NCBI RefSeq assembly: GCF_004010195.1
Contig: NC_057719.1
Coordinates: 21,699,557 to 21,763,556 of the forward strand
Length of the DNA stretch: 64,000 nt
Origin: Chiloscyllium plagiosum
Lineage: Eukaryota
Reading direction: 5' to 3'
Part shown: positions 1 through 64,000 of the stretch, piece by piece
How positions within the stretch are numbered: the first letter of the stretch is position 1
Layout of the letters: each line of letters starts with the position of its first letter
Notes under the pieces: generated by a model
What the model was told of the DNA's origin: nothing
Database searches by the model: none
What the model saw: only the letters and a program-made list of their open reading frames with translations
Made by a program: the position numbers and the translations under genes

Positions 1-361
1 GGATTGGACATTCTGGAGGCAGGAAACATGTTTCCGCTGATGGGTGAGTACCGAACCTGAGGACACAGCTTAAAAATACGGGGTAGATCATTTAGGACAG
101 AGATGAGGAGAAACTTGTTCACCCAGAGAGTGGTGGCTGTGTGGAATGCTCTGCCCCAGAGGGCAGTGGAGGCCCAGTCTCTGGATTCATTTAAGAAAGA
201 GTTGGATAGAGCTCTCAAAGATAGTGGAATCAAGGGTTATGGAGATAAGGCAGGAACAGGATACAGATTAGGAATGATCAGCCATGATCATGTTGAATGG
301 CGGTGCAGGCTCGAAGGGTTAAATGGCCTACTCCTGCACCTATTGTCTATTGTCTATTGTC
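1..361 (+). mobile_element. CR1-clade LINE 3' end (ORF2 C-terminus, 3' UTR, short tandem tail)
   Basis: ORF 103..399 reads RRNLFTQRVVAVWNALPQRAVEAQSLDSFKKELD, the typical CR1 ORF2 C-terminus; ends in (TATTGTC)3. Confidence 0.9.
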
Positions 362-3300
362 CGAAGATCCTATGTGTTAGAATGCAATGCAAGTCATAAG
401 AGGCTGACAGATTTGAAGTCAGCGCAAAATGAGTGAGTGTTAAGAAAGCAAGGTAATATACATAAAGTAGATGGATAAAATGAACAGCTGTCCCTGTGAT
501 CAAAGCAACCTGACTGAAACATGCAAGGCATGAATGATCATATGCTCCAAAGCGAATGGCTGAATTTGTATATAAATTATACCAAAAGGAGTCTTAATGA
601 TCTAGTGAAGCTGGTGCTTTTCCTGAGCATAATTGTGTGGATAAAGGCTGGAAGAGGAAGATGTCCATGAAGCATGAAGGAAGATGGTGGTGAAGCTGCA
701 AGGTTTGATTGGACTCTTGTTGTATCTTCAAAACTGTTATGGAGAAAATGTCAAAAGCTTTTTTGCAGATTTGTGCCACTTGCTTGAGCTGACATTTGGA
801 AGTGTAATTTACGCCCAGAAAATTAACCTCAAGGTCCACTTTATTTGAGAGTATTGTGTGAGATGAAAACAGTATATTTTTGCACGGAACACAGATGGGA
901 GGAATAATGTTATTCAACTGTTAATTGCACTTGATCTTACCTTCATACCAAAAAGTGCTGATAAGCCTCTGTGCTAGAGGACTAACACAGCTAATGCTTT
1001 AATACAGGAAGTGATTACGACAGACGATGTATGAGGGTTGCATACTGATGGCAACGTATTTCTTATGCTTTTGGAAGTCTTTTTATGCCCATTTCTATTT
1101 CACCAAACTCTGAAAAAAGATAACATTCATCTGCAGGTGTGCTTCCAGCGAGAAAGGTTTTGCTTTTTGTGTGGCAGTAATGGGAAGCTCTTTGACCAGA
1201 GTGCCAGCATAAATTTCCCCAGTTAGGCAAAAATAATCTTTCATTAGCTTTGCTTCAAGATGATTGAAACCTTTCTGACTGAACTTTATAATTCAAAGAT
1301 AATGATAGCTGGTCAAGAGTTGTATAAAACCTTTTTAATTTGTCAGTGGAACATTTTCTTGTTACTGACTCAGAATTATCTAAGGCACAAGATGATACAA
1401 AGAGAAAGGAAGGTTTGGAGGGAGTGAAGTCTTCATCTATACTAAGCAACACCATTAGCAACGTCAAAAGGAATTGATGCTCACCCAGCATTCAGTCCAT
1501 TGTACCTGTGCCAGTCAACAAGTAGCCATGCAGCCTATCCACCTTTACTGCCATGATTCATAGCCTTCAAAGCACAACCACTTTCCATAAATCCACTGCA
1601 AACACTGGCACTTGCTCCAAGTGAAAAAGTGTTTCATGGTCCCCTTCTTTCACCCCAGCTTTCTCATTCCCAAAAGGCCTGGAGGTTTCTGGAAAGTACA
1701 AAGAGTTGGAAGGGTCTCTGAATACCAATATCCTTCCCAGCCTTCGTTCCAGAGGTCAAACCCACTTACCCAGGAGGGCTCTGTACATGCTCAGATACTA
1801 CTCTTCAATAGTTTTCAGCGAATGGGAAATACAGGCGCAGCAGTAAACCTTAACTAACTCCAGGTAGGTTTAAAAAATTCATTAACTTATTTCGAATCTA
1901 TGCACTGTGCTGTGAATTAAGATTCCTCGCCTGTCTTGGCCACAAGAAAATCGTCTGATTTTCAAAGAATATGAATATTATCACATTCATCAGGCTATGC
2001 ACAGATTATGAGTACACAAGTAGAGCAAAAATGAAATTTGGATTCAACCAATCTGATCTAATAATCTCATAAAGGAGCCTTTGGAAGTAATGCGCTGTGA
2101 TAAGTTCCAATGCCAATTTGAACATGCTTTAAAATGGAAAATTATGGAGCTCTTTCCCATTTGTTGGTGAAAAAAAGAATTGGTAGAGTGAATTAACAAT
2201 GTGATGATGCCAAGTGATGATAACTTCCCTCAGGTTAAATGGCAAAAACTTGCACCTAACAGTTCTGTGTATAATTAAAACAGAAATGTTATGGAATAAT
2301 GCACAGCATTTTATTTTACATTTTTAACCAATTGAGTTTGTGATGATCCTTGTGGTTTTATATTTTCAATAGCAACTCCAAATGTACATGGCGAAATGTG
2401 TATTGAATCAAAAAGACATCAAATTATGTAAATGAAGAAAAAGTCTGTGCAGAACATCAAATAATGTAACTGTTATTTTCCATTATTTAAATGATATAAA
2501 TATCTAAATTCAGATAATGGAATAAAATGCATCAAGTTCTGTAAAGCATCAGTCAATATTAATTTCCAGTAGGAAGGGGAGTATATCTAAGCCACAAAAT
2601 TAGAAAGGATAAAATTAAAACAGAAAGACAGAACAACACATTAGAAAAGGAAAGTGAATGAATAGTTAAAAAAAAACTAAACATCTTGTGAAGAACATCA
2701 CCAAATTAATGCAATAATCAAAATGTTTAGCTTAAGGAACACTAGCAATGGGATTCAATTCAACAAAAATCTCACTCAGAATCTGAATCTTTGCCAAGAT
2801 TCATGAACAAGAAGAAGATAGAAGTCTTGAGACAAAATAGAGCATCTGCAAAATATAAACCTTGTATTTACATCCAGCATAGATACACACAGAAAAATAC
2901 ATCTAACTGCCTGAGAACCCTTAACAAGCAACGATCGCTGTTTTGTCCAGAAACAATGACAGCAGAAGCTTACTTAAGCCCAGTTTGCATAACAAACTTT
3001 TTTGACACAAGTGAAGAGCTGAGTTATCTTAAAAAGAGAATTCCTTGTCATGTTCGACAAGAGAAAAAACTATGAATTTATACTGGGATTGTGAGTGTAA
3101 TCTTTGTGTAATATTTGTTTGTATATTTGGATTTTACATCAAAGTAGATTTGAACAATATGCATTTATCTCTAGGCTGTCCCATATACTGATTCATATTC
3201 CAACGTTTTGATCCATTGTAGCTTGGAATGTTTACAGGTTAATTGTTTTTCAGGAATTGAGGATGTATTTGCATTGTTCTGCTTGCTGTTGCAAATATGG

Positions 3301-3687
3301 CTAGAATTGACATTCTCCCTTGCCATTTGTTGTGTCTCCGGTCCCATTTAGAGTCTAGAGCTCCACAGCATGGAGACAAGGCCTTCAGTCCAAACTGGTC
3401 CATGCTGACCAAAATGGTCATCCACGCTAACCCCATTTTCCTGCACTTGGCCCATATTCCTCTAAACTTTTGCTATTCATGTATTTTCCAAATGCCATTT
3501 AAATGTTGTTAATGTTCCACTTCCGCTGGCACTCATTCCATATGCATATAACTCTCTTTGTAAAAAAGTTACCTCTCAGGTTTCTTTTTATTCTTTCCCC
3601 TCTAATCTTAAACTGATGCCCTCTCATCCTCAATTCCCCAACCCTGGGAAAAAGACGAGTGCATTCACTCTATCCATGCCTCATGAT

Positions 3688-4334
3688 TGTTATGGACTAG
3701 GCCAGATCACACAAAATCTTCTCAAACAAGCAGCCCAGACCATAACTTTGCAATTTATTTTGATAAGTGTACAGTGAAAATTATCCAGATTAAGTTAGCG
3801 AGGTTGACTACCAAGTTTTAAAACAGACAAGCATTTATTCACAAAATTATGGAATGAAACACAAAAAACAGAATAAAGAATACACATAGAACTCAAATTA
3901 TCCCAAACTAGACTTAATTATGCTGGTCCGAATATGGACAACAGTGCTAATAAACAAACCCCCTAAACACAGAGCAAAAAATAGAACAAAGGCTTACAGG
4001 TCGAAGTTAGAAGGGCTGAAGGAGAGAGAGTCTAACAGCCTGTTTCCGCACAGCCCACTGCTGAACTGCTAACCAAGTTCTGAACTGAACTGCTCAGCTA
4101 GAGAGCTACCACATCTCCTTGACTTATACAGGTTACTTGTAAAAACATAAAAGCTTTGGCCTAAAGTCTCATCCGTTTACATATAAACAAAAAAGCCTGT
4201 CAGCATTCTTTTATCTTTGTACCAAACTCAGCCGTTTCGGAGCCCGGAGTGTTTTAGACCCCTCTTAAAAATTCAAGGACACGGTATCCTTGAGAAAAGG
4301 TGTTCTTTTAGAAAAAAGGACCAGCTTTGTGACA
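3688..4334 (-). mobile_element. Solo LTR, 647 bp (Gypsy-like by TSD length)
   Basis: Begins TGTTA, ends TGACA; flanked by 4-bp TSD TGAT (3684-3687 and 4335-4338); CR1 sequence resumes colinearly on both sides. Strand inferred from minus-strand TATA-like and AATAAA motifs. Confidence 0.8.
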
Positions 4335-5547
4335 TGATCTTATACATTTCTATAAGATTCCTCCTCAGTCTCCTACGCTGTAAAGAAAAAAGTCCTAGCT
4401 TGTTCAACTTCTCCCTATAACTTAGACCCTGGCAATATCCTTGTAAATTTCTTCTGCAATCTTTCCAGTTTAATAACATCCTTCCTATAGCAAGATGACC
4501 AAAACTGAAAACAATACACCAAGTGCAGCCTCCAACTTCTATACTCAATGCCCTGACTGATGAAGGCCAGTGTGTCAAAAGCCTTCTTCACTGCCCTGTC
4601 TACCTGTGACTCCACTTTCAGAGAACTGTGCACCTGAACTCCAAAGTCCCTCTGTTCCACTAAACCTCTTAAGGCCCTAACACTCACCATGGAACTCCAA
4701 CCTTGATTTGACTTTCCAAAATTCAACACTTTACACATCTATATTAAACTCCATTTGCCATTTCTCAGCCCACTTCCCCAGCTGACCAAGGTCCTGCTGC
4801 AATTTTTGATAATCTTCCTCACTGTCCACAATATCCCCTATTTTAATATTATCTGCAAACTTACTAATTATGCCTTGCACATTCTCATCCAAATCATTGG
4901 TATGCATAGCACACAGCACTGACCCCTGAGGCACACCACTAGTCATAGACGTCCAGTCCGACAAGCCTTCGTCCCACCCTCTGCTTCCTTCCATCAAGCC
5001 AGTTGCGTACCCAATTTGCCAGCTGTCCTAAGATTCCATGCGATCTAACCTTCCAGAGCAACCTACCATGTGGAATCTTATCAAAGGCCTTATTGAAATC
5101 CATAATGCCCTGCCCTCATTCAACCTTCCTGGTCACTTCATCAAAGAAATCTAAGGAATTTGTGATGCATGAACTCTCATGCACAAAGCCATGCTGACTA
5201 CTCCTAATCAAACCCAGTCTTTCCAAATGCATGTGTATCTTATCCTTCACAATCTTCTCAAGTAAGTTACCTACCACAGATGTTAGGCTTACTGGTTTAT
5301 AGTTCACAGGTTTTTCTTTGCAGCCCTTCTTGAGTAAGGGCACAACATTCGCTACCCTCCAGTCTTCCATGGCCTCACCCATGGCTAAAAATGAAGCAGA
5401 AATATCAGCCAGGAACCCCACAATTTCTTATCTATCCACTTGTAGTGTTTTTGGATATATCTGGTCAGGACCAGGAGATTTATCCATCTTCATACATTCT
5501 AACACATCCAACACCTCCTCGACTGTGATATGGGCTGTCACCAAAGC

Positions 5548-5676
5548 TTCCTGGTTAAGTGCTTTTGCTTGAAACGTCGATTCTCCTGCTACTTGGATGC
5601 TGACTGACCTGCTGTGCTTTTCCAGCACCACACTTTTGACTCTGATCTCGAGCATCTGCAGTCCTCACTTTCGCTC
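5548..5676 (+). mobile_element. PLE family A terminal fragment, decayed hammerhead
   Basis: GAAACGTCGATTCTCCTGCT...GCATCTGCAGTCCTCACTTTC matches the other family A copies; interrupts the CR1. Confidence 0.8.
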
Positions 5677-5978
5677 TGTCCTCAAGATGTCACCACTAAC
5701 TTCCCCAAGTTCCCAAGTCTCCACGGTAAACACAAAGGAGACATATTCATTGAGGAGCTTACTCATCTCCTGTGGTTCTACACATAATGTCCACTTCAGT
5801 CCTTGAGTGTCCTATTCTGCCCTTGGTTATTCCTTTTCCTTTAAGATACTTAAATAATCTCTTTAGATTTACCCTGACCTTCTCAGCCAAAGCAATGTCA
5901 TGCCCCCTTTTCATCTTCCTCATCATCATTTTCAGTAAACTCCTGTATCCCTGATATATCTCCAAGGATTAATCAACT

Positions 5979-6110
5979 AGAAAAAACTGAGGACTGCAGA
6001 TGCTGGAGATCAGAGTCAAAGAGAGTGTTGCTGGAAAAGCACAGCTGGTCAGGCAGCATCCGAGGAGCAGGCGAATCGACGTTTCGGGCATAAGCCCTTC
6101 ATCAGGAATT
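5979..6110 (-). mobile_element. PLE family A terminal fragment
   Basis: Reverse complement of the family A tail with an intact hammerhead core; interrupts the CR1. Confidence 0.85.
6074..6109 (-). ncRNA. Minimal type I hammerhead ribozyme motif
   Basis: Minus strand TTC-CTGATGA-A-GGGC-TTAT-GCCC-GAAA-C-GTC-GATT: core boxes, 4-bp helix II, ACGT helix III palindrome, GUC triplet. Confidence 0.8.
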
Positions 6111-7664
6111 CATCCTTGATCCCAGCTGCCTATACCTGAGCCATACCTCCTTCTTTTTTCTGGTCAAAGCCTCAATACCTCTGGTCATCCAGGGTTTCCT
6201 ATTTCTGCCAACCTTGCCCTCTCCCTTGCAGGAACACATAGACATTGAACTCTAGTTATCTCATATTTAAAGGACTCCCACTTGCCGGAGGTCCCTTTGC
6301 CTGCAAACAAACTACTCTAATCAACCCCCTGCAAGCTCCTATCTAATTCCATCAAAATTCACCTTGTCCCAATTTAGAACTTGAACCTGTGGACCAGTTT
6401 TTGTCCCTCTCCATAACTATTTTAAAATTAATAGAACTATGGTCACTGGTCCCAAACTGCTCCCCCACTGTCACCTCTGTCACCTGTCCTGGCCTATTTC
6501 CCAACAGTAGGTTGAGTTTTGCCCCTTCCAGAGTAGGACCCTCAATATACTGCTTGAGAAAACTTTCCTGAATACACTTAACAAATTCTAGCCTATCTAA
6601 GCCCTTAACGCTATGGCAGTTCCAGTCTATGTTAGGAAAATTTAAATCACCCACTATGACGACCCTATTGCTCCTGCAAATCTCCCTAGTCTCCCCGAAT
6701 ATTTATTTGTATACTACCCATTGACTATTTGTGGGCCTATACTACGACCCCAATAATGTCACCATTCCCTTCTTTTTTCCTAACTCCACTACGAAGTCTC
6801 ACTGAATGATCCCTTAGTCATTTCATTTCTGACTACTGCTGTGATACTTCCCTGAATCAAAAATGCAACTCCCCCTCCCCTCTTTCTTTCACCTCTGTCC
6901 CACCTAAGCACCTCCACCCTGGCACATTAAGCTGCCAATCTTTTCCCTTCCTTAGCAATGCTTCAGTAATGGCTATAATATCCCAGTCCCATGTACCTAT
7001 CCACACCCTGAGTTCATCAGCCTTACCTGCCAGCCCTTTTGCGTTAAAATACATGCAATTTAACCCAACAGGCATTCCTTGCTCCCTATTGTGTTCCAGC
7101 CTGACCTATCTCTTCAACTTGCTATTTCTAATTTAATATTCCATATTGGGATACACTACACTGTTAAAATTATTTGCTTCTGCAGCCATTTTCTTTTAGA
7201 AATCTGAAATACCCATTCCTGAGGTAAGAAGGGATTAAAATGAGACAGTTGCAATTTATGCCACTTTATTGAAACCACAATTATTCAATACATTCCCGAG
7301 GCAGGAACGTGTAGCAGTATTTTGGGTCAGCCACTTTGTTCAAAAGGACATATGTTACAGCCACTCAAAGTCACAGAAAACTTTGCGGCAAACTCCCGGA
7401 CCAGTTAAAAGTGGTTTAAGACCAGGGCAATCTTGCACTCAATATCCTGAAAACCCTGTTTAGGTATCAGATTAGGAGCTTAATCAATGTTAAGGAGGAT
7501 TTCACTTTCTGCATCTTAATGCTACACATTGACTCATTGAACAAGTGCATGGACTACAATATGGAGGCCTGGTATTGTGGGATTGTGGGATTTTGCCTCT
7601 TTGTCCTATTAGTAGCATTGTGCAAGTGTCAGCACCGCACCATGTTCAGAAAACCAGTGTGACC

Positions 7665-7748
7665 ACCACCAGCTTCTCAGAGCAGCAGGTGGTGGGCAAT
7701 AAATAGGGCATTGTCAACATTGCAGGCATCAAGTGAGCATATGAAAAG
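7665..7748 (+). mobile_element. L2/SINE-type 3' tail relic
   Basis: CCACCACCAGCTTCTCAG...GGGCAATAAAT resembles the tails at 42185-42250 and, reversed, at 48390-48470. Confidence 0.45.
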
Positions 7749-8204
7749 AAGTGAATCAGCACATATCCAACTCAAAACACTTGACAATGAGTTTCGTTAC
7801 CTTGAAGTTGCTTTCAGCTAAGCAAATTATAGCCACGGCTAATGACCATCAATGTACCTATGCACAAGCAAAAATGTCATCACTCATTTTCACACAAGAT
7901 AAATATTTGAGTCAAATGCAAAACAATAGTAACATCAAAGTATGGCTTGCGGTGTGTTATGTTCAGCTCATTGAGACCTTCAAAACATATTTCCACAACT
8001 TTACATTCCAGATCTATTGACATACCTTTGTTTCAATTTGAAAGGATTTAACACTGGGATTGTACTGCGGGTGGCAGGAATTTATTTTTCCTAATTTCCT
8101 CATTCATAATGATTTGTCATCAAACACTGTATTTTTCTCCCCCAGCTTGAATTATTTTACAAACTTTTGTGCTGGTCCTAAACCTGTGCAATTTGGATTT
8201 TGCA

Positions 8205-8415
8205 GTTTGCATTTATGTAGCACCTTTTACATAGTAAAACCTTCCAAGATGCTTCACAGAAGCATTATTGATCAAATTTGGATGTGGAGTTACCGAAGGA
8301 GATATTATGATAAAGCAGCTAAAAGGTTCTGAAGAAAGGGGGAACTTAAGGTGCAATGTTAACAATGAAAGAGAGATAGAGTTGAAGAGTTTTAAGGGGG
8401 CATTCCAAAATAGTA
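8205..8415 (-). mobile_element. L2-like LINE 3' relic
   Basis: TTGCATTTATGTAGCACCTTT...GCTTCACAG is the reverse complement of the tail type seen at about 41830-41900 and 54060-54140. Confidence 0.55.
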
Positions 8416-10183
8416 GGCGTATTTCCTTGTTCTTACATCTGGGTTTATTGGATCATAGTACATGTGCAATATTGGGACATGAAGCTCAATTGGCTGTCAG
8501 GAAACCTGCCTGAAATTTTGTCCATTTTCCCTCTATGTGCTACATATAGGTGATCCATTCCATCCAGTTGTCAAGGTGTTTTAGAATCCATGTTGTGTTC
8601 TGGAATGAAGGGAAATGGAGTGCGACTCCCTCTTCTGAAGGTGACTCAACTTTGTTTGTAATTCTCTAGCAGGTCAGGCTGAGATCAAAGTTATTTTGCA
8701 CTGTTGTTTCTGTACCGTTAGTGAAGGTAGATTGAAAAGTATGAATGAAGCACCTGGAGTAGTTGATTGCAAAACCTTCCCAATGAGCAAGTAGTAAATT
8801 CCATTCTCTAATAGCAGCAGTATGAAGTGAAACCACCTCTTCCACAGAGTGAAAATTTGGACGCAGTGTGTAATAAGTGGCCAATCCACCTCCACCAAAG
8901 TATACGATAACCTCCACTATGGATTAATGTAGCTCAATGGGATTATATTTAAAACTCACACAGAGACCACTTTCACCCATCCTTGCCTGCACAAAGAATC
9001 ATTTTGGATAGTTGCACATAACTATTTCTATGGAGGCAAAATGTAAGACGCAATAGGTTCAAGCACAAAAAGATGTGGAGGTGATACAAAATGATTGTTT
9101 CCAACAAATAAAGAATTTATATCATGGGACTGAACATATTTGAAGAGCACTGTGCAAGGAAGTTCAGACTTCATTAACAATACATTGCTGTAACATGTGA
9201 TTTGATTACTCAACCTTTTGGATAATTTATTAGATAAACCTCACTGCAAAGAAAGGAAGACAAGCCCTGAATGATTTCTTTTTCTGCCGGAGGCTTTTTC
9301 CAAGTTCGTGACGAAATTGTTCAATCTTAAATCATGTGAAAAGCTTTAGAAGCCTTCATGACGCATTCTTCGCACTTTATAAATTTTGTCAAAAGGAGCA
9401 CAACGAAAACCAGTTGTCAGGACAGGAGAAATGATAAACATGAGACTATGTTCCAGAAAGAATTGGGTGCGGTCAGCAGCACATACACCGAGAGAACTGA
9501 CCTCTCTCTGCAAATTCAGTGTCATGATCAAAAGCAATTAGTCTTGTTTGGCAGATAGTTAATTTGCTGTAAATATTGTAACTTTATAGTTATGGTCAAA
9601 AAGGATAGGTAACTCCAATGTGGAGACTAGGAAACTAAATACACAGGCACATATGGGCTATTTTTATCAGGCCTCTAGAAACTGGAGGGAGGGGGGCAGT
9701 GGCAGTGACCTGACCTTTAAAAAGCTGAAGATACACATGATTGGGTGATTTCCTAACATCTGTGCTAAACAATACTGTGATTCTACTTTCAGCCTCTGGT
9801 TTTGGACTTTTACACAAATGGAAGGAATTCTCCATATCAACTCTTATCAAAACCTTACTTTAAGACAGTCCATACAACCTTTGACCAAGCTTTTTTGCAG
9901 GGAGAGGTTTGTTAGCATGGCCACATTTCTGGTTTTGTTGACATCAATGAAAAACAGTCTGTGACATTGTTTGGCCCCCGGAAATTGATGTAAATGTGTG
10001 TGGTACTGCTAGAAATGGCACTATGTGAACACATTTCTCTCCTCAGTCATCTGCCCTATCTGCTTATGCAGGTTGGTGTCAATTTTTTTTCCCGAAACAT
10101 TCCTGCTAAAATGCCTGGGGATATTTTACTGTGTTTAATATATTTTATAAATTTAAATTTTCGTCATTGTTGTTAAAAGCAAA

Positions 10184-10289
10184 ATGTATGCAATGTATTT
10201 CATTTTGTGCATTAACTTGCACTTGGGAAATAAAGAACTGTGTCAGCAAAAAAAAAAGCAAATATTTATTTGTATTTTGTTGCTTTTAG
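10184..10289 (+). terminator. Candidate cleavage/polyadenylation site
   Basis: Two TGTA motifs, AATAAA at 10229-10234, CA plus A10 at 10247-10257, then T/GT-rich TATTTATTTGTATTTTGTTG. Confidence 0.35.
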
Positions 10290-10519
10290 CTCCATGCATT
10301 TATTTTCTCCGCTGTGAAGGTCTCATTTTGGCAGACTCACATTGTTTATTTCCCCTATAATTGGCACAGCAAACTTGCAGCCAACAAAGTCGAAGGATTG
10401 AAATCCCTTTGAGGTTTCCTGCTGTGCCTTCTGATTTAAATGGAGGAATCAAGTTCAGGTATAATGTCATTGAAGCATTACTGTTGTACCCATCATTGAG
10501 TAGACAAGAAAAATGCTGT

Positions 10520-10608
10520 GCACACCTGAAATCTGAAGTAGACACAGAAAATGTTCGAAATACGCAGCAGGTCTGGCAGCAACTGTGAAGAAATGAGCGA
10601 AGTTAATT
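10520..10608 (-). mobile_element. PLE family D terminal fragment, decayed
   Basis: GAAATCTGAAGTAGACACAGAAAATG...GCAGCAGGTCTGGCAGC matches 13883-13990 and 61891-61990. Confidence 0.55.
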
Positions 10609-10884
10609 GGGTGGATTTTCAAAAGGTTGCAGGAGGCTGTTTGGGTTGGGAAACAAGGTTACTGCCAAACAAGGGCCATTGAGCTCATTAAAAGATTGTT
10701 TATAGTGGGCCTGCCAAAGATTGCACTTCTGAAATGTTTTCCGGCTAGATCAAACAGTCTTGTGCGTGTTGATACACAGCTTTGAGGTTCACAGTAGAGC
10801 AACTGTAACACTGATCTGCAATTGTTTTCAAACTTACTTTGCTTCTACCCCTATCACACAGGTCTGTGCTCAGCCGCATTCCAC

Positions 10885-11430
10885 ATTCAATTCTAGTCTC
10901 CCTGCTGTAAGAAGGATGTTGTGAAACTTGAAATGGTGCCGAAAAGATTTACAAGGATGTTGTCCGGGTTGGAGCATTTTAGCTAAATGGGAAAAACTGA
11001 ATAAGACTGGGGGTTCTCTCCTTGGAGCATCAGAGGCAGAGGGGTGACTTATAGAGGTGTACAAAATCATAAGGGGCATGGATAGGGTAAATAGACAAGG
11101 ACTTTTCCCCGGGGGGGGATTCCAAAACTATAGGGCATAGGTTTAGGGTGAGAGGGGAAAGATTTAAAAGGGACTCAAGGGGTAATTTTTTCACTCAGTG
11201 GGTGGTGCATGTATGGAATGCGCTGCCAGAGGAAGTGGTGGAGGCTGATACAATTACATTAGTTAAAAGGCATCCAAATGGGTATATGAATAGCAAGGGT
11301 TTAACAGGATATGGGCCAAATGCTGACCAATGGGACAAGATTAAGTTGGGATATCTGTTTGGCATGGATGAGTTGGACCGAAGGGTCTGTTTCCGTGCTG
11401 TACAACTTTATGACTCTATGACTCCATATC
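10885..11430 (+). mobile_element. CR1 LINE 3' fragment
   Basis: ORF 11148..11444 RGERFKRDSRGNFFTQWVVHVWNALPEEVVEA; tail TATGACTCTATGACTC. Confidence 0.9.
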
Positions 11431-11444
11431 AAGGAGCTGGCTAA

Positions 11445-11735
11445 TTTAGATTAAAATTGATTCCCTATAGTGTTGGTAACAGGCCATTTGGTCCAACAAG
11501 TCCACACCAATCCTCCGAAGAGTAACCAATCCAGACCCATTTCCCTCTGACTGATGCACCTAACACTATGGGCAATTTAGCATGGCCAATTCACCTGACC
11601 TGCACATCTTTGGACTGTGAGAGGAAACTGGAGCACCCAGAGGAAACCCACACAGACAGTCACCGGAGGCTGGAATCAAACCTAGGTCCCTGGCGTTGTG
11701 AGGCAGCAGTGCTAACCACTGATCTTCTGTGCCAC
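11445..11735 (-). mobile_element. HE1-like tRNA-derived SINE
   Basis: Colinear with the cleaner copy at 16306-16615 (tRNA-like head, central domain, CR1-like tail). Confidence 0.85.
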
Positions 11736-11739
11736 ACCA

Positions 11740-12467
11740 CAGCAAGCGCAGACTCCCTCTAATACACAAGCTCTCTCGCATGCGCACACACAATGCACCC
11801 TCCGCACTCACACCTATGCACGCATCCTCTCAAAAAGGCTTATATCCCCTCACACTCATACACATACTTGACCAAGCTTATGCACACATACACACAGTCT
11901 TTCACATGCACTCACAACCACATGCACACACTCACGTACACACATCCACTCTGTCTCTCCTGCACGCACACACACAGAAACTTATGGGGTGGGTTTGTAG
12001 CTGCAGAATTACTTTTTTTTTGCTCAAAACTGCATAAATCCATATAGGATTCTGAAAGGCCCACTTTGGGAATAAAATTGACTTAACATTAGGACAGACT
12101 TTAAGTTCACACCCTTAATACATTGTCTGAGCTAAGATGACACCTATTGTTAGATAAACTGAAGCCACCTTGAGAATGTAATTTAAAAGGAGTTTTCGAA
12201 TTTACATACCCCATCCTTAATCTAAGCATATCCCATCCTTAATCTAAGGCTTAATCTAAGTTTGTTTAATATATCATTACAATTCCATGACACTGTAACC
12301 CTTTTGCTATAAATTCTGTGTCTTCTGGTTCTGTTCCATAACCACCTAATGAAGGGGCAGTGCCTCAAAAGCTAGTTTTTCCAAATAAACCTGTTGGATT
12401 ATAACCTGGTGTTGTGTGATTTTTAACTTTGTCCATGCCATTCCAACACTGGCCCCTCCAAACCATG
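11740..12467 (+). mobile_element. PLE family B 3' region with CA-rich tract and decayed hammerhead
   Basis: Degenerate (CA)n at about 11780-11975; CACCTAATGAAGGGGCAGTGCCTCAAAAGCTAG (mutated core) followed by the family B tail CCAAATAAACCTGTTGGATTATAACCTGGTGTTGTGTG. The 5' limit is uncertain. Confidence 0.65.
12210..12260. repeat. Short local tandem duplication
   Basis: CCCATCCTTAATCTAAG at 12210-12226 and 12232-12248, plus CTTAATCTAAG at 12250-12260. Confidence 0.85.
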
Positions 12468-12760
12468 GGTGAATACACAGACACCACACCATTTATGACA
12501 TTACTATACTTCATAGTTGGTCCATAGTTCTCCAACTTGTAAGTAACCTGCTCCCCACTGTTAGAGTGTCCTCTTAGATATACACCTGCAGTAAAACCAT
12601 CAATAAAAGACATTTAAAGAAAGATAATAATACTCACCAAATTGGCCAATCTTCCTTAATCCACGCCATTTCAAGCCTGTCTTCTGTGGACTTTTGTTTT
12701 GCTCAGTGCTCCTATGTAGTTTTTCCCCAGTAACTGCAGCATCATTGATTTAAGGCATAT

Positions 12761-13108
12761 GATTTAGATTTAGAATCACTACAGTGTGGAAACAGGCCCT
12801 TCGGCCCAACAAGTCAACATCAACCCTCCAAAGAATAACCCACTCAGACCTATTCCCCTACCCTATATTTACCCCTGAGTAATTTACCCAACCTACACAT
12901 CCCTGAACTCTATGGGCAATTTAGCATGGCCAAATCACCTGACCTGCACATCTTTGGGTCGTGGGAGGAAACCGGAGCACCCGGAGGAAACTCACACAGA
13001 CACTGGGAGAATGTGCATACTCCACACTGACAGTCACTCGAGGCTGGAATTGAATCCGGATCCCTGGTGCTGTGACACAGCAGTGCTAACCACTGAGCCA
13101 CCGTGCTA
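12761..13108 (-). mobile_element. HE1-like tRNA-derived SINE
   Basis: Head GCACGGTGGCTCAGTGGTTAGCACTGCTG on the minus strand; same body and tail as the other copies. Confidence 0.9.
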
Positions 13109-13299
13109 CCCCATCATTTACAATGCTGGAGACTGCCTTGCAAGATATCCTCGAAAATACTGGTCTTGAAGACCCAACTCCAGATTACACCACATTGGCC
13201 TAGGTAACTGCAGCCAGGGCTGTGCTGGTTGGCAACAGCACGGGCACTGGAGGGGTGTGGCAGTGGGGCAAACATGAATGACCTCATCCTCAGACATAT

Positions 13300-13480
13300 G
13301 TCACGCAACACCGGGTTATAGTCTAACTGGTATTTTTGAAAACGTAAGCTTTCAGTGACAGTGACTTCACCTGATGAAGGAGCAGTGCTCCCAAAGCTTG
13401 TGATTTCAAATAAACCTGTTGGATTATAACCTGGTGTCATGTGACTTCTGATACAGTCCAACATTGGCACCTCCATATCA
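13300..13480. mobile_element. PLE family B palindromic insertion
   Basis: Left arm 13300-13353 is an inverted copy of about 13392-13445. Hammerhead TCAC-CTGATGA-A-GGAGC-AGT-GCTCC-CAAA-GCTT-GTGA at 13367-13403 (GAAA mutated). Possible TSD TCATCCT(C/G)AGA. Confidence 0.8.
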
Positions 13481-13882
13481 TCATCCTGAGAGGACAGCAG
13501 GTTTGTATCTGTGGTGCCAGTGACAATCATCCAGGGTGACATCTAGTCCGAAAACCCAATAATTTATTGGACCACTGTTTGCTGGACTGTTGTGTAAGCC
13601 AATGCCTCCATGAAGACCGACATGGCACTAAAGGAGGCCATTATGACCTCAGTCTGAGATTTCATTGCAACATTGAGATAGTTACACCTTCGCCAATGCT
13701 ACAACAGATACTGCTGTTGCATTAAGTAGTAGTTACGAGACAATTACTGTTGAAGTTGCATTACCTTCACCCAATTTGATGATGTCATCCAGACTTTGGC
13801 TGAAAGCAAGTGAGTTCTGTCCATGTAGTTAAAGGGAGTATTCTGATGTATTCTTAAAGATGTATTCTGTACAGTTAACTTA

Positions 13883-14120
13883 AAACAAAGAACTGTGGAT
13901 TCTGGAAATGTGAAGCATGCAAAAGGAGAAAATGCTGAAAAAAATCAGCATATCTGACAGCATCTACAGACAGAAAACAGAGTTCATGTTTCAAGTCCAG
14001 TGATCATTCTTTAGAGTTTTGAATGATCATGTCACTGCGCTCAAAATTCTGTCAATTCTGCTTTCTCTCCATAGATGCTGCCAGGCCAGCTGAGTTTTTC
14101 TAGCAATTTCTGTATTTTTT
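13883..14120. mobile_element. PLE family D palindromic insertion, old
   Basis: The arm GAAAATGCTGAAAAAAATCAGCATATCTGACAGCATCTACAGACAGAAAACAGA is an imperfect inverse of TCTGCTTTCTCTCCATAGATGCTGCCAGGCCAGCTGAGTTTTTCTAGCAATTTC; degenerate TSD TGT(A/G)TTCTGTAC at 13861 and 14121. Confidence 0.7.
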
Positions 14121-14934
14121 TGTGTTCTGTACTGCTTTTGGAATTGTGCATGACCAGGAATGAAATTTGCAGTTATTACTGTTATGCAATAAACCATCTT
14201 GTTAACTGAGAAAAATGCCTTTTCTGTTTAGACTCAGGAGCAGTCTATTGTCTACGATTGATAATTAGACAGTCCCTAGGCACAGTGTGGACAAAGGAGG
14301 CTTGGTGACAGCGAACTGTCTCAAACATCACTAACCCAGTACTGCACACCGGCAGTGGTGGCAAATACAACAATGATGACAGCAGCCACCAGTCTCTTCA
14401 TCCTAGGTGTGCCTACATCATGCAGTCAACCACCAATCAATACTGGAAAGAAGGAGTTTCAAGGTCTATCTACAGCTCAATGTCATGTTAGAGCTCTGCT
14501 TCACTGTGCTCCTTGACAGTGGCAATAAACAATGCCATCTTGGTATGCGTAACCGTCAAAATTCTTCCATATATCACCCCGTCAACAACCACGTCTAAAC
14601 CTGATGCCACAAAACCAGTCTGTGGTTTCACCTTCACTGAGTTGGCACATGAGCCACGCTTCACCCTAACCTGACTGGACCCCAGTCATGTTGGAGATTC
14701 ATGTAGTGCTGATTCCAAATATTTGTTACCTGGTTAAGTTCATGTTGTGCTTGTATCAAGCTGGTGGCTCTTGGAATGAGATCAAGTGGTTATGCTTTTG
14801 CACCAAAGGTCTGATGCCAATTATGCTGAAGTTGTACTGGTTGAGAGGTCTTGAGTATCAATAAACAGAAATGCAGATGTAAGGAGTAGACATTTCACTG
14901 AACTGTTACAATGCAATTCTTGATTCTTTTACAA

Positions 14935-15615
14935 GTGAAAGAGTTTCTCCCTAGCTACTGTATCCGGAACCTTTATGATTGTGAAAACTTGTATCAAATC
15001 TCAATCATAGTCTTCTCCTTGCCATAGAAATCAGTCTCAATTTCTGCAATCTTTCCTCAGGACTGAAGTATCTCAGCGCAGGAACCATTCTTGTCAGACT
15101 CTTATGCAATCTTTCTGAAGCATTCACATCCTTTCTCTAGTGTGGCACGCACAACAGTACATGGAATATCAGTTGAGGTCTCACCAGTGTTCTAGATAAA
15201 TTCACCATTATCTCCCTGCTCTTGTGTTCTACTTCCGAATTAATGATACCTATTAATGAAAGCTGTATGCTTTATTAATACTCTTTTCATCTATTTGTCC
15301 TGTCACCTTGAATGACTTATATATACATACATACATACATATGCACTTCTGCACAGTCTTTAGAATATAATAAATTAAATCATGCTCCATGTTCTACGTA
15401 TCAAAGTGCATCACCTCAAATTTAGAACTTAGAATATAAAACCATACAACACAGCAAAAGGCCCTTTGGCCCATCACGACTGTGGGGATCATGATGCTGT
15501 TCTAAACTAATCCCTTCTGCCATGGCCCATAACTCTCTATTCTCTGCCTGGTCATGTGTCTCTCTAAATGCCTGAGACTCTGCTAGCACATCTGCTTCTC
15601 CCATCTCCTTTGGCA
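14935..15615 (-). mobile_element. Decayed CR1-type fragments (RT C-terminal relic plus a separate 3' tail)
   Basis: Resembles the minus-strand CR1 3' regions elsewhere in the window; second tail TTAGAACTTAGAATATAAAACCATACAACACAG...GGCCCTTTGGCCC from 15421; short (TACA)n at about 15324-15340. Confidence 0.55.
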
Positions 15616-15819
15616 GATTGAATGCAGCACCGAGCTTACATAGGACTCAGTGCAGGGCAGTCATACATCACAATCTCTGTGCCTGTAAATGAATCTCATT
15701 CCATTTCTTCCACACAGGTTTAGGTGATAGATCAATAATTAAAAAAGAAAGGCTGAACAGGTTTAAATTGCTAAATGATCTGCTCCTCCTCCTATAAGAT
15801 ATTTTATATCTGATTAGTT

Positions 15820-15998
15820 GGCAGTTTAGGCCTCAGTTTAACATCTGTTCCAAAAAAATGGCAACTCATGGAGGACATCACCCCCTCATATTGCCCAGAG
15901 GTGTCAGTATAAATTATACACTCAAGCCCTCAGAAGGATGCTCAAACTCATGCCTTCTGTTTCAGTAATGGGAATACTCCCAACTGATCTATGACTGA
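15820..15998 (-). mobile_element. Deu-domain SINE (SacSINE1/AmnSINE-like) 5' relic
   Basis: GGCCTCAGTTTAACATCTG...GGTGTCAGTATAAATTATACACTCAAG...CCTTCTG resembles the reverse strand of Deu-SINE heads as I recall them; heavily decayed. Confidence 0.5.
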
Positions 15999-16305
15999 CG
16001 CTGGAGATCATATTCTAATGTGGCTTTCATCTGCTACTGATGGTTATGAATCTCGCTAAAACAGTCCAATCTTTCATTTGGATAGCTATATCTCTGCTCT
16101 GATGTCAGCAAGCCATTAATCAGAACTGAAACCATGCTCCTCATGCCCAGATCACTCTACAATCGCACCGGTGTTTGAATTCTGCATTATATAGCAACCA
16201 TTGAAGTCAAAACCTGCATTCAGATCATCAAGAGATTAATGAAAACCATCCAAATTTTATTCAAAATGCTGTTGTTAGCATTTTGTTGTCAGTTTAATAT
16301 TTTTT

Positions 16306-16615
16306 TTAGATTACTTTACAGTGTGGAAACAGGCCCTTCGGCCCAACAAGTCCACACCGACCTGCCGAAGCGCAAACCACCCATACCCCTACATTTACCC
16401 CTTACCTAACACTACGGATAATTTAGCATGGCCAATTCACCTGACCTGCACATCTTTGGACTGTGGGAGGAAACCGGAGCACCCGGAGGAAATCCACGCA
16501 GACACAGGGAGAATGTGCAAACTCCACACAGTCAGTCGCCTGAGGCGGGAATCGAACCCGGGTCTCTGGCGCTGTGAGGCAGCAGTGCTAACCACTGTGC
16601 CACCGTGCCGCCCAC
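16306..16615 (-). mobile_element. HE1-like tRNA-derived SINE, young full-length copy
   Basis: Minus strand GGGCGGCACGGTGGCACAGTGGTTAGCACTGCTGCCTCACAGCGCCAGAGACCCGGGTTCGATTCCC with pol III A box (TGGCACAGTGG) and B box (GGTTCGATTCC); CpGs retained; CR1-like tail GGGCCGAAGGGCCTGTTTCCACACTGTAA. Confidence 0.95.
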
Positions 16616-17521
16616 TTGCATATTCTTGCATAACATCTCTATCTCTGTCTTCTCATTGGTTACATTTGACTCACAATAAGTCATTTTGTCCCAGTTCTCA
16701 ATTGGAAATGCTATTTTCTTGAACTACTCGTGTTCAAATAGGACATCAGACAAGTATTTGCACAAAAAGCTGAAGCGCTTGCATTGGTGTTAGAGACTTG
16801 TGTTTTCAGTAAACATGGGCCCAACAGTGTATTTGAATGGCTAGGCCAGAAGCTTCAATAGGCCTAAGCAATGAAGAAAATAGTGAAGATGGCACAGATT
16901 TCAAGAAGTCATATAGAACTTCAAGTACACCTGAGTCTGTGATTGTTGCAGGCAAACCATGTCAGTCCCAGAATACAGCTACAGGAGATCTTCTGACAAC
17001 ATGTCTTATGATCTTCTATCCATGTAAACGTCAGAAGTAACAATGTTCACAATAGTACAGTGTTCAAAGCCACTTGCAGGTCCTCAGATACTGAAGCAAT
17101 TGATGTCCATATGTGTTAAGATCTGGGCAACATTTCAGCTTAGGCTGAGAAATAACAAGTAGTATGCGCACCATACAAGTGCTGGACAATGAGTATCCTT
17201 AGTAACAAAGGATCAAACCATTGCCCCTTACCATTCAACAGCATTTTACTGAATTCCGTCACGCTCAACATTCTAGGGGTAACCTTTGACAAAAAACTGA
17301 ACTAAGACAGCTATTCAAAAATTGTGGTTATGAAAGTAAGTCAGAGACTAGGAATTCATTGATAAATTACTCACCACCTAATTCACCGAAACCTGTCCGC
17401 CATTGATAGTGCACTAGTTCGGAGTCTAATGGAATACACTTCACATTTAGAGATGCACTTCGCTGAGGCGACACTTAAGAAGCCCAACACAATTCAATTA
17501 AAAAAACGAGCATGATTGATA

Positions 17522-17716
17522 GAAAAGCGCAGCAGGTCAGGCAGCATCCAAGGAGCAGGAGAATCGACGTTTCAGGCATGAACCCTTCAGCAGAATAGCT
17601 TATATCCAAAACATTGATTTTCCTGGTCCTCAGATGCTGCCTGACCTGCTGTGCTTTTCCAGCACTATTCTCTCGACTCTGATATCCAGCATCTGCAGTT
17701 CTCATTTTCTCCCAGA
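17522..17716. mobile_element. PLE family A palindromic insertion
   Basis: Diverged inverted arms; 10-bp TSD ATGATTGATA at 17512-17521 and 17717-17726. Confidence 0.85.
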
Positions 17717-17769
17717 ATGATTGATAAGCAATCCACCACAGGAAGCATTCACTATCTGTATCACCAGTG

Positions 17770-17980
17770 TAAGGTAGTTTGCATGTGGAATGAACTTCCC
17801 GAGGAACTGATGGATGTGGGTACAATTACAATGTTCAAAAGTCATTTGGATAGATACATGAATGGGAAATATTTGGAGGGATATGTGCTAGGAGCAGACA
17901 GCTGGGACTGGTTTAGTTTGGGATTATGTTCAGCATGGACTAGTTGGACTGAAGTGTCTGTTTCTGTACTGTGCAACTCT
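17770..17980 (+). mobile_element. CR1 3' tail fragment
   Basis: VVCMWNELPEELMDVGTITMFKSHLDRYM within ORF 17651..18049. Confidence 0.85.
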
Positions 17981-18339
17981 AAGAAGTATGTACCATTTAC
18001 AAGATGCACTACAGAAATTCTCCAGGGTTTCATCCATCTAAATCCTTGAACTTAACATGGAAGAGCAAGCATTGCAAACACATGGGAATATCACATCACA
18101 TGCCCCTTCCCCTACAAGTTACTCATTATCTTGACTTAGAACTATATTATTATTCCTCTACTTTCACTGGATCAAAATCCAGGGACACGTTTTATGATAG
18201 CATTGGGGTCTTACATATACCAGACAAACAGCAGCAGTTCAAGTTGGGGGCTTATGAATGTCTTCTCAAGGGCGAAGGAAATTATGGATGAGCCCCAAAT
18301 GTTAGCATTTGAAAGGGCTAATGGCGAAGGCGTCATTAA

Positions 18340-20490
18340 AATACCATACAGTTCTAAATTGGAGCAAGGTGAATTTTGATAGAATTAGACAAGAGTTTGC
18401 AGTGGTTGATTGGAGTAGTTTGTTTGCAGGCAAAGGGACCTTCAGCAAGTGGGAGGCCTTTAAATGTGTGATAGCTAGAGTTCAAGGCCTATATGTTCCT
18501 GTGAAAGGTAACATTGTCAGGAATAGGGAACGCTAGATGACAAGAGTTGTTGAGGCTTCGATCAGAAAAAAAAGGAGGTATGGCACAGGTACAGTCCACT
18601 GGGATCAAGGGAATCCCTGGAGGTAAAAAGGAAATACAGGAGTTTACTGAAGAAGAAAATCAGGAGGGTGAAAAAGTGGCACAAGATAGCCTTGCTTGAG
18701 AAGATTAGGGTGAATCCAAAAAGGATCTTTAAGTATGTTAAAGTATAAAGAATAATTAGAGAGAGAATATGACCCCCTCAAGGACCAAAGTGGAAATGTA
18801 TATGTAGAACCGCAGGAGATTGGCGAGGTCCTCAATTAATATTTCTTCTTTGAGTTCACAGTGGAGAAAGACATGAAGAGTTGGAAACTTGGGGAAGTTA
18901 ATGGTTATATGTTGGTAACAGTCGAGGAGGTGTTGGATGTATTTGAATGTATGAAGGTGGATAAGTCTCCTGGTCCTGACCAGATCTATCCAAGAATACT
19001 GCAAGAGAATAGATAAGAAATTTTGGGGGTCCTGGTTGATATTTCTGTACCATGTTTAACCACAGGTGAGGTCCCGGAAGACTGAAGGGTAGCGAACGTT
19101 GTGCCCTTACTCAAGAAAGGCTGCAAAGATAAACCTGGGAACTATAGACTAGTAAGCCTAACATCTATGGTAGGTAAGTTACTTGAGAAGATTCTGAGAG
19201 ATAAAATATACATGTTTTTGGAAAGACAGGGCTTGATTAGGAGTTGTCAACATGGCTTTATGTATGAGAGATCATGCCTCACAAACTTGTTAGAGTTCTT
19301 TGATGAAGTGACCAGGAAGCTTGACGGAGGTCAGGGCAGTGGACATAGTCTATATAGGTAGGCTGCTCTGGAAGGTTAGATCGCATGGAATCCAAGGGGA
19401 GCTGGCAGATTAAACACACAGTTGGCTTTATGGTTGGAAGCAGAGGGTAAGAGTAGAAGGATGCTTGTCTGACTAGAGGCCTATGACGAGTGGAGTGTCT
19501 CAGGGGTCAGTGCTGGGTCCATTGCTGTTTGTTATCTATATCAATGATTTGGATGAGAATGTACAATACATGATAAATATGTTTGATGACATTAAAATAG
19601 ATGGTATTATGGACAGTGAGGAAGGTTATCAGAAATTGCAGTAGGACCTTGGTCAGCTAGGGATGTAGTCTGAGAAATGGCAAATGGAATTTAACATAGA
19701 TAAGTGTGAGGTGTTGCATTTTGGAAAGCTGAATCAAGGTAGGAGTTTCGTGGTGAATGGTAGGACCTTAAGGAGTTTAGTGGAACAGAGGGACCTTGAA
19801 GTTCAGGTTCCCAGTTCTCTAAAAGTGGAGTCACAGGTAGACAGGGCAGGAAAAAAGGCGTTTGGCACACTGGCCTTTATCAGTCAGGGCATTGAGTATA
19901 GAAGTTGGGAAGTTATGTTGCAATTGTACAAGATGTTGGTGAGGCCTCACTTGGACTATTGTGTTCAGTTTTGGTCAGCTTGCTATGGTAAGGATGCTAT
20001 TAAACTGGAGAGAGTGCAGAAGAAATTTACAAGGATGTTGCCAGGACTCAAGTGTCTAAGTTGTAGGGAAAAGTTGGACAAGCTAGGACTTTTTTCATTC
20101 GAGCTTAGGAGACTGAGAGGGGTATCATCTAAATGTATAAGATCATGAGAGGCATGGATAGGGTGAATGCACTCAGTGTTTTTTTCCCAGGGTTGGTGAA
20201 TCGAGGACTAGAGGGCATCTGTTTAAGGTTAAAGGACAAAGAATAAAAGGGAACCTGAGGGGGAATTTTTTTACACAGAGGTTGGTACACATATGGAATG
20301 AGCTGCCACCAGAAGTGGTTGAGGCACGTACATTAACAACATTTAAAAGGCATGTTGGACAAATACATGGAAAGGAAGAAGATGGGCCAACGATAAGGAA
20401 ATGGGGTTAGGATGGACATTTTGGTTGGCATGGATCAGTTTGGGCCAATGGGCCTGTCAGCATGGTGTAAGTCTCTGTGACTCAATGTCT
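18340..20490 (+). mobile_element. 5'-truncated CR1 LINE (ORF2 RT to 3' tail), decayed
   Basis: ORFs 19101..19361 (PGNYRLVSLTSMVGK, QHGF) and 19684..20148 (MEFNIDKCEVLHFG...LVRPHLDYCVQFWS); same subfamily as 3348-7130. Confidence 0.93.
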
Positions 20491-20710
20491 GATTATGTCA
20501 AATGGACATGAGTGAAGAACAGCTCAGGATCTTGAAGGATATAGATCTTCCATCTTGCTCTCCTTGTAGTTTTAATAAAAAGGTCTCTGACACAAATGTA
20601 ACTTGTACCTAATTGCTATCATGTAATAAACTACAGGTAGGATATTCTGAGAAGGACCAATCTCATTTTCCTTTCTTGCACCATGGCAAAGTTCCTCATT
20701 TTTGACAAGA

Positions 20711-20800
20711 CATCGACGTTTCGGGTAGGAGTTCTTCATCAGGAATGAGGCTAGAAGCCTTGGGGGTGGAGGGAGAGAGAGGGGAAAGAGTGGGTCAGGT
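20711..20800 (-). mobile_element. PLE family A fragment with hammerhead core
   Basis: Minus strand ATTCCTGATGAAGAACTCCTACCCGAAACGTCGAT (helix II disrupted); purine-rich flank like 38750-38960. Confidence 0.65.
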
Positions 20801-21054
20801 CTTTAGTGGTGGAAGTGGATATTGGGTCCTGGGCATGGGGGAAGGTTAGGATTTGGTTCTGGAGGGAAAAGAAGTATCAAATCACAGTCTAAGGTTTGAG
20901 CTCGAGGGTGCAGTTAGGAGTGTGTAAGCTAAATTGAGAATTAGTTTAAAAGTGAATAGATTGTAGCCAAATTAGCAGATGGCAAAGGAGTGATGGAAAG
21001 TAAAGTTGTGAGAGGGATACAAACAATTTACAGAGAGATATTAAGAAAGTGGGC

Positions 21055-21185
21055 AAACAGGTTTGGAGGGATATAGACGAAACACAGGCAAATGGGACTA
21101 GGTTAGTTTGAGAAACCCTTTTGACAGGGACAAGTTGGACTGATGAGCCTACTTCTATGTTGTACGGTTCTATGATTCTTCTATG
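21055..21185 (+). mobile_element. CR1 3' tail fragment
   Basis: GTTTGGAGGGATATAG...GGCAAATGGGACTAG...CTATGATTC. Confidence 0.7.
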
Positions 21186-21377
21186 CTAAGAACAATCAGG
21201 ACCTTTACAGCTGAATTTAAAAAGGAGGATGGTGGCAACATGGTGATTATGATGAATATCCATTGTCCAATGCTGGCAACATTCACATTGAAGGAATGCC
21301 TTTAAAAAAAGCTAAGTTCATTATAATCAAAAAGGGTTTTAGTTGTTTGCAAGTGTTTAGGAAATTAAACAAAATAC

Positions 21378-21790
21378 GAGAGTTATAGAGTCATAGAGAT
21401 GTATAGCACAGAAACAGACCCTTTGGTCCAAATCGTCAAGCCGACCAGATATCCCAACCCAATCTCGTCTCATTTGCCAGCACTTGACCCATATCCTTCT
21501 AAACCCTTGTCATCCAGATGTCTTTTAAATGTTGCAATTGTACCAGTCTCCACCACTTCCTCTGGCAGCTCATTCCATACACGCAGCATCCTCTGCATGA
21601 AAAAGGTGCCCCTTAGGTCCCTTTTATATCTTTCCCCTCTCACTCTAAACCTATGCCCTTTAGTTCTGGACTCCCCCACCCCAGGGAAAAGACTTTGTCT
21701 ATTTATCCTATCCATGCCTCTCATGATTTCATAAACCACTATGAGGTCACCCCTTAGCCTTCGACGCTGCAGGGAAAACAGCCCCATTGT
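21378..21790 (-). mobile_element. CR1 3' fragment
   Basis: ORF 21470..21799 GLFSLQRRRLRGDLI...VWNELPEEVVE; tail GAGTTATAGAGTCATAGAG. Confidence 0.92.
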
Positions 21791-22034
21791 TCTCCACATC
21801 CTTTTTGAGTTTTGGAAGAATGTGATGAGAGCTCTTACTTCAGTTTTAACATATGCACTTCATTTTAATCCCTCTTGAAAAATATTGCCTGAAAAGGTAT
21901 TCAAACATTTTTAGTTTGCTAACCAGAATACTAATTGTTAAAGGAGAAAGTGAGGTCTGCAGATGCTGGAGATCAGAGATGGAAATGTGTTGCTGGAAAA
22001 GCGCAACAGGTCAGGCAGCATCTAGGGAACAGGA

Positions 22035-22070
22035 GAATCGACGTTTCGGGCATTAGCCCTTCTTCAGGAA
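22035..22070 (-). ncRNA. Minimal hammerhead ribozyme motif
   Basis: Minus strand TTC-CTGAAGA-A-GGGC-TAAT-GCCC-GAAA-C-GTC-GATTC. Confidence 0.8.
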
Positions 22071-22110
22071 TGAGGAACCAACTTTCCTCATGCTGGACCA
22101 ACTTTCCTCA

Positions 22111-22146
22111 TTCCTGAAGAAGGGCTAATGCCCGAAACGTCGATTC
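22111..22146 (+). ncRNA. Minimal hammerhead ribozyme motif
   Basis: TTC-CTGAAGA-A-GGGC-TAAT-GCCC-GAAA-C-GTC-GATTC. Confidence 0.8.
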
Positions 22147-22498
22147 TCCTGTTCCCTAGATGCTGCCTGACCTGCTGCGCTTTTCCAGCAACACATTTCC
22201 ATTACTAATTGTTAAAATCTAACTTTAGTGGAAGAAAGTAATATCTAACTAACATTGTAATTTGCTAACAGTTGATTTCATTAAGTTTTCTTTTTGTAGG
22301 ATGGTAAAATATAGAAATAGGGCAATATATAAAATGATGTCAATGCAGAGCAATTCTGGGAGTTTGTATCAAGTTTTAAAACAGGGGCTTTGATGACTGT
22401 CTACGACAGAACAACTGCTTGCATGAGAATGAAATATAGATGTCTCTCTACTAAATATGGAAACACAGCTTGTAAAAATATTGAAATTCTGCATTAAA

Positions 22499-22625
22499 TA
22501 TTACACAACACCAGGTTATAATCCAACAGGTTTATTTGAAAACACTAGCTTTCGGAGCACTGCTACCTGGTGTTGTGTAATTTTTAACTTTGTATACCCC
22601 AGCCCAACACCGGCTCCTCCAAATC
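22499..22625. mobile_element. PLE family B short palindromic insertion (hammerhead 5' half lost)
   Basis: TTACACAACACCAGGT...ACCTGGTGTTGTGTAA inverted pair; degenerate TSD TTGAAAT(T/A)CTGCA(T/G)TA at 22481 and 22626. Confidence 0.8.
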
Positions 22626-23578
22626 TTGAAATACTGCAGTAGAGACAAAATATTTTATTTATGCAAATAAGAAAAGTTAGCAAAAGTCTCATTAGCTATG
22701 CCTGATTGGTTAAGCATAGCATGCTCAAAAGATTTTGGGGGAAAATGAGAGGTCCACTGGAGTAGAACCAGGATAAAAGAGATCCTGACTTTGGTTTGTT
22801 TGCACAGAACAAGGGAAGGGAGACCATCTCGAGACAAATTAAACCAGGACAATAGGCATAGGAGAGAGAAATGGAGTGATGTGAAGATGTAAGGATCACA
22901 GCTGAAAGAGAATCATTCACATGTTCTCCCATCCAGGTCTTGATGTGAATGGATTAATCTGCATTAAACTGTGAATCACTGTCCTGCTTTATTGATAGAG
23001 TTTATTTCAAAACTTAAATTTGGTGACTTAATCGAAGAAAGTCTATTCACAACACAAATTTGCTGCTAGGTCTGTCCTTCCTTAACCAGATTCAGGTTCT
23101 CAAAACCTGATAGAAAAAAATAATGTTGTATATATTTTCTACCATTTTTTATGTTGTTTTAGTTTATTTGAAGCACATTGTTATAACACCATCATCACCA
23201 ACCACTCGTCCCCAAAATGTTGATGATGTTGTTTAAGGGTTTCAATAACTTTGGAGCAACATTATGATAGTTTTACCAAGCTGTACACTGCTGATAGAAA
23301 AGGATGAAATAATAGTCTCTTTTGATGTAACAGCCCTGTTCACATCAATCAACATCAACCTGGCCAAGGAAACACTGACTACACTTTTAGAAGACCCAAA
23401 GACACATAGACCAAACACCACCAACTTCATCAGTAAGGACAGTATCGTCAAGCTAGTGGACCTATGCCTTACCACCCACTTCACCTTCAACAACAAAACA
23501 TACAGATAAACCAACAGAACACCCATGAGATCTCCGATATCAGAGTTCTTAGCAGAGACAGTATGGAGTCCTGGAGTC

Positions 23579-23840
23579 ATAGAGATGTACAGCATGGAAA
23601 CAGACCCCTCGGTTCAAACCGTCCATGCCAACCAGATATCCCAACTCAATCTAGTACCTGGCCCATATCCCTCCAAACCCTTCTTATTCATATACCCATC
23701 CAGATAGAGATGTACAGCATGGAAACAGACCCCTCGGTTCAAACCGTCCATGCCAACCAGATATCCCAACTCAATCTAGTCACACATGCAGGTACCTGGC
23801 CCATATCCCTCCAAACCTTCTTATTCATATACCCATCCAG
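23579..23840. repeat. Tandem duplication of the CR1 3' end
   Basis: 23579-23703 and 23704-23840 are near-identical; the first lacks CACACATGCAGGT. Confidence 0.9.
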
Positions 23841-23849
23841 ATGCCTTTT

Positions 23850-26030
23850 AAATGTTACAATTGTACCAGCCTCCACCACTTCCTCTGGCAGCTCATTCCA
23901 TACACATACCACCCTCTGAGTGAAAAAGTTACTCCTTNNNNNNNNNNNNNNNNNNNNNNNNNNNNNNNNNNNNNNNNNNNNNNNNNNNNNNNNNNNNCTC
24001 AGCCCATTGGCCCATCTGGTCCAGATCCTGTTGTAATCTGAGGTAACCCTCTTCGCTGTCCACTACACCTCCAATTTTGGTGTCATCTGCAAACTTACTA
24101 ACTGTACCTCTTATGCTCGCATCCAAATCATTTATGTAAATGACAAAAAGTAGAGGGCCCAGCACCGATCCTTGTGGCACTCCACTGGTCACAGGCCTCC
24201 CGTCTGAAAAACAACCCTTCATCACCACCCTCTGTCTTCTATCTTTGAGCCAGCTCTGTATCCAAGTGGCTAGTTCTCCCTGTATTCCATGAGATCTAAC
24301 CTTGCTAATCAGTCTCCCATGGGAACCTTGTCGAATGCTTTACTGAAGTCCATATAGATCACATCTACCACTCTGCCCTCATCAATCCTCTTTGTTACTT
24401 CTTCAAAAAATTCAATCAAATGTGTGAGACATGATTTCCCACGCACAAAGCCATGTTGACTATCCTTGATTGGTCCTTGCCTTTCCAAATACATGTACAT
24501 TCTGTCCCTCAGGATTCCCTCCAACAACTTTCCCACCACCGATGTCAGGCTCACTGGTCTATAGTTCCCTGGCTTGCCCTTACCACCCTTCTTAAACAGT
24601 GGCTCCACGTTAGCCAGACTCCAGTCTTCCAGCACCTCACGTGTGCCTATCAATGAAATAAATATCTCTGCAAGAGGCCCAGCAATCACTTCTCTAGGTT
24701 CCCACGAGTTCTACAGTACACCTGACCAGGTCCTGGGGATTTATCCACCTCTATGCATTTCAAGACATCCAGCACCTCCTCCTCTGTAATAGGGACATTT
24801 TGTAAGGTGTCACCATCTGTTTCCCTACATTCTATATCATTTTCCACAGTAAATAATGATGCAAAATACTCGTTTAGTATCTCCTGCGGCTCCACACAAA
24901 GGCCGCCTTGATGATCTTTGAGGGGCCCTATTCTCTCCCAATATTTTGTCCTTAATATATTTGTAAAAACCCTTTGGATTCTCCTTAATTCTATTTGCCA
25001 AAGCTATCTAATGTCCTCTTTTTGCTATACTGATTTCCCTCTTAAGTATACTCCTACTGCCTTTATACTTTTCTAAGGATTCACTCGATCTATCCTGTCT
25101 ATACCTGACATATGCTTCCTTCTCTTTCTTAACCAAACCTTCAATTTCTTTATCATCCAGCATTCCCTATACCTATCGGGCTTTCCTTTCACCCTAAGTG
25201 GAATATACTTTCTCTAGATTCTCGTTTCCTCATTTCTGAAGGCTTCCTATTTTCCAGCTGTCCCTTTACCTGCGAACATCTGCCCCCAATCAGCTTTTGA
25301 AAGTTCTTGCCTAATACCGTCAAAATTGGCCTTGCTCCAATTTAGAAATTTAACTTTTAGATCTGGTCTATCCTTTTCCATAACTATTTTGAAACCCATA
25401 GAATTATGGTCACTGGCCCCAAAGTGCTTCCCCACTGACACCTCAGTCACCTGCCCTGCCTTATTTCCTAAGAGTTTTAAGTTTTGCACCTTCCCTGGTA
25501 GGTACATCCACATACTGAATCAGAAAATTTTTTTGTACACACTTAACAAATTCCTCTCCAGCTGAACCCTTAACACTATGGCAGTCCCAGCCTATGTTTG
25601 GAAAGTTAAAGTCCCCTACCATAACCACCCTATTATTCTTACAGATAGCTGAGATTTGCCTACAAGTTTGTTTCTCTATTTCCGTCTGACTATTAGGGGG
25701 TCTATAATACAATCCCAATAAGGTGATCATCCCTTTCTTATTTCTCAGTTGCACACAATAACATCCCTGGATATATTTCCAGAAATATCCTCCCTCAGCA
25801 CAACTGTAGTGCTATCCCTTATCAAAAACGTCACTCCCCCTTCTCTCTTGCCTCCCTTTCTATCCTTCCTGTAGCATTTGTATCCTGGAACATTAAGCTG
25901 CCAGTCCTGCCCATCCTTGAGCCATGTTTCTGTAATTGCTATGATATCCCAGTCCCATGTTCCTATCCATGCCCTGAGTTCATCTGCCTTCCCTGTTAGG
26001 CCCCTTGCTTTGAAATAAATGCAGTTTATT
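23850..26030 (-). pseudogene. CR1 ORF2 (AP endonuclease + reverse transcriptase), disrupted
   Basis: [72 protein letters not shown] and KFADDTKIGG spread across several frames. Confidence 0.9.
23938..23997. other. Assembly gap (N run)
   Basis: 60 Ns inside the CR1; other CR1 copies suggest more than 60 bp is actually missing. Confidence 0.99.
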
Positions 26031-26149
26031 TTATTAGTCCTACCTTGTCCCTGCCTGCCCTGACTGACTCACTTCTGTTCTCAGCTGTACCAGTCTCAGA
26101 TGGATCTCTTCCCTCACTATCTCCCTGGGTCCCACCACCGCCCGACACC

Positions 26150-26968
26150 TTAATAGTTTCAATCCTCCTGAGGAGCTCTAGCAAATCTTCCTGCCAGTGT
26201 ATTCATCCCCTTCCAATTTAGGTGTAATCCATTCTTCTTTTCTACAGGTCACTTCTACCCCAAAATAGATTCCAATGGTCCAAAAATGTGGATCCTTCTC
26301 CCATACACCAGCTCCTCAGCCATACATTCATCTGCTCTATCCTTGTATTCCCTTCCTATGTTGTTGGTTCCAATATGGACAATGACCTTATGCTGGCCCC
26401 TCTCACCCTTGAGAACCTTCTGCACCCTCTCTGAGACATCCTTGATCCTGGCACCAGGGAAGCAACACGCCATTCTGATTTTTCGCTGCTGGCCACAGAG
26501 ATGTCTGTCTGTACCTCGGACTAGGGAGTCCCCTAACACAATTGATCTCTTGGAACCCAATGTACCCTTCATTGCGTTAGAGCCAGTCTCAATACCAGAA
26601 ACTTGTTCATGCTATGTTCACCTAAGAATCCATCGCACCCTAAATTTTCCAAATTAGCATACTTGTTTAAAATCTTTTTAGCCACAGAAGATTCCCGCAT
26701 TAGCTTCCTACCTCTCTTACCTCTCCTGGAGTTAACCCATCTCTGTGATTGTATCTGAGACTTTCCCCCCTTCCTATGACTGCCATCCATCACATACTGT
26801 TGCTGTTGAAAATTCCTCATCACTTCTAACTGTCTCTCCAACCGATCCATTTGATCTGATAAGATTCACCACAACAGTATTAATTGTAGATATAATCTGC
26901 AGCAACCCTTAAACTCTCTTTAAACTCCCACATCTGACAAGAAGCACATATCCTCTACTCAATGGCAT
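26150..26968 (-). pseudogene. CR1 ORF1 (coiled coil + SGNH/GDSL esterase), disrupted
   Basis: MDRLERQLEVMRN (coiled coil), IVLGDSLVRGTDR, CCFPGARIKDV and VHIGTNNIG; an esterase in CR1 ORF1 is established. Confidence 0.88.
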
Positions 26969-28974
26969 TTTTGCTCCTTCACAATCTACAGACCCAGAAA
27001 ATAATACCATCTTATTCCTCTATAAAACACTGCCCCAGGTTAAATTAATAGTTATGGCTTATATTTTATGTTTAATCAAGAGACATATCTCAAAAACATA
27101 TAATCAAGAAAGAGCCCATTCTACTCACTACTGCAGACTTTCTGTAGGGCACACTTAAAACAATATACTTATCTGCTTCTGTGCTGTGAACTTCGCCCAA
27201 ACAGTTCCTCCAAGATCAGTTGTGAATTTCACTGTTTGTTAAGTTTCCGAGACACACTCTGATGTCCAGCGTGACATGAATTCAAACAGCAAAGGCAGTA
27301 CTGTGCCAGTACACTGTGGTGTCAGTTTCTTTCTCCCTCTTTCCCCTGCACTGACCTCACCATGTGCTTCCTTTGTCTGTTCTTCCTTTTAAAACTGCTG
27401 TTGTTTTGACTTTTTTTTGTCCAAAGTTCCAAAACAATGCAACAGCATGTAAAACAGTAACTGCTGCTCCTGGAATTAGAGGAAATCACTTCCAGCACCT
27501 AAGATACCTCAAAAAAGGAGCATCTGTTACAGCCAGAAATTTTTCCCATCCTCCATCTTGGATTACCCAGCATCCAGTAATGCAGAGACTCGAACAAACA
27601 GCTCTGCCAACCATCCAACCCAAACATGGGTCCGCTATGTGGATAACACCTTTGACATCATTAAATGAAACAAATTAGAGGAAACCTTCAAGACCATTAA
27701 TTATACACTTGCTGGCATAAAATTTACTAAAGAGGAGGAAAACAACAACAAACTGCCATTCCTAGACATCACAGTATAGTGAACAGCCAATGAAGAACTT
27801 CAAACCAGCATCTATAGAAAATAACACATGCGTACAAAGTATTGAACTATACAAGCAATCACCCCAACACCCATAAATTAATCTGCATAAGAACATTATT
27901 TCAATGAGCCACCACTCACTGCAGCACAGATGAACTGTGCGAACAGAGAAAAATCACCTATATGGTGTCTTCAAAAATGGGTACCCAACGAAAACAGTCC
28001 ACTGATTTCTCAGCAATAAACCCAAACAAACAGACAAAATGTGCCAGAAACCTTAGCCACTCTCCCCCACATCAAAGAATCTTGGAAATGACTGCCAGAC
28101 TACTCAGACCCCTTGGCATCATGGTAGCCCACAAACCCACCAATACACTAAAACAGCAGCTAATGAACTTGAAAGACTCTGTACAGACAATGAGCAAAAC
28201 TAATGTCACTTACAAAATATCGTGCAAGAATGTAACAAACACTACATTGGACAAACAGACAGAAAATTAGCCACCAGGATACATAACATCAACTGACCAC
28301 AAAAATCATGACCCTCTCTCATTAGTATCCTTACATAAAGATAAGGAAGAATACCACTTCAATTGGGACAACACATCCATCCTAGGACTAGTCAAACAGA
28401 GACATGCATCAGAATTCCTAGAAGCATGGCATTCCAACCAGAACCCTATCAATGAACACATTGACTTGGACCCCATTTTCCACCCCCTGAGAAAAAGAAC
28501 GGGAAATAACATCACCATAGGAAATGACATCACCACTGGAAATGGCATCACCAACCCAAAGAAATCCAAACATTAAATAAAAAGCAGGAATCATCAGCAG
28601 TGTTTTGTCTGGAGGCTCAATGAAGATGTTACCTAGTATAGTGATAAAACGTCTGAAAATGAACCTTCCAGCTCAGTGTGCAAACCTACATCCAGAACTT
28701 CAACTTGAGCGACTAATCTTCTCAAAACTTGCTGTACACTACTGACTATAAAGAGCACCAGTTGGGAGAATTAAATCAGTGTGCACCAGACTACACTAGT
28801 CATTAAAAGACTGGGATAAGCATATGGACATGAGCACATGAACTAATTGGACTAGTCCTTCCATAATGAAATCAAAATATCAGAGTCTGGTATATGTCTG
28901 TTTAATATATATAGCTGTATTTAGTAATATTGTGTAGTAAATAATATTACTTATAAGTTTAAGGCTAAAGAAAG

Positions 28975-29350
28975 TTAGATTTTTAGATTAGATTAGATTT
29001 TTTTTTAGATTAGATTACAGTGTGGAAACAGGCCCTTCGGCCCAACAAGTCCACACCGACCCGCCGAAGCGAAACCCACCCCATACCCCTACATTTACCC
29101 CTTACCTAACACTACGGGCAATTTAGTATGGCCAATTCACCTGACCCTGCACATCTTTGGACTGTGGGAGGAAACCGGAGCACACGGAGGAAACCCACAC
29201 AGACACGGGGAGAACATGCAAACTCCACACAGTCAGTCGCCTGAGGCGGGAATTGAACACGGGTCTCTGGCGCTGTGAGGCAGCAGTGCTAACCACTGTG
29301 CCACCGTGCCGCCCACTACTGTGCCACCGTGCCGCCCACGGTGCCGCCCA
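28975..29350 (-). mobile_element. HE1-like SINE, young, with (TTAGA)n tail and reiterated 5' head
   Basis: Near-identical to 16306-16615; head repeated at 29295-29316, 29318-29339 and 29341-29350. Confidence 0.95.
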
Positions 29351-29989
29351 TGGTTCTTGACTTTGCCTCCTTCTTGACAAGTTTGTCTTGAACTAAAACT
29401 CATAGAGTGCCGCTAAACGATGTGCTAAAAGACCTCAGGCCCTTTTTTACCCCTTCCGATTGAGATAGTGGTTTGTTGGCCATAATAGATTCATTGATCA
29501 AAGCTTCCTAATGACTAACTCACACTCAATGAATCTATTTAATATTCTCTTTCATTATTTTCAATTAGTTTTACTTGTCTACTTTATAGCCAAACATATG
29601 GAAGGAATGCATAATTCCCAATTTCTCATGCTGCTTACTGTGATCACCCAAATAACTTGGTGTGTAAAAACATGCCAACATTTGGCTTTGTGTTATCCGA
29701 GATTGAAAATATGAACATTTTGTTTTTCCCTGAAATATCTCTAGTTGTAGTTTTATATGAATTTGAACGTCAGTATGAATTGGTTTCTAGTATGCATTGA
29801 ACAGAAGTGGAAATGTAAACTTTGAGATTAAACGAAGACAGTGTGGTTTGACACACACAGCCAGATTTTCAAGCACTCATGAGAAAATAATGAATTCAAG
29901 CTCATGTATTCCACTCAATCATGATAAAACACAGACCAAAGGTGTACAGTTTCATTGAATGTGATCTCAATGCAATTTCTTTGTTTAAA

Positions 29990-31030
29990 ATGGGGACAGA
30001 GAGAGAAAGCAGGAAACCTCAGACAAATTAGCTTAATAACTTCTTAGGGAAGATGTTAAAAGCTATTAGCAAGGATGTAATAGCCACACACTTCGAAAAG
30101 ATCAAGACAATCAGACAAAATCAACATTATTTTGTGAAAGGGAAATCATGTTTAACCAAATTATTGGAGTTTTTTAAAGCATGGATTCTGGGCTGTGGAT
30201 AAAGGAAAGTGAGTGGATGTGCTGCACAGTGATATCCAGAAGGCATTTGACAAGATGCCCATCAAATAGCTATTGCAAGAAATAAAAGCCTATCATGTAG
30301 TGGGAATATTTTGAATAAACGTTTGTCTAGCTAATACAAAATAGAGAGTAGGCATAAGTGGGTCATTTTGTGGTTGAGTGATGTACTGCAATGATGAGTG
30401 CTTGTCTCTAACTTCCTCAATTTATATAGATGACTTAGATAAAGGGACTGAAGGAATGGTTGCTAAATTTGCAGAAGACACAAAGATAGGTAGAACAATA
30501 AGTTTTGTAAAGGACTAAAGGAAGCCATAAATAGATAGATACATTGAATGACTGGGCACAGATTCCAGCAAATGGGGTTTAATAAGTTAGTGTCCAATTG
30601 TTCCATTTTGCAACAAAGTTTAAAAAAAGCACATTATTGAAATAATGAGTGATTGAAGTGTAATGCAAAGCAGAGGGATCTGATTGTTCTCATGCATAAA
30701 TTACAAAAACAAAGGCTGGTACAGCCAGTAACTCAAGAAATTAAAAGAATGTTAACATTTACTGTGAATGGAATTGAATACCTAAGCTAGCTTTCAGTTA
30801 TACAGGTACTGGTGAGACCACACCTGGGAATTTGGCACTTTTTTCCTCAAAAAGCAGTGAAAACAAAGTTTTTATTACTTTTAAATTAGAAATAGATAGA
30901 TTCTTGATGGACAAGGGGGTGAAAAGTTATTGGGAATAGACAGGAATATGGAGTAAGCAGATTAGATCTTATTGAATGGTGGGGCAGGAGTATGTTACTT
31001 CTGCTCCTGAATTGCATGTTTCCATGATGT
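29990..31030 (+). mobile_element. Old CR1 RT to 3' relic
   Basis: Residual QHYFVKGKSCLTKLLEFF, DIQKAFDK, VAKFAEDTKIG and LVRPHL; tail TACTTCTGCTCCTG. Confidence 0.8.
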
Positions 31031-33845
31031 TTATATACAAATCAGACCCACGACTTTCACCTTTTATCTATGCTGTTTTACAAGGTCAATTGCACTTTTA
31101 GTGTTATGATTGATAATTTTCTCTTGACTTCTGAGAAGTTCATACTCAAAATCACTGTCTCGTGAGTTTTGTTTGAAGACATAATTTGGTAGACTTGTAG
31201 CCAAATTTCCTGCCCCTGAATTTGGAAACATGTGGAGTATAACTCCCATCTAGACATTTTAAGAATCACATCATGCAGTCGATAGCATGTTAAGAGAAAT
31301 TGGATAATCCAGTTCATTCTAGCGCCAACACATAGATGGAGAAGACAAAAATTATAGTACCCTGCAAGAACACATTCAGGAATAAATCTCAGGAGGAAAT
31401 AACAAGATACTCAGTAAGAAACATTCAGAATCAATACTCACAACGCTGTTGTTAAAACATGGATCCTTCTAGTCTTCTTTCCAGACTCTTTCTACTGGTA
31501 CAAGACTGTATGGTAGCCTTAAATACATTACAATGAAATTTTCAGTGCATTACAAGCAACGTCTACAATATAGCCTAGTCATTGCCAGTTGTTCTGTGTG
31601 CTCTGTAACTAACAGTCTCCGCCAATGCACTGAGTAAAACTATACCCTGAGATCCATTTGTTCTGTGATGATTAGTATTGCTTCAATATTCTGCTGCTAC
31701 AATGTCAACATTGTCAAGCAGTAAATGTGTTAAATTTGTCTTTTGAAATGCAGGAATGATTCCTAGATTGAGTGCTCAGCATGCATATTGATTGGCAAAT
31801 CATGAGTTTGCATTATTCGAAATAAGCTGAAAAAGGAGTGTGTGCCCACTTCTCCAGTTCCTGAGCAACATTTCATGCAATCCTTATCAAGAATGTCCAG
31901 TCAGGGAATTAGCCATCAGATGTTCGGTAAATACTCTTTCATGCCGTATCTAAGGCAACAGGACATTATAATGATGCAACATTGAACATGGCGGGGCTAG
32001 TGATAACTTACACCTTTTCATATTCAGTGGATATGCTGGTGAACAAGATAATAGCTATGTAGTTGTATCTCATTTGCCATAGCATGCTTCAGCTTAAAAC
32101 ATTACTGCATTGCATTACAGCAGCAGATGCAACCAATACATAAGAATATATACAGTCTCGCTAACCAATTCACAACATTGGAATACTTTTATTTTTATAC
32201 ATTTCTGTCTAATTTTCCGACCTGAATTCTTATTGTTCCCAATTTCAATTCTTCAAAAATCTGACTATAATAAAATTATTTTACATATCATTTATCAAAA
32301 GCTTATCACATGATATCAGCATTTCCCCTCATCATGCTGTATTTCATGCAACACAGATCCATCATCTGTTTTTTTGAAATCAATAGCTATTATTTCTCTG
32401 CTATTTTCACATGTTCCTATGCACTTCTATTATCTGTCACAGAACTGCAAGTCAAGATTGTTTCAAATTAAGCTAATTGCTGTATCTAGAATGAAGAACA
32501 AGTTCTCGTTTCACTAACTATAAGGTTACAATTGCTATTCTCTGCATTGACAATCCTTTGAGAGCTAAAATTGGCCCAAAGTTCATTGCGAAGTCTTTTT
32601 CTTCCAAATGCTGCTGCTGTGGCAAGGTGCTTTATTTTCCACATCCAATATGAAGGCTAGATTACAACAGAAATTTCAAACATCTTTTAAATCCTTGTAT
32701 CATATCTCCTGCCTTTAACCTACATTATTCAAAAAATAATTGTTTCACTACTCAAAGTCTATCCTCGGAAATCTGGATGAGTGCCCAGGAATCAGCAGAG
32801 CCAGTCTGAACCGAACTGAAAATAAAAAATGGTGCCTTGATCAAGATCGAGGTCATGGTGCTAAAAATTGATTGTGGCTCATTTTTGGGCGTTTAGGTCA
32901 CAGTCCGTAGCCTACTGGCGCTCATTATCTTTGAGGGAGGCTGCAAAACAATTTGACATTGCTGTCTATTGTGGTATTAGATTAAGCAGGGCCCATACAG
33001 ACTGAGCAGAGGGGCAAAGCAAATCACACTGATAGCGTATAATTCAGTCGAACAGCTCCACGTGGAGACACCCCATCTCACCTCAAAGAGATAGGTTGCT
33101 CTTCATTGGTGGCTTCCCTGTTATTGAAATCACCTGAGTTTATGGACTGATGGACAAAAGTAGAGGGTTTTTAGATTCATATATAAGACATTGGGAGAGA
33201 TATTGGAGGAGCTGAATAGGAGGAAAGAGATGGGCTTTTTGTTGGGGTTCTGGCAGGGCAGAGTGAGATCAGCAGGCCCTGAAGGACTACCCTTGACAGG
33301 AATGGCGATGGGTAGCCAGGCCGCAGGTAGCAAGCAACCTAGTTCCACTGATACTTCAGCAATTCCATGGGAAGATTGATTTCATTTTATCATGAATGGT
33401 CTATGTCAATGAATGCATTGTTGCTTGGCGTCTCCTACATCATCCGAACACAGTGCAACAGAATCACTTGTATTCTGCTGTTTCTCTTGCTGGACAAGAT
33501 AACACACAATGGATCAGGGCAGAGCCAATGGAGGACAAGGACGCCCACATCCTCCGAGCATGAAGGAGGAGTTGGTTGCTCGTGTCATGGGGCAGCCCAT
33601 GATAGCACTCCACCGTTAGAGAGATCATTGAGGGTGCCAGCTTGTTCCTGCCTTCTGTTCCACCTCAAATCATGGCATACCCTCAATCTGCAATCTCACA
33701 TGATAAGCTAGCTACTGCTGGTGTGATCATGGATTGTCAGACCATAAAACATAGGGACAGAAGAAAGCCATTCAGCCCATCCATTCAATGAGATCATGGT
33801 CGATCAGATAATTTTCAAGTCTATTTTCTTGCCTTTTCCCTATAA

Positions 33846-34068
33846 GTTGAAACTTTATTGCTGGAACAGCACAGCAGGTCAGGCAGCATCCAGGGAACAG
33901 GAGATTCAACGTTTCGGGCACAGGCCCTTCTTTTCCTGAAGAAGGGCCTGTGCCCGAAACGTCGAATCTCCTGTTCCCTGGATGCTGCCTGACCTGCTGT
34001 GCTGTTCCAGCAATAAAGTTTCAACTTTGATCTCCAGCATCTGCAGACCTCACTTTCTCCTCGAAGAT
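33846..34068. mobile_element. PLE family A near-perfect palindrome, very young
   Basis: Arms 33844-33932 and 33939-34027 differ at one position by eye, 6-nt spacer; 12-bp TSD TTTTCCCTATAA at 33834-33845 and 34069-34080. Confidence 0.93.
33933..33966 (+). ncRNA. Minimal hammerhead ribozyme motif, intact
   Basis: TTC-CTGAAGA-A-GGGC-CTGT-GCCC-GAAA-C-GTC-GAA: helix I TTC/GAA, helix II GGGC/GCCC, GUC triplet. Confidence 0.85.
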
Positions 34069-34367
34069 TTTTCCCTATAACCCTTGGTTCCCTTATTGAC
34101 TAAAAATCTATCTCAGCACTGAATATGCTTGACAGCCAAGCTTCTCCAGCTCTCTGGAGTAAAGAATTCCACAGATTTACTACTCCCGAGAAATTAAATT
34201 CCCTCTCGTCTCTGTCTTAAATGTGCAGCCCCTTATTCTGTGACTAGACCCTTGGTCCTAGCGTCTCCCAAAACTAAAAATGCCTTTCTGTATCTATACT
34301 GTCATGTCCCCTGATAATCTTACATATTTCAATAAGATCGATTCTCACTCTTCTAAACTGCATCATT

Positions 34368-34471
34368 GACCACATTCCTAATGAAGGGCTTATGCCTGAA
34401 AAGTTGATTCTCTTGCTCCTTGGAAAAGCTGCCCGCCCTGCTGTGCTGCTTTTCCAGCGTCACAGTTTTCG
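34368..34471 (+). mobile_element. PLE family A fragment, decayed hammerhead
   Basis: CATTCCTAATGAAGGGCTTATGCCTGAAAAGTTGATTCTC...CTTTTCCAGC. Confidence 0.75.
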
Positions 34472-34927
34472 ACTGCAATGAATTCAAGAACCACCTACTC
34501 AACTTCTCCTCACAAAACAGTCCCTCCCTATCTGGGATCAGTGCTTTCTCTCGACTGCCTCAATTACCAGTCATCTTTCCTTGGATAAAGGGGCCAATAC
34601 ACTTCACAGTGTCCAGAAATGGTCTGTCTTAATATAGTTTTACCAAGATTTTTCTATTTTTATACTCCATTGCACCTGAAATAAAAACCAACATTTCATT
34701 TACAACCTCAATTACATACTGAATTTGTATACTAACTTTTTGTGATTCGTGCACAAGAACTCCCAAATCCCTCTGTGTAGTAGATTTCTGCAGTTGTCCT
34801 CTATTTTTATTATATTCAGCTTTGCTATTTCACTCTGTCAAAATGCCAAACCCTCACATTATAGTCCACATGCCAAGCTTTTGCCCGCTCAATTAACCTG
34901 TTAGTGTTTCTCTGCAGACTCTTTGTG

Positions 34928-35210
34928 TCATAGAATTGTTACAGTGTGGAAGCAGGCATTTTGGCCCATCCAGTCCACACTAACCCTCCAAAGAGCATTC
35001 TATCCAGACCCACCCCAATGTCCCTGCTTTTTCACAAGGTCAATCCTCCTAACTTGTACATCTCTGGACTGTTGGAGAAAACTGGAGAACCCAAAGGAAA
35101 CCCACACAGATACGGAGATAATGTGCAAACTCCACACAGACAGTCAGCCAAGAGTGGAATTGAACCTGAGTCCCTGGTGCTGTGAGGCAGCAGTGCTGAC
35201 TGTGCTTTCC
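34928..35210 (-). mobile_element. HE1-like SINE, older
   Basis: GTGCAAACTCCACACAGACAGTC...GTGAGGCAGCAGTGCT, colinear with the other copies. Confidence 0.85.
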
Positions 35211-35781
35211 CATCGTTACTACTTGACTGGCCAGCTATTTTTGAGTCATTCGCAAACCTGTCTATAGTATATTCACTTTCCTGATCAAAGTCATTCACAT
35301 ACATATTGTAAGTAACTGTGATCCTGTGGCACTACTGAATATGGTGTCCTAGTCCCAACTCTCTGACTTCCATTAATTAAACAGTTCTCTATCCTTTCTG
35401 ATATAATATCTCCAACACCATGGGCTCTGCGCTTATTAAGTGAGCTAACATGTGTTACCCTCTCAAATGCCTTCTGAAAATCCAAAAATATTGTATGCAC
35501 TGTTTTCCTTTTATCTATGCTGATTGTTACCTCCTCAAAGAATTCTAATATGTTTATCAGATGTGATCTCTCTTTTGTGAAGTCATGCTAACAATGCTTG
35601 ATCAGATTACATATTTCTCAATGCTCTTATATTACATTCTTTATAGTATACAGTAGCATTTCTCCAATAACAGATCTTAAGCTAATTTTTTTATTTCTCC
35701 ATCTCTTTTCAAATAAAGTTATTTGACAGTTGATAGTGACAATTTTCCAATCCTTTGAAACCTTCCCAGAATCTAAGGATT

Positions 35782-36820
35782 AGAGTTATAGAATCATAGA
35801 GATGTACAGTATGGAAACAGACCCTTCAGTCCAACCCATCCATGCCGACCAGATATCCCAACCCAATCTAGTCCCACCTGCCAGCACCCGGCCCTTATCC
35901 CTCCAAACCCCTCGTATTCATTTAAGAAGCATTTGAAGCTTCTTAAATGTTGCAATTGTACCAGCCTCCACCACATCCTCTGGCAGCTCATTCCATACAC
36001 GTACCACCCTCTGCATGAGAAAGTTGCCCTTTAGGTCTCTTTTATNNNNNNNNNNNNNNNNNNNNNNNNNNNNNNNNNNNNNNNNNNNNNNNNNNNNNNN
36101 NNNNNNNNNNNNNNNNNNNNNNNNNNNNNNNNNNNNNNNNNNNNNNNNNNNNNNNNNNNNNNNNNNNNNNNNNNNNNNNNNNNNNNNNNNNNNNNNNNNN
36201 NNNNNNNNNNNNNNNNNNNNNNNNNNNNNNNNNNNNNNNNNNNNNNNNNNNNNNNNNNNNNNNNNNNNNNNNNNNNNNNNNNNNNNNNNNNNNNNNNNNN
36301 NNNNNNNNNNNNNNNNNNNNNNNNNNNNNNNNNNNNNNNNNNNNNNNNNNNNNNNNNNNNNNNNNNNNNNNNNNNNNNNNNNNNNNNNNNNNNNNNNNNN
36401 NNNNNNNNNNNNNNNNNNNNNNNNNNNNNNNNNNNNNNNNNNNNNNNNNNNNNNNNNNNNNNNNNNNNNNNNNNNNNNNNNNNNNNNNNNNNNNNNNNNN
36501 NNNNNNNNNNNNNNNNNNNNNNNNNNNNNNNNNNNNNNNNNNNNATCCAAATCATTTATGTAAATGACAAAAAGTAGAGGACACAGCACCGATCCTTGTG
36601 GCACTCCACTGGTCACAGGCCTCCAGTCTGAAAAACAACCCTCCACCACCACCCTCTGTCTTCTACCTTTGAGCCAGTTCTGTATCCAAATGGCTAGTTC
36701 TCTTTGTACTCCATGAGATCTAACTTTGCTAACCAGTCTCCCATGGGAAACTTGTCGAACGCCTTACTGAAGTCCATATGGATTACATCTACCGGTCTGA
36801 TCTCATCAATCTTCTTTGTT
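35782..36820 (-). mobile_element. Young 5'-truncated CR1 spanning a gap
   Basis: [22 protein letters not shown] before the gap and QRVVRVWNELPEDVVEAG after it. Confidence 0.9.
36046..36544. other. Assembly gap (N run)
   Basis: Run of Ns. Confidence 0.99.
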
Positions 36821-37379
36821 ATTCTTGGAAGATTATACCTTCTTTTAATATCCTAGGATGCGCTCCATCAGGCCTGTGGGACTTATCAGTCTTTAGCCCC
36901 GTTTTGTTTCTCTCGTGATAATTATTGTATTTATTTTCTCTCCTCTTTTTTCCCCTTAATTATGAGCAGTTTTGGAATGTTCTTAGAACTGCAATGAAAA
37001 GTATTTTTTTAACTTCTTTGCCATTTCCTGCTTCCCTGTTATTGCCCCAGACTCATTTTCTCAGGGGCTTATGGTCGCTTTGTCTTCCTTTTTATATAAT
37101 GTAAAGTAGCTTTTGCTGTCTATCTTGGTATTACTCATAAGTTTACTCACAAATTTGATCTTCTCCCTCTTTTCTTTTGATTTTGAAAAACTTTGCCAGG
37201 GTTGCTGGCTTATCATTGCCACATTGAATGCTTTTTCTTTCAATCTGCTGTGATCCAAAAACTTTCGTAGTGAACCATGTTGGCTTATCCACTTCATAGA
37301 ATCCTTCTTTCTCATTGGAATACTGTTTTGCTTTGAGCCGTTAACTATTTTCATAAATGTCTAACATTCTTCCATAAGG

Positions 37380-37762
37380 ATATTACCACCACTGGAGGGT
37401 TTGAGTTATAGGGAGAGGCAGAATAGGCTGAGACTATTTTCCCTGGCACATTGGAAGCTGAGGAGTGACCTTACAGAGGTTTTTAAAATCATGATAGGTA
37501 TAGCTGGGGAGAATTGCCAAGGTCTTTTTCCCAAGATGGGGAAATCCCAGTCTCTGGTTCATTTTTGGAATGAACTGCCGGAGGAAATGGTGGAGGCTGG
37601 TACAATTACAACATTGAAAAGGCAACTGGATTGTTACATGAATAGGAAGAGTTCAGAGGGATATGTACCAAATGCTGACAAATGGGGCTAGATTAATTTA
37701 GGATATCTGGTTGGCATGGATGATTTAAACTTGTTTCATGCTATTTAACTCTGTAACTCTAT
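37380..37762 (+). mobile_element. CR1 3' fragment with internal deletion
   Basis: ORF 37401..37691 SYRERQNRLRLFSL...WNELPEEMVEAG. Confidence 0.85.
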
Positions 37763-38211
37763 AAATGTCTTTATTGCTAAACTCCTTTCCCAGTTCATTC
37801 TCATTAGCTCTGACCTCATTTCTTTGAAGTTGCCTGATTTAAATTATTTATTAGCACATTTGTTTCTGATCTAAGTTCCTCCCTCTCAAACTGAATGCTA
37901 GATTCTGCCATATTATGGTCTCTTGCTTTCTATCCTTTTCTCATTTTCCCTTGCCTCAACATTCCTTTCTGAATACTCTCTGCCAAATCCAGCTTCTCGC
38001 AACAGTCAAAACTTTTCCCAGTACTTACAAGGATATTACAAACCACATGCTGTTTTGGTGCTTATGGTCCTTCCAGCAAGTCTAGTGGTGGTTTCCTTTT
38101 GCAGCTGTAAATGCGTGCTTGTAAGGGACAAATGAATATAATGAGTGGACTGCATTGCTGAACTTTGTAAATAATGTTTCAGATCCATTAGTATGCCTGC
38201 TTGCCATTATA

Positions 38212-38557
38212 GAAACCCTACATTGTGAAAGCAGGCCATTCAGCCCATTGAGTCCACACTAACCCTCTGAATAGCATCCCACCCATACCCATCCCCATCC
38301 CCATCCCCTACCTTATCCCTGTAGCACTGTATTTCTCATGGCCAATCCACCTATTTACACATCCCTGGACAATTTAGCATGGCCAATCCACCTAACCTGA
38401 ACATCTTTAGACTGTGGGATAAAACTAGGGCGTTCAGAGGAAATCCACGCAGGTACAAGAAGAATGTGCAAACTCCACACAGACATTAGCCTGAGGCTGG
38501 AATTGAAACTGAGTCCCTGATGCTGTGAGGCAGCACTGCTAACCATTGAGTCATCGT
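38212..38557 (-). mobile_element. HE1-like SINE, older
   Basis: CAATTTAGCATGGCCAATCCACCTAACCTG...GTGAGGCAGCACTGCTAACCA. Confidence 0.85.
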
Positions 38558-38678
38558 TCCTCCCATGTTCTGGCAATTTGGCCGTCTTTTGGTACGTGTG
38601 CACATGTGCATATATATATAGCTTAAATGCCTGTTTCAGCATGATTCACTGTCTGCACTTTGGCAAATGTAGAGTTTA

Positions 38679-38960
38679 AAAGCACAGCCGGTCAGGAAAC
38701 ATCTGAGGAGCAGGAGAGTCGATGTTTTGAGCATGAGCACTTCATCAGGAATGTGGAGGGGTAAGCCCAAGGGGCTGACAGATAAAAGGCATGGGGGTGG
38801 GGCTGGAGGCAGGTAGCTGGGAATGTGATAGGTATATGAAGATGGGGGGGGGGTGGTGGTGATGGTGATAGGTTGGAGCAAAGGGTGAAATGGATAGGTA
38901 GGAAGGAAGATGGATAGGTTGGACAGTTCAAGAAGGTGGTGCCATGTTGGAGGGTTAGAT
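38679..38960 (-). mobile_element. PLE family A 3' region, decayed hammerhead
   Basis: Minus strand ATTCCTGATGAAGTGCTCATGCTCAAAACATCGAC preceded by a pyrimidine-rich tract. Confidence 0.75.
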
Positions 38961-40179
38961 GCAGTCAGAAATGCACTGTCTCCCACTTGGAAGGCTTCTA
39001 GCTTTCATTCACCAGCTCCAAATGTTCTGTGGATCCAAATTTGGATCACTTAGCATTCTAACAATTAATTTACAAAGAGATTTTTACCACCTTCACTTCA
39101 TCATTTATAATTTACATCACACCAATCTGAAGTCAAATTCAATGAGTAAAAGTAAAAAAAGACTGAAACTGAAGTTAGTTTTGATTCATGATCATAATCG
39201 CTCAATGTAAAGCAGTCTTGCAGAATAATACATTGCTTGAAGTGTGCTTCTGGACTGTAACATAACCTATGGTTTCCAATTATATTCAAAACCACAGAGG
39301 TCAAGTGATTTATAAAGTCATTGAAATGCAATATTGCTCAAGCCAGTGATTTTTACTGATATATAGACAATTTCTTTCCTGTTTTGAAGAGTTCTGTTGA
39401 ACTCGACTTGACTACTGTAATCCCTGGTGTTGATGACAGTGAAAAGGACTTCACGTAGTCTCAACTTGACTCAGTTAATTTGCTCATTTTCCCAGTAGGG
39501 ACTTACCACTGGAAGATAGATTTCTGGCAATACACATGAAAAAGGAATGATATGATTGCTCGGTCAGAGGAAGCTATAGGAGAACATATAAATGCCTAGA
39601 GAAAATTGCCCTCAAGTCTGAAGTACAACCTCACAGTATGATGATTGTAAAAGATTACCAAGTGGATTATAAGTGGATTATAAGGGCATCCATAAATATA
39701 AAATGGCTTCCATGAGATGATTAGTAATTCAGTTAGGAATGTGGTGACCAAACATAGAGGGTTAATTACTGCATTTGTTTCAATTCAGGTCTCTAGTGCC
39801 TTGTTTTGCCAACTGCTTTTGGGAGACATGAAAGTTATTGCAAGCCACATGTGAACTAACAATATAAGAAAAACATAGCCAAAGGACCTAAAAGAGTGTA
39901 GAGGATTGAGACATGGAAATTAGTCTGGAGGTAAGTTTTGTGGAGAAGTGGTATGGTGAGGATTTGTTATGAAATTGAGAAGCACAGATGATTGGGTTCT
40001 CCCTCAGAACCTGTGGAATTTAAATGCAGCACCACTTGAATTTCTTATCCCTCTCTGTTGGGCTCCATAGTCAGGCATTTTGATTGACAGGTTGGAGGTC
40101 AGTTGGGCAAGGAAGCTTCGAGTACAAAACCAAATGAGTTCTAATGGATGCGTTGGAGAACTGAGCAAGGTCACACGAT

Positions 40180-40515
40180 TTGAGATTGGGCATCACCACA
40201 TAGGCCAGCATTTATTGCCAGTCTGTAATTGCCAAGAGAGCAGCTAACAGTCAACTACATTTCTGTGCATCTGGATATGTAGACTAGACCAGGTAAGGAT
40301 GGCAGTTTCCTTCCCTAAAGGACATTAGTGAAGCATACGGGGTTTTCCCAATAATCAACAATGGATTCATGGTCATTATTAGACTCTTAATTCCAGATTT
40401 TTGTTTTTTTTATTGATTTCAAATTCAACTATTTGCCTTGGTGAGATTTGAACTGGGTACCCACAACATTTCCGGAGTCTCTGTATTAACAGCTCAGCAA
40501 TTATAACACTAGGTA
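40180..40515 (-). mobile_element. Second tRNA-derived SINE family with L2-type tail
   Basis: Reverse complement of 41913-42253 (GGCAATAAATGCTGG tail, AGGGAAGGAAACTGCCATCCTTACCTGGTCT body, B-box-like head). Confidence 0.75.
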
Positions 40516-41339
40516 GAATATTGCCATTGGGATTACTTATGGTAGGGTGAGCACTGTGGTGACCTAAGCTTGTTGGACCTGGGAATTCTGCTCCTTTTCT
40601 GGCTGACAAGCATAAAGACAATTGTCAGAGGGATTTAACCTTCCTTGCATCTTTTCAGCCATCAGGTTTCTGAGGTGTGTGAAACCAAGCTGTCTTTGGT
40701 TACAAATATAACAACTTTTAAAATCAAGTTACACAGCCTTATTCAAATACTCAGATGACGAATCCAGTTCCTGTAGGAAAATTGACTGCCTGTTCTTGTG
40801 TCCCAACTCCATTAAAACTGGAAATAAGATATTTCGTTCCTGTTCCAGATTTTTCCTTTACATTTTAACTTCTGACACCACATCAACCTATTTTGTTTTT
40901 TGGAAGATACAGTTCAACATACTTAGGGGCAACAAATAGCTGTTGAAAGAATGTTAGCTCAAAGAAGAAAAAGATAAATCGGTGGAAAACAATCAATGTG
41001 AAAGAAACCACAGACAAACTGCACAAATTTCTAGGTATGAGAAATAAACTGGGAGAATTATAAGCAATTGCGCCACAGGAAGATGTATATTTATTAGAAC
41101 TAACAGAAACTTGGCTACAAACTAAGTGGGGATAGAGAATAAACATGTCAAACTCATATTTTTTTTAACAGGGGTTGGACAAAGGAATGATGAAAACAAA
41201 ATAAAAACTTCAAGCAGAGTCAAAATGGATAGAGATTAAAGATGAAAACTAAGTGTTTTCTTTATTAGACTTGTACTCAGATGCTCTCATCATGGGAGGA
41301 TAATTAGATTTATTCTACAAGCAGTGTGTTACATTATTA

Positions 41340-41900
41340 CCTTAGCCTTTCTGCCATCCAGGTCTCTGTTATCCATTCATGATGATTCAAAGACACTCCT
41401 GCCCAATCCCAAATGCTCTCACTTCAATAGGTCATCTAAAGTTCTGATGCATTTTTCACAACTTGCACTAAGTCTCATTCATTCATCCCTCTATACACAA
41501 TTAACTTCATTGGCTCTTAGTTAAGCTATACTCCAATTTTAAAATTCCCATTCTCATTTTCCAATTCTTCCATGGCCTCCTTATTGCTAAATTCTCCTCT
41601 TCCTTAACAATCCTCTAAGATATGTCCATTTCTCTAATGCCATAAGCATATCAGGTTTCATTATTTCCACCATTGGCAGCCAGATCTTCAACTGGCCAAA
41701 GCTTAAATGCTGGAATTATCTCCTTAAACCTTTGTTTCTACAGATCTCTTCTGAAACACTCCTTAAAAACTAAATCACTTCCCTTATCTCGTGATTATCC
41801 GTCCTTATTTAATTCTACCGTTTATTTAAACTACTCCTATGAAGTGGCTGGGCAAAGTTTTGTTATGTTAAAGATATATTGCAAAAATAAATTGCTGTTA
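41340..41900 (+). mobile_element. L2-like LINE 3' relic
   Basis: CATTGGCTC...TTTTAAAATTCCCATTCTCATTTTCCAA (remnant of LHWL...FKI), shared with about 53270-53340; L2-type tail. Confidence 0.6.
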
Positions 41901-41912
41901 CACCCTTTCCAG

Positions 41913-42253
41913 TGGGAATATAGTGGTCATATTGCTGGACAAGAGACTCGTAAACTAGAACCCCAGACTCATGTTCTGGATAGATGGGTTCAAATCCTGC
42001 TATGGCAGATAGTGAGATCTTAATTCCATAAAAGATTTGGAATAAAAAAATCATTAACCTAACTCAAACCATGTCAACTGTTGTAAGAGCCCATCTGGCT
42101 CACATATGTTCTTCAGGGAAAGAAATCTGCCATCATTACCTGGGTCTGGTCTACACACGATTACAATGTATTAAACTTGGGGAATTATGGATTGGCAATA
42201 AATGCTGGTCTAACCAGCAATATCCACATCCCATGATCCCATGAATTTTAAAA
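41913..42253 (+). mobile_element. Second tRNA-derived SINE family with L2-type tail
   Basis: A-box-like TAGTGG, B box GGTTCAAATCC, tail GGCAATAAATGCTGG...CCACATCCCATGA. Confidence 0.75.
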
Positions 42254-45200
42254 GTGGTAATGAAATTGCTGTATGTAAAAAAAGGCCAGAGAAAATGTTT
42301 ATGTCTCTCTGTCTCTTCTCTCAATGAAGAATGGTTTCTTAGACAGCATGCCATAAAAAAGGCTCTTGTGGAACAACATCAAAGTCTTTTAAAGAGAATA
42401 AGTGAATATGGAAGGAGAGGAGAGGAGAGCATTGAAATCATCAGTGAAGAACTGCATTGTCTTGCTTTGATATAAGAGCAAAATAGACAACAATGATAGA
42501 CAATGGTTACAGAAGGCATCACTTAACAGAAATCCATAGAAAATGAAGAGATCAGCAAGTAATTAGATACAAAACATAGCACAGAAAATAGAAAGCAGCA
42601 TTTCCTTCCTGTCCCTGGCATGCTGTGTTCACAGCTTCATGCTTTTTGACAGCTCTTAATGGATTTTGACCTGGACTAGTTGGCATATTCTCCCGTTGCT
42701 GTCAGCACGCCTGTGTTATTACTTACAGTTTATATCAGAGACATGCAAGCTCAAGACTAATCAGCGTTAAGTCTAATTAACTGGTGATCTGGAGAAACCA
42801 TGTGTGTTTGAATTGGGAAATGAAGCACAACCTCATCCTGAGGCTGAAAAACCCACTGTTCAGAGGTGCCATTTATTTTAATCAAGTGGTGCAGCATTAA
42901 ACACTGGCTTCCTTCAGCTGTTTGCAGTTTGGATTGATTTGCACTCAAGTCTCTCTTAAATGACTGACTCTGTTCACAAGCTGGAGTGAACTGCAAGCTG
43001 AGTGAGCAGAAAACGAACTCTGGAATGTGGACAAAGTACAATAGTATAAAGAAATTGAGACGGTACGAACATTCCAGTTACAAAAATGCCACTATCTTGA
43101 GTCATTGTTATTCACAATTGACCTGGCATACGTAACCAAACAAGCTTGGAATGGCTGGTGGTTGCAAAGCTTGGGTGCTCACAGTACAGCTGTTATAGAT
43201 GCTTGCTGATCTTTTAAATAAACAAGTAGATCGGAGCTTGTGTGGTCCTTGGCCTATATCCAACGTTGGAATTGGCCATATGATCACGTACATAGTAAAA
43301 ATAGTTTGTATCGCCATTGATCATGCAGTTGTCATATCATCATGTCATCATCTGTATAACACTGCAACATTTTATGATTTCCTGAAGCAGCCCATTTTCT
43401 AAGAGACGAGCCAGTCTGGATGTAATATTATGGGAGAATGCAGGCACTGCTGCTTAGCACGCCAGGAACAGCTTCAGCAACAAGCAATAATTTTACTAAG
43501 ATAAAAACAAAAAGCACTTGCTGAACATCAGGTATAAAAACAGAAAATACTAGAAATTTGGAAGCCTCTGTGCAGACAGAAAACAGAATTATTTGAGTTT
43601 GATGACATTTACTAAATATGTCTGTGTCGTGTAGGAGTTCAGCTTTTATCCATATGTCAACTGTCTGTAACACAGTTTGTATCCGTAAGATCATACTCAT
43701 GTTTTCAGTCAACATATATGCTGTAAATTCCCAGCCGTTCTGGATAAATTAACTGTCCCTTTCTGAAATAATTACTCATTTTGCCTCTTTCAGATATTAT
43801 TGTGCATTGTAGATATTTGTAACATCCCGTGCAGAGATGTTGATGACATAATTCTGGAACAGATAGGACTTGATCCTGGGCCTCCAACTACAGAAAGTAG
43901 GTACACTACTATTGTGTCACAAGAACCTTTTATTCTGCATTGTATATTTGCAGCAAGATTACTTTTTTAAATCAAGTTTTGAGCACAAGCATTTCATATT
44001 AAAGAACCAGCAGTGCCTGGGAAATGTAATTGTGGAATATTTCATGTGAGGTTTTACTAAATGCCCAGCGATCTGCATAACACGTCAGCTGCTAGCACTA
44101 TTCACATAACGAAATGTCATCATATTACAAAAACATAATTGGCTTGTGAAAACATCATTGTCTCCTGTGATTTTATTGTGATTGTGTGGCGCACAGCTGT
44201 TCTGAATAACCTTCTCTTCACACAGACAAATGACAGCCCTTTAAAATCAGACAGCATCTAAAAATAGACTTCCTGAAGGGGTGAAACCTATGAAGTGAAA
44301 GTTTCTGTAATTATGCTTCTGACATAAGGGTACTTAATTATCGTGGCGCAGGAAAGTGGAGGATGTTAAAGGGTGGATCAGGACAGAAGATCATATGGCA
44401 CCATGTAAGGTGAAATCATCACCCTAAATTAAGACACTTTGGGAATTCTGGAGACAGTTTGCTGATGGATACATGTCAAAAAGGAGGTGTGGCCAGTCCA
44501 AGATGGCATCAATTATTAGAATTCCTACTGTTAGCAGAGTGCTAGTGCCGAGGTCAATGGAGAGGTATAAGCCTATCTCACCATTGCTTGACATGGAAGT
44601 CCCCTGAAATTCATATAATTAGGTTTTGAAATTAGACCTCTCAGAAACTGGGTAAAATATCAACAGCTCCACCATTGTTAAACTGGATGGCCAGCTTCAG
44701 TCCAGGACATTTCTAAGTCCAAGTCCCTAAAAATGGATGCAGGAACTGTGATACTTGTTTTCCTATTGCATGTAATATGATGTAGATAGCATTTCAACAG
44801 TATAATATCTTCTGTTTAATAGGACTGCATAAAAGCAGCCAATGCCAACTGTTCTGATGAGTAGCTACATAGCTCAATGGGTGATCCAAAAGTGTAAAAG
44901 ACTGGTTTAGGCTGGTCTGGGCCTTTTAAAGGGCAGTGGCATTATCCCTGGAGAAAGTACTGGAAGCTATCAATATTTTACACTTCTTTATCTGGTGAAA
45001 ATAAGGATTGAACAATTTACAAAATGGATCACTGAAAAATAGCTTATTATAACATCTTAAACTGGCAATCAAACAAAGTTTTTCTTTCATTGCACAAGCT
45101 TATGATTTTGAACAGTCACAGTTATTGGTATTAGTTATTGTTGTTAATACTCTAAAAATCTGGGTATTGGATATTTCGTACTTACAGCAACAGCTTCCCA

Positions 45201-45569
45201 AAAAATATGAAGGGGTGCTTTTAAGAAGTTCTGTCCATGCCATTATTACTATAAGGTTCATTGTTTCCCTGTAGAATACGTATTGGATGAATGAGCATGG
45301 AACACCCATGAGTTGTCATGTCAGGTATGAAATGAAATTGGTAGTAGGTGGAAGCATGAATTGGCATGGGGATAGAGGGGCATTTAGCAGTAAGGGGGAG
45401 CATAAGTTGGCCTGAGTGGCGTGAGGGACTTCAGAGATTAGTGGGAGACATGAGTTGGCATGGAATAAACATGGGAGATTGGATAGCACTTCTCAAACTG
45501 ACCTTTCAAAAGATTCACAATTATGGACTGTGATACATATATCCCAAGAGAGGCTTGGAACCCATGATA

Positions 45570-47150
45570 CCAGAAGACATGGGAAGGTCATTCAGCCCAT
45601 CAAGACTGCATCATTATTCACTGAGGTCTTGGTGATCTGATATTCCTTATCTTCACTTTCCTACCTTTTACCTATTACATTGATTTCCTTACACATTAAT
45701 AATGTCTACCTCAGCATTGAATACACTGACAATTCAACATCTACAACCCACTGTGCTAAAGAGTTCTACAGATTCATACCTGAGAGGAGAAATTCTTCCT
45801 CATTTCTGTCTTAAATGTATGACCCCCTTACTCTGAGATTATACCCTTGGTCCTGGATTCTTGCACATGGGAAAATAACCTTTTCACATTCACCATGTTA
45901 AGTCTGCTAATATTCATACATGCTTCAATAAAGTTGTCTCTTATTCTTTGAAATCCCATTGGATACATGCCCAACTCTATTCAATCTGTCCTCGTAAGAC
46001 AGTCTGTCCATAACTGCTATCAGCCCAGTAAACCTTCTTTGGATTGCCTTAGAGAAGGGGCTCAAACTGTTCAAAGTATTCCAGCAGTGGTCTGGTTTGT
46101 ATAACTTGTATAATTTTTGCAAAACCTCCCTACTTTTATACTTAATTCCCTTTGAAATAAAACCTTTACCATTACTTACTGAACGTGGATACTAGCTTTC
46201 TGTGACTGCTGGACAAAGACTCACAAATTCGTCTGTTCTGTGGGATTTAGCAGTTTTCTCCCTTTAAGTAATATCCAGTTCCTCTACTCTTCCTGCCAAA
46301 GTGCACAACCTCACATTTTCCCCCATTATATTCCATTTACCACATGTTTTCCCACTTGCTTAATCAGTTTCTCTCCTCTCCAAACTCTTTGTGTCATCCT
46401 CATCAGTTACCATTCCACTTACTTTTGCGTCATCCCCAAATTTGGCAATAGTATATTCACTTGCCTCATCCAAGTCATTCATATATATTGTAAATAATCA
46501 TGCCTCAGCATGATTCCTGTGGCACACCACAAGTTACAGATCACCAGCCTAAAAATAGCCCCCTCTCTCAACCGTCTGTCTACTATTAGTCAGTCAATCT
46601 TCAGTCCATGCTAATATACTATCTTCAACTCATTGGGCTTGTATTTTATTATGTAAGCTAATACATGGCACCTTGTCAAATGCTTTCTGAAAACACAAAA
46701 ATCCACAGCTTCCCCTTTATCTATCCTGCTTGTTACATCCTTTAAAATTCTGATAAATTTGTCAGGTATAATTTCCCATTTGTTGACTCTGCTTGATCAT
46801 ATTTTTAAACGTGCTATCACATCCATTATAATAACCTTGAACAATTTCCTGTAACAGATATTAAGCTAACTGACCTATATTGTTAAAAATCACACAACAC
46901 CCAGTTATAGTCCAACAGGTTTCATTGGAAGCATACTAGCTTTCGTAGCATCGTTCCTTCATCAGGTCGCATCTCCAAATCATGACCCATATTGAACAAC
47001 CTGAGCGAGTTTTGAGAATATTTTTTGTCTCCTTTTGTCTCCTACACTCTTTAACTAATGGCATTATACTGGTAACTTTCCAAATCTCTGCTATTTTTCT
47101 TAGAATCTAAGGATTCCTGGAAAATTACTAACAGCGCACCCATGATCTCA
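45570..47150 (-). mobile_element. Old CR1 RT to 3' relic
   Basis: ORF 45925..46122 KAIQRRFTGLI...LSYEDRLNRVG; colinear with 33740-35780. Confidence 0.78.
46883..46982 (-). mobile_element. PLE family B fragment with hammerhead core and short inverted tip
   Basis: Minus strand AC-CTGATGA-AGGAACGATGCTAC-GAAA-GCTA-GT (46935-46967); TSD TGACC(T/C)ATATTG at 46871-46882 and 46983-46994. Confidence 0.82.
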
Positions 47151-47500
47151 ACAACTGACAATCATTGAACTTCAAGCCACACAGAAGCTGCATTGACTGT
47201 GTAAAGAATTTGGGAACTTAGAGATTCCTATCCACTCAATGAGCCAGTTAGGGAGCAGAGCCATTTCTTCAGTTGCAATCTTATCCTGCATCAGTGAAAA
47301 TTGGGGGAATCAGAATGAGGTGGGAATCTCAGAATCAGATGTGATCCATCATTTTTAAAGGGTTCCAGATTCCTCATGGCTAGAGGAGATCTAGCACACT
47401 GCAACTGCCAGTTAGATAATGGGCATTACCAGACATGATTCTCTGTCAATGTCCATATGCCAGCTGGGCATTGAAGGGGTCCAACTGCTTTTTATTATGG

Positions 47501-47646
47501 CAAAAGTGAGGACTGTAGATGCTAGAAACCAGAGTTTAGATTAGAGTGGTGTTGGAAAAGCACAGCAGGTCAGGCACCATCCGAGGAGCTGGAAAATCAA
47601 CATTTCAGGCAAAAGCTCTTCATCAGAAATAGAGGCAGGGAGCCTC
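47501..47646 (-). mobile_element. PLE family A fragment
   Basis: Family A tail with decayed hammerhead; 8-bp TSD TATTATGG at 47493-47500 and 47647-47654. Confidence 0.8.
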
Positions 47647-48269
47647 TATTATGGTATAGGTAAAATTCACATATGCCACCCACAAAACTATGTCACGGCA
47701 AAGCCTGCAAACCCCAAAATTATGTGCTCAATTTCACCTGCTTCTTAACACCAAGAATAATTGAAACATATTACATTGAATGAATAAAGTTCAATGTATG
47801 AATACATTTCTAGCACCAGCTAGGAAGGGGACAAAATCATAAAAGTTTGTTACTGCTATCATTTTCAAAGTCTCTGCTCTGAGTCTGGGACTGAGACTGC
47901 AATAAGTGATGGACTTCAGAAAGGATGTCCCTTATGGAAGTGGAGATATTGCACATATTTTCAAGGAAGAGTTGTCATCTAAACAGTTTGAGCAGAACTA
48001 GCCTCCCGCTGAGAAGCATTCAAAACTGCTTCCATCTCCTCCCTCTTCAAGCATCTCTTCCCATTCTGAGTTCCCTCTACTTTTTGTCAAGTCAAGCCTT
48101 ATTCCAAATGATGTCATGAACCCACGTTTAAGAACAATATAGTTTTGCAAGAGGTTGGCCAAAATTCCTTCAGTCACTGCCAGATCCCTCCCTGCAGACA
48201 ATCAATTTAAGGTCAAATGCTTGCAAAGTGTTCCTCGGGTTAATCTGAATTGTGGGAACAATTAAACAT

Positions 48270-48745
48270 GTGGCATCCAGACTGACACTTCAGTGCAGTG
48301 CATTCCCCCCAAAAATGATATAATCATCTTATTACTGTTTGTTAGGCCTCACTGTGTACGGATTGACCTTTTCCTTGTTTGATCATAGGATGAGGGCATT
48401 GCTGGCAATGCCATCATTCATTGCCCATCTCTAACTGCCCTTGAGAAGGTGGTGATGAGCCACCTTTTTGAAGTACAGCGGTTCACGTGGTTTAGGTAAA
48501 TCTCTGTACTGTCCATGAGGAAGTTCAAGCACTTTAACCCAGCACTCATGAAAGAACTGTGGTCAGCATTGTGTGCACCTTGAGACGGTGGTGTTCCTGT
48601 GGATCTGTTATGCCTGTTGAGGCTGGTGTTATTTCTTCCAATGACCACATTTCAAGTCTGTACCTAAAAGTATTTAAATTACTTTGCAACATCTTGAGGT
48701 CATGAATGGCATTGTACAAATAAAGTGTTGCTTACACTTTCTTTC
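48270..48745. mobile_element. Deu-type SINE relic (+) interrupted by an L2-type tail (-, about 48385-48610)
   Basis: CCAGACTGACACTTCAGTGCAGT head; TTGCCCATCTCTAACTGCCCTTGAGAAGGTGGTGATGAGC reversed tail; ACATCTTGAGGTCATGAATGGCATTGTACAAAT tail. Confidence 0.5.
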
Positions 48746-48809
48746 TGTTCATTTAAATTGCATGAGCACGTTTGCTCCACAGTTACATGTTGACCCTTGC
48801 TTCATTCAG

Positions 48810-48935
48810 GAGAAAGTGAGGTCTGCAAATGCTGGAGATCAGAGCTGAAAATGTGTTGCTGGAAAAGCGCAGCAGGTCAGGCAGCATCCAGGGAACAGGA
48901 GAATCGACGTTTCGGGCATAAGCCCTTCTTCAGGG
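48810..48935 (-). mobile_element. PLE family A minimal insertion (126 bp), young
   Basis: Perfect 14-bp TSD CTTGCTTCATTCAG at 48796-48809 and 48936-48949. Confidence 0.92.
48901..48935 (-). ncRNA. Minimal hammerhead ribozyme motif
   Basis: Minus strand CC-CTGAAGA-A-GGGC-TTAT-GCCC-GAAA-C-GTC-GATTC; the element ends 2 nt upstream of the core. Confidence 0.75.
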
Positions 48936-49389
48936 CTTGCTTCATTCAGTTGTGTCAAGTCTCAGAGTCCTGACTGACTTTGAATTTGTTCTTTGCCTTG
49001 TCTTTAGAGATGGAGTGGTAATAAGTGCTGGAAGTTTCTCCTGCCTTGTTCCTTATTTCCAATTTTGGCAATGATCATATTCAACTTGGCATTGTCAAGC
49101 ATGAATTGAACACCTGTTCACACCATGCTTGGCTTCAGCCAATTCTCATCTGTGTTCAAGAGCCAGATTCATTAATAAGGTTCAAAAAAAAGGTTACACC
49201 TTAAGTACACACTCTATTCACTAATATATTCAATCTGAAAATCAGATTTAATATGATTTGGCAGGACCATACTGTTTAGAAAAGCCAATAATATAAGAAA
49301 GATATATTTGTAAAATCAAGCTTTGAAAATGTTTAAGAGGTACATGGACATAGATATCATTAGTCTCTGAAAAGCAGAGTTTGTTTAAG

Positions 49390-50490
49390 TTACGAACCTA
49401 ATAAATGCTACAACCCTAAAATTTTACTGCACAAAAGGAGGACATGTAGACCAACTAAAGTAGTATTATCTCTTTGCTGAATCAGACCCCGATCTCCTGA
49501 TATTCCCCAGAGTTCAGCATTATTTTGATGTTAAAGCACTTGTTCAAATTTCACTTAAAATAAGCATTGGCCTCTATCCCAACGGCTCTGGTAAAACATT
49601 CTTTGCTCTGGCGGCTCAATGTGTAAACAAACCTTTTCTAATCATACTCCCTCAGTGACAATTTTAATTTGTGATTCCACAAGATCATCTGCTCAATCAG
49701 AAGAAGTTATCTTTATTGGCTTAAAAAAGACTCCTATTAAGTCTTCAAATCTTCTCCATTCCAAAGGAAATGGTAGGTCTTTCATCATCCCAGTTTGTCA
49801 TTCTAGATTTTCCAGGTGAAGCAACATCATATTGCCAATATGGCTTTAAAGTTCTTTGTATAAAATCTTCATTACTTCTTTATTGTCCCAATCAATCATC
49901 TAATTTAGGAAAAACACAAAATCATATCCAATTTTTTTGTGAATTTATTTTCAAACTTTCAGGAAATTACACATTTGAATCATTGGGACTCCATGTCCAT
50001 CCACACCTTTCAGTATTTTGCCATTACGTGTATAACATATTCCTTGGCTTTTCTCTCAAGATCTATTAGTTTACATTTTCTATGTTAAATTGTGCTTGAC
50101 ATGCATTTATTCATCCAACTAACCAATCTGTCTTCCTGAGAGCTTTTTATAACCTTCAGAACTGTTTAGAAACCCAACTACTCTTGGAGTGTCAGCATAC
50201 TGCAAGTTCAAATCCGAATCATTTCTATATACCAAGACCAAAACTGAGCCCTGAAGTACAGCATTTCCAACCATTGTCCATATCAACATCCTTTGATAAC
50301 CGCACATCAAATGATTTACGGTTGTTGCTGCTACATCTCCTCCGATGCCAGAATTTACTTCAGATATCTCTTCCGAGGTGTCTTAAGACATGCCTTCTGA
50401 TAATCTGTAAGCACCATATCTCCTGCATTATTTGTTTAATTAGTATTTTTTTAAAGTCAAATCAAGTCAAGACAGATTTTCCCTGACAAA
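49390..50490 (-). mobile_element. Very old CR1 relic
   Basis: ORF 50119..50310 VLQGSVLVLVYRND...YADTPRVVG (decayed RT motifs). Confidence 0.55.
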
Positions 50491-51956
50491 TGCATGAAGT
50501 ATGACTTTATTCATGAATTTCTGCATTTTCATGAACATTTAATTGGAGAATGTCAAAAGGCAAATTTGATGAAGTTATTAAGTTGTTAAAAATAGAGAAT
50601 TTCATTGGATGGTCTATGACCAATCCAAAACTGGAGAGGAGATCAGAATAGGAACAATAAGTTTGAGCCATAATTAAATTGCTGACTACTCAATAAGTTC
50701 TGGTATGATCTAATTGGTTAAGGCATTAATTTGATAATTCTTCTGGTTGAATTATGTTGCTAGTTGGTTACTATACATAACTTGTTAATATTGTCAGTTA
50801 ATTAAATCTGCTTAACTGGCTCATGTTGTGGTGAGTTCATATTTTAGTTAGAAATGGACCATCAGCCTGAATTCCTATTTTTAAGAAAATTCAAGTACAA
50901 TATGGCAATCAAAAGACTTATTGTGGTGTAGATGTAGTAAAGCACTAATAAAATATTTTGTAATCTAACAAGTCTTACCTGTATGCAGCGATCAGTTGGT
51001 TTCAACATTTTGTCTCTCCAATTTGCCACTAGAGTAGAAGGAATCTACTTTGTGATGTCAGCATTATTTGGTGTGAATGCCATGCATTGATTGAAACCTG
51101 CTCTTACACGCCTGCATTTATGAAGATAACAGTCTTAAAAGTGATTAAAGCCCAGCAAAGAAGCAACAAGAAAAATACATTGAAATAGAAGCAGAAAAAG
51201 AGAATACATATAAAGAAAAGCCAAACCATTAAAAAGAATAGTTCAGTATACCACTTAGAAAAAAAGCAAAGGCCTTCAGCAAAATATGGAAGGCACATAA
51301 ACAATTCTGGATTGGAAGCCTATTTTACGTTCTCTAAATTACTGCTATTCAAGAAATGTATGCAGCACTGTTTTACTGATTAAGTGAAATATGATTCTGT
51401 GAAGAAATTTCTGAAAATCTTGTCTGCTATCGCCAAGGAGGTGTCTTACTGAATTAATTCATCCAGTCTTTCAGTGGAGGAACAGAAAAACTAAGAAAAG
51501 ATCTGGAGAGTATTTAAAGACCAGCTAAGGTACCTTCAGGATTAGCAGAATCTAATTCATATCATACAAACACCAAGAGTCTACTGGTGATTTTGTACAA
51601 GATGCTGCAGTAATAGGCATGAGTGTGATTCCTCTGCCTCTACACTTCTTAAAGCCTTCAGGAAGAAACTTGTGGACCAGGAAAAGGGTCATACTACTGA
51701 TGTTTTGCTTGAGGATGGATACAAGCAATGAAGCCATGAGTCATCAATAAACAACAGCATGCGAGAGGTGCAGCCAAGGATTTTACTAGATGCAAAACCC
51801 ACACCACGGTGGTAGTCTTGAGAAGATGATTTGATGTATTCCTATTGTTGCATAATATTGCAAGTTGACTATTATTCCTGCTTAAAGTTTGTGAGAAGAT
51901 TTGTAGCTCGGGTGCTCGTTGCTGTGGTTCTGTTCGCCGAGCTGGAAGTTTTTGTT

Positions 51957-51996
51957 GCAAACGTTTCGTCCTCTGTCTAGGTGACATCCTCAGTGC
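51957..51996 (-). ncRNA. Minimal hammerhead ribozyme motif
   Basis: Minus strand GCA-CTGAGGA-T-GTC-ACCTAGACAGAG-GAC-GAAA-C-GTT-TGC: helix I GCA/TGC, helix II GTC/GAC, GUU triplet. Confidence 0.78.
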
Positions 51997-52102
51997 TTGG
52001 GAGCCTCCTGTGAAGCGCTTCTGTGGTGTTTCCTCCGGCATTTATAGTGGCCTGTCCCTGCCGCTTCCGGTTGTCAGTTTCAGCTGTTCGCTGTAGTGGC
52101 CG

Positions 52103-52245
52103 NNNNNNNNNNNNNNNNNNNNNNNNNNNNNNNNNNNNNNNNNNNNNNNNNNNNNNNNNNNNNNNNNNNNNNNNNNNNNNNNNNNNNNNNNNNNNNNNNN
52201 NNNNNNNNNNNNNNNNNNNNNNNNNNNNNNNNNNNNNNNNNNNNN
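52103..52245. other. Assembly gap (N run)
   Basis: Run of Ns. Confidence 0.99.
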
Positions 52246-52899
52246 AGTGGTCACAGTAGTCTGGCTGTCATTTTAGAGATGTTCTTGATGTATGGTAGTG
52301 TGGCTAGACCTTTGGGTTGTGGCATGTCCTCGTTCTGTTGTCTTTCCCTTAGGCATCTGTTGATGAAATTGCGTGGATATCCATTTTTTGCGAATGCCTT
52401 GTATAGGTGTTCCTTTTCCTCTTTTTGCAGTTCTGGTGTGCTGCAGTGTGTTGTGGCCCTTTTGAATGGTGTCTTGATGCAACTTTGTTTGTGTGTATTG
52501 GGGTGGTTACTTTCATAGTTCAGGACTTGGTCTGTGTGTGTGGCTTTCCTGTGTACCTGCATGTAGCATTATTCCTGCATGTAGCTCTTGATTTTCCTTA
52601 TTTACTTGATTTAGATAAATATGTATGTACCCTTTACACTTCAAATGTTCATGGCCAGATTACTAACAGAAGACAAAGATTACAAAAATGTCAGGTTATC
52701 TTCATGTGAAAAGGTCCTGGAAGAAAATATAATGCATATATATTTGTACAAATGAGAAAGTAAACAAATACTTTACAAATGTTAACACATTAAATTGTGA
52801 TCCTCTTACACAGAATTGGTATATGTATTAGGTGTCAGTTACAGAAAAATTCTATCTTCAAAAGATTTTAAAATAACCTTCAGGTTTTTTAATGTTTAT

Positions 52900-54140
52900 G
52901 CCCTGCTCTTACATGTCTTCACTCTTGGTGTTTTCTGAGCCATTGTCTCAGGTCTGAACCACAGTGTCTGGTTTCTAATCACTGACTCCATTCATCTGCC
53001 TGGCAACTGTCTGAGATGAGTTAGACTGCTCACAAGCCTAGTGCCATATTTGAACCAGAATTAAACTTCCGATCACAATATGCTACCAGTATGGGTGTAC
53101 CTCCATCAATTTCCCTATTGATCCCTCCCTCAAGTTAACTGCTGTTGAAACCATCAATCCTATAACTTGTCTCTAGTCTTGACTGTTTCAAGATTTCCTG
53201 CCCACATTTTACTTGCTGTTGTTTGTACTTTGATTTGCACCAAATCTATGCATTTCCTCCTCCTATGCTCAGTGATTTGCATCAGTTCCTAATTAAGCAA
53301 CACTTTGATTTTAAAATTCTAATCCTTGTCTTTACATTGATATCACCACCCCATTCCATCCAATGAAATTCGTGGGAGGTAATACCTTGAGGTCCTTCAA
53401 CCCTCTGAGACCGTTGGTTTCCTCTAATTCTGGTCTATTGAGCAGGCCAAAGTCTAAGCAGTCAGCAACTGAGCCTTCAGCTGTCAAGGGTTTACGTCTG
53501 GAACTTTATCTAACGATATGCTCTGTCGTTTGGAGTCATAGAGTCATACAGCACAGAAACAGATCCTTTGGTCCAATCAGTCCATGCCAAACATTATCCC
53601 AAGCTAAACTAGTCCCACCTGCCTGCTCCTGGCCCATATCCCTCCAAATCTTTCATACACTTATGCAAATGTCTTTTAAATGATGTGATTGTACCTACTT
53701 CCACCACTTCTTCAGGAAGTAAATTCCACACACGAACAACCTCTGTGTAAAGCATTTGCCTCTCATGTCTTTTTTAAAACTCTCTCACCTTAAAAATGTG
53801 CCCCCAAGTCTTAAAATCCTCCATTCTAGCGAAAAGACCATTAACCCTACCTATACCCCTCATTATTTTATAAACTTCTATCAGGTCTCCTCTCAACCTC
53901 CTATGCTCCAGTGAAAAGAAGCCCAGCCTATGCAGTTTCTCTTTATAACACAAACCTTCTGTACCCTGTCTACTCTTTCTTATAGATTTTCCTTGAAACT
54001 GGTTTCTTTGGTTCTCTGCAGCAATAACTTCTCATGAGATTTGTGTCAAAATTTGAGTTATAATACACCTTTGAAGCATCTTGGAATGTACTAACACTTT
54101 ATCGTTTCTGTACATGTACATAGCATTGGTATTGTTGTAG
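52900..54140 (+). mobile_element. L2-like LINE 3' relic interrupted by a CR1 tail
   Basis: GATTTTAAAATTCTAATCCTTGT and GCCTTCAGCTGTCAAGGG...TCTGGAAC; tail resumes at about 53965. Confidence 0.55.
53531..53965 (-). mobile_element. CR1 3' fragment
   Basis: GAGTCATAGAGTCATACAGCACAGAAACAG tail followed by CR1 3' sequence. Confidence 0.85.
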
Positions 54141-54414
54141 TAGGGGAATACATCCAGCTATTAGATGAGTTAACTGGTTCAGAGAGCTGATTCACTGCTT
54201 TACCTTGCTCCCCTATAGATGCCAGGAATTTTTGATTTGAGATATAGCCTCTTGGACAGGACTAATTACTAGCTCAGTACTTTGTTGACAATACTATGTC
54301 TTCCTGTGATTATAAGCTCCGAGGCCAACTCTCCTTTAATTGATGAAAAATGGTAAAACTTTCATTGAAAAGCAATAACCAGGTATGCATTTAGATATCT
54401 GTTGGAACAATAAT

Positions 54415-54890
54415 GCTATAGAGTCATACAGCATAGAAACAAACCCTTCAGTCCAACTAGTCCATGCTGACTATGTTCCCAAACTAAACTAGTCCCATCT
54501 AGTCTGCATTTAGCCTAAACACTACCCTTCCTGTTCATGTACTTATCCAAATGTCTTTTAAACATTGTAACAGTACATACATCCATGACTTCCTCTGGCA
54601 GTTCATTTGACACACTAACCACTCTGTTAAAAAAGAAAAGTTGCTCCTCAAGTCCTTTTTAAATCTTTCTCTTTTCACCTTAAATATATGCACCTGAGTT
54701 TTAAACTTCCCCATTTTCGGGAAAAAGTCTTTTTTAACTTATCTTATCCATGCCCCTCATGATTTTATAAACCTCCATAACATCACGCTTCAACCTCCTA
54801 TGCTCCAGTAATAAATGTCCCAGCCTGTATTAGTAACTCAAACCCTCCATTCCAGGCAGGAACCTGATAAATCCTTTCTGAAGCATCTTC
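54415..54890 (-). mobile_element. CR1 3' fragment
   Basis: ATAGAGTCATACAGCATAGAAACAAACCCTTCAGTCCAAC tail followed by CR1 3' sequence. Confidence 0.85.
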
Positions 54891-55763
54891 CCTTACTTTG
54901 TTCAAGTCATAAAACTTCTTACTCATCTGCTCTGAGGTGTTTCCAGTTGTTTATTCTGCGATAATCAATTCAAAAGTTAAAGAATTAGAAATCCTCGCGG
55001 TGGAGCTATGCTACATTTCCATTCCACAAAGCAGCTTTGCAATTTCGTTCTATTTCAAATTTCCAAAACGTCAGTATATTTCTTTTGGTTTAAGGTTTCA
55101 GGCTCCATTCGTCATGCTCCTCCAACTATTTAGGGCAATTGATTGGAAATTTATTGCATGAGGAGTGTGGCTTTCTTTCATTATCATTCGTGCTTAGACT
55201 GCACAAAAGTTTAGAAACAAAATCAACAGCACCCATCATAAATTTGTGTTAAATTCCACGTTATGGGTAATTAGCCCTGGCTATGTAAAAAGAGTCAAAA
55301 ACAGCCAAGTCTAAAGCAATTACTGCTTAATTTCCTGACTTTCTGCAACTATTACCAGGAACTGACATTTCACAGAGTGTTACTTTCATGAGTATTCTTT
55401 GGTTTCATTTGTAATTTATATTTTGTTATCTGATCCGATTCTTTGTTAAAAAAAGAGAGAGCCTGTGTCTAAGGGGCATAATTTAAAAATTAAAACCAGA
55501 CTTTTCTGGAGCATAATTAGGAAACACATCTAAATTTTGAGACTGGTAAAATCTAGAACTTCCTTCTGCAAAACATTTAATTGTTCATTTTAAACCTGAG
55601 ATTGGTCAGCAAAAGTTCACTAAAGATATTAAGGGAATTGGGTAAGTCAGAGTATGTGAAGTTTGCTTAGTTCACTTGTGAGACATGGAACATGGGTGTC
55701 ACAAATAACGTTCCTTCCGAACTGTGTGTGTTCATGATCAGATTGTTCTGTGGTATAATGAGA

Positions 55764-55856
55764 GCTTGTGCTTCCAAATAAACCTGTTGGGCTATAATGT
55801 AATGTTGTGTGATTTTTAACTTTGTCCATCCCAGTCCAACATGGGCTCCTCCAAGT
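55764..55856 (+). mobile_element. PLE family B minimal insertion starting at the ribozyme cleavage region
   Basis: GCTTGTGCTTCCAAATAAACCTGTTGG...CTCCTCCAAG; 10-bp TSD TATAATGAGA at 55754-55763 and 55857-55866. Confidence 0.85.
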
Positions 55857-56054
55857 TATAATGAGAATGCACATGTTAATGGCAAGACCTATAAGATGAT
55901 TTAAAACCAACATCAGATGTATGAGACTATGATGAGAGGGTAATATGAGATTCATGTAAAATATGATGATCTCATGCTCACATGACTCTAACAACAGTAA
56001 GAGACAAGACATCAATCTGAAATGAGTATATGAAGAGCAAGGTCTTAGAACTTA

Positions 56055-56588
56055 TACTAGAGAGCTGTTTTTGAGATGAAAATAGTCACAATTTTTAAAA
56101 CTTTTCATCTTGCTGTTATTGGGGCAATTCATAAAAGATGCTGAAGTAATGGGAAAACAACACTTATACTGTATGAGAAGACAGTACTGATTGGTCACAA
56201 GCAGACTCTGATTTGATTACCATAGAAAATTCATCAGAACTACAAAGCTCTGTTCTTTGTAGATAGAAAGAACATGTACAAATACTGCACTTGTTGCAAT
56301 TCAACAAAAGAATTGTTAGTCATTCTCTGGTTCATGTCTCAGAGCAATGTCTTGGCTAATAAAGCAAAAATGTCTGCTTTAAAATTTAAACAAAGCTTGG
56401 TGGTTAACTGTCAGTCAAATTTACTCTGCATTCACCATGGCAATGCCAAACAATTAATACTGTCCTTTCATGGAGTATAAACATTGTTTTTCTTTACTTT
56501 GGCATTTCTTGCCATTTGTCCTGATGATAACAAGATGAAACATGTCTTTTTTCAATAAAAACAAGTTCTGTACTACCAAATGACTATT
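56055..56588. mobile_element. Old element with long degenerate inverted repeats and a hammerhead-like core (family E, probably PLE-derived)
   Basis: About 56100-56193 is an imperfect inverse of about 56450-56540; GTC-CTGATGA-TAACAAGAT-GAAA at 56518-56540. Confidence 0.6.
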
Positions 56589-57579
56589 ATAGAACTGCAT
56601 TTGATAACCTACACTGTACACATTAAAAAATATTTTGTAAAGAGGAATTGTCGAACATTAATTAGACCTAAAGAGCAAGCAGCATCCATGTCAACATTTG
56701 TGCAGATGTCCAGAATGTGAGATACTTCAGACTGGGGCTTTGATTTGCAGAGAGTATTAATGGCCTGAAGCAGAAATAAAACAGAAAGGATGGAATAACT
56801 GTACAGAGCTGTAACAGAGATCAGTATCATGTGTCATAATATTTAAAGGAATTCATTGGACCTCCAGAAAGTCAGACAATAATAAATCTTAAGGAAGGTA
56901 AAGACAAAGCTATGGCATAGTTGAAAAGAGCATTCTCTCAGTATGGCAGAACCAACCAAATGCCCAAACCTAAAAGCAGGCTAACCCATAAGGATTGAGT
57001 AACACAAGATTGTACCAGTGATGACTGACCAAGCCACTTTCCTTGAAGGGATCCTTTGAAGAAACATGTTTGCATTTTAACAAATAGGCCACAAGTAATG
57101 AAAGTGAAATTAGAGAAAACACCGGTCACAGATCAGCCTTGATCTCATTGAATTATGGAACAGATTCAAGTATCTCACTGTCCTATACTTGTTCCTAAGT
57201 TCAGTCATCACATAAGCGTTTGAGGAGAATTAGCTTTTGTTTTCACAAAGAGGAATTCACATTTTGTATTATGTATCATTTGTATCAGCTAAGGGTATCC
57301 AACCGTAATTATGTAATTGAAACTGAGTTGAAATGCAAATATTCTGGAGTTGCTGCATTAAAATCAGCCAATTGTCAGATGATGCCAAACCTTTAGTTCC
57401 CAATGAAAGACTTGAATCAAGAGCCATGAATCAGGTGATGTTCCAAAGCCAGTGGTTTGATATAAAATGTAAAGGAAAGGAAATATGTGGTTCTATAACT
57501 CCAGACAATCGCTATAAGGATGAAAATCAGAAGATTACATTTACACATCCACTCCTCTGATGGTTGAGCATATTTAATT

Positions 57580-57937
57580 CCATAAGACAATAAGATGTTG
57601 GAGCAGAAGTCAGTCCTTCACGACTGACATGGCTAATGTGATAATCCTCAACTCCACTTTCCTGTCTCTTCCCCATAACCCTTAATTCTCATATTAAAGA
57701 AAAATCTGTCTGTTTTAGCCTTGAATGTACTAAGTAACCCACCATCAATAGAAAGTCCTCCTTATCTCTATTTTAAATGTGTGACACCTTATTCTGAGAT
57801 TATGCCCTGTGGTCCTAGACTGAGCCACAAGGGGAAATAACTTTTCCGCATCCAGTGTGACAATTCCCCGAAGAATTTTGTATGTTTCAATAAGGTTGCA
57901 TCTCATTCTTTGATATTCCAATGACTATAGGCTCAAT
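57580..57937 (-). mobile_element. Old CR1 3' fragment
   Basis: CCATAAGACAATAAGATGTTGGAGCAGAAG tail; colinear with 33740-34360. Confidence 0.75.
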
Positions 57938-59260
57938 CTGGATTGTGAAGGAACAAAAATGGCATTTAGAAGTTTACGGGTTACTGAGGATTATGTCTGC
58001 AATAAATGCAATTGGTTGCGAATCCTATCAGATCGATTGGATCAGTTGGAGAGACAGTCAGAGGCAACGAAGAATTTACAAGAGCAAGGGGATGTGAGGG
58101 ATGGCAGTCACAGTAAAGGGGGAAAGTCACAGACACAGTCACATAGATGGGTTAACTCCAGGAAAGGTAAGAGAGGTAGAGGCAGTTAGTGCAGGAGTCT
58201 TCTGTGGTCAACCCCATTTAAAACAAGTATGCTGTTTTGGAAAATGTTAGGGTGATGGATTCTCAGGGGAACATAGCACGAACATTCTGGTATTGAAACT
58301 GGCACTAATGCAATGAGGGGTACGTCGGGTTTCAAGAGGTCAATTGTGTTAGGGGACTCTCTTGTCTGACGTACAGACAGACGTTTCTGTGGCCAGCAGC
58401 AAAAAATCAGAATGGTGTGTTGCTTCCTTGGTGCCAGGATCAAGGATGTCTCAGAGAGGGTGTAGAATGTTCTCAAGGGGGAGAAAGGCATTGTACACAT
58501 TGGAACAAACGACATAGAAAGGGAAAAGGTTGAGATTCTGAAGGGAGATTACAGAGAGTTAGGCAGGAACTTAAAAAGAAGGTTCTCGAGAGCAGTAATA
58601 TCTGGATTACTTCCAGTGCTATGAGCTAGTGAGGGCAGGAATAGGAGAATAGAGCAGATGAATGCATGGCTGAGGAGCTGGTGCATGGGAGAAGGATTCA
58701 CATTTTTGGATCATTGGAATCTCTTTTGGGGTAAAAGTGACCTGTACAAGAAGGATGGATTGCACCTAAATTGAAAGGGGACTAATATACTTGCAGTGAG
58801 ATTTGCTAGAGCTGCTCAGGAGGATTTAAACTCGTAAGGTGGTGGATGTGACCCAGGGAGATAGTGAGGAAAGAGATCAATCTGAGACTGGAACAGTTGA
58901 GAACAGAAGCGAATCAAACAGTCAGGGCAGGTAGGGACAAAGTAGGACTAATAAAATAAAGTGCATTTATTTCAATACAAGGAGCCTAACAGGGAAGGCA
59001 GATGAACTCAGGGCATGGTTAGGAACATGGTACTGGGATATCATAGTAGTTACGGAAACATGGCTCAGGGATGGTCAGGACTGACAGCTTAATGTTCCAG
59101 GATACAAATGCTACTGGAAGGATAGAAAGGGAGGCAAGAGAGGAGGGAGAGTGGTGTTTTTGATAAGGGATAGCATTACAGCTGTGCTGAGGGAGGATAT
59201 TCCTGGAAATACATCCAGGGAAATTATTTGTGTGGAACTGAGAAATAAGAAAGGAATGAT

Positions 59261-59531
59261 TAGATTACTTACAGTGTGGAAACAGTCCCTTCGGCCCAAC
59301 AAGTCCACACCGACCCTTTGAAGATCAAACCACCCAGACCTATTCCCCTACACCTAACACTACGGGCAATTTAGCATCGCCAATTCACCTAACCTGCACA
59401 TCGTTGGATTGTGGGAGGAAACTGGAGCACCCAGAGAATGTGCAAACGCCACACAGACAGTTGCCCGAGGCAGGGATTGAACCCGGGTCTCTAGCACTGT
59501 GAGGCAGCAGTGCGAACCACTGTGCCGCCTG
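59261..59531 (-). mobile_element. HE1-like SINE inserted into the CR1 endonuclease region
   Basis: Splits the CR1 sequence ATGAT|CACCTTATTGGGA, which is intact (reversed) at about 25712-25731; no clear TSD. Confidence 0.9.
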
Positions 59532-61572
59532 CACCTTATTGGGATTGTATTATAGACCCCCCTAATAGTCAGAGAGAAATTGAGAGACAAATTTGTAAGG
59601 AGATCTCAGTTATCTGTAGGAATAATAAGATGGCTATAGGAGGGGGTTTTAACTTTCCGAACATAGACTGGGACTGCCGTAGTGTTAAGGTTTAGATGGA
59701 GACGAATTTGTTAAGTGCGTACAAGAAAATTTTCTGATTCAGTATGTGGATGTATCTACTAGAGAAAATGCAAAACTTGACCTACTCTTGGGAAATAAGG
59801 CAAGGTGTCAGTGGGGGAGAACTTTGGGGCCGGCGATCGTAATTCTATTCGTTTTAAAATAGTGATGGAAAAGGATAGACTAGATATAAAAGTTAAAGTT
59901 CTAAAGTGGAGAAAGGTCAATTTTGACAGTATTAGGCAAGAACTTTCAAAAGCTGATTGGGAGCAAATGTTTGCAGGTAAAGGGACGGCTGAAAAATGGT
60001 AAGCCTTCAGAAATGAGCTAACGAGAATCCAGAGAAAGTATATTCTTGTTAGGGTGAAAGGAAAGGCTGGTAGGTATAGGGAATGCTGGATAACTAAAAA
60101 AATTGAGGGATTGGTTAAGAAAAAGAAGGAAGCGTATTTCAGGTATAGACAGGATAGATCGAGTGAATCCTTAGAAGAGTATAAAGGCAGTAGGAGTATA
60201 CCTAAGAGGGAAATCAGGAGGGCAAAATGGGGACATGAGATAGCTTTGACAAATAGAGTTAAGGAGAATCCAAAGGGTTTTTACAAATGCGTTAAGGACA
60301 AAAGGGTAACTCGGGAGAAAATAGGACCTCTCAAAGATCAGCAAGGCAGCCTTTGTTTGGAGCCGCAGAAAATGGGGGAGATACTAAACGAGTATTTTGT
60401 ATCAGTATTTACTGTGGAAAAGGACATGGAAGATATACAATGTAGGGAAACACATGGTGACATCTTGAAAAATGCCCATCTTACAGAGGAGGAAGTGTGT
60501 AAAAGTGGATAAATCCCCAGGACCTGATCAGGTGTACCTGAGAACTCTGTGGGAAGTTAGGGAAGTGATTGCTGGACCTATTACTGAAATATTTGTTTCA
60601 TCGACAGTCACAGGTGAGGTGCCAGAAGACTGGAAATTGGCTAACGTGGTGCCACTGTTTAAGAAAGGTGGTAAGGACAAACCAGGGAACTATAAAACAG
60701 TGAGCCTGACGTCAATGGTAGGCAAGTTGTTGGACGCAACCCTGAGGGACAGGATGTACATGTATTTGGAAAGGCAAGGACTGATTAGGGATAGTCAACA
60801 TGGCTTTGTGCGTGGGAAATCATGTCTCACAAACTTGATTGAGTTTTATGAAGAAGTAACAAAGAAGATTGATGAGGGCAGAGCAGTAGATGTAATCGAT
60901 ATGGACTTCAGTAAAGCATTTGACAAGGTTCCCCATGGGAGACTGGTTAGCAAGGTTAGAGCTCATGGAATGAAGGGAGAACTGGCAAAATATCCTATCT
61001 CTTACAGGAGAAGATTGGAACTGTGCCTGTGGGGTTTTAAGGCACCCAAGTCCTGACACACAGGTGGTGGAGGGTTGTTTTTCAGACTGGAGGCCTGTGA
61101 CCGCAGGACTTATACACTTAATGGTAAGGTCCTAGGGAGTGTTGCTGAACAAAGAGACCTTGGAGTACAGGTTCATAGCTCCTTGAAAGATATGATAGTG
61201 AAGAAGGTGTTTGGTATGCTTTCTTTTATTGGTCAGATTTTTGAGTACAGGAGTTGGGAGGTCATGTTGCAGCTGTACAGGACATTGGTTAGGTCACTGT
61301 TGGAATATTGCATGCAATTCTGGTCTCCTTCATATCGGAAAGATGCTGTGAAACTTGAAAGGATTCAGAAAAGGTTTACAAAGATGTTGCCACAGTTGGA
61401 GAATTTGAGTTCTAGAGAGAAGCTGAACAGGCTGAGGCTGTTTTCCCTGGAGTGTCAGAGGCTGAGGGGTGACCTCATAGAGGTTTACAAAATCATGAGG
61501 GGCATGGATAGGATAAATAGACAAAGTATTTTCCCTGGGGTGGGGGAGTCCAGAAGTAGAGGGCATAGTTTT

Positions 61573-61650
61573 AGGGTGGGAGGGGAAAGGTATAAAAGAG
61601 ACCTCAGGGGCAGGGTGGGAGGGGAAAGGTATAAAAGAGACCTCAGGGGC
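61573..61650. repeat. Perfect 39-bp tandem duplication inside CR1 ORF2
   Basis: AGGGTGGGAGGGGAAAGGTATAAAAGAGACCTCAGGGGC at 61573-61611 and 61612-61650 (RVGGERYKRDLRG twice). Confidence 0.95.
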
Positions 61651-61890
61651 AATGTTTTCCACGTAGAGGGTGGTACGGGTATGGAATGAGCTGCCAGAGG
61701 AAGTGGTGGAGGCTGGTACAATTGCAACATTTAAAAGGAATTTGGATGTGTATATGAATAGGAAGGGTTTGGAGGGATATGGGCCAGGTGCTGGCAGGTG
61801 GGACTGGATTGGTTTGGGATATCTGGTTGGCATGGATGGGTTGGACTGAAGAGTCTGTTTCTGTGCTGTTCATCTCTATGACTCTATGAC

Positions 61891-62000
61891 TGTAACTGTG
61901 GATTCTGGAAATCTGCAACAAAAACAGAAATTGCTGGAGAAACACAGAAGGTCTGGAAGCATCTGTGGATATAAACAGACTTAATGTTTCAGAACTCAGT
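61891..62000 (-). mobile_element. PLE family D terminal fragment
   Basis: AACTGTGGATTCTGGAAATCTGCAACAAAAACAGAAATTGCTGGAGAAAC...GCATCTGTGG matches 13883-13990. Confidence 0.7.
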
Positions 62001-62624
62001 CTTTAAGTTACCTCACTGAGTTTGAAAGTTTGTTATCAGACTTTTCATCACCATACTAGGTAATATAATCAGTGGGAGTCTCTGGTGAAGTGCTGGTCAT
62101 ATGTCCTGCCTCTCTATTTATAGGTCTTGGCTTCTTAAGGTGGGTGATGTCATTTCTGACTCGTTTTTCAAGGGAAGATAGATAGGATCTAAGTTGATGT
62201 GTCAATTGATGGAGTTCTGGTTAGAATGCAATGCCTCTAAGAATTCTTGTGCATGTCTTTGTTTCGCCTGTCCTCGGATGTGTATGTTGTCCCAGTCAAT
62301 TTGGTGTCATTCTTTGTCTGTATGTATGAAAACTAGTCTTTTGGTGGCCAGTTGGTATTCATGTATCATGGTGGCAAGCTTCCTGCTAGTTTGTCCGATG
62401 TAGTGTTTTTTTTTACTGTTCTTGCATGGTATCTTGTAAACGACATTAGTTTTGCTGGTGATATCTAAAAAAAAGAACCAGAATGACACCAATGCTTCAC
62501 CAGAGACTCTCACTGATGATGTTACCTAGTATAGTGATGAAACGTCTGAAAACAAACCTTCCAGCTCAGCGAGCTAACTTACAGACTTATCATCAACCTG
62601 AGTTACAAATCTTCTCAAAAGTGA
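62001..62624. mobile_element. PLE family C inverted insertion: GIY-YIG + terminal repeat (-) joined to a terminal repeat (+)
   Basis: Minus strand TNVVYKIPCKN...HYIGQTSRKLATMIHEYQLA (ORF 62307..62513); plus-strand repeat from about 62470; 14-bp TSD TTTCAGAACTCAGT at 61987-62000 and 62625-62638. Confidence 0.9.
62510..62549 (+). ncRNA. Minimal hammerhead ribozyme motif
   Basis: TCA-CTGATGA-T-GTTAC-CTAGTATA-GTGAT-GAAA-C-GTC-TGA: helix I TCA/TGA, helix II with G-U pairs, GUC triplet. Confidence 0.8.
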
Positions 62625-63094
62625 TTTCAGAACTCAGTTTAGCACAGACTGGCTGAGCTTTTCCACTCTACTGCTACTTACTGGAGTTATATCGAGGCAA
62701 ATATCTACTAGCATTGGGAGCAGTCCAGAGAAAGTTAACCAGGCTGATACTAGGTATGACCATATGTACTGAATAGGGCCATTCAACCTCTTGAACCTGA
62801 GATGTTGATCTGTAGTCTAACTCCATGCACGCGCTTTCAGCCCATTTCCCTTAATACCTTTGCTTAACAAAATTTTATTGGACTCAGACTTAAAATTAAC
62901 AACTGACCTAGTATCCACTGCTGTTCATGGAACAGAGTTTGACTTATTTAAGAAGGATGCTTCCAAATTCTGATCATCGTCCAGCAACCATAGAGGAATC
63001 TGCACTTACAGAAGTTGAGCAAGGATTGTATTGTAGTAAGCTGTGATGTTCACCATGAGGAACAGTTTTCTGGTATTTACTGTCAAGGCTCACA

Positions 63095-63490
63095 ACAAAA
63101 TCTTGTCTTTCAGTAGTGCTTTTAGCATAATGAAGCATCCCATGTCATTTCACAGGAATGTCATTTTAACACCAAGCTACTTAAGGTGATACTCGGGCAC
63201 GTTGACAAAACTTGAGTCTGAGATACGTTTTAAGCAGAATATTAAGGGACAAACAAAGTAGTAGAGATGGAGATATTTAGAGAATGAATTCAAAGGTTTG
63301 GTCCAAGGGAACTGAAGGCATTCAGGCACAATTAGGATCAGGACTTCAAAGTACATTGTTAGACATGAGTGTTTATCTAATTGTTTTTGGGACGTGTAAG
63401 ATTAAAGAGATGGGAAGGGCTGAGGTCATGAAGGGATTTAAAGCCAGGGTGAGAATTTTAAAATTGATGCACAACATAACTGGGAACAAA
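63095..63490 (-). mobile_element. L2-like LINE 3' relic
   Basis: Similar to 8205-8415; AGGGTGAGAATTTTAAAATTGATG is the reverse of the FKIL motif. Confidence 0.55.
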
Positions 63491-63492
63491 CG

Positions 63493-64000
63493 TAGGTAAA
63501 ACCAATGACTGCAGATGCTGGAAACCAGATTCTGGATTAGTGGTGCTGGAAGAGCACAGCAGTTCAGGCAGCATCTGAGGAGCAGTAAAATTGATGTTTC
63601 GGGCAAAAGCCCTTCATCAGGAATACAGGCAGAGAGCCTGAAGGGTGGAGAGNNNNNNNNNNNNNNNNNNNNNNNNNNNNNNNNNNNNNNNNNNNNNNNN
63701 NNNNNNNNNNNNNNNNNNNNNNNNNNNNNNNNNNNNNNNNNNNNNNNNNNNNNNNNNNNNNNNNNNNNNNNNNNNNNNNNNNNNNNNNNNNNNNNNNNNN
63801 NNNNNNNNNNNNNNNNNNNNNNNNNNNNNNNNNNNNNNNNNNNNNNNNNNNNNNTCTGCTAGGAGGCGCTCAGTCTCCCCAATGTAGAGGAGACCGCATC
63901 GGGAGCAATGGATACAATAAATGATATTAGTGGATTTGCAGGTAAAACTTTGATGGATGTGGAAAGCTCCTTTGGGGCCTTGGATGGAGGTGAGGGAGGA
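63493..64000 (-). mobile_element. PLE family A longer copy: GIY-YIG endonuclease + 3' repeat with hammerhead; runs off the window
   Basis: 64000-63855 translates open as SSLTSIQGPKGAFHIHQSFTCKSTNIIYCIHCSRCGLLYIGETERLLA (Neptune-type GIY-YIG by inference); minus strand ATTCCTGATGAAGGGCTTTTGCCCGAAACATC at about 63593-63624; the link crosses a gap. Confidence 0.85.
63653..63854. other. Assembly gap (N run)
   Basis: Run of Ns. Confidence 0.99.

What the first reader, a model, noticed from the sequence alone, without database searches (positions are those of the whole stretch)
5548..63624. Dense population of minimal hammerhead ribozymes carried by several Penelope-like families
Seen: the CTGANGA...GAAA core recurs in unrelated sequence contexts while helix sequences change but stay paired. 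Family A has helix II GGGC/GCCC with variable loops (TTAT 6074 and 48901, TAAT 22035 and 22111, CTGT 33933, TTTT about 63600). Family B has GGAGC/GCTCC with helix I TCAC/GTGA (13367). Family C has GTTAC/GTGAT with TCA/TGA (62510) and GTC/GAC with GCA/TGC (51957). Family E has a core at 56521; family D copies are too decayed to read. Helix III is reduced to ACGT or AGCT. Established: PLE terminal repeats encode minimal type I hammerheads thought to cleave as dimers through a palindromic helix III. Inference: this genome carries very many ribozyme-bearing mini-elements, and any transcript crossing this locus carries several potential self-cleavage sites on each strand. The ORF track shows none of this.
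Basis: partly seen in the sequence, partly recalled or inferred. Interest (0 to 1): 0.75.

Follow-up and report, generated by a model that had tools for sequence, protein, structure and literature searches.

The report
Uncut Penelope ribozyme stubs, cap run-off
The self-cutting-RNA motifs are real and very abundant, but they are a known feature sitting in short end-pieces of ordinary Penelope-like jumping genes; the ends of these pieces likely record copies made from capped, uncut RNA, a testable clue to how this poorly understood class inserts itself.

Summary
Observation mostly confirmed: 7 intact minimal type I hammerhead cores in the window, 0 in each of 12 shuffles; about 20 further arms are decayed (13371 has lost G12; 56521 does not fold). 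They are the known hammerheads of Penelope-like element (PLE) pLTRs: family A follows a Neptune-type RT/GIY-YIG ORF, C a Poseidon-type ORF, B a third GIY-YIG ORF. The genome holds 86,254 (A) and 17,799 (B) exact cores, against 4,000-9,000 reported in coelacanth and Xenopus. They look like insertion stubs, not a separate mini-element class. 3' ends fall at two sites about 37 nt apart; head-to-head pairs have one long and one short arm (30 of 32; 12 of 13). 5' ends cluster at an A about 30 nt after a TATA-like box, with excess G before it (55 and 68 of 100; neighbouring controls 14, 18, 27). About 1% start at the cleavage site. Likely reading: run-off cDNAs from internal initiation to the cap of uncut RNA. 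Cleavage of host transcripts is unsupported. The scan's earlier unreviewed notes reached this reading on other DNA, including this genome.

The parts
5982..6109 (-). Family A solo stub, long 3' end; intact core 6105-6078; starts at the A four bases before the core
21943..22202 (.). Family A head-to-head insertion: long arm (core 22067-22040, -) and short arm (core 22114-22141, +), both cores intact; 14-bp target duplication at 21929-21942 and 22203-22216; folds as one long hairpin
33846..34068 (.). Family A (CTGT) head-to-head insertion: short - arm lacking the core start, long + arm with intact core 33936-33963; 12-bp target duplication at 33834-33845 and 34069-34080
48808..48934 (-). Family A solo stub, long 3' end; core 48933-48906 intact but helix I lost and helix II predicted to mispair with the flank; target duplication present
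63494..64000 (-). Family A (TTTT) pLTR, core at 63620 with decayed helix III, preceded across an N gap (63653-63854) by a GIY-YIG endonuclease remnant (64000-63857)
17516..17712 (.). Family A head-to-head insertion, both cores mutated
5548..5672 (+). Decayed family A stub
20712..20760 (-). Decayed, 3'-truncated family A piece (core at 20742, helix II broken)
34370..34468 (+). Decayed family A stub
38678..38797 (-). Decayed family A pLTR with C-rich upstream region
47503..47645 (-). Decayed family A stub
12287..12466 (+). Family B pLTR with long upstream region and CA-rich tract; core at 12346 mutated
13301..13481 (.). Family B head-to-head insertion; + arm core 13371-13399 has good helices I and II but CAAA in place of GAAA
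22494..22625 (.). Family B head-to-head remnant, core start missing
46882..46967 (-). Family B stub, helix II broken
55760..55854 (+). Family B remnant without core
51918..52559 (-). Family C1: 3' part of a Poseidon-type PLE ORF (52559-52245), N gap, pLTR with intact core 51993-51960
27475..28727 (+). Family C2: broken Poseidon-type RT and GIY-YIG remnant followed by pLTR with mutated core at 28620
61998..62622 (.). Family C2 inverted arrangement: decayed - arm (core 62072), endonuclease remnant (62456-62337, -), + arm with intact core 62513-62546
13935..14106 (.).
56103..56560 (.).

Best explanation
These are the known minimal hammerhead motifs in the terminal repeats (pLTRs) of at least four Penelope-like retrotransposon families, and most short copies are likely dead insertion stubs made when the element's reverse transcriptase started inside the RNA and ran back to its capped, still uncut 5' end. 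Shown here: linkage to RT/GIY-YIG ORFs; two fixed 3' ends about 37 nt apart; one long plus one short arm in head-to-head pairs; target duplications; 5' ends clustered at an A about 30 nt after a TATA-like box with excess G before it; almost no 5' ends at the cleavage site. Inferred: that A is the transcription start and the G is the copied cap; the two 3' ends are the two internal initiation sites measured in vitro for the Anolis element; each end of the target break primes one cDNA, one from each site, and the two cDNA ends are joined head to head (one surviving arm gives a solo stub). The ribozyme is kept by selection on master copies and likely cuts only as a protein-assisted dimer; inserted copies decay and likely do little to host RNA.
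For: ORF link: L284 has a 754-aa open frame with RVT_1 (E 9e-8) and GIY-YIG (E 2.5e-4, just under the cut-off) and a C-X4-C-X2-C linker, running into the family A core. C1 cores lie 3' of the PLE ORF in most of the 28 loci scanned (RVT_1 in 3 of 4 tested frames). B follows a GIY-YIG-like frame in L213, L126, L119. 3' ends are bimodal: A about +88-93 and +125-127, B about +83-89 and +123. Head-to-head pairs long+short: 30 of 32 (A, p 1e-7) and 12 of 13 (B, p 0.002), no long+long. Of 93 young A events, 49 start at -5 to +10, 29 further upstream, 4 at +27 to +31; B 0 of 24 at the cut. Genome-wide, 11,363 of 43,094 A copies lose the match just before A(-4), whereas 286 have a purine at the cut position against 30,451 with the templated C; 17 of 30 inspected were true truncations; the control one base upstream gave 171. 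Base before the start A, first 100 rows tallied by hand: G 55 (A) and 68 (B), expected 26; controls 14, 27, 18; Fisher p 9e-5 and 8e-13. TATA-like box at -32 in 33 of 44 A-alpha, -33 in 11 of 15 A-beta, -28 to -32 in 16 of 24 B copies. RNA reads show loose ends at the same boundaries and span the cut. Pooled variation: core 0.028, body 0.081/0.067, loop II 0.23/0.34. Literature: internal initiation at two sites defining the tail, both strands extended, uncut RNA the main substrate, protein-assisted cleavage (PMC11167929); untemplated G read as cap for L1 and SVA (PMC4859970).
Against: No direct 5'-end RNA data. The A-beta subfamily shows no overall G excess (29 of 100, expected 29; G:A 29:21, p 0.012), partly diluted by templated C. 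For family A the G:A ratio alone does not differ from its control (Fisher p 0.16). In the 7 solo A copies with G and a target duplication of 7 bp or more, the G lies inside the duplication, so it is not directly shown to be untemplated. The 5' pile-up is broad: loss rates are 21% at -4, 26% at -5, 16% at -6. C1 5' ends did not pile up at its presumed start in ORF-biased loci. A weak excess at the cut cannot be excluded (4 of 13 and 7 of 25, p 0.10 and 0.06; under twofold genome-wide). Target duplications of 7 bp or more were found in only 11 of 28 A and 4 of 9 B inverted events. The core-conservation figure is biased by requiring an intact 5' alignment. Absence of cut-site starts shows only that inserted RNAs were uncut, not that the ribozyme never cuts in vivo.
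Confidence: 0.72

Rival explanations
1. The short copies are self-standing non-autonomous ribozyme mini-elements (retrozyme- or SINE-like), mobilised by PLE protein, whose hammerheads cut their own and host transcripts.
For: Very many short copies with target duplications; family A sequence is present in polyA RNA reads (1,857 laid in run X19); retrozymes derive from PLE pLTRs (bioRxiv 10.64898/2026.07.22.740005).
Against: Same sequence as ORF-linked pLTRs; stubs lack the TATA-like box that lies upstream of their start; none of the 9 tandem-repeat rows is a hammerhead array; about 1% start at the cut; 93% of laid reads run on into unlike flanks, as passengers in other transcripts would; most window copies are decayed or sequestered.
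Confidence: 0.08
2. Head-to-head stubs arise by self-priming on an antisense template (model proposed in PMC3846280) rather than by two target-primed cDNAs from sense RNA.
For: Many junctions are near-perfect palindromes; arms share subfamily in 20 of 28 A events (expected 9.7) and are more alike (0.93) than arms of different events in the same subfamily (0.89).
Against: It does not by itself predict one long plus one short arm in 42 of 45 pairs, nor stops at a sense-strand TATA-spaced A with excess G. One B locus shows G before the start A on both arms (L234/L235). In vitro the Anolis protein extends both strands from sense RNA (PMC11167929).
Confidence: 0.1
3. The 5' pile-up is a microhomology hotspot (target ATT annealing to the element's ATT), not a transcription start.
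For: Solo A junctions often share AT(T) with the target and the G lies inside the duplication; the Anolis nuclease prefers ATT (PMC11167929).
Against: A second ATT at +29 is far colder (4 events at +27 to +31 against 21 at -5 to -3); family B starts at ACA, with the strongest G excess and TATAAA about 30 nt upstream.
Confidence: 0.09
4. The motifs are chance matches.
For: The bare CTGANGA heptamer is common; 56521 does not fold.
Against: 7 against 0 in shuffles; 64 against 0 in reversed sequence; 86,254 and 17,799 against 0 in controls.
Confidence: 0.01

Closest known systems
Minimal hammerheads (min-HHR) in pLTRs of metazoan Penelope-like elements (Cervera and de la Pena 2014, PMC4209133; read parts 1-2 of 4 and searched one supplement)
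   Same: Type I topology, extra base between positions 9 and 10.1, G10.1-C11.1 pair, palindromic 15.2-16.2 without a real helix III, several families per genome, mostly dispersed single motifs, some close pairs on opposite strands.
   Different: Copy number at least 104,053 exact A+B cores against about 4,000 (coelacanth) and 9,000 (Xenopus), by different search methods; helix II (3-5 bp) and helix I (2-4 bp) are shorter than in Schistosoma; no shark entry in the supplement searched (one file could not be searched).
Poseidon element of Anolis carolinensis, PAc (Frangieh et al. 2024, PMC11167929; read parts 1-2 of 4)
   Same: Hammerhead at the pLTR-ORF junction, two 3' ends defining a 30-40-nt tail, AT-rich junctions, no RNA ends at the cut.
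   Different: Here the evidence is genomic and mostly from Neptune-type families; the parts read do not describe cap run-off 5' ends or the long/short rule in inverted pairs.
Canonical EN+ PLE insertions with inverted 5'-truncated pLTR, one-sided tail, TATA/Inr and TSD (PMC3846280, PMC8557442, PMC2377424; passages only)
   Same: Inverted pLTR, tail on one end only, target duplication, promoter inside the pLTR.
   Different: Here the insertion is reduced to the 90-130-nt leader alone, in hundreds of thousands of copies, and the data favour two sense-templated cDNAs over antisense self-priming.
Non-LTR retrozymes (bioRxiv 10.64898/2026.07.22.740005; read part 1 of 5 and passages)
   Same: Type I hammerhead, derived from PLE pLTR, non-coding.
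   Different: Retrozymes are head-to-tail tandem repeats with a hammerhead per unit; these are solo or head-to-head stubs.

Membership tests
PLE minimal type I hammerhead | Core CUGANGA...GAAA...UH with helix II | tested here: met
   7 window copies, 64 in 1.02 Mb; not met for 13371, 63620, 56521
PLE minimal type I hammerhead | Extra base between A9 and G10.1; palindromic 15.2-16.2 | tested here: met
   All 64 strict hits carry the extra base, which the descriptor left optional; the palindrome was required by the descriptor
PLE minimal type I hammerhead | Helix I closes the junction | tested here: inconclusive
   3-4 bp in B, C and A-CTGT; only 2 bp in most A copies, predicted pairing probability at most 0.19 in window A copies
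PLE minimal type I hammerhead | Helices covary between families | tested here: met
   Helix II GGGC/GCCC, GGAGC/GCTCC, GTC/GAC; helix I TC/GA, CAC/GTG, GCA/TGC, TCA/TGA, CCA/TGG (by inspection; the automatic alignment did not keep cores in register)
PLE minimal type I hammerhead | Self-cleavage as dimer | not testable with these tools
   Helix III 4-mers duplex at only -1.7 to -2.5 kcal/mol
EN+ Penelope-like element | Single ORF with RT and C-terminal GIY-YIG upstream of the pLTR | tested here: met
   A; C1; B: only the endonuclease end seen
EN+ Penelope-like element | Inverted pLTR, 30-40-bp tail on one end, TSD | tested here: met
Neptune/Nematis versus Penelope/Poseidon clade | Zn-finger-like linker between RT and EN | tested here: met
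   Present in family A, absent in C1; no tree built, so Neptune versus Nematis rests on recalled distribution
Non-LTR retrozyme | Head-to-tail tandem units, each with a hammerhead | tested here: not met
   No such array in the window; sample events are solo or head-to-head; not searched genome-wide
Rfam Hammerhead_1 and related models | Score against the covariance model | tested here: not met
   No hammerhead family among 8 matches at E up to 10

The most novel reading that the evidence does not exclude
Nearly a million PLE stubs in this genome are a fossil record of the PLE integration reaction in a vertebrate germ line: the enzyme primes both ends of the cut target, uses a different internal start site for each end, copies a capped sense RNA straight through an uncut hammerhead 28-37 nt from the cap, and joins the two cDNAs head to head. 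The ribozyme would then not make the template's end; it would act as a dimer- or protein-triggered switch that removes the cap and so limits the element's own translation.
Probability: 0.45. Interest if true: 0.68.

Novelty: new member of a known kind. Interest (0 to 1): 0.42.

Why it matters
Hammerheads in PLE pLTRs are textbook, so the finding as written is ordinary apart from its scale (about 63 intact cores per Mb; A plus B about 272 copies per Mb). The value lies in the junction statistics. The PLE integration mechanism and the role of the hammerhead are open questions (PMC8557442, PMC11167929). These data give three sharp predictions: transcription start at a named base, cap copying, and one initiation site per target end. 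They argue against hammerhead cleavage defining the template's 5' end and against the antisense self-priming model. I did not find the cap signature or the long/short rule for PLEs in the held library; subscription papers, including Lunse et al. on dimer cleavage, and bioRxiv supplements were not readable, so priority is not established.

Tried and rejected
Rfam scan: no hammerhead hit. Automatic alignment across families did not keep cores in register and one row was mis-chosen; not used. Pfam on window PLE remnants gave no RT or GIY-YIG hit, so longer genomic copies were used. Host-gene search: 0 hits in 150 of 207 unique segments; whether a transcript crosses the window remains open. No RNA holder was listed for the window stretch; run X20 laid 0 reads. 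Family E as an intact hammerhead: rejected. Tandem retrozyme: rejected for the window. Cleavage-site start as a main class: rejected at about 1%, small excess not excluded. G excess in A-beta: not significant overall. C1 start-site pile-up: not seen. Lunse et al. (PMC5785218) not held; its content is known only through the review PMC6765202 (passages). PMC13000458 passages gave nothing on caps. PMC6155905 passages: no shark data. No earlier notes near this window.


Full report
Setting. The window is G000:C10:21699557-21763556 in a 3.56-Gb animal genome. At least 47% of it matches repeats in the loci I held, mainly CR1-type LINE pieces (RVT_1, endonuclease and weak esterase hits; the CR1 name is recalled). 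A cartilaginous fish is likely from recalled repeat types and from the scan's earlier notes; I did not test this.

Observation. A strict minimal-hammerhead descriptor finds 7 intact cores (6105-, 22067-, 22114+, 33936+, 48933-, 51993-, 62513+) and 0 in each of 12 shuffles. In 1,022,266 bases not chosen for these repeats (window, its flanks and 80 fixed-position 10-kb stretches) it finds 64, and 0 in reversed sequence. Exact patterns give 86,254 family A and 17,799 family B matches genome-wide with 0 in the controls. About 28 arms of these families lie in the window, by my count. Rfam does not see them.

Identity. Family A is the pLTR of a PLE with a Zn-finger-like RT-EN linker: L284 has a 754-aa open frame with RT and GIY-YIG that runs into the core, and the same endonuclease end precedes the window's 63620 copy. 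Family C1 follows a linker-less, Poseidon-type ORF in the window (52559-52245) and in most of 28 genomic loci; C2 follows a related ORF at 27475-28287. Family B follows a third GIY-YIG-like frame and a CA-rich 3' region (31-35% identity to A's endonuclease). The clade criterion is from PMC8557442 (passages); no tree was built. The motif matches the min-HHR of PMC4209133 in the extra base, the G-C closing pair and the palindrome. Helices differ between families and stay paired. Pooled over subfamilies, non-CpG core sites vary least (0.028), the body more (0.081 and 0.067) and loop II most (0.23 and 0.34) (79 A and 29 B copies with intact 5' alignments, a biased subset). This fits selection on master copies.

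Anatomy of the short copies. The sample holds 218 A arms (180 events, 38 head-to-head) and 60 B arms (43 events, 17 head-to-head), which scales to roughly 0.9 million arms. 3' ends fall at two places about 37 nt apart, the PLE tail. In PMC11167929 the tail is the stretch between two internal RT start sites, both target strands are extended, uncut RNA is the main substrate and cleavage needs the protein. Among head-to-head pairs with both arms at least 85% identical to a reference, 30 of 32 (A) and 12 of 13 (B) have one long and one short arm and none has two long arms, while solo copies split 55/62 and 10/13. The window's 21943-22202 and 33846-34068 insertions follow the rule and carry 14- and 12-bp target duplications.

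5' ends. Of 93 young A events (at least 90% identity, not at gaps or edges; 87 of 180 dropped), 49 begin at -5 to +10 relative to C3, 29 further upstream, 4 at +27 to +31 around the cut and 11 elsewhere; of 24 young B events (19 of 43 dropped) 10 begin at -10 to -3 and 0 at the cut. Genome-wide nested patterns give loss of match in 11,288 of 54,382 at -4, 11,363 of 43,094 at -5 and 5,191 of 31,731 at -6. At the cut only 286 copies have a purine in place of C17 against 30,451 with C; 17 of 30 inspected were truncations, and the neighbouring control gave 171 with 15 of 30. So about 1% start at the cut. The base before the start A is G in 55 of the first 100 rows for A and 68 of 100 for B (expected 26), against 14, 27 and 18 at neighbouring positions (statistics; rows all from contig C1, tallied by hand). 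Untemplated G is the accepted cap signature for L1 and SVA (PMC4859970, passages), and TATA/Inr in pLTRs is known (PMC3846280, PMC2377424, passages). Against: A-beta shows no overall G excess; the A-family G:A ratio is not different from its control; in 7 solo A copies the G lies inside the target duplication; C1 shows no pile-up in ORF-biased loci.

Mechanism. Transcription likely starts 4 (A) or 8 (B) bases before the core. The protein likely cuts both target strands, and each end primes at one of the two internal sites, +88 or +125. Near the 5' end of the RNA this yields a 90-130-nt cDNA that stops at or near the cap; at a downstream pLTR it yields longer copies with 3'-UTR and ORF pieces. 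Two cDNAs joined at their ends give the head-to-head form; one survivor gives the solo form. Either way the polymerase passed through an uncut hammerhead. This shows what was inserted, not that the ribozyme never cuts; a cut RNA would lose its cap and might simply leave the cycle (inference). The antisense self-priming model (PMC3846280) explains palindromes and the arm similarity (20 of 28 same subfamily, identity 0.93 against 0.89) but not the long/short rule or the G.

Host effect. Of the 7 intact cores, three sit in long perfect hairpins (-186 and -214 kcal/mol), 48933 mispairs with its flank, and helix I of family A is rarely formed in the predicted ensemble. Published min-HHRs are inactive as monomers and weak as dimers. 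Family A reads in a polyA single-cell run of the same species label (1,857 laid, about 2% of the run read) span the cut, with loose ends at -4, about +85/89 and +125 and no begin/end pile-up; only 6 of 139 loose-end rows were shown and the library is poorly suited. No host exon was found. The claim that crossing transcripts are cut is therefore unsupported, though untested.

Novelty. A new, very abundant set of members of a known kind. The cap-run-off and one-site-per-end readings were not found in the held library, but 177 earlier scan findings hold the same search words and several reach the same reading, in this genome and others; these are unreviewed and not independent support. One (e1-9162017) reports a hairpin starting at the cut; my counts leave room for such cases only as a small minority. 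Interest 0.42.

Noticed in passing
window:18918-20353, 23929-26872, 58015-61891 and others: Many broken CR1-type LINE pieces on both strands (RT, endonuclease and esterase-like ORF1 hits); the CR1 name is recalled.
   Followed up: partly
window:12770-13111, 16307-16613, 29006-29314, 34930-35221, 38209-38564, 59260-59529: A 300-bp SINE-like family in 6-7 copies (D1/D3/D4/D7); resembles the shark HE1 SINE from recall.
   Followed up: no
L081, L078, L117, L239, L249, L281 and window:33930-33969: The CTGT/ATGT subfamilies of family A have a perfect 4-bp helix I, while the commoner subfamilies carry a U-U mismatch; the best candidates for activity tests.
   Followed up: partly
L284:3327-5588, L281:3348-5864, L286:3905-5767: The family A reading frame stays open through the C-rich 3' region and the hammerhead itself (in L281 and L284 over 750 codons), so translation could run across the ribozyme.
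   Followed up: no
window:63653-63854, 52103-52245; many loci: Assembly N gaps often fall inside or next to pLTRs, so full-length and tandem PLEs are probably under-assembled.
   Followed up: no
family A positions +19/20, +24/25, +27/28: Three CpG pairs lie in or beside the core (G12, helix III, C17), so methylation decay should inactivate inserted copies quickly (variation 0.09-0.29).
   Followed up: partly
L193 and L194 (G000:C1:3888225 and 3891909): Two near-identical family A insertions with the same flanks 3.7 kb apart: a local duplication after insertion.
   Followed up: no
L279:616-700; window:13935-14106, 61931-62008: An older hammerhead family (helix II with a longer loop) sharing its downstream part with family A.
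   Followed up: partly
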